From: Candidatus Saccharimonadota bacterium
GTDB lineage: Bacteria > Patescibacteriota > Gracilibacteria > BD1-5 > UBA2023
Direction: 5' to 3'
Assembly (NCBI GenBank): GCA_042852035.1
Contig: BAAFHK010000001.1
Location: forward strand, 570,001 to 602,000
Length of the DNA stretch: 32,000 bases
Shown here: one piece after another, positions 1-32,000 of the stretch
How the letters are laid out: the number at the start of each line of letters is the position of its first letter
Numbering within the stretch: the stretch's first letter is position 1
The notes under the pieces: generated by a model
The model's input: the letters and a program-made list of their open reading frames with translations, nothing else
What the model was told of the DNA's origin: nothing
Database searches by the model: none
Translations under genes and position numbers: made by a program

Positions 1-2106
1 AGTGTAGGTATCAAAATAGAGAGTATTTGATAGAGATCATGTGCTACCCCATGATACATCCACTGGTTCTCCAGTAGGAACTGATCATGAAGAAAGATTC
101 ATGTTACAAGCTGGTGTAGTAGTAAGATTTGGGGAGTTGTTCCAGAGGACAAAAGTAGTTGAATACGGAGCAATAGTAATAGGCCAGCTTGTCGTAGCAT
201 TAAGTCAATCAACATAAGCGAAGCACTGTGCTCCTCCTGGACAAGATTGGGTTGCTGGAGTTCCCGTAGAATTTGAATATGCTAGCACTTCGTATGTATT
301 TGTATTTTTTACATGCGTAGAGAGTCTGTGTAGAGTTACCTCATCAATCTCATATGAGATATCGTTATTGGAAGTTTCAAGAGTCAATTGAGCATCAGCT
401 GCTGTTGTAGTTGCGGTAATATAGAAAGAAAATACTTGGCCCGTAGAACTCGCATATGTTTCAGCGATTCTGTCTGAATAAACTACAGATTTATCAGCTG
501 ATGAATGAAGAAAGGCACGGAGATTAATTTGTCCAGAATTTGATTTTGCATATCCAGTTACATGAAAGACTTGTCCAGAAGTAATGGAAAGAATTGCATC
601 ATTCGTAACCCAGATTCTATCTGGAGACCCTCAAGCTGGCGTAACCGTTGCAGATCAACCAACATTACTTCCAACTGCATTATAACTGATTCAAGGAGCA
701 CTTCATGTGAGAGCAGAAACACTCCAATTTGAGGCATCTACTGAGAAATCACCATTAGTAATAAGATTTGATGTAGCATAGGTTCCGGTATTAACATATG
801 GCTTATATCCAAAATACTCAAATTTCGTAATATTCGGATCGAGTTGATTGAGTGCAGCCTTTGTATATTCAACTACCTCTCCTCAAAATTTTACCGTTCT
901 TGCATATGATGCATTTGGTTTATAGTTTGGAAAAATACTATTGGCATCAAATGTAGAAAATCCACTGACAACACCAGCCCCTGGAACCTCATCACGCATT
1001 TCAATATATGGATAATCTGGAGCCCTTTGAATAAAGGTATTTCCTGTAAAACTATTATTTTGTGTTGCTCAGCTATTATTTTGTATTAGAGAAAGTGTAT
1101 TTATGCGAGATGACAGAAGCATATTCTGAGAAACGGATGAATTTGACGTATCCACCATTCTTACTGCATATTGAGCATTTTGAATTCCATTCTTTATCAC
1201 TGAAAGTCCACTTATTCACTGAGCCAATACTCAGGCATTTTCGCTAGCAGCAATTCAGGTTCCTACATCCCTGATACTATTTTCAGTAAGAGAACTTGTA
1301 ACAGCTCCTATTGTCGAAGAGCTATTTCGAATCGCGGCACACTCAGTAGATCAAGTTGTACAAACGGTACTAATATTATTTCTCATTACATCAGTATCAG
1401 ATCAATAAAGAATAGCGCTTTCTGCAATATTAGTCATTGTATTATATGATACATCTACCGGGTAACTACTCAACACATTAATACCATCACCCGTAATTGA
1501 AGAAATTATATTATTCGAAATAGTTGTAAGTGATCATGAAACGCTCAGAGCTCCAAGACAGTTGGAAATAGTATTGCCATCGATAAGCACTCATGAGGAA
1601 GAATTCACAGCTGCACATGTTGCATTTGCTCATGAAATAGTAGAATTCATGACAGTAATATTGCTTGAAGTATCAATATCAACTATTGATCCAGGGAGAG
1701 AATCTGATACATCAATACCACTAATCACAACATAGCTTGATCCAATAATATTCACTCATTCTACAGTAGCAGTATCGGAAGGACACCCACCATAACTATT
1801 GATTGTTATTGGAAGTCAGACGGATCATGGGAGACTGCTGAGATTTAAAGACTCAGCCCAAGATGCACTACACAAAAGAGATACCGTATCACCCTGAAGA
1901 AGTGGAGTACCGTTAACTTTTGCGAGGGTTTGCCAGGCAGTCGTTGGAGAGAGTCCATCATTTCCATCATTCCCAGAAACAGCATCTACATAGTACTGTG
2001 TCGAATCAGCAAATGCATACTGCAAGGTAGGAGAGAAGGTATTAGCAAGAAACATTACGAGAAGTACTCGTGCAATATTCTGAAACCATGTGTTATGAGG
2101 GTGCAT
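1..2106 (-). CDS. Large secreted right-handed beta-helix (pectate-lyase-fold-like) surface protein with a CBM-like distal region; 3' end lies outside the window
   Basis: One minus-strand frame is open from 2106 to position 1 when TGA is sense. I walked lines 1-240 and 361-1860 codon by codon and saw only in-frame TGA, no TAA/TAG; 241-360 lies inside the track's TGA-bounded 205..387 ORF. The N-terminus MHPHNTWFQNIARVLLVMFLANTFSPTLQYAFA looks like a signal peptide. It is followed by YYVDAVSGNDGNDGLSPTTAWQTLAKV, a typical start of parallel beta-helix proteins, then N/S/T/I-rich repeat turns. NLITNGDFSVDASNW further on resembles CBM4/9-type sugar-binding modules. Confidence 0.7.
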
Positions 2107-2725
2107 ATTTGTAAAAAAAGTGATCTTTTACATTAGACCACATCTTTTTTATTTTTGCAAATATCCGAACTATTTTGAATTTAAGATTCAAAATCTGTTT
2201 CACTTTTTGTTCTAAAACCATAGAGAACATAGTCTGAAGGCGTAAGTTTCGAGGAGTCAATTTGCGCCTTTTTACAGACAAGATCAAAATATGCGGCTGG
2301 GCTGGTATCAATATGAATCATATTCGGAAGAATAACAGCGAACTTTCAGAGATTCTGAGACAAGAACATAATTCATTCATTTTTCGTATCAATTTCAGTG
2401 ACATCGCGAAGAACTCTGCGATCTCATGCGGAAAATCTATCAGTACGAATATGGATCTTTCAAAGAGTAGCAAGATCTTGGATTTCAACTCAAAACCGAG
2501 AATCCTTAAGGCACATGAGTGTATTATCAACACATTCATAAAGTGTATTTTCTTTTTTGCAAACAATCCTCCCGCTCGAAGCAATAACTCTTCACTCATA
2601 ATAGAGAGTAATAAATACTGCTTCTTTGGATGCGGTATATTGACTAATATCAGATGTGAAGTCAGAGAGAGTGATAACCCTCTTTTCTCGAAGATATGTA
2701 TCAAGAACATTCCGAACAATTGCAA
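2093..2725 (-). CDS. Hypothetical protein (210 aa), no family recognised
   Basis: Track ORFs 2318..2725 and 2093..2311 share a frame and are joined by one TGA at 2318-2320. The true stop is TAA at 2093-2095. It has the same orientation and tight spacing as its neighbours, starting 11 nt after the upstream stop. Composition (L/I/F/K/E) is more protein-like than the overlapping plus-strand ORF. Confidence 0.45.
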
Positions 2726-2735
2726 ACATATATGA

Positions 2736-3518
2736 TTATTTTTTAGATTGAAACTGTGTTAAGGTTTGAATTGCTTCATTCTCAAGAGCGCGTTCTTCTT
2801 CTTCAATTCTTCAGAATACAGAACCGAGTGGATCCGATCCAGAAGCCTGATATATTTTATAGTATATCCAAGAAAATGCCGTAGTCATGACTCAAGAGAG
2901 AACATATGCAAGAATTGGAAGTCAGAGTAATACAAAAAGTGAAGTTTCTGATTTTGAGACGAGTGATTGCACATATATTACAAGCATAGCTGTAACCAGC
3001 ATCGAAATGAGACTCGAATAAAATGACAATATTGAATATCTATACCTTGAAATAATTCACATGAGCAGATTGAGGGAGAAAGCATTCATTACGACATGAG
3101 CCGAAAAGGCAATAAGAATAATTCTCATTTCCGTTGAAACCGTTGTTATAACTGTATAGACAGGAATAAAAAATATATATAAAATAATTGATGAAATCAT
3201 TACTTGTGAGAAAGATGTTCGATTTCTTCAAAACACATGTGGAAATATGTATCCCAAAAGAGATACGTATATAAGATTTCCAATTGTAAGTCAGACAAAT
3301 GCTACAAAAACAAGTAATATCGGTGATGCACCACTCTCAAGAGTAAATCTTCAAATAGCAAAATAAGATGCAAGCATGATTATAATACCAGCTACAACAC
3401 CCACAATAAGAGAACTTAAGAAAGTCATAAGTATACCCATTGGATCATACTTTGGTGGACCAAGGAGTTCTTCTGGAGTAACATTATTTTCGGTTTCAAC
3501 TACCTGAGGAGAATCCAT
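2736..3518 (-). CDS. Polytopic integral membrane protein (about 260 aa), unknown function
   Basis: The frame of track ORF 3351..3545 stays open through seven in-frame TGAs down to TAA at 2736-2738. The first ATG is at 3516-3518 (MDSPQVVETENN...); an upstream TTG at 3545 is an alternative start. There are several long hydrophobic stretches, for example ILMTFLSSLIVGVVAGIIIMLASYFAIG and MLVTAMLVIYVQSLV, and an acidic C-terminal tail (RIEEEERALENEA). Confidence 0.6.
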
Positions 3519-3945
3519 AAGCAAAAACAAGAATAATAGCGCCAACTGAGATTAATATATCCGCAAAATTCAGGATTGCAAAATATTTCACAGCGATAAA
3601 ATCAACCACATGTCAGATAAATATTCGCTCATAAGCATGGGAAAATGCTCCCGCAAAAATAAGGACATACGAAATATCAAGAAGCAGTAAATTTTTTTTA
3701 TATTCTTCTTTTATGTAGTAAAAAATAAGTCATGCAAGTATAATAATCGTAATCCATACAAGAAAAGCTCATTCTATAGGAAAAGAAAAGGCAACTCATG
3801 AATTATATGAAAGCCGTAATGTGATTAAATCAGAAAAAAGAGCAATTTTCTCTCCATGGGAAAGCAACCCTTCGAAATATGCTTTAGAAAGCATGTCCAG
3901 AGCCACAAAAACAAGCACGCAAGTAACTATTAATAATTTTCGCAT
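3484..3945 (-). CDS. lspA: Lipoprotein signal peptidase (signal peptidase II)
   Basis: Motifs LSYNSGVAFS (the G is TGA at 3796-3798) and GHVVDFIAVKYFAILNFADILISVG match the LspA N-x-G-A-A-F-S and VVDF...FN.AD boxes. Stop is TAA at 3484-3486. I chose the start at ATG 3943-3945 (MRKLLIV...) because it follows the cutA stop; the track start at 3996 is an alternative. Confidence 0.8.
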
Positions 3946-3952
3946 TATAGAT

Positions 3953-4267
3953 TTAAGAAAGTAATTCTCCTCGTATCCAATTTTCATATCACTCATTCGA
4001 ACTTACTTCTGCAATCTTCATAATGCATGGGATATCGTATTTATGATTATTTTCGATGTATCTTTTGATTGCTTCTATATTTTCATTTTTGGTTTTATAA
4101 AGAGTTACGAACTCTTGGGTACGAGCAATAGATCAGTCCCAATGATACAGCGAATCAATAGGAAAAGAGTTTGCACAAGCAATAAGCTTTTCATTTAAGA
4201 GGCCTATACTGATTCTATCTGCCTCAGGTTTTGAAGGATGGGTTACATAAAGAAGAGAAAAAGACAT
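3953..4267 (-). CDS. cutA: Divalent-cation tolerance protein CutA
   Basis: 104 aa: MSFSLLYVTHPSKPEADRISIGLLNEKLIACANSFPIDSLYHWDGSIARTQEFVTLYKTKNENIEAIKRYIENNHKYDIPCIMKI. It shows the CutA pattern (LIAC.N, Y.W.G.I, KT, H.YD.P). The WxG glycine is a TGA. Stop is TAA at 3953-3955. The gene is absent from the ORF track because TGA splits it. Confidence 0.72.
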
Positions 4268-4270
4268 AGT

Positions 4271-4660
4271 TTAATGATTTAGATTTTGTTCCACCATAAG
4301 TCTCTGTTTTTGTTTTTTCTTTACATTTTGCCAATCTCAGTTATCTGAACCATCATTCACATTGAGACGCTCAGAGAATTTTTGATAGCACCGTTCAAAT
4401 ACTTTTTCTTTTTTAATTTTCCCAACTTGATCAAGGGATTCAAGAAGACATATGTAATCCCAAAAAACATCACCGAGCTCATCCTCAAGAAGAACCCTCT
4501 TATCATCATTAAATTCAATCTTTACTTCATCTATCTCATTGAGGAGCCCTTCGATAAAAGTCTCTGGTCATTTATAAAATCCATGTCAGCCTCATGCATG
4601 AAGGTGCCTCATCCTAAGTTCAGCAAGCTCAAATATATGAGCCAATTCTTTGGGTATCAT
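4271..4660 (-). CDS. MazG-like nucleoside triphosphate pyrophosphohydrolase
   Basis: 129 aa with the EDELGDVFWDYICLLESL motif (MazG E-x-x-E/ELGD box) and several in-frame TGAs (HAGGGHGF). Stop is TAA at 4271-4273, 3 nt before the cutA start. Confidence 0.6.
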
Positions 4661-4665
4661 ATAAT

Positions 4666-5820
4666 TTATAGTGTTATTCTTTTCGCTTTCTTTTTTCCCA
4701 TCTCTATAAGTACTCCTTCCTGAGTTACTTTTACAAGATATTTTGGGTCTTCAATAATCTCACCATTCAGGCGCACGGATTTTCCAGAAAGAGCATTACG
4801 AACATCCCCAGATGTAGAACAAAAGCCTATAGCCTTCAAAATGTTAGCAATTGAATCCATGTTATCTTCAAGCGATATTCGAACAGTTTCAATATTTGAG
4901 CTATCACTCGGATCATATGGTTTTCCATGATACATCCTAATAATTCTCTGAGCCAGTTCTTCTTTAAGAATATTTGGATGTTCACCATCCTCAATTCTTT
5001 TGCGAATTTTTGCAACTTCATCAAGTGTCGCATCCGTCGTGAGTTCAAAGTAAGGAACGATAAGCTCATCCTTGATCGAGATGAGTTTTTGGTACATGCT
5101 CTGTGGGGCTTCGTCAATTGCAACACTATTTGGTGAAGTTTTCGACATTTTCTTGCCATCAGAACCAACCAGGAGGTCGAACATCATAATATCTTGCTTT
5201 TCTTGTCCGAAAGCCTCCTGGAGCCTTCTTCCTGCAAGAAGATTAAAGTATTGTTCGGTTCCTCAAAGTTCAACATCAGTATGAAGAGCGACTGAATCAT
5301 ACCCTTGCATGAGAGGGTAGAGAAATTCTTGAAGAGAAATACGAACTCCCGACTTATATCGCTTCGAGAAATTATCACGATCAAGCATTTCTGCAACAGA
5401 GAAGTTTTTAGCAAGTTCCCCCACTCCTGCAAAATTCACCTTATCAAGCCAGTCGCTATTGTAAACAACTTTTACTTTTTCAAGATCAAGAACTCGAGCA
5501 AATTTTTTCAAAAATTCCTGACCATTTGCACGAGTCTGTTCACGCATAAGCATAGGTCGTTCTGAATCCTTATCAGAAGCATCACCTATCATTCCTGTAG
5601 CATCACCTATAATAATAGTCACCTCATGTCCAAGCTCTTGGAATTGGCGGAGCTTGAGAATTGGTACCATATGGCCCAGATGAATAACTGTACCCGATGG
5701 GTCAATTCCAAGCTTTATCCTGAGCTTATCTCATCGTTCAAGTCGCATTCGAAGATGATCTTCATCAATGATTCTTGCAACTCATTTCTTGAGTAAAGAT
5801 TCAATTTGTGGATTTTTCAT
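4666..5820 (-). CDS. tyrS: Tyrosyl-tRNA synthetase
   Basis: Track ORFs 4666..5187 and 5263..5670 plus the N-terminus are in one frame. It carries the HIGH motif (IHLGH), ELGGTEQ (the G is TGA at 5263-5265), KMSKT (KMSKS box) and a C-terminal S4-like domain (VRNALSGKSVRLNGEII). Start is ATG at 5818-5820 and stop is TAA at 4666-4668. Confidence 0.93.
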
Positions 5821-5822
5821 AA

Positions 5823-6647
5823 TTATTTTGTTACCTTATTTATTAAACCATTGGTACCTAAGAGATAATTTCCTGATTCGAGGGGAGAACCTGGGTAATT
5901 ATATAGTATCTTCATAAGAAGTCACGTATTCGAAGATGAAATAATATTAATGTTGGCTCAACAAAAATCATCAACATCACTTTGTCTCCTAGTTCACCAT
6001 CATTTACAGCCTGCAAAATGAAAAATCTTCTTATCATTATAGTATACATCTACTCATCGCCAATCACCCTCATTATCATAAACGCCATTATACGTTTTGT
6101 AGTTCTTCAGATTCCAATTATTGTCAATAAATATTTGATTTTCAAATTTCATATTTTTCAAATCATAAGAATATGCTCCTGAAATTCCCGTTTGAGTTAT
6201 CCCAATAAGAAAGAAGATATTAGAATTTCTTACCCCAACAACTTGTCCGTAATTAAATTCTTTTGTCATCGTAGCATTAAATGGTGTTGCAGGAGTAAAG
6301 ACAGTCGACTTTGATAAAAGCTTCTTAAGGTTTTGGCTACTAAGAAGGTATGATTTTTTATAAGTACAATCATACCGATAGAGAAATAATGCAGCATTAT
6401 AGGTCGTTGTAATTCATTGACTCGTCACTATGTTCGGAAACATTGGAACTACGTAATAGAGACTTGTATTTTCCTTAAAAAAATAAAGTATATCAGATTT
6501 TTTTCAGTTTAGGAATACCTGCAAACGATTCATAGATGCTCAATCAGCCCCTAAACATGCCTGATCTTTTGTGAGAACCGGCCCAGCAATATCTGCATAG
6601 ACAAAACAGGGGAGGAAGAAGAGAAGAAAAAGAAATATTTTTCTCAT
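5823..6647 (-). CDS. Secreted or lipid-anchored protein of unknown function (274 aa)
   Basis: The N-terminus MRKIFLFLLFFLPCFVYADIAG is a signal peptide, possibly lipoprotein-like with LPC. The frame is continuous with track ORF 6054..6269 and interrupted only by TGAs. Stop is TAA at 5823-5825, 2 nt before the tyrS start. Confidence 0.6.
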
Positions 6648-6652
6648 AGAGA

Positions 6653-7435
6653 TTAATGAAAAGATAAGGAATGGAGAAGAAGAGTGCTTCATGTTTGTAT
6701 TATAGTTTTATCTTCAGTTTGAGAATCGGGGGGAGTGAGTATATATTGTTTTTGTGTTTTAGAAACAACATATTCACCCTCTATAAGATTGAGTTCTGAA
6801 AATGTAACTTCAATATCATTTCATAGTATTTTAAATCAATATATCTTTACTGGTATACCATTTGAACTCATAAGACAGCTATCTGTTAACTTCTTTAATG
6901 TTCCGTTCTCAAAAAGTACGATTGAACGATTACAAAGATTTTGCGTACTTTTCGTAAGAAAAATGATTGCACCATTCGGATCTCTCCTATAAGAAAGAAC
7001 TGTATTGAGAATCCAATGATAGAATTTCTTCTTCCTAATATCATAAATAGATACACGATTCCCCTCAAAGGAAGGAGAATAAAAAAGAAGGAATTGGTTG
7101 AGAATTTTATCTGACTTTAAAATAAAGCAGTCCCTGAAATAATCTGCCCCAATACGTGCCTTTTTACTTAAAGATGATGATGTTATTATGGATGAATTAT
7201 AGCAATCTGGCTCCTCATTTGGTCCATGAGGAAGAAGCTCGATAGCAAATTCAGCATTTTTATAGGTTTTTATGGTTTTCCCCCTGTAAATAAGTTCCGT
7301 AGTGTCATCAGTCTGATTCAAGCTAAAACCAGGAAGAAGTGGCCTCTTATAGAGAATAAAACCCTCCTCTTCTCATGACTGAGCGTGGGAAAATAATGGG
7401 AAGAGCAAAACCAGAAGCGCAACACTTTTTTTCAT
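6653..7435 (-). CDS. Secreted protein of unknown function (260 aa)
   Basis: The N-terminus MKKSVALLVLLFPLFSHAQSGEEE is a signal peptide. It is in frame with track ORF 6836..7321 and extends through TGAs to TAA at 6653-6655. Confidence 0.6.
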
Positions 7436-7456
7436 AAAAACACCAAAGAAGGCAAA

Positions 7457-8128
7457 TTATTGTATCTGGGATAAGAATTTTTTCTTTAAATCATATTCAT
7501 AAAGAGAGAACCATGATTCTTTCGTGGAAATTTTATACTTTTCAACCTGAAAACGGACAATCATATTTCATTGATTTTTATATGGTGTACGCGTGAGGCA
7601 ATATCCATTCGGAGCATTAGGGTAGTTTTTGTCATTTTCAATCTTGTATCTTTCAAGAGTTTTCATATCCATAATAATATCGTCAGCGTATTTACATGAT
7701 GATTTAGCATTATAGCTTGTAATCGTATACGAAAGGATATCTCCATCAATCCAATGAAATTTACCGTATTGGTCTCCTCGAGTTGATCGAAGGTAGGGAA
7801 GAAATTTAACTCGTGACCGAGAGCAATCATATTGCACCATATAGGAAGCTTTATTTGAAATAAAGCCATATTTTGTATAAGGGCTGTTATCGCTTTCTAT
7901 ATAGCGATTAATTGCATCAGTATTGGGGAAAATATGTATGAAATAATAGAGCTTGTTATCTTTCTTGAGAAATCAATCCACACGAGGAAGTTCTCATGGC
8001 CAATAAATATAGAGGGGATCCCTATGGATTCCTTCTGGATAAGAACAGGCCTCTTTTTTTGAGAGAGTTGAGGCTAAAACAAAAGAAGGAAAAAGAAGGA
8101 GGCAAAGAAAAAGGAGAAAAGAACGCAT
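7457..8128 (-). CDS. Secreted protein of unknown function (223 aa)
   Basis: The N-terminus MRSFLLFLCLLLFPSFVLASTLS is a signal peptide. It is in frame with track ORF 7568..7840. Stop is TAA at 7457-7459. The start lies 10 nt after the clpP stop. Confidence 0.6.
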
Positions 8129-8138
8129 AGCTGCATTT

Positions 8139-8741
8139 TTATAAGACCTTATCAACTAAACCATATTTCATAGCTTCCTCTGCTGTCATATAGTTATCTC
8201 TATCACAATCTTCTCGGATTGTATTAATTTTTTGTCAGGTATGTTCCGCAAGTATACCATAGAGAACCTCGCCCGTCTTCATAATGTGATCTGCTGCTAT
8301 CTTGATGTCGATTGCTTGACCTTCCATACCACCAAGAGGTTGATGAATCATGATTTCTGAGTGTCTGAGGGCATATCTCTTTCATTTCGCTCATCAAGCG
8401 AGAATGATTGATCCCATAGATGCAGCAAGCCCAACACAAACCGTTATTACATCTGGCTTTATATGTTGCATAGTATCATAGATTGCAAGCCCGGCTGTCA
8501 CATGTCATCCAGGAGAATTCACGTAAAGCGTAATCGGTGCTTTTGGATCAGCTTTCTCTAAATAAAGTAACTGAGCAATAACGGTATTCGCCACAGCGGA
8601 ATCAATAGCATCACCCAAAAATACTATACGATCTTCAAGAAGTCGAGAGTAAATATCATAAGCTCTTTCTTGTCAGCCAACTTTATCAATAATTGTTGGA
8701 ACAAGGAAATCAGAAATTTGTTTCTTTTGTTTTTTAGGCAT
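8139..8741 (-). CDS. clpP: ATP-dependent Clp protease proteolytic subunit
   Basis: 200 aa containing [19 protein letters not shown] (second G is TGA at 8505-8507), catalytic Ser in GLAASMGS, catalytic His in IMIHQPLGG, and [16 protein letters not shown]. Stop is TAA at 8139-8141. Confidence 0.93.
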
Positions 8742-8884
8742 AGAAAAAGATAAAAAATAACATTTTTAGTATAGGGGAAACTAAAGAAAAGTAAAAAAAT
8801 ACTATTCTATATTTACTCAATTAATTCGTGAAATGCTGGAACTTTTTTTCTCTCTCTGAAAAGGCAAAACTTCCAAAAGAATGC

Positions 8885-10177
8885 TTATTTATTGGTTGGA
8901 TATCGATTTTCACTTCGTGGCGGTCTTCAGTATGATCACTTATAACCACTAGATGATCGATTCCCATCACTGTTTCAACGATAACTATTTCATGATCGGA
9001 ATGGTCTCCTTGGCTTATTTCCAAATCATCAACTTCTGCGCTCTGGTTTTGGCGGACGAGGAATAATTGTTCATTCAACATCAACTTCAGTTATTTCAAT
9101 CTTATGCATACGTTCAATTCTCTCAAATGGACGCACTTCTTCAGTCGAAACAAACATTATCGCTCTCCCGCTTGCTCAAGCTCGTCAAGTACGACCAATT
9201 CGATGTATATAACTTTCTGGATCATGTGGAACGTGGTAGTTAATTACAAGATTGATGTTGTTCATATTAAGACCTCGACTTGCGACATCTGTACCCACAA
9301 AAATTCTTACATGACCTTCTTTATATGCCTTGAGTGCTCGCATTCGTTCTCGTTGTTCCATATCGCCATGAATACAGGCAACCTGGTATCCATCACGAGC
9401 AAGATATCTTTCAAGTTCCTCAGTTTCGTGTTTTTTTGCCGTAAATACCATCACTTTATCATCAGGATATCGATCAAGAAGCTTCTTTAATAATGGATAT
9501 TTATCTCTAATCCCCACTCGCATAAATACATGATCAATAGTATCAACTGTTGGGGTTGCGGAAAGAATAAGCGATTCCTTTTCGCCACTTATATGTGAAT
9601 CTAGAAGATTCGTAATTTGCTTGGTATAAGTAGCTGAAAAAGTAAGTACTTGTTTAAGGTGGGGAATACTTTCCCATATGGCAGTTACAGCGGGCGCAAA
9701 GCCCATATCCATCATCTGATCTACCTCATCGAGAATAAGCGTTGAGATAAGCTCAAGAGAAATCCAACCCCTATCAAGCATATCTTGAAGTCGACCTGGC
9801 GTTGCGATAATTACTTGTGGTCAAGCACGGAGTCACTCTTTCTGTCTCCAAATAGGAGACCCTCAGAAGACGGCAAGCGATCCCATGCGCATGTGTCGTG
9901 AAATATTAAATACCTCATCTCGAGTTTGCATGGCAAGCTCTCGAGTTGGTTCAAGAATAAGGACCTGAGGCATTCTTCTACGAGAATCAATAGAATTGAG
10001 CGCTGGAATGACGAAAGCTGCTGTCTTACCAGATCAAGTCTGAGACTGAACAACCATATTTTTTCATTCGAGTGCCACAGGGATTACTTTTGACTGAACC
10101 TCAGTAGGTGTATGATACCCGAGATCATTGAGTGCGGATATAATTTCTGGGCGGAGTCATAGTTCGGAAAAAGACAT
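8885..10177 (-). CDS. DEAD-box ATP-dependent RNA helicase with an Arg/Gly/Ser-rich C-terminal tail
   Basis: It contains a Q-motif region, Walker A QTGSGKT (the G is TGA at 10034-10036), PTRELA, GG, TPGRL, DEVD (DEAD box), SAT, and HRIGRTGRAG (two TGA glycines). Past the standard-code stop the frame continues through more TGAs as PRPPKPERRSGGFGNKPRRPFRSGNSYRGNSDGNRSSSGYKGSYGRPPRSENR to TAA at 8885-8887. Confidence 0.88.
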
Positions 10178-10446
10178 AAAAAAAAGGAGGAAATAGATAA
10201 ATACGAATCAGAAAATTTTCCGTTAAATAGTGTAGCCTTATTTTTAGGCTTTAAGATAGAGTATTCCGCGAAAGAATACTTTACTACTTCGAAAAGGGGA
10301 GAAGCAGTATATGAGTAATATATAGGCTCCTCGAAAAAATAATTCGTGTCTGAAGTATATAAGAAAGAGGAGTGAAGTCAAAAAGAAAATTTCCTATACA
10401 TCTACTGCATTTTGACTACCTAATTCGAGTGAATGGATTCAATCCT

Positions 10447-13400
10447 CTAGGCTCATTTCTTGTCTAGCCAATCTTCAAGACCAGAGAGTGAATCAATGGA
10501 AAACTTTGTATCTTTTTCTACTCCATGTATACGTATCCAAATAGGATGGAGTCCCACGGGACTTTTCTCTAAGAAATCTCGAAGGTCGAGAAGATCTTGT
10601 TTTGTCCAGAATGCTGGTATATCAATATAGTATTTTCCTGGGGCTGGCTCATTCTTCGAGAAAGAATCATCTTCCACTAGATGAGAAGATTTTTGATTAC
10701 TTATAAGCATTCAACTATTGTTTGCCATATCTCGAAATACTGATATAGAGAAACATTTTACGCTTCAAGCCTCATCAAGCATTTTTTTTCTTCCAAATGG
10801 AGCGGAGGGAAATATTGATAATTCTCCTCTTTCATGATCAAATTTTACACGACCATTAACAACCACGATTGTATCTTCTGTTATTTTTGATTCATACATA
10901 TCATAATCTTTTGGGAAAATTACAATACGAAAATCAAAGCCAACGCTTTCAACATTAGCAGAAAGCATCATGCCTCAATTTCTTGTCTGTATTTTACGAA
11001 CCTCAGTAACAATTCCCATAAGTTGAGCAAAAATTGATTCCTCTTTTTGTTCTTGAGGAGGAAGATTAGATTCCTCAACTATACCTTCTTCTTGTTTGTC
11101 GCTCTCAATATTGGTCTGAGGAGGATTAATTTTTGGCTGAAGAGATTCAGGGACGTCTTCATCAAGAGTGACATCTCCTATAATATCCTCATCTCCAAGT
11201 TTCCGAGACTGAAGTAACTCAAGAACCATGGAAAGATTCTTAGATTTTGCTTTTATATAGGATTCTATACCCTCGAGTGGATGACCTGATACGGGGTATC
11301 CAATCATTGCTTTCTCTCCTTTTATACGATCTTCAAGTCACATAGGAAGAGTTTTTTCTAAATCGAAGTGACTTACTTCATTCGCATCTCCCATATCAAA
11401 AAGTCAAAGTTGAGAAGTTTCGCGTTTAGACTCAATTTCCTTCTGGAATGCTCCCATTTTCGGAATGGAGGCAAGAAGGGAAGCTCGCTCACCGAAAGAA
11501 TCAAGAGCTCAAGAGAGTATCAAAGATTCAAGCGCTCTTTTATTTATAACATCACCTCATGTGCGCTCTATAAAATCGAATATACTGAGAAATACTCATT
11601 TTTCTCTTTCGTTTAGAATTATATCTATAGGACCATCCCCGAGCCCCTTAATTGCCTTAAGTCCAAAACGAATAGTTTGATTATCAATGTAAGTAAAATG
11701 TTTTTTTGATTCATTTACATCAGGGGGAAGTATTTTAATATTTTTCTCTCGAGCTTCTGTTATTTCGAGTCGTATACGATCCGTATCTTCCTCATCACTC
11801 GTCATCATCGCTGTCATAAATTCTGTGGGAAAGTATGCCTTCATATATGCTGTTTGATATGCTATCATAGCATAGCATGCCGCATGCGATTTATTAAAAC
11901 CATATCAAGCAAATGGCTCAATAATTTCATCAAATATATATATCGCAAGTTCTTCTTTATTTCAGCACTGGACTGCTGCCTCGATGAATTTTCCACGTTG
12001 TTCCATAAGGAGTTCATATTTTTTCTTCCCTATGGCACGCCTGAGAATATCAGCCTCTCAAAGCGAAAATCATGCAAATGCCTGAACAAGCTGCATAATC
12101 TGTTCCTGATAGACAGCAATACCATATGTCGGCTTAAGTATTTCTTCAAGTGATGGATGTGGATAGTCTACTTTCTTTCTTCCAAATTTTCGATCAATAA
12201 AATCTGGGATATATCACATTGGCCCAGGACGATAAAGAGAAACCATAGCAATAAGGTCTTCGAATGATGAAGGCTTAAGTTCCTTCAAGTATCGCCTCAT
12301 TCAGTCAGATTCAAATTGAAACACTCATGTCATATCTCAGAGAGAGAAGAGATTGAGAACATGAGAATCTTCATAGTCGATTTTTAGAAGATCTATTTCT
12401 TTTGCATGAATCCGTTCTACTATTTTTTTTGCTCGATCAAGGATAGCGAGATTCCTAAGTCAAAGAAAGTCCATCTTAAGGAGACCGAGCGATTCAAGTG
12501 GACCGGCTGAGAATTGTGTTACTATAGAATTTGGATCTTTTGGTGGTGGCTGGAGTGGACAAAAATGGGTCATTGGCTCTGGAGCAATAATTACTGCACA
12601 AGCATGTACACCAAGCTGTCTTACGGATCATTCCATTTTTAAGGCAGTATCTACAATTTTTTTATACTTCTCATCATTATCGTATGCAGCCTTAAACTCT
12701 ACAGCTTCTTCTAGGGCTTGCGAAAGAGTAGTGCCGGGTCTTCCTGGGATAAGTTTTGCAAACTCATTCATTTCCTGAAATGGTATCCCAAATGCTCGAC
12801 CCGCATCCTTAATAGCGGCACGTGCGGCAAGCGTACCAAAAGTACACACCTGCGCAACATGATCATTTCAATATTTTTCTCGAACATACACGAGAACCTT
12901 ATCTCTTCATTCATCAGAAAAATCAACATCGATATCTGGCATGGTTACGCGAGAAGGATTCAAAAATCTCTCAAACAGTAAGCCATAACGAAGTGGATCA
13001 ATATCAGTAATTCAAGAAAGGTACGCAAGAATTGCTCAAGCAGCCGAACCTCGTCAAGGTCAGACAGGTACTCCATTATTTTTTCAGAATTTTATGAAAT
13101 CAGCAACAATACAAAAATAACCATTAAATCCCATTAAATCTACCACAAGCAGCTCGTATTCCAATCGAGATATAATTGATTTTTGTTTATCGCTTAATTT
13201 CGCAATAATCAATTTTTTCTCTTCAGGATAATGACTTCGTGAAAGTTCCTGAAGTTCTTCGATAATCATTTCTGAAAGCTTTTTTTCTGGTTTTTTTACT
13301 GCAAGCTTTGAAACCATTACATCATGATCTTCTTTACTTAAAACAATATCATAACGATATTCAAGTCCACCTATACAGAGTTTTCTTAAAAACCATTCTT

Positions 13401-14364
13401 CCTCAGAAAGGTTCTGAAGAACTATTCATCAGGAAATATTCTGCCTCTCATTATTTTGAATAAATTCCTTATACTCTTCTTCTTGCTCGTCTGTAAGAGG
13501 AAATTTTGGTATCTTATATCATCATACATCAAGTTCCAGTTCAATCATTGAGGCAATTTTTGCTGTATTTTCATATGCTTTCGGCGCATAGATAAAAAGT
13601 TCTTCCATCTCTCGTGAGGAACGGATGGAATAATCTCCATTCATCAAAGTATTTCTATCTGGATCATCAAGAGATCGACCATCGGAAACACTCATCATTA
13701 TATCCTGAACACTTGCATCCTCAGGCGAAACATAGTATGAATTATTTGTTCCCACAAATTCATAATCGTATTTCTTAGCAAGTTTTACGATTGTATCATT
13801 GATATGTGGCTGGAGTGATTTGTCTGGGTGCTCTTCTATCTCAAGATAATAGTTATCTTTCCCAAAGAGGGAAATGTAGTAATCTATTCGTTTACAAATT
13901 TCTTTCTCCTCTTTTCCTGTTGATATCATTTGCGCAATCTCACCATACATAGAACCTGAAAGTGCAATAAGATTTTCATGATACTTCTCTAAAAGATCAA
14001 AATCTATTCTTGGTCTCCCAGAAACATATCATTCTATTTGGGAGAGAGTTACCAAATCTATAAGGTTTTTATATCAATCGCGATTTTTTGCAAGAAGAAC
14101 AATTTCAAAAAGCTCATTATCCTTATCTCTATTTGCTCTTCATTTTTTTGAAAGAAGAAATTCAACTCAGAGAATTGGCTTGATTCAAACATCTCGACAC
14201 GCCATATAAAATTCAAAAGCCCCATACATATTTCAGGTGTCCGTAAGGGCAATCGCAGTTTGTCCAAGTTCTTTTGCCTTTTTTGCAATTGCCTCAGGAG
14301 TGCCAAGTGCTCTTTGGAAAGTGTAGTGAGAGTGCGTATGAAGATGGACAAAATTCATATTCAT
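10447..14364 (-). CDS. dnaE: DNA polymerase III alpha subunit
   Basis: Seven track ORFs (10453..10710, 10765..10971, 10975..11307, 11596..11868, 12628..12849, 13084..13317, 13522..13950) share one frame. I checked the gaps between them codon by codon and found only TGA. The N-terminal PHP domain reads [52 protein letters not shown] (the G is TGA at 14233-14235), with GIKPILGVE and NRDGYKNL. The terminal TGA at 10453 is read through to TAG at 10447-10449. Confidence 0.95.
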
Positions 14365-14384
14365 CGAGGATTATAGAGAAAAAA

Positions 14385-15473
14385 TTATGAATTACAAAAT
14401 TCAGTTTCTGAGTAAAGATCTTCAACAACAACATCAGATGCTGGTTGATTCAGACTTCAGGTACAACAAGGCATAATATGTCAGTATATTGGAAACGGAA
14501 TAATATTGCCTCAGTCAAACCCATTTCACTCTGCCACTCATCTAACGTGAAGAACCCGTATATCAATACCCGAACGAATAAGAGCGCTAACCGTTGTATA
14601 TTCTGGTACAGGATAGGACTCAACTATCCAAATATATCTTCTTCACAACTGAAAACATCAGTCATGATAGTCCTTCTTTAGGCTATCTCAATTGGTACAA
14701 TCAAGAATAACCGAAGCATGTTCAAGTATCTTTTTGGTGTCTCAGCATGTATCTTTCTTTATATCAAAACCTTGAATATTTCATGAGAAACTGTGAACTA
14801 TCTGCCTTCCCAGTGCCCCATGTGATCAAAGCACCAGGAGGCTCTCTTTTGTGAAATTATACTCCTCTAAAACTCTTTTTGTAGCCTCAGCAACAAAACG
14901 AGCAGAGTTTCTATTTGTAGCCTCAGCCATATCTATTAATTCTTGGTATTCTTCTCAAAGTCAGGCAACTCACCACTCAATAATCTTCCCTGGCAATACA
15001 CCAACGAATGCAAGTGGATCCATATTTCTTCTCTCTTCATCAGAGAGGAGATCTTCTATCATCTTATAGAGATGATAAGCACCTTTAATATACGCCCTAT
15101 TCTTCTGTCGCAGAATATGAAAAATATCTTTTCTCATAAAAAGTATAATCTTAAAACACCCATCATAAGCTCTCGATAGTCAGTAGAATCAAGGAGAGTA
15201 GGTATCCACAACTCCTCATTGTACTGAGTCAACATCACATCAACTATCTGAAAAATACTGTCCTGACCGAGTAAATCCAGGCGGAACCTCATATGCTACA
15301 ACTATCTGTTTTATTCGCAGTCAATACTTCTGAAGTAATTTTAGAAGATTTGGAACATCAAATGGAGTTGAAAGTCTATTTACGGCAACAGAATTTACAT
15401 AAAGGAATTCTTTTATTTCATTTGGCAATTGTGAAGCTTCAATATAATTTCTTGCATGGATTATTTTATGCAT
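14385..15473 (-). CDS. Rossmann-fold NAD(P)-binding dehydrogenase-like protein (shikimate-DH/acyl-ACP-reductase-like architecture), function uncertain
   Basis: A 362-codon frame free of TAA/TAG (checked line by line) but full of TGA, so it is invisible in the ORF track. LLVLGSHGALGRQIV is a GxGxxG-like dinucleotide loop preceded by NSARFVAEATKRVLEEY. Stop is TAA at 14385-14387, 20 nt upstream of the dnaE start. Confidence 0.5.
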
Positions 15474-15510
15474 TCGAAGAGCCTAAGTGAAAAATCCTAG
15501 AAACCAAATT

Positions 15511-15539
15511 TTGAAGTATTCACAGAATAAAAATAATAT
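15511..15539 (+). promoter_or_regulatory. Candidate sigma-70-type promoter for the histidine kinase operon
   Basis: TTGAAG (15511-15516), a 17 nt spacer, then TAATAT (15534-15539), in the divergent intergenic region. By-eye match only. Confidence 0.35.
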
Positions 15540-15604
15540 GAGAAAGATGGAATAAAAGCACTTCATTTCTTGCACAGATAAAGAAACTATGATATCCTAA
15601 AAGC

Positions 15605-17707
15605 ATGTCATTTTTTGCACTCTCTGGAATCTTGCTTTCAATCACTAGCGTCATTATGGCAATGATAATGCTTGTTTGAGAGAGCAAAAAAACAAATATT
15701 CTCTGGGCAGCCGTTTGTGCCTCCATGACATTTCTCTGAGTAAGCATGTTCATGATTGGAACCACAAAAAATCCCACCGAAGCACTGATATGGTGGAGGG
15801 TTGCATATGTATGAGTCTTAACTGTTCCAGTATTGGTAATACATACCGTACTGAGCGTACTAAAAAAGGATGTTGGAAGAAATCTCTTTTTTCTATATAT
15901 CCTCTATATTTTAACATTTGCCTTTCAGATAATAAACGCTAGTGGGCATCTTATTCTTGATACAACTCTCGTCTTTAAGGAATTTTACTACGACATGCCG
16001 ATGACGACGGCATTTGGCATATTTTTCCTTTATTTTAATCTGACATTTACCTATATATTCATCATTCTATTTCGTCAGTACTTCATTGAAAGAGAAAAAA
16101 ATTATAACCTTGCAACACAGATCTGGTATCTCGGTGTAGGTATAGGATTTTGAGCTGTTGGTGGGTATTCACTTTATCTTCCCATATTTGGGATTATGCT
16201 TTATCCATATGCAAGTATCTTAATGATGTTTTATCCAATTATTATTGGATACGCCATCCTTCATCATCATCTTTTTGATGCGCGCTATGCAATCATGAGA
16301 GTGCTTCGAGTAATATTTATCTTATCTCTCACATGAGGGTTTGCCTATTTACTTACAAAACTCTACGAATATAGTTTTGAGAAGGTTTTTAATTTTCGAT
16401 TTATTGAATTTCTTCTCCTGTTCCTTACGTTTCTTTTTGGAAATGTTCTTATCCGATCAAGGAGAATATCAAGCTATTTTCTTTTATCGTCTCTTCAGGA
16501 GCTAGAGAGGGAAGTATCGATATTTCTTGCCCAAAAGTGAGTCTATAAAAACACTCTGGAACTTCTCAGAGATTTAGAGCCTTTCTTTGAAAGAGGTCTT
16601 AAAATCAATAGAGTTTCTATTCTCCAATCTTCAATTGCGCGAAAATATAAGCATACCTCAAAATACTTCCATACCTATAGAAGACCCTTAATTCTTTCAG
16701 AACTTGAGAATGAGCATATTGAATGAGGAACTCGAGAGCTTGTAGATGAGGTCAGAGAGATGTGACGCATGATTTTTCCTATAGAAATATGAAGTAAAAG
16801 CGATCTTCTATTTCTCGTTATCGGACCAAAACTTACAGGACAAAAAATAACTGAAAGTGAAGTGATGATGATTCTTCGAATTCTCCCAAAGATAGCTATG
16901 GCGCTTCAGATTCTGAAGTTCAATCAGTCACTTCAAGCTGAAGTAAAAAGAAAGACTCATTCTCTTGATGAAAAAAACAAGGAGCTCAAAGATGCCTATG
17001 AAAAATTAAAAGAAATCGACAACAATAAAGATAACTTTCTTGCGATTGCTTCGCATGAATTACGGACACCGATGACGATTATTAAGGGTTATGCTGATCT
17101 ATTTCTTCAAAATACCCTCGGACCAATGACCGAAAATCAAAGTCGGTACATGGAAAAAATTTTTGAGAATACTGAAGGACTCATAGAGCTCGTAAACAAC
17201 ATCCTTGATATTTCTAAGATTGAAGCCTGAAGAATGGAAATTTCCTTAGGAGATATGAAAGTTCAAGAAGTTATCAACTCTGCCCTCGAATGATTCCAAA
17301 AGCTTTGTGAAGAAAAATGAATTACACTAAAATTAAATAATGAGCTTACCGTAGATATTATTCATTCTGATGAACAGAAATTTCGTCTCATTATTACCAA
17401 TCTTCTATCCAATGCCTATAAATTTACCCAATCAGGGGGATTTATCACTGTAGTTGTCTCAAATACAAAGAAGCAAATTCAAATATCGATTACAGATAGT
17501 TGAATGTGAATTTCTGAAGATAGACTTCCATTCATTTTTGAAAAATTTAATCAGTCGGAGAATGTTGACTACACAAAAAAAAGCATAAAATGAACCTGAC
17601 TTGGCCTCAATCTCTCAAAACAAGTAGTTGAAATGCTCTGATGAACCATAGAAGTAAAATCCACAATGTGAATTTGAAGCACCTTTACTTTTTATCTTCC
17701 ACTCTAG
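15605..17707 (+). CDS. Sensor histidine kinase with an N-terminal multi-pass (7TM-like) membrane sensor domain
   Basis: The plus frame is open from ATG 15605 to TAG at 17705-17707 with only TGA interruptions (checked). The N-terminal about 300 aa is a series of hydrophobic helices (MSFFALSGILLSITSVIMAMIMLVG..., IWWRVAYVGVLTVPVLVIHTVL...). The H-box is FLAIASHELRTPMT and the N-box is LLSNAYKFT. The G1 box is ITDSGMGI (TGAs at 17501-17503 and 17507-17509). The G2 box is KGTGLGLNLSK (TGAs at 17591-17593 and 17597-17599). Confidence 0.85.
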
Positions 17708-17708
17708 T

Positions 17709-18446
17709 ATGATTTCCAAAGGCTCAAACTGCTTAATCTATACTCTTGATGCAGATCTCATAGGAAAGCTCATTATGAATGGGCATTCCCTACACTATGT
17801 TTCAGATATTGAAAATCTTCTCAAAGAAATAAAAGAACAAAATCCTGATTTAATTATTTTGGATCTTATAAGGAGTGTGGATCTAAGTGCAATAAACTCA
17901 CTCATGCATGTAAATAATCATGTAATTATACGATGAGAAGTTGATCTTAGCAGTATTGAGGTTGAAGTAATGAAGAATATCGTCCTCCTTCCAAGTTGAA
18001 TTTCAAATGATTCGATTCTTGAAAGGGTAACGCACTTTTATGAATATGAAAGCATTGCTGCTGAGAAGCCAGTTAAGGTACTTATAATAGAAGATAATAT
18101 CGATATTATCGAAATGTATGAGCTTGCGCTTCAAAGTAAATGATATGAAGTTACTCGAGCACTCGATGGACTGACGTGAGTTACGAAGGCTGTAACTCTT
18201 CGTCCAGATGTAATTATACTTGATATAATGATGCCAAATATGGATGGTTTTGAAGTTTTGCAGGCACTTAGAAATAACACCTCACTCCGATCTCTCATTA
18301 TTACCAATAGCAATCTTGAATGAGTGAATGAAGAGAAGAAAGTAAAAGAACTTGGTTCTGATTATTTCTTAAGAAAATCTGAATACACCCCCCTTGATGT
18401 AGTCTGATTCATAGAAACAATCCTTCAAAGCCGCCACGCAAGTTAA
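17709..18446 (+). CDS. Response regulator with a degenerate N-terminal receiver-like domain plus a canonical receiver domain and no recognisable output domain
   Basis: The ATG lies 1 nt after the kinase stop. The C-terminal half reads KVLIIEDNIDIIEMYELALQSKGYEVTRALDGLTGVTKAVTLRPDVIILDIMMPNMDGFEVLQALR...FLRKSEY (acidic pocket, phospho-Asp, conserved Lys). The N-terminal half (CLIYTLDADLIG...PDLIILDLI) looks like a second, degenerate receiver. Stop is TAA at 18444-18446. No HTH or enzymatic domain follows. Confidence 0.8.
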
Positions 18447-18471
18447 AAACCCCTAAAATAGGGGGTTTTTT
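18445..18471 (+). terminator. Rho-independent terminator after the two-component operon
   Basis: AAAAACCCC / loop TAAAATAG / GGGGTTTTT followed by T. An A-tract upstream and a T-tract downstream could make it bidirectional. Confidence 0.6.
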
Positions 18472-18477
18472 AAAAAT

Positions 18478-18506
18478 TTGCATATATAAAAAAAATGTGC
18501 TACTCT
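18478..18506 (+). promoter_or_regulatory. Candidate promoter for the 18533 gene
   Basis: TTGCAT (18478-18483), a 17 nt spacer, then TACTCT (18501-18506). The same TTGCAT -35-like hexamer recurs upstream of ftsK and map. Confidence 0.3.
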
Positions 18507-18532
18507 TGAGACATATTCTTAACTTTCACTCT

Positions 18533-19621
18533 ATGTGACTCTTCGATGATATACTCAAAAAACCAAATTCTCCTACAGGACAACAAGTAAATCCTCCAAC
18601 TGACCCACTAATGAGCTCAGCTCCCATGTGAGGACAGCAATGAAGTACACAATCAGGTGCACAATGAGGATCGTGAACTAGCACAACCCCAACCATCATT
18701 AAAACAACAGCAAGCACTGTTTTTTGACCAAGCAATGAAACAGAAATGACGCCATTTCAAAATAGCTCCCCTAAGGTACATGCCGAAGAAGATTCAAGCT
18801 CAGTAATTGTATCATCTATCCAACAAGGAATTGCACCTACTACTCCAATTGCTCCAATTGCTCCAATTCAGGAACCGATGATTGTAACGCCTCTTGTAGA
18901 ACCAGCTACAAACCAAGTCCAATCTCCGTCACTTATTCCTGAAGGAAATTCGACACCAGAGCCTACTCTAATTCAACAAGAGCCGGAAGTTTCGAGCCAA
19001 AAATCTTCAAGCCCAGATAGCCCTCAACCTTCAGATGCACTTAATATTCCACAGGGTCCAAGCCTCTTTGATCATATAATGAGTGATGATGAACCAAAAG
19101 TACCCGCAGAATCACCTGTCGTTGCACCAGCCGCATTTAATTTTGAAGCTCCAAATCCCTTAGTAAAATCATCTTCAGAGGAACTACCCGAAGATATCGA
19201 AGCTCCAGTTTCAGTTAAAAAACCCCTATCAAGCTCATCTATGACATCCCAAGCTCACTATTCAACTCCTCGTGAATTCATCGAAAAATCACTAGAAAAT
19301 ATTGAAGCGATGCTCGAAACAATAGATAAGCGTCATAACTCAAAAATGACCGAAGCTGAATGATATCGCATGGAAAAAATGCGTTTCGCAGAACTTGAAA
19401 AAAATGCTTATGCAGAAGCTGAAATCATGGATCGAGAAAGAGATCATACGCTCAGAATGAAGACAATTTTTGAAAAAGAACTTGATACCGACGAAGCTAA
19501 TCGAACAAGAAAGTCTAGCAGCCATCAAGAAGCTTATACCGAAAAGCACACAGCTCATCCTCATGGCACACATAAGCATAGTTCTCAGGAAACAGAAGAT
19601 AACCTTATTGCTGCTTCATAA
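18533..19621 (+). CDS. Hypothetical protein with a P/S/T/Q/G-rich disordered N-terminal region, a charged coiled-coil-like segment and a His-rich tail
   Basis: Track ORFs 18746..19363 and 19370..19621 are in frame, joined by a TGA. With TGA=Gly the frame also extends upstream to ATG 18533 (MGLFDDILKKPNSPTGQQVNPPTDPLMSSAPMGGQQGSTQSGAQGGSGTS...). The composition there matches the rest of the protein, and the TGAs sit in Gly-rich context. Stop is TAA at 19619-19621. Confidence 0.6.
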
Positions 19622-19640
19622 AACAATCATTCCTCCACAC

Positions 19641-19670
19641 AAAAAGAGACATCATCGTCTCTTTTTTTTC
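19641..19670 (+). terminator. Rho-independent terminator
   Basis: AGAGAC (19645-19650) / loop ATCATC / GTCTCT (19657-19662), followed by a run of seven T. Confidence 0.65.
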
Positions 19671-19708
19671 TTGTGTTTTTATTATTCTTGAGTACTTTAT
19701 AGTTACGT

Positions 19709-19948
19709 ATGCAACTCGTTATCTTTGGTATCTATCTCGTAGTACTATTAGTGATATTTATATATATCGCTATTGTAGTGATGCATATTGGTGATTTTCG
19801 TAAATATTCTAAATATCTTTCAATAGTCCTAAGAATCTATTTAGTGGCAATACTCTGCATTGCTTGCTTCTGAATTTATAAGATACTTACTGGAAAATAT
19901 GTAGCACCAAAACGAAGTGGAACCCAGGTACAGAAAGTTGATTTTTAG
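19709..19948 (+). CDS. Small two-helix membrane protein (79 aa)
   Basis: MQLVIFGIYLVVLLVIFIYIAIVVMHIGDFRKYSKYLSIVLRIYLVAILCIACFGIYKILTGKYVAPKRSGTQVQKVDF. One internal TGA keeps it below the ORF-track cutoff. Stop is TAG at 19946-19948. Confidence 0.45.
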
Positions 19949-19971
19949 ATCCTATTCTTTCGTGATATTTT

Positions 19972-21060
19972 ATGCAAATCTGAATCGTATGACTTCCGAA
20001 TGTCGGAAAATCGACACTCTTTAATGCTCTGACAAAATCGTATGCTGCAGAGGCGGCAAATTTCCCATTTTGTACTATCGAACCGAATGTTGGTATTGTA
20101 AACGTAAATGATGATCGACTTGAGAAAATACGAGTCGTTGTAAATGGGGCTAAAACCATTCCTGCAACAGTAGAGTTTGTTGATATTGCTGGACTTGTCG
20201 AGTGAGCAAGCAAAGGAGAATGACTCGGGAATAAATTCCTCTCACATATAAGAAACGTTGACGCTATCCTTCAGGTTGTCAGGGATTTTAATGACTCAAA
20301 TGTTCATCATGTAAACGGATCGATAGATCCAAAGAGGGATATTGAAGTTATTAATCTTGAGCTCATATTTGCCGATCTCGAAACTCTCGATAAGCGTATT
20401 GGCGATAATTCCAAAAAGGCTCGATCTGGAGACAAAGAAGCAAAATCTCGCGAAGATATCTATAATCGATTAAAATCTCACCTCGAGGAAGGGAAGATTG
20501 CCTCACTTTTGGAAATGACTGACGAAGAAAAGAGTGCCATTGCCGATCTTCATCTTCTTACAAATAAACCATTTATATATGCAGTAAATGTTGCTGAAGA
20601 TAGGGTAAATACTTCTGAATCTGAACTCCGTTCTATTACAGGTATTACTGATAAGAAAATTCCTGTCCTTCCGGTAAGCGCAAAAATTGAGATGGATATG
20701 CTTGAGTTTTCTGACGAAGAGAAAAAAGAATTTCTCTCTGAAATGGGTATTGAGTTTAATCCAATGGATCAGATTATTAGAACGTGTTATGACCTCCTTG
20801 GGCTCCAATATTACTTTACCGCAGGAGAAATAGAAGTAAGAGCTTGGACCATTCATAAAGGCTGGACAGCTCCTGAAGCTGCTGGGGTTATCCATACGGA
20901 CTTTCAGAAGAAATTTATTAAGGCAGATACCGTAAACTGGCAAGATCTCGTAGAAAATGGATGATGGACTGGAGCAAGAGAAAAAGGAAAAGTTCGCATG
21001 GAAGGGAAGGAGTATGTTGTAGCCGATGGAGATGTAATGCTCTTTAAGTTCGGTGCATAA
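19972..21060 (+). CDS. ychF: Ribosome-binding ATPase YchF (Obg-like GTPase family)
   Basis: [21 protein letters not shown] (TGAs at 19981-19983 and 19990-19992 encode the two G), [24 protein letters not shown] (two more TGA glycines), and a C-terminal TGS-like [37 protein letters not shown]. Stop is TAA at 21058-21060. Confidence 0.93.
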
Positions 21061-21106
21061 AATCCTATTCTCAGAAAAGCACTACGCTAGAAGCACAAAT
21101 CAATAA

Positions 21107-21165
21107 AAATCCCTTTCTCATTACGTGGCTTATTAAAATATTTTAGAAAGCCGAGAAGGGGATTT
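21107..21165 (+). terminator. Long imperfect hairpin downstream of ychF (possible terminator or RNA element)
   Basis: AAATCCCTTTCTC (21107-21119) pairs with GAGAAGGGGATTT (21153-21165), with one G-U. An inner GGCTT/AAGCC stem sits in the loop. It is followed by a T-rich tract TCTATTTTCTCTT. Confidence 0.35.
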
Positions 21166-21462
21166 TCTATTTTCTCTTATCTTCATATTGAGAAAATCTT
21201 TGGTCTACTGCACTTTGGTTTGTTTTTGATATAAAGAGAATAACCAGCTCTTATTTTTTTGTTCCACCTTTATGGTGTGAACGGTTTGTATAGTATTTGA
21301 CTTGCGTCTATTCTATTATTTGTATTTGTATTGTGTTGTGGTGTATGAAGTCACCTATTTGTTCGTGAAGTAGACATATACATAGTAGCAGGTCTCTTCT
21401 TCTGAGTCAAGAAAATGATTACACTCATTCTAGGAGACTAAATTTCCTTTATTTAAAGGAAA

Positions 21463-21491
21463 AAGGTGAGTATAAATATTTTACTCACCTT
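21463..21491 (-). terminator. Rho-independent terminator of the 21516..22037 gene
   Basis: A 10 bp stem AAGGTGAGTA / TACTCACCTT with a 9 nt loop. On the minus strand it is followed by TTTTCCTTT and lies 25 nt after the stop. A second AT-rich palindrome TTTCCTTTA-TT-TAAAGGAAA (21443-21462) abuts it. Confidence 0.55.
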
Positions 21492-21515
21492 ATTATAAAT
21501 TTGTCAAAAAAATAA

Positions 21516-22037
21516 TTATACTCGAATTTTTGTTACTTTTTCCCCATATCTCTCGTTTTTTGAGGTGATATTCTTTGATGCAATGGTAAGTCCAGCAAGA
21601 ACGAGCCAGAATCCAAAAAATCACAACCAGAAATCCGTATCAACCACACTTGGCTGTGTGGAGCGAGTTGAATTAATGATATCAATAGCTGATAGTTCTC
21701 AAGAAATTGATGTTGATGGTGCAGCTGGATGACTTGCGATATCTGTTTCTATAAAAAACCACGAAAGCATCAACATAACCACTCCAAAACCAACTTGTGT
21801 CCATTTCCAAAGCTTTTTTCGCATAATTCCTGGATCAAAAATTCATCGAATAAATCAGATAACAGGGAAGACATAAAGTATATTAAGGGCAAATTGAGGA
21901 ATTTGAGGATATTCCCAACTCGTCTTATCTAAGCCAAAATATATTACCCCTAGGAGTATAGTGGCAAAAACGATTCTTACGATGCGAATATTACGATCGG
22001 TTGGTTTTGCACGAAGTGTTTCGATGAGCTTAAGCAT
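21516..22037 (-). CDS. Membrane protein, unknown function (173 aa)
   Basis: Track ORF 21855..22037 extends through TGAs to TAA at 21516-21518. Hydrophobic segments include IVRIVFATILLGVIYFGL, VGFGVVMLMLSWFFI and FWLGFFGFWLVLAGLTIA. Confidence 0.6.
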
Positions 22038-22098
22038 ATAGATTTTGATACAATAACGAGCTAAAGTATAGGTAAATAGTTAAGGAATTCAACTCGTT

Positions 22099-22125
22099 TT
22101 GCATTTTTAATCATTTCCCTATAAT
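22099..22125 (+). promoter_or_regulatory. Candidate ftsK promoter whose -10 box abuts the start codon (possible leaderless mRNA)
   Basis: TTGCAT (22099-22104), a 15 nt spacer, then a perfect TATAAT (22120-22125). The ATG at 22132 lies 6 nt after the -10 box and there is no Shine-Dalgarno sequence. Confidence 0.4.
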
Positions 22126-22131
22126 AACCCT

Positions 22132-24309
22132 ATGGCAAAAAGAAAAACGAGAACAAATTCCCCCTTCCTTACCTATGAGTTTCAAAATATCCTCGCATGA
22201 GGAATTTTGGTGACACTCGGCTTTCTAATGTTTCTTTCAACCAAAGAATCTTCAGTTATTGGGTGATACCTTGCTGAGGCTGGAAAGGTTATTTTTGGAA
22301 AATATTACCGATGGACCTCTGCACCAATACTTGTTATCCTTGGTATTATGATCCTTGTAAAAAAAGCAAGCTGGTCTGCTTCGAGAGCGGTAGGAATACT
22401 TCTATTTTATATTACAAGTTCTTCACTCATTGGTTGGTATACAAAATCTGTATCTGGATATCTTGATATCTACAAGCCTCTTGAAGAATATCTCGGAAAA
22501 TCAAGCGCATTTCTTGCAATTCTCGCTGCCTGGTTCGCGAGTATCTATCTAACACTACGTATATCATATCGGACTATTCTCTCAAAGGTCCGAGAATCAG
22601 TCCCATCATTTCGAGAAGTCCGAGAATCCGTACTACCATCTCGAGAAGAAAGTTATGAAGAAGAGGCTCCTCAAAAACGATCAAAAGGGGATGATGCCTA
22701 TAAAAAGAAGGCTGAAGAGCTTGAAAAGAAACTCGAAAGCATACAAAAGACTCGCGAAAAATCATGAGAAAAACCTCCCGTGAATGGAAAGACCATTATT
22801 GGAAATGCACTTGCTTCTCTTACGAAAAAAATTCCACTTGAAACCAATGATGGAAAAGTTATAGAGCAAAAACCAAAGCATAATGTTGATTTTTGAACAT
22901 GGGATTTCCCGAGCGTCAAACTTCTAAATGAAATTGAGCATCGTTCCATAGTTTCCCCCGAAGAAATCGAAGAAAAATCAATACTCATAGAAAAAACACT
23001 TCTTCAGTTTGGCATCGATGTTGAGATGGAAGGAGAAAGTGTTGGTCCTACCGTAATTCAATATCGACTCCGGCCAAGCGAATGAGTGCGTCTATCAAAG
23101 ATTGAAAGCCTCAAAAAAGATCTTACTCTCGCACTAAAAGCAAAATCTATTCGTATCCAAGCGCCGATTCCAGGGCTAGGACTTGTGGGGATTGAAGTTC
23201 CAAATGAAAAGCGCGATATTGTTTGAGTAAAAGAGGTACTTTCCGATGAGGCATTTTCTCATCATAAATCCCGTCTAGCACTCGCAATGGGGAAAGATAT
23301 CAATGGTGATTATATTACCTGAGATCTCGCAAAAATGCCTCATCTTCTCATCGCATGACAAACTGGATCTGGAAAATCAGTCGGGATGAATGGATTTATT
23401 CTCTCTCTCCTTTTTAAGAATACCCCGAGCGAGCTTCGTATGATTATGGTTGATCCGAAACAGGTAGAACTTGGAGTGTACGATGGAATTCCACATCTTC
23501 TTACGCCTGTTATAAATTCACCTGATAAAGCACTCAATGCTCTCAAATGGGCAGTTGCTGAGATGGAACGTCGCTATAGCACGCTCAAACCCGTGAATGC
23601 GAGAAATCTCGAAGAATATAATGCGAAGGTTTCTCCAAAAGATCGCATGCCCGTAATTGTTATCATTATCGATGAACTTGCTGATCTCATGATGAGCGGA
23701 AATAAAAAAGAGGTTGAAGCAGCCATAACTCGCATCGCCCAAAAGGCTCGTGCTGTCGGACTACATATGATTCTCGCGACACAAAGACCTTCGGTTGATG
23801 TTATCACGGGACTCATTAAAGCCAATGTTCCTTCTCGTGTCGCATTTACAGTGGCTTCACAGGTTGACTCTCGAACCATTTTAGATTCTATCTGAGCCGA
23901 GGATCTCCTTGGGCGTGGTGACATGCTCTACTTCCCAACTGGTGCTATGGCAGCAACACGCGTTCAGTGAGTTCTCGTAGAAACAGATGAAGTTGAACGA
24001 GTCGTCAATCACATCAAACGTACCATTGATCCAGCAATGCTTGAGGAAATATATGATAATACTATTGTTGAATGAGATCGAGGAAACTGGGAGGGAAGTA
24101 GCGGAGGAGGAGACTATGGAGATGAAGATCCAAAAATTATCGAAGAAGCTATCGAGCTCGTACGAAGCAGTGGTAAATGTTCAACCTCTATGCTTCAACG
24201 TCACTTAAAGCTTGGGTATGGTCGCGCAGCTCGTGTGGTGGATATACTTGAAGGGATGGGGATTGTTGGCCCTGCGGATGGCTCAAAACCGAGGGAGGTG
24301 ATTGGATAA
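22132..24309 (+). CDS. ftsK: DNA translocase FtsK/SpoIIIE
   Basis: It has N-terminal TM helices and a charged linker. Walker A is [16 protein letters not shown] (the G is TGA at 23356-23358). Walker B is [12 protein letters not shown], followed by [15 protein letters not shown]. The C-terminal gamma winged-helix reads [31 protein letters not shown]. Track ORFs 22348..22767 and 23386..23895 are in this frame. Stop is TAA at 24307-24309. Confidence 0.93.
22588..22647. repeat. Tandem 30-nt duplication inside the ftsK linker
   Basis: GTCCGAGAATCAGTCCCATCATTTCGAGAA is followed directly by GTCCGAGAATCCGTACTACCATCTCGAGAA, encoding [10 protein letters not shown] / [10 protein letters not shown]. Confidence 0.7.
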
Positions 24310-24832
24310 TTCTATCTACAAGGAATGAGAGTCAGAATTTTAGATGATCTTTCCCTAAAGGAAATTGTACTTCATGCTCTACATTATGATCAAGAAGTAC
24401 AACACTCCCATCTTGAATAGGGTATTTTTTTTTATCATTACCTTCACCAATAACAAAAACTCATCCTTCATGTCCATAAAGTGGAACGAACACAAAAGAA
24501 CAATCATCTATGCGCATCTTCGTAAAACCAACTGGAATTTCAGTGTCATCATGCGCATCAACTCTCCTATAACAAATAAGGGAATTCACATTTGCATAAC
24601 GCTTAGCAAGTCTTAATCATACTTTTGCTAATACTCTATCAATCTGCACCATCTGTTCATGAGTAAAATTTGGTTGTGCATAGAGCCACCTTGAGTCTAC
24701 TCATCGCGTATTCTTATGAATAATTCAGAGTGTCATTATCTGGTTTGCAAAAAGAGATTTGAGCATCTGGAGTAACCTTGGAGACAGTGGACGATTACGA
24801 AGAACTGCAACACCATCTGGAGATTTAAGCAT
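24188..24832 (-). CDS. AlkB-like 2-oxoglutarate/Fe(II)-dependent oxygenase; the 3' tail overlaps the ftsK 3' end
   Basis: It shows an HxD...H pattern: RRVDAHDDTEIPVGF ... FVFVPLYGHEGGVFVIGEG ... DGSVVLLDHNVEHEV ... KFGLSFLV, where the last strand resembles the RxxLTFR strand of AlkB-type enzymes and its G is TGA at 24332-24334. The first TAA/TAG in frame is TAG at 24188-24190, 122 nt inside ftsK. Confidence 0.55.
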
Positions 24833-24833
24833 A

Positions 24834-25658
24834 TTATAAACAAGTTAAGATTATTTGCGATCCAGCATAATTCACTACTATCTCATCCACATTAGATATT
24901 GAGTCTCCAACGATTTTATAAACCTCATGAGATACCCCCTTTACAAAAGGAATAACAAGTTTCGCTCATTTTTCCTGAGTAAGGAGAGTTTTATCTACAA
25001 GTTGTGTAATAAAGGAAACAAGAAGACTTGCTTGCTTCTCGTGTTTAAGCTTTTCTCTTAATCGGAAATCTGATTCAGGTGGAGGCGCCTCTTGAAATGG
25101 TACTCTCTCATCATAAAAATTAACATCTGAAAGGAGCATACTCACACTTTCTTTTGTTTCTTCTATAGTCAAAAGCCCTGAGAAAACATTAACCTCTTCT
25201 TTATTCGGAAGGTTTCCATAAACGATTTTCGAATTTGCTTCGTAATCTTCAACTCAAAATGCAAGAGAATATTTAAGCGCTTTCATAAAAAAATTAGGAT
25301 TAACTCCAGCTATACGAGCAATTTCAGATCTTGTTTGACGTGAAAGCTCTAATGAATCACTAGAAATCCCGTCAATCAATCATCCTACTCCATCTGCAAG
25401 TCTTTTGGTGTCATTGGAGTCCCTATTAAGGGCTATATTTTGGATATTATAATTTTGCATTACCCTCCTTGTTCTCGCTTGCGTTATAGCAAGACGCACT
25501 GGAACTCATCAAACGTTTATTTCTTTTGACATTCAGGGCTGCATACCATCAAGCATATCAAGAAGATCCTCAACAACATCCGAAAAGGTAAGCGTCCTCT
25601 TTGCTGCAACATATTCAACGGTATTACAGGGAAGAATATTTAAAAAATCAAGCTTCAT
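24834..25658 (-). CDS. Hypothetical protein with a central helix-turn-helix-like segment (274 aa)
   Basis: The frame of track ORF 24966..25172 extends through TGAs from ATG 25656-25658 to TAA at 24834-24836. LSRQTRSEIARIAGVNPNFFMKALKY resembles an HTH DNA-binding motif. The stop is 1 nt from the start of the oxygenase gene. Confidence 0.5.
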
Positions 25659-25743
25659 GCAGGCTAATATAAAGCTCGACAAATACGTGCTTGTTACTTG
25701 TCATGATTTAATGGCTGATTGGAGGCTAATTTTTGCTCGAAAA

Positions 25744-25757
25744 TAGGTTGATCAACC
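25744..25757. promoter_or_regulatory. Perfect 14-bp palindrome AGGTTGATCAACCT in the intergenic region upstream of the HTH-like gene (operator candidate)
   Basis: It is its own reverse complement, centred on TGATCA, and lies 86 nt upstream of the 25658 start. A second perfect palindrome with the same core, CCGTTCCTGATCAGGAACGG, lies at 25887-25906. Confidence 0.35.
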
Positions 25758-25799
25758 TGCTATAGCGGACTCAAAGAAATACACGGCTTCGGAAAGATT

Positions 25800-26258
25800 G
25801 TATGTATTGGGAGGGGGATATCCATGCCAATTTCTTTCAGGAAAAGCGACATGTGCAGGATAAATTGAGGTTCTGAATTTCACAGCCCGTTCCTGATCAG
25901 GAACGGAAAAAAATCAAGCATCTCGAGACATATAAAACCTTCAAAGAAAGACTTGTGCAAGTGATACAACATCAGGATTTTTTTGTGCGAGCGATCGAAA
26001 ATAGACCACATCATCCGTATCGAAAGCAAGTCCTGATTCCTGTATTATACTAAAATCAAGAGTGGCAAAAAATTTTAAAACTTCAGGGAACGTCTGAATA
26101 GTATCAGAAAAAAGGCTCCATAATCGCGAATATCTTTCTCTATGTCCACTCATCGAAAGCGCAACTTCAAGATCACGACTAAATACAGCATAATCAATGA
26201 CGCTTGCTCGCAATTTCCTATTAATATAACCACTAGAAGAATTAAATCTATTATCCAT
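25800..26258 (-). CDS. Hypothetical protein (152 aa)
   Basis: Track ORF 25941..26258 reads through TGA at 25941-25943 and one more TGA to TAA at 25800-25802. No family recognised. Confidence 0.5.
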
Positions 26259-26280
26259 ATATAATATGTATAGTCAATAT

Positions 26281-26308
26281 TTGCATATTATATAATTATT
26301 TCTATACT
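26281..26308 (+). promoter_or_regulatory. Candidate map promoter
   Basis: TTGCAT (26281-26286), a 16 nt spacer, then TATACT (26303-26308), about 20 nt upstream of the map ATG. Confidence 0.4.
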
Positions 26309-26328
26309 GCAAATGAAATTTATAAAAT

Positions 26329-27111
26329 ATGTGAAAAATTCTTATCAAAACCCCGGAACAAATAGAGGGCATACGAAAGGCGTGAAAACTTACAGCAATG
26401 ACTCTTGATATGATTGGTGCCTATGTAAAGCCGGGAATCTCCACCCTCGAGCTCGATAATATCATGAACGCTTTTATCATAAAAAATGGATGAATTTCAG
26501 CATGCATCGACTATCTTGGAAATAATAAGTACGGAAAATCACCGAATGCCTATAAACGATGTACTTGCATATCCTTGAATGACGTTATCTGTCATGGAGT
26601 GCCGAGAACTGATGAAATTCTGAAAGAGTGAGACATTCTCAATATTGATGTCACTACCATTGTTGATGGATATTTTTGAGATGCCTCTCGCATGTACACC
26701 GTAGGAGCCCTATCAGATCAGGCAAAAAAAATCATAGCAGTCACAAAACGAGCATGGGAAATTGGAATAGAACAAGTTCGCCCAGGAAATTATTTCTGAA
26801 ATATTGGATATGAAATTGCGAGATACGCAGAAGGGGAATGATGTTCTGTAGTACGAGAATACACCGGACATGGAGTGGGAGTTCAGTTTCATGAAGAACC
26901 CTATGTCTACCATAAAGCCGAGAAAAATAGCGGACCAAAAATGCAACCTGGAATGATTTTCACTATAGAGCCCATGATTAATCTTGGAAGATATGCTACA
27001 AAGATTGATAAAGATAACTGGACTGTACGAACCAAAGATGGATCCCTCTCGGCTCAATTTGAGCACACAGTGCTCGTAACAGAGACAGGATATGAGATAC
27101 TTACAAAATAA
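26329..27111 (+). CDS. map: Methionine aminopeptidase, type I
   Basis: MGKILIKTPEQIEGIRKAGKL (two TGA glycines), CHGVP, NIDVTTIVDGYFGDASRMY, EYTGHGVGVQFHEEP, MIFTIEPMIN and SAQFEHTVLVTETGYEILT include the metal-ligand D, D, H, E, E pattern. Stop is TAA at 27109-27111. Confidence 0.93.
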
Positions 27112-27122
27112 CTTGCGAATGC

Positions 27123-27410
27123 ATGAAGTATACCATGTATGATCTCATGAAAGTGCTGAATTTCAAAGGATACTCGATATTTGACTAAAGAGCTTATGGC
27201 TTCAGGTGAAAGAATGACATATTGAACTGTCAAAAATAATTCGAAAAAGGTGTATATATTAGCTCGATAAAGAAATCCAAGTCGCTCGATGAGTTTCTTG
27301 AGAAAAGCTCGAACCCAGATTATTTGTGGTATATTATTCTACCAAACACTCCAACTATAACAAGCTTTTCTTCTGTAAACATTTCTCAATCTAAAAAATC
27401 TTTTTTATAG
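27123..27410 (+). pseudogene. Possible decayed small nuclease-like gene (Hjc/restriction-endonuclease-fold-like) with two in-frame TAA codons
   Basis: A single frame reads MKYTMYDLMKVLNFKGYSIFD*RAYGFRGKNDILNCQK*FEKGVYISSIKKSKSLDEFLEKSSNPDYLWYIILPNTPTITSF...SKKSFL*. The TAA codons are at 27186-27188 and 27237-27239. The segment after the second TAA has no start codon of its own. The family resemblance is weak and by eye. Confidence 0.25.
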
Positions 27411-27412
27411 TT

Positions 27413-27859
27413 TTATCAGACCCTCTCCCATCTCTCAATCTTTATTCTAGCTACTTTTACAGAAAGGGAAAGGGACTCATCGATTTTTATCTCATTGAGA
27501 AGTTTTGCTGCAAAATCAAGTATTGCCCTTCTTTCATGGGGCTGATTTACGATCGCGATGCGTATTGTTTCGAGCAAAGAAGAGAGAATTGATGACTTGC
27601 CTTCTGTAGCCTCAGATAAACGCCGAGAAAAAATCGTCACAATTGGTCCAGCTTCCATACAGTCATAATTTGAACAGACATCCTGAAAACCAAGATGTCA
27701 TTTCCATTTTTTATATATTCGACAGCGGTTCTTTATATCGAGGTATCCGCATTTTTGTCATGCTTGTTTTATATGTTTACCAGTATTAGAGTCAAATATA
27801 TCGTAGACGCGACAACAAAGACCATCACATCGCTCACACATCGTATCCGCCGTAGGCAT
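27413..27859 (-). CDS. YkgJ-family (CxxCxxGxCC) putative zinc/iron-chelating protein
   Basis: MPTADTMCERCDGLCCRVYDIF... carries the CxxCxxxCC signature of the UPF0153/YkgJ family, with further Cys residues (CGYLD, NRCRIY, CSNYDC). Track ORF 27416..27658 is its C-terminal part. One terminal TGA is read through to TAA at 27413-27415. Confidence 0.62.
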
Positions 27860-27961
27860 AGTTCATAAATAAAAAAATAGGAACTATAGATATTGGGGAA
27901 TATTTATCAGGCTTTTTGCTTTAAATGGACTTTAAAAGGAAATACTGGAAACAAAGAAGAG

Positions 27962-29365
27962 CTAATGAAAGAATTTAATTCTATCAGCACTTGGATGCGT
28001 TCGAAGTTTTTCGAGTGTTTTAGCCTCAATCTGACGAACACGTTCACGTGTAACACCAAATTCTCGACCTACTTCTTCAAGTGTATGCATCTCACCACCA
28101 TCAAGACCAAATCGCATAACAATAATTTTCTTTTCGCGAGGCGTAAGAAAATCAAGCATATCGTAGAGATTTTCTTTTAGAATCGAGAGATTCGTTGCTT
28201 TTTCTGGTGTGAGGTACTTATCATCTTCAACGAAATCACCAAGAGTTGTATCTTCCTCGCCACCAACAGGGGAGTCGAGAGAGAGGATATCTTGTGATAT
28301 TCTCATAATTTGACGCACCTTTCGAACATCCATCTCAAGCTCAAGTGCAAGCTCCTCCATGAGAGGTTCACGCGCAAGTTCTTGTGTAAGGCGACGATAG
28401 GTATGATTAAACTTATTTATTGTTTCGACCATATGAACTGGAACTCGGATAGTACGAGCCTGATCAGCAATGGCACGAGTTACTCCCTGACGAATCCACC
28501 ATGTTGCATAGGTTGAAAATTTAAATCCTCGATCAGGATCAAACTTATCCACCGCACGGAAGAGTCAAACATTTCACTCTTGAACGAGGTCAAGTAAGCC
28601 AAGACCACGACCCATATATTTTTTTGCAATCGAAACAACGAGACGAAGGTTTGCTTCAGCAAGTCGTTTTCGTGCCTCTTGATCTCACTTCTGAATAAGT
28701 CGACCAAGTCGAACTTCCTCTTCGGCATCAATAAGAGGGAATCGTCCTATCTCATTGAGATACATTCGAATCGAGTCGTCAGAAATTTCAGAGAGATCAA
28801 CTTCTTCTTTTTTCTTTCCAGCATCTTTAAACATCTCCTCATTGTCGAGAGAATCAACGAGTTCTACCCCAAGCTTTGCAAGTCGTGAAAACACCTCATC
28901 CATAAGCTCAATATCATCCCCAGGAGGAAGTGCTCACATGACCTCATCATAGACAAGCTTTCCCTCAGACTTTCCTTTTTTAAAGAGAAGTTGCATTGGC
29001 TCTGGCATGCCATCAAGAAATTCTTCTGGAACGGTAACATCAAGAAACTTTTTTAAATTCTTTTTTCTACGCTTATCTGTAAAAAAATCTTTTGGTCCTA
29101 CATATCCATCTTCAGTTTTTTCTTCTGATGCACCCTCTTCCTCAAAATCAAAATCATCATCAAAATCATCATCAAAATCATCATTAGTTTCCGAATCGGA
29201 AGGAAATTCTTCCTCTTCATGGGTATGAATTTCTTTTTTATTCTTAGAATCAGTGACTGATTTTGGTATAGTGTCCAGTGGTATGTTAATTGCATCAATA
29301 TCTATTGCAGCAAGATCTATTTCTTCCACTGCAGTATCTTTTGGGGGTTGTTTTTTTGAAGCCAT
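27962..29365 (-). CDS. rpoD: Primary RNA polymerase sigma factor (sigma-70 family)
   Basis: Track ORFs 27962..28552, 28685..28903 and 28934..29365 share one frame. Region 1.2 is [21 protein letters not shown]. Region 2 is [54 protein letters not shown] (TGAs at 28574-28576 and 28565-28567). Region 4 is [28 protein letters not shown]. Stop is TAG at 27962-27964. Confidence 0.95.
29149..29184. repeat. Three perfect 12-nt tandem units (CAAAATCATCAT) in the acidic N-terminal region of rpoD
   Basis: On the minus strand they encode [13 protein letters not shown] partial fourth unit lies at 29143-29148. Confidence 0.75.
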
Positions 29366-29374
29366 GATAGTGAG

Positions 29375-31081
29375 CTATTGGTTATATTTTCAAATGACAC
29401 TCGGAGAGAGTCAAAACGAGAGAGCCTTTTGAATAAGTTGGTTATGATGTTCAAAAGTATAACATCATGTCTCTATGGCACGTTTTTTCTCTAAGACAAG
29501 GAGCTCTATGTGAAGATGCTTAAGGAGGTCTAAGAATACTTTTCGTATTTGGGACATATCTTCATCAGGATGTATCGACTCCAAGTGAAGGGACAAGATT
29601 TTGAGTCGCTCTTCTTCTTCAGGATCAAGATTTTCCTGATTTATAACGTGAGATAATAGCGAAAAAATCCCTTCATGGGGAAAGTCGGCTAGAGTATACT
29701 GAAATTCTTGAGAAAACAAGGAGAAAAGTGAATATCTGAAAATATATCATGCAAGAAGCTCAGTTGGAGTGAATGATTCCTTTTGTAACTCCTCATTTTG
29801 AGATATTTTTTTATAGTAACTCTTTGTATCTCGGGCAAAATTTCATTTTTTATATTCTATCTGGATTGCGTCCTTTGAGACTCAAAGGCTTGAAGCAATT
29901 TCATTCATATGCATATCGATTTCGATTTGGGATTTCAATGAAAGAAGAAAGATTAAGCATTTTTCTATAAGTTTCTTTTTTCCGATAATTGTTGTTAAAT
30001 CAACTTCTCGACCTCATTCTTTGAGATAAAAGCCAATTGGAGAAAGTGCAGATCACCTAAGATCGCCAAATATACCTCATGATTTAATGAATTCATCTGG
30101 ATCTTTTCCATTTGGAATTTCCATAATTCTTACCTCAATATCTTCATTTGCAAGAGACTCAATGGAAAGAAAAGTAGCCTTCACTCAGGCGTCATCACTA
30201 TCAAGACACAGGTAAATGGTTTTAGCAAATCGTTTTAGGATATGAATATGTTCTTTTGTTAAGGCTGTTCAGCTTATTCATACAGCATTTTCAATTCATG
30301 CCTGATGAAGAGAGATGGTGTCCATTTGCCCTTCAACAACATAGGCCTCACCTGTTTTTGATATAGCTTGCTTAGCAAGATGGAGGCCATAGAGTGTAGA
30401 GCTCTTATCAAATATTTTTGATGCTGGAGAATTGAGGTATTTGGGGAGCGCACTATCAAGAACACGACCAGTAAATGCTACTACATGACCCATACTGTTA
30501 GCAATAGGGTAGGTAATACGCCCAAAGAATTTATCCCGTCATTCAGAAATAAAGATGCCTGAATCAATAAGGAATTGTGGACTAAATCATTTTTCCTTAA
30601 GATAATACCATAAATCCCTCGGGGAAGTGGAACAACCGAGTTGAAACTTTTTTATCGTTGCATCGCTGATTTTTCTCTCTTGCAAATATTGGAGATAACG
30701 CTTATTTTCTTCTTTGTAGAGCGATTCATGGTACCATTGTGCAGTTATTCGATAGAGGGCATAGATATCGCCTCCAGCCTCAGCTTTCTCTTTTTGAAAA
30801 TCTACCTTGAGCTCTACTCATGCCTCCTTTGCAAGAACTTGAATAGCTTCACGAAATTCAATCTTCTCCATTTCCATCAAAAACTTAATAGGTCCACCCC
30901 CTTTCCCACAAGAGAAACAGTGTGCAATATTTTTTTGTGGAGAAATAATAAATGATGGAGATTTTTCATTATGAAACGGACAGAGCGCCTTATAATTCAC
31001 TCCCGCTTTCTTTACATCCACATATCGACCAACGATATCAAGAATGTTGACCCTAGATTCTATATCTTGAGAGAGAGACAC
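29375..31081 (-). CDS. dnaG: DNA primase
   Basis: Track ORFs 30818..31081, 30296..30493 and 29465..29719 are in one frame with only TGAs between them (checked). The CHC2 zinc finger is CPFHNEKSPSFIISPQKNIAHCFSCGKGGG. TOPRIM motifs are VVEGQMD and LCLDSDDAG. The start is GTG at 31079-31081, the first start after an upstream TAA. The terminal TGA at 29465 is read through to TAG at 29375-29377, 9 nt before the rpoD ATG. Confidence 0.92.
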
Positions 31082-31120
31082 GATTTTTAGTTAAAAATTT
31101 AAGAAGATTAAAAAAGCACT

Positions 31121-32000
31121 CTATCTTCGGATTACAAATTCGATATTATCCAGATTTGAGGAAACCCGTGTGAGCCAAAATGGAGAGAATTTAATTTCCA
31201 CCTCATGAACACGACCCTCTGCTATGAGTCGATTAATAGCCTCCTTTTTGGGAAGTCAAGCAATCATGACTTGCATACGACGAGTAAGTTCATTGCTCGA
31301 GTTTTCGAGATCATAAGTAATAGTCGTATTCATCTCCATTGTGGCCTTAATATTCATGTCATTTTCATCACGAGTTATTATATTAGTAAGACGAAGACTT
31401 TCTTCGTGAATAGCAAGCTCTTTATCGGTTCCAAGAAGAAGTTTTTCTCGAAAAATTCCTGCAAGATAGTTTATTACAGCTTTTCGATCATAGATAAGTG
31501 CGTAAGCATTGATTGATCCTTTCAGTTCTACCTCATCTGCAGGATCTCCAATCTTTTCTCATGACGCAATCACTATCGTTTCACCCGTGAGAACAAGGGC
31601 CTCTCACATCAGAAGAGCATAATCCTCACTATTATTCTCATTCTCATTTTTTAGCCACTCATCTAGATTTGTTCGAGCAGTCCGCTTAAGTTGTTCACGA
31701 AGTATTGCCTTTCATTTTTCAATCTCTGGCTTAGTAATAATTCTAACTGCTGAATCAGCCCCTCAGAGAAAATTTTCTTTTGTCTTTGCATAAACCTTCT
31801 CACGATTGAACTTGAGTCCCGGTATAGAAAGATATGTACCTGTAGGAATATTTCCACGTGATCCAACAATTCTTCAACCTTCATCAAGTTGCTCAGCCTT
31901 GACGTAAACTTCAACCGCACCAATCTCAGTCACTCCATTAACCTGACGAGCTGCAGGAACATTAATCCACTCATCTGTTTTAAATACAATGCCTTCTTCA
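31121..32000 (-). CDS. Hypothetical protein, C-terminal 293 codons (5' end outside window)
   Basis: This frame has no TAA/TAG from 32000 down to TAG at 31121-31123 (checked line by line) but several TGAs. It reads ...VEVYVKAEQLDEGGRIVGSRGNIPTGTYLSIPGLKFNREKVYAKTKENFLGGADSAVRIITKPEIEKGKAILREQL...KFSPFWLTRVSSNLDNIEFVIRR. The listed track ORF 31663..31923 is in a different frame. Confidence 0.55.

Follow-up and report, generated by a model that had tools for sequence, protein, structure and literature searches.

A 32,000-nucleotide stretch of DNA assigned to the Zoogloea-associated episymbiont HHAS10 in which TGA almost certainly encodes glycine

The stretch of DNA analysed here (32,000 nucleotides, hereafter the window) raises the question of how its TGA codons are read: as stops, as tryptophan, or as glycine. 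An earlier note had favoured glycine throughout and had proposed that the genes be called anew with different translation tables. When this was done, table 11 gave a 20.5% coverage of the window by frames of at least 150 aa and no open frame of at least 300 aa; with TGA treated as sense the coverage was 95.2%. The ORFs obtained with tables 4 and 25 were identical. In control recodings, with TAA or TAG taken as sense instead, coverage by frames of this length was just 27-36%.

With stops limited to TAA and TAG the window holds 29 ORFs, which occupy 97% of it and contain 249 in-frame TGAs. TGA is present in every gene, at 24 codons per 1000. The 28 complete ORFs, two of which are doubtful (g2 and g20), terminate with TAA in 20 cases and TAG in 8; TGA ends none of them and is required as a stop by no ORF in the window. 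The earlier note was thus right that all 28 ends are TAA or TAG, and wrong about the split, which it gave as 21 to 7. The 14 TGA codons that it had listed were all recovered in the frame and context described. The genes considered below are as follows.

1-2106, minus strand: beta-helix surface-type protein (g1, ORF call) running off the window; 20 TGA; Pfam Beta_helix/NosD, matched with X in place of TGA
3484-3996, minus strand: LspA; 5 TGA, including 3796-3798 (SYNS-G-VAFS)
3953-4267, minus strand: CutA; 2 TGA; Pfam CutA1
4271-4660, minus strand: MazG-domain protein; 4 TGA; Pfam MazG
4666-5820, minus strand: TyrS; 3 TGA, including 5263-5265 (EL-G-GTEQ); Pfam tRNA-synt_1b
8139-8741, minus strand: ClpP; 6 TGA, including 8505-8507 (NSPG-G)
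8885-10177, minus strand: DEAD-box helicase; 15 TGA, including those in Walker A (10034-10036) and in GRT-G-RA-G
10447-14364, minus strand: DnaE; 36 TGA, among them 14233-14235 and 10453-10455, the last but one codon (KK-G-A-TAG)
14385-15473, minus strand: hypothetical protein (g14, ORF call); 19 TGA, making up 59% of its Gly codons; no Pfam family matched
15293-17707, plus strand: histidine kinase with an unrefined start; 24 TGA, including 17501-17503 and 17507-17509 in the G1 box and 17591-17593 and 17597-17599 in the G2 box
17709-18446, plus strand: response regulator; 6 TGA; Pfam Response_reg
19972-21060, plus strand: YchF; 5 TGA, including 19981-19983 and 19990-19992 (I-G-IV-G-LPNVGKS)
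22132-24309, plus strand: FtsK; 11 TGA, including 23356-23358 (A-G-QTGSGKS); Pfam FtsK domains
24188-24832, minus strand: hypothetical protein (g23, HHAS10_05790 at NCBI); 5 TGA
26329-27111, plus strand: methionine aminopeptidase, aligned to E. coli Map; 7 TGA
27413-27859, minus strand: hypothetical Cys-rich protein (g26); 3 TGA, the last directly 5' of the TAA stop; no Pfam family matched
27962-29365, minus strand: RpoD; 4 TGA, including 28574-28576 and 28565-28567 (QE-G-NV-G-L); Pfam sigma-70 regions 1.1 to 4
29375-31081, minus strand: DnaG, aligned to E. coli DnaG; 16 TGA; Pfam Zn_ribbon_DnaG, DNAG_N and Toprim

If TGA were a genuine stop, the genes would have to be pseudogenes, or the TGAs errors of sequencing or assembly, and table 11 does indeed fragment every housekeeping gene. 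However, the genes that contain the 249 TGAs have no TAA or TAG in frame, and the affected genes include essential ones (dnaE, rpoD, tyrS and ftsK). Single Pfam domains such as DNA_pol3_alpha, DEAD, CLP_protease and FtsK_SpoIIIE run unbroken over many TGA positions, and in DnaE five domains continue through them. Moreover, the TGAs concentrate on glycine columns, and independently assembled relatives share the TGA at 63 aligned positions. We regard a genuine stop as vanishingly improbable. The ORF track supplied with the DNA was, as the earlier note had stated, defective: table 11 yields 26 ORFs that reach 100 aa, of which 15 are pieces of real genes in the correct frame (TGA truncates 13 of these), 8 are artefacts on the antisense strand, 1 lies in a wrong frame and 2 are other cases.

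To establish which residue TGA stands for, 10 genes were aligned to their E. coli K-12 orthologues. Glycine was found opposite TGA in 55 of 87 columns (63%) and tryptophan in none; "invariant", the earlier note's word for these glycines, is too strong. In the same alignments GGN columns carried glycine in 61.7% of cases, TGG columns carried tryptophan in 41%, and the glycine background was 7.7%. The glycine share at TGA was indistinguishable from that at GGN (Fisher p=0.90), and differed from the background (p=3e-39) and from the tryptophan expectation (p=1e-20). At the level of single sites, E. coli has glycine at LspA 3796-3798, TyrS 5263-5265 and FtsK 23356-23358, and its RpoD reads QEGNIGL. 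In E. coli YchF the column of codon 7 (19990-19992) has glycine, and so do the three further TGA columns that aligned; codon 4 (19981-19983) lay outside the scripted alignment, and the context line KCGIVGLPNVG has glycine there in E. coli. DnaE 14233-14235, which had been listed among the invariant glycines, is Thr in E. coli DnaE, though GGN in three close relatives. In PDB chains of ClpP and DEAD-box proteins the motif positions are occupied by G and none by W; the six ClpP columns read R,G,A,G,G,G. The TGAs of the helicase, judged from PDB alignments and E. coli RhlE, also extend into an RGG-like C-terminal tail.

Comparison at the DNA level with five related genomes gave the same picture. 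Of 261 aligned TGA positions, which span 103 distinct TGA columns, 238 were glycine codons in the relatives (175 GGN and 63 TGA) and none was TGG. TGG codons of the window were likewise never aligned to TGA. About 9% of the codons at TGA columns were non-Gly, against some 6% for the GGA control (94% Gly).

Tryptophan is the meaning of UGA under table 4, which is used by Mycoplasmatales, Hodgkinia, Nasuia, Zinderia and some Eggerthellaceae, several insect endosymbionts among such organisms. Table 4 captures the same codon as table 25 and predicts identical ORFs, and W-translated copies of window proteins are found in public collections (Logan assemblies), so automated pipelines do make the tryptophan call. 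The absence of tryptophan from all 87 E. coli columns, set against its 41% share at TGG, and the absence of TGG from all 261 positions in relatives speak against it. So do the Pfam scores obtained when G, X or W was placed at TGA, with G highest in all seven domains and W below G in each. The bits for G, X and W were 92.0, 83.6 and 80.9 for LspA (Peptidase_A8), 271.0, 254.9 and 249.1 for ClpP, 157.4, 146.0 and 141.6 for DEAD, 100.2, 64.8 and 58.2 for HATPase_c of the histidine kinase, and 171.1, 160.6 and 157.6 for Peptidase_M24 of methionine aminopeptidase. Read as tryptophan, TGA would raise the Trp content to 3.1%; Gly makes up 6.9% of residues if TGA is assigned to it and 4.5% if not. A tryptophan reading is accordingly extremely unlikely.

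UGA also serves as the selenocysteine codon in bacteria with the standard code, but selenocysteine or programmed read-through sites would hardly occur in every gene at the frequency given above, and TGA aligns to Gly rather than Cys in the E. coli comparison. No Rfam family, SECIS elements included, matched the window. The probability of this explanation is close to nil. Three independent tests, by E. coli orthologues, by the DNA of relatives and by Pfam scores, agree on glycine, and no observation speaks against it. We conclude with near certainty that TGA is a glycine sense codon throughout the window, synonymous in function with GGN and neither stop nor tryptophan, as the earlier note had claimed.

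A subtler variant is that TGA, though mostly glycine, still acts to some extent as a terminator, or is ambiguous in its decoding, at certain sites, for instance near gene ends. In 23 of the 29 ORFs the real stop is preceded by a TGA at most 50 codons away, and five near-terminal TGAs (in dnaE, dnaG, the helicase, and genes labelled YkgJ-like and oxygenase) are followed in frame by TAA or TAG, as had been described; the latter two labels are without Pfam support. In the hypothetical protein g23, read-through of the last TGA (24332-24334) creates a convergent overlap of 122 nt with ftsK, which a stop there would abolish. Furthermore, beside the 97 peptides unique to UGA as Gly, which support the glycine reading for the clade, 3 were unique to UGA as Trp and 0 to UGA as stop (Hanke 2014, PMC4032931), and U34 wobble between UGA and UGG is possible (Shulgina and Eddy, PMC8629427). 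On the other hand, the g23 codon is a true glycine (GGN) in relative P0018 and TGA in P0019 and P0020, where it is printed as W, the tail beyond it is conserved in relatives, and the NCBI protein of 214 aa ends at TAG. The C-terminus of DnaE (KKxA*) matches KKGA* of relative L001, in which the penultimate TGA is replaced by GGN and the gene ends at the same place. Wherever a relative offered a complete ORF for comparison, the ORF end falls at that relative's TAA or TAG end or a few codons off, and no ORF in the window needs a TGA stop. Site-specific termination or ambiguity is in our judgement very unlikely, and glycine remains the preferred meaning at these sites too.

Window proteins, translated with G at TGA, are exact copies of NCBI records of the "Candidatus Altimarinota bacterium" MAG HHAS10 (taxid 363464), e.g. 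TyrS (GAB0174685.1); the records for ClpP and YchF are GAB0174689.1 and GAB0174697.1. The NCBI translations already have Gly at TGA, and the assignment to Gracilibacteria in the earlier note agrees with these records. HHAS10 was placed by its authors in c__JAEDAM01, family UBA2023, and its UGA-to-Gly code was reported from Codetta (Fujii et al. 2024, PMC11393006). In-frame TGA is also seen in the nearest GTDB genomes (DnaE identity 64-75%). We are therefore confident, with very little reservation, that the window stems from the chromosome of HHAS10, an episymbiont associated with Zoogloea that belongs to JAEDAM01 (Candidatus Altimarinota at NCBI, i.e. Gracilibacteria). UGA as glycine is ordinary for this clade, and was already known both for the clade and for HHAS10 itself.

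Loss of RF2 and a tRNA with a UCA anticodon are recognised hallmarks of tables 4 and 25 alike. HHAS10 almost certainly uses table 25, with UGA read as glycine everywhere and termination by UAA and UAG alone. By analogy with its clade, a dedicated tRNA-Gly carrying a UCA anticodon would decode UGA, release factor 2 would have been lost, and termination at UAA/UAG would fall to RF1 alone. The window and seven relative loci contained no tRNA genes, and no RF-family Pfam domains were present among the window proteins scanned. In the clade, the tRNA-Gly(UCA) is characterised by G1:C72, C2:G71, G3:C70 and U73 (PMC8629427), and loss of RF2 (prfB) is a hallmark (gTranslate preprint).

The window shares with other table-25 organisms (SR1/Gracilibacteria; JAEDAM01, orders BD1-5 and Absconditabacterales) UGA as Gly in every gene and stops limited to UAA and UAG, and HHAS10, with its small genome (1.3 Mb) and low GC, is an episymbiotic CPR bacterium as they are. 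There is no difference of kind, only a TGA use that is unusually heavy within a small sample. In the sister lineage Absconditabacteria, which also reads UGA as Gly, CGA and CGG mean Trp, and CGG as Trp is predicted in some Gracilibacteria (PMC8629427, Shulgina and Eddy 2021). UGA as Gly is common to both lineages, and CGG is rare in the window as well (1.8 per 1000). In contrast, CGA is frequent, at 12.2 per 1000, and a Trp meaning of the two codons was tested in the window and is absent: CGA corresponds to Arg in 186 of 208 alignments to relatives and in 46% of the E. coli columns, and CGG faces Arg codons in 12 of 17 positions in relatives and Trp in none (E. coli offers four columns, with Q, K, N and H, too few to be informative). 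CGA and CGG thus keep their Arg meaning, and TGA is the sole reassigned codon.

The value of the case is practical rather than conceptual, as one further confirmed instance of a well-documented reassignment. For this window table 25 is required in annotation, homology search and structure prediction; table 11 cuts up every long gene and makes a third of the longer ORFs antisense artefacts, and table 4 puts Trp in place of Gly, as in the mistranslated copies already public.

TGA accounts for 35% of the Gly codons in the window and is the most used of them, ahead of GGA; in the five relatives its share is 17-29%. Among close relatives the share rises from 17% at 46.8% GC to 35% at 36.9% GC (HHAS10). 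Within the window it is depleted to 11-19% in the genes that are most conserved (TyrS, RpoD, YchF and FtsK) and enriched to 52-59% in lineage-specific genes. Should this pattern hold genome-wide, the spread of UGA-Gly may be continuing, driven by AT mutation pressure and opposed by weak translational selection, a suggestion that we consider tentative and somewhat short of an even chance. If true, such genomes would form a within-family series that measures the rebound of a reassigned codon after its capture.

When TGA was treated as a stop (table 11), open frames of 150 aa or more, measured from stop to stop, spanned 20.5% of the window (36.9% GC) and no frame reached 300 aa. With TGA as a sense codon, frames of at least 150 aa spanned 95.2%, 14 frames were at least 300 aa long and the longest comprised 1308 aa, while control readings with TAA or TAG as sense codons gave 36% and 27%, respectively. 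This pattern of in-frame TGA exceeds chance by far. The 29 ORFs (g1-g29) called with TAA and TAG as the only stops cover 97% of the window and contain 249 in-frame TGAs; their starts are unrefined, and two small ORFs, g20 (61 aa) and g2 (210 aa, Lys/Leu-rich, with a single TGA), are doubtful. The 28 complete ORFs end in TAA (20) or TAG (8), never in TGA. Gene ends match those of related genomes exactly or to within a few codons, and the second-last codon of dnaE is TGA, giving KKxA-TAG in the window versus KKGA-stop in the related locus L001. All 14 codons that an earlier note had listed as examples are indeed TGA, in the frame and context described, and its warning about the supplied ORF track proved justified: table 11 gives 26 ORFs of 100 aa or longer, among them 15 fragments of real genes and eight antisense ORFs.

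To leave the amino acid open, the ORFs were searched against Pfam with TGA masked as X. Individual domains run unbroken over many TGA positions, and the following genes were identified.

Genes identified by Pfam with TGA masked as X
LspA, CutA, MazG-domain protein, TyrS, ClpP, DEAD-box helicase, DnaE
7TM histidine kinase, response regulator, YchF, FtsK
Methionine aminopeptidase, RpoD, DnaG, beta-helix protein

As database pipelines print either G or W at TGA, protein records from the same clade would give circular evidence on the amino acid and were left out; the comparison drew instead on E. coli proteins, PDB chains and the nucleotide sequences of related genomes. Ten E. coli K-12 orthologues were aligned to the X-masked proteins. 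The E. coli residue opposite TGA was Gly in 55 of 87 columns (63.2%; p = 3e-39 versus a Gly background of 7.7%) and never Trp, an absence with p = 1e-20 if TGA behaved like TGG, opposite which E. coli has 41% Trp and 0% Gly. Columns with GGN in the window were 61.7% Gly (n = 227), not distinguishable from the TGA columns (Fisher p = 0.90). In PDB chains of ClpP and DEAD-box helicases the residue is G, never W, in NSPGG, Walker A and GRTGRAG. The earlier note had placed the TGAs on invariant glycines; a Gly majority is confirmed, albeit invariance was overstated, and the codon it cited in DnaE corresponds to Thr in E. coli but to GGN in close relatives.

A DnaE scan of GTDB species representatives yielded four related MAGs (64-75% identity), and a fifth, syntenic relative was taken from a Logan assembly. 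Codons were compared on raw DNA at well-aligned positions, independently of annotation. Opposite window TGA these relatives have GGN 175 times, TGA 63 times and other codons 23 times (n = 261), i.e. 91% Gly-equivalent codons, against 94% for GGA as control. At least one GGN was found in 79 of the 103 distinct TGA columns compared. TGG was never observed opposite a window TGA, nor TGA opposite a window TGG.

Pfam scores were compared for five proteins with TGA translated as G, X or W. G scored highest and W below G in all seven domains, with X between them except for Helicase_C and HisKA, where W slightly exceeded X.

Pfam bit scores with TGA read as G, X or W
HATPase_c, which holds the TGAs cited earlier in the kinase G1 and G2 boxes: G 100.2, X 64.8, W 58.2
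CLP_protease: G 271.0, X 254.9, W 249.1
DEAD: G 157.4, X 146.0, W 141.6
Peptidase_M24: G 171.1, X 160.6, W 157.6
Peptidase_A8: G 92.0, X 83.6, W 80.9
Helicase_C: G 112.2, X 107.4, W 109.1
HisKA: G 66.1, X 61.9, W 64.3

Gly makes up 6.9% of codons when TGA is counted and 4.5% without it, and Trp would make up 3.1% if TGA were read as Trp. The E. coli columns, the DNA of relatives and the Pfam scores agree with the original reading of TGA as Gly. UGA in the window is translated, synonymous with GGN, and unused for termination.

The only site where a TGA stop would tidy the gene map is g23, the ORF convergent with ftsK. Downstream of its last TGA (24332-24334) lie a further 47 codons, which overlap ftsK by 122 nt (24188-24309), an overlap that termination at this TGA would abolish. 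The NCBI record of g23 (HHAS10_05790, 214 aa) is read through to TAG. A homologue search returned this record and three relatives; at the last TGA, one relative has a true G encoded by GGN and two have W, which reflects TGA translated with table 4. Across the relatives the tail that overlaps ftsK is conserved. Given the GGN codon in one relative and this conserved tail, we reject the stop and regard this last TGA as a sense codon. A neighbouring ORF in the related locus L002 also enters the 3' end of ftsK antisense, and a code with only two stop codons may give rise to long convergent overlaps as a by-product.

CGA and CGG have been predicted to encode Trp in Absconditabacteria, and CGG in some Gracilibacteria (Shulgina and Eddy 2021, PMC8629427), and both codons were therefore tested. 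CGA (12.2 per 1000 codons) was opposite Arg in 186 of 208 comparisons, and the rare CGG (1.8 per 1000) was opposite Arg codons in 12 of 17 and Trp in none. A Trp meaning is rejected for both codons, and the extra change predicted for Absconditabacteria is absent here. When all codons were compared with E. coli, the standard meaning was the top residue for every codon with usable counts, except for a few low-count ties among Ser, Asn and Cys codons. TGA is the sole reassigned codon.

The exact G-translated ClpP, YchF, TyrS and g23 are found at NCBI under the name "MAG: ... [Candidatus Altimarinota bacterium]", with HHAS10_* locus tags and a source contig of 750,307 bp; this taxon (taxid 363464) is listed by Shulgina and Eddy as Gracilibacteria. 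HHAS10 is an activated-sludge MAG of 1.30 Mb in 3 contigs, 97.7% complete (PMC9530719), and was later located among Zoogloea cells by FISH. Code 25 has been termed a lineage trademark (PMC11452946), and proteomics of a BD1-5 bacterium gave 97 unique peptides for UGA-Gly, 3 for UGA-Trp and 0 for UGA-stop (PMC4032931). The gTranslate preprint takes code 25 as ground truth for hundreds of genomes of JAEDAM01, the GTDB class of HHAS10, and names the loss of RF2 and a tRNA with a UCA anticodon as its hallmarks. The UGA-Gly code is textbook knowledge for the clade and published for the HHAS10 genome (Fujii et al. 2024, PMC11393006), and for this reason the earlier note overrated the finding.

By analogy with the clade literature, UGA would be read by a tRNA-Gly(UCA), prfB would have been lost, and RF1 would terminate at UAA and UAG. 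ARAGORN found no tRNA genes in the window or in the fetched loci of relatives (seven or eight, named L001-L004 and L015-L017), and the accessible part of the supplementary text on HHAS10 mentions nothing about Codetta output, tRNAs or release factors.

The window ClpP and YchF appear in public collections in two versions, printed with G at NCBI and with W in Logan, and the Logan/ENA records P0002, P0005 and P0018-P0020, copies of proteins from this lineage, are table-4 translations with Trp at every TGA. Two close relatives in which TGA is clearly Gly (L001 and L002) are recorded as "uncultured Candidatus Peribacteria bacterium", probably a taxonomic mislabel.

Among the Gly codons of the window, TGA ranks first (35%; about 250 versus about 200 GGA). 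In relatives its share is 29% in L015 (38.5% GC) and 17-24% in the others (43-47% GC), and over the six loci it falls as GC rises (Spearman rho -0.83, n = 6, p = 0.04). The share also varies between window genes (chi-square p = 0.012), being low in TyrS (11%, 4666-5820), RpoD (14%, 27962-29365), YchF and FtsK (19% each), and high in the hypothetical g14 (59%) and in g17 (52%). These trends, from a 32-kb sample, are the only mildly new, quantitative point.

Ten hypothetical ORFs reached no Pfam family at threshold with Gly at TGA. They include the two ORFs previously labelled "YkgJ-like" and "oxygenase", and those labels are therefore unsupported. Four sizeable ORFs have orthologues in related JAEDAM01 genomes and no Pfam family, as is typical of the large unannotated share of CPR genomes.

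ORFs with JAEDAM01 orthologues and no Pfam family
14385-15473: g14
18320-19621: g17
24834-26372: g24
31121-31999: g29

An Rfam search of the window found no families, and 21061-21515 and 2107-2735, the stretches of the doubtful g20 and g2, hold no convincing gene, Rfam family or tRNA. The adjacent ORFs g8, g9 and g10 (5823-8155) match no Pfam family and have N-termini resembling signal peptides; judged by eye, g8 and g10 have a motif in common (LYYVVPMFPN / LYYFIHIFPN) and may be paralogous secreted proteins. The C-terminal tail of the helicase (8885-9070) is rich in Arg, Gly and Ser, with TGA as seven of its Gly codons, and can be aligned with tails of the RGG type in E. coli RhlE and in L001.
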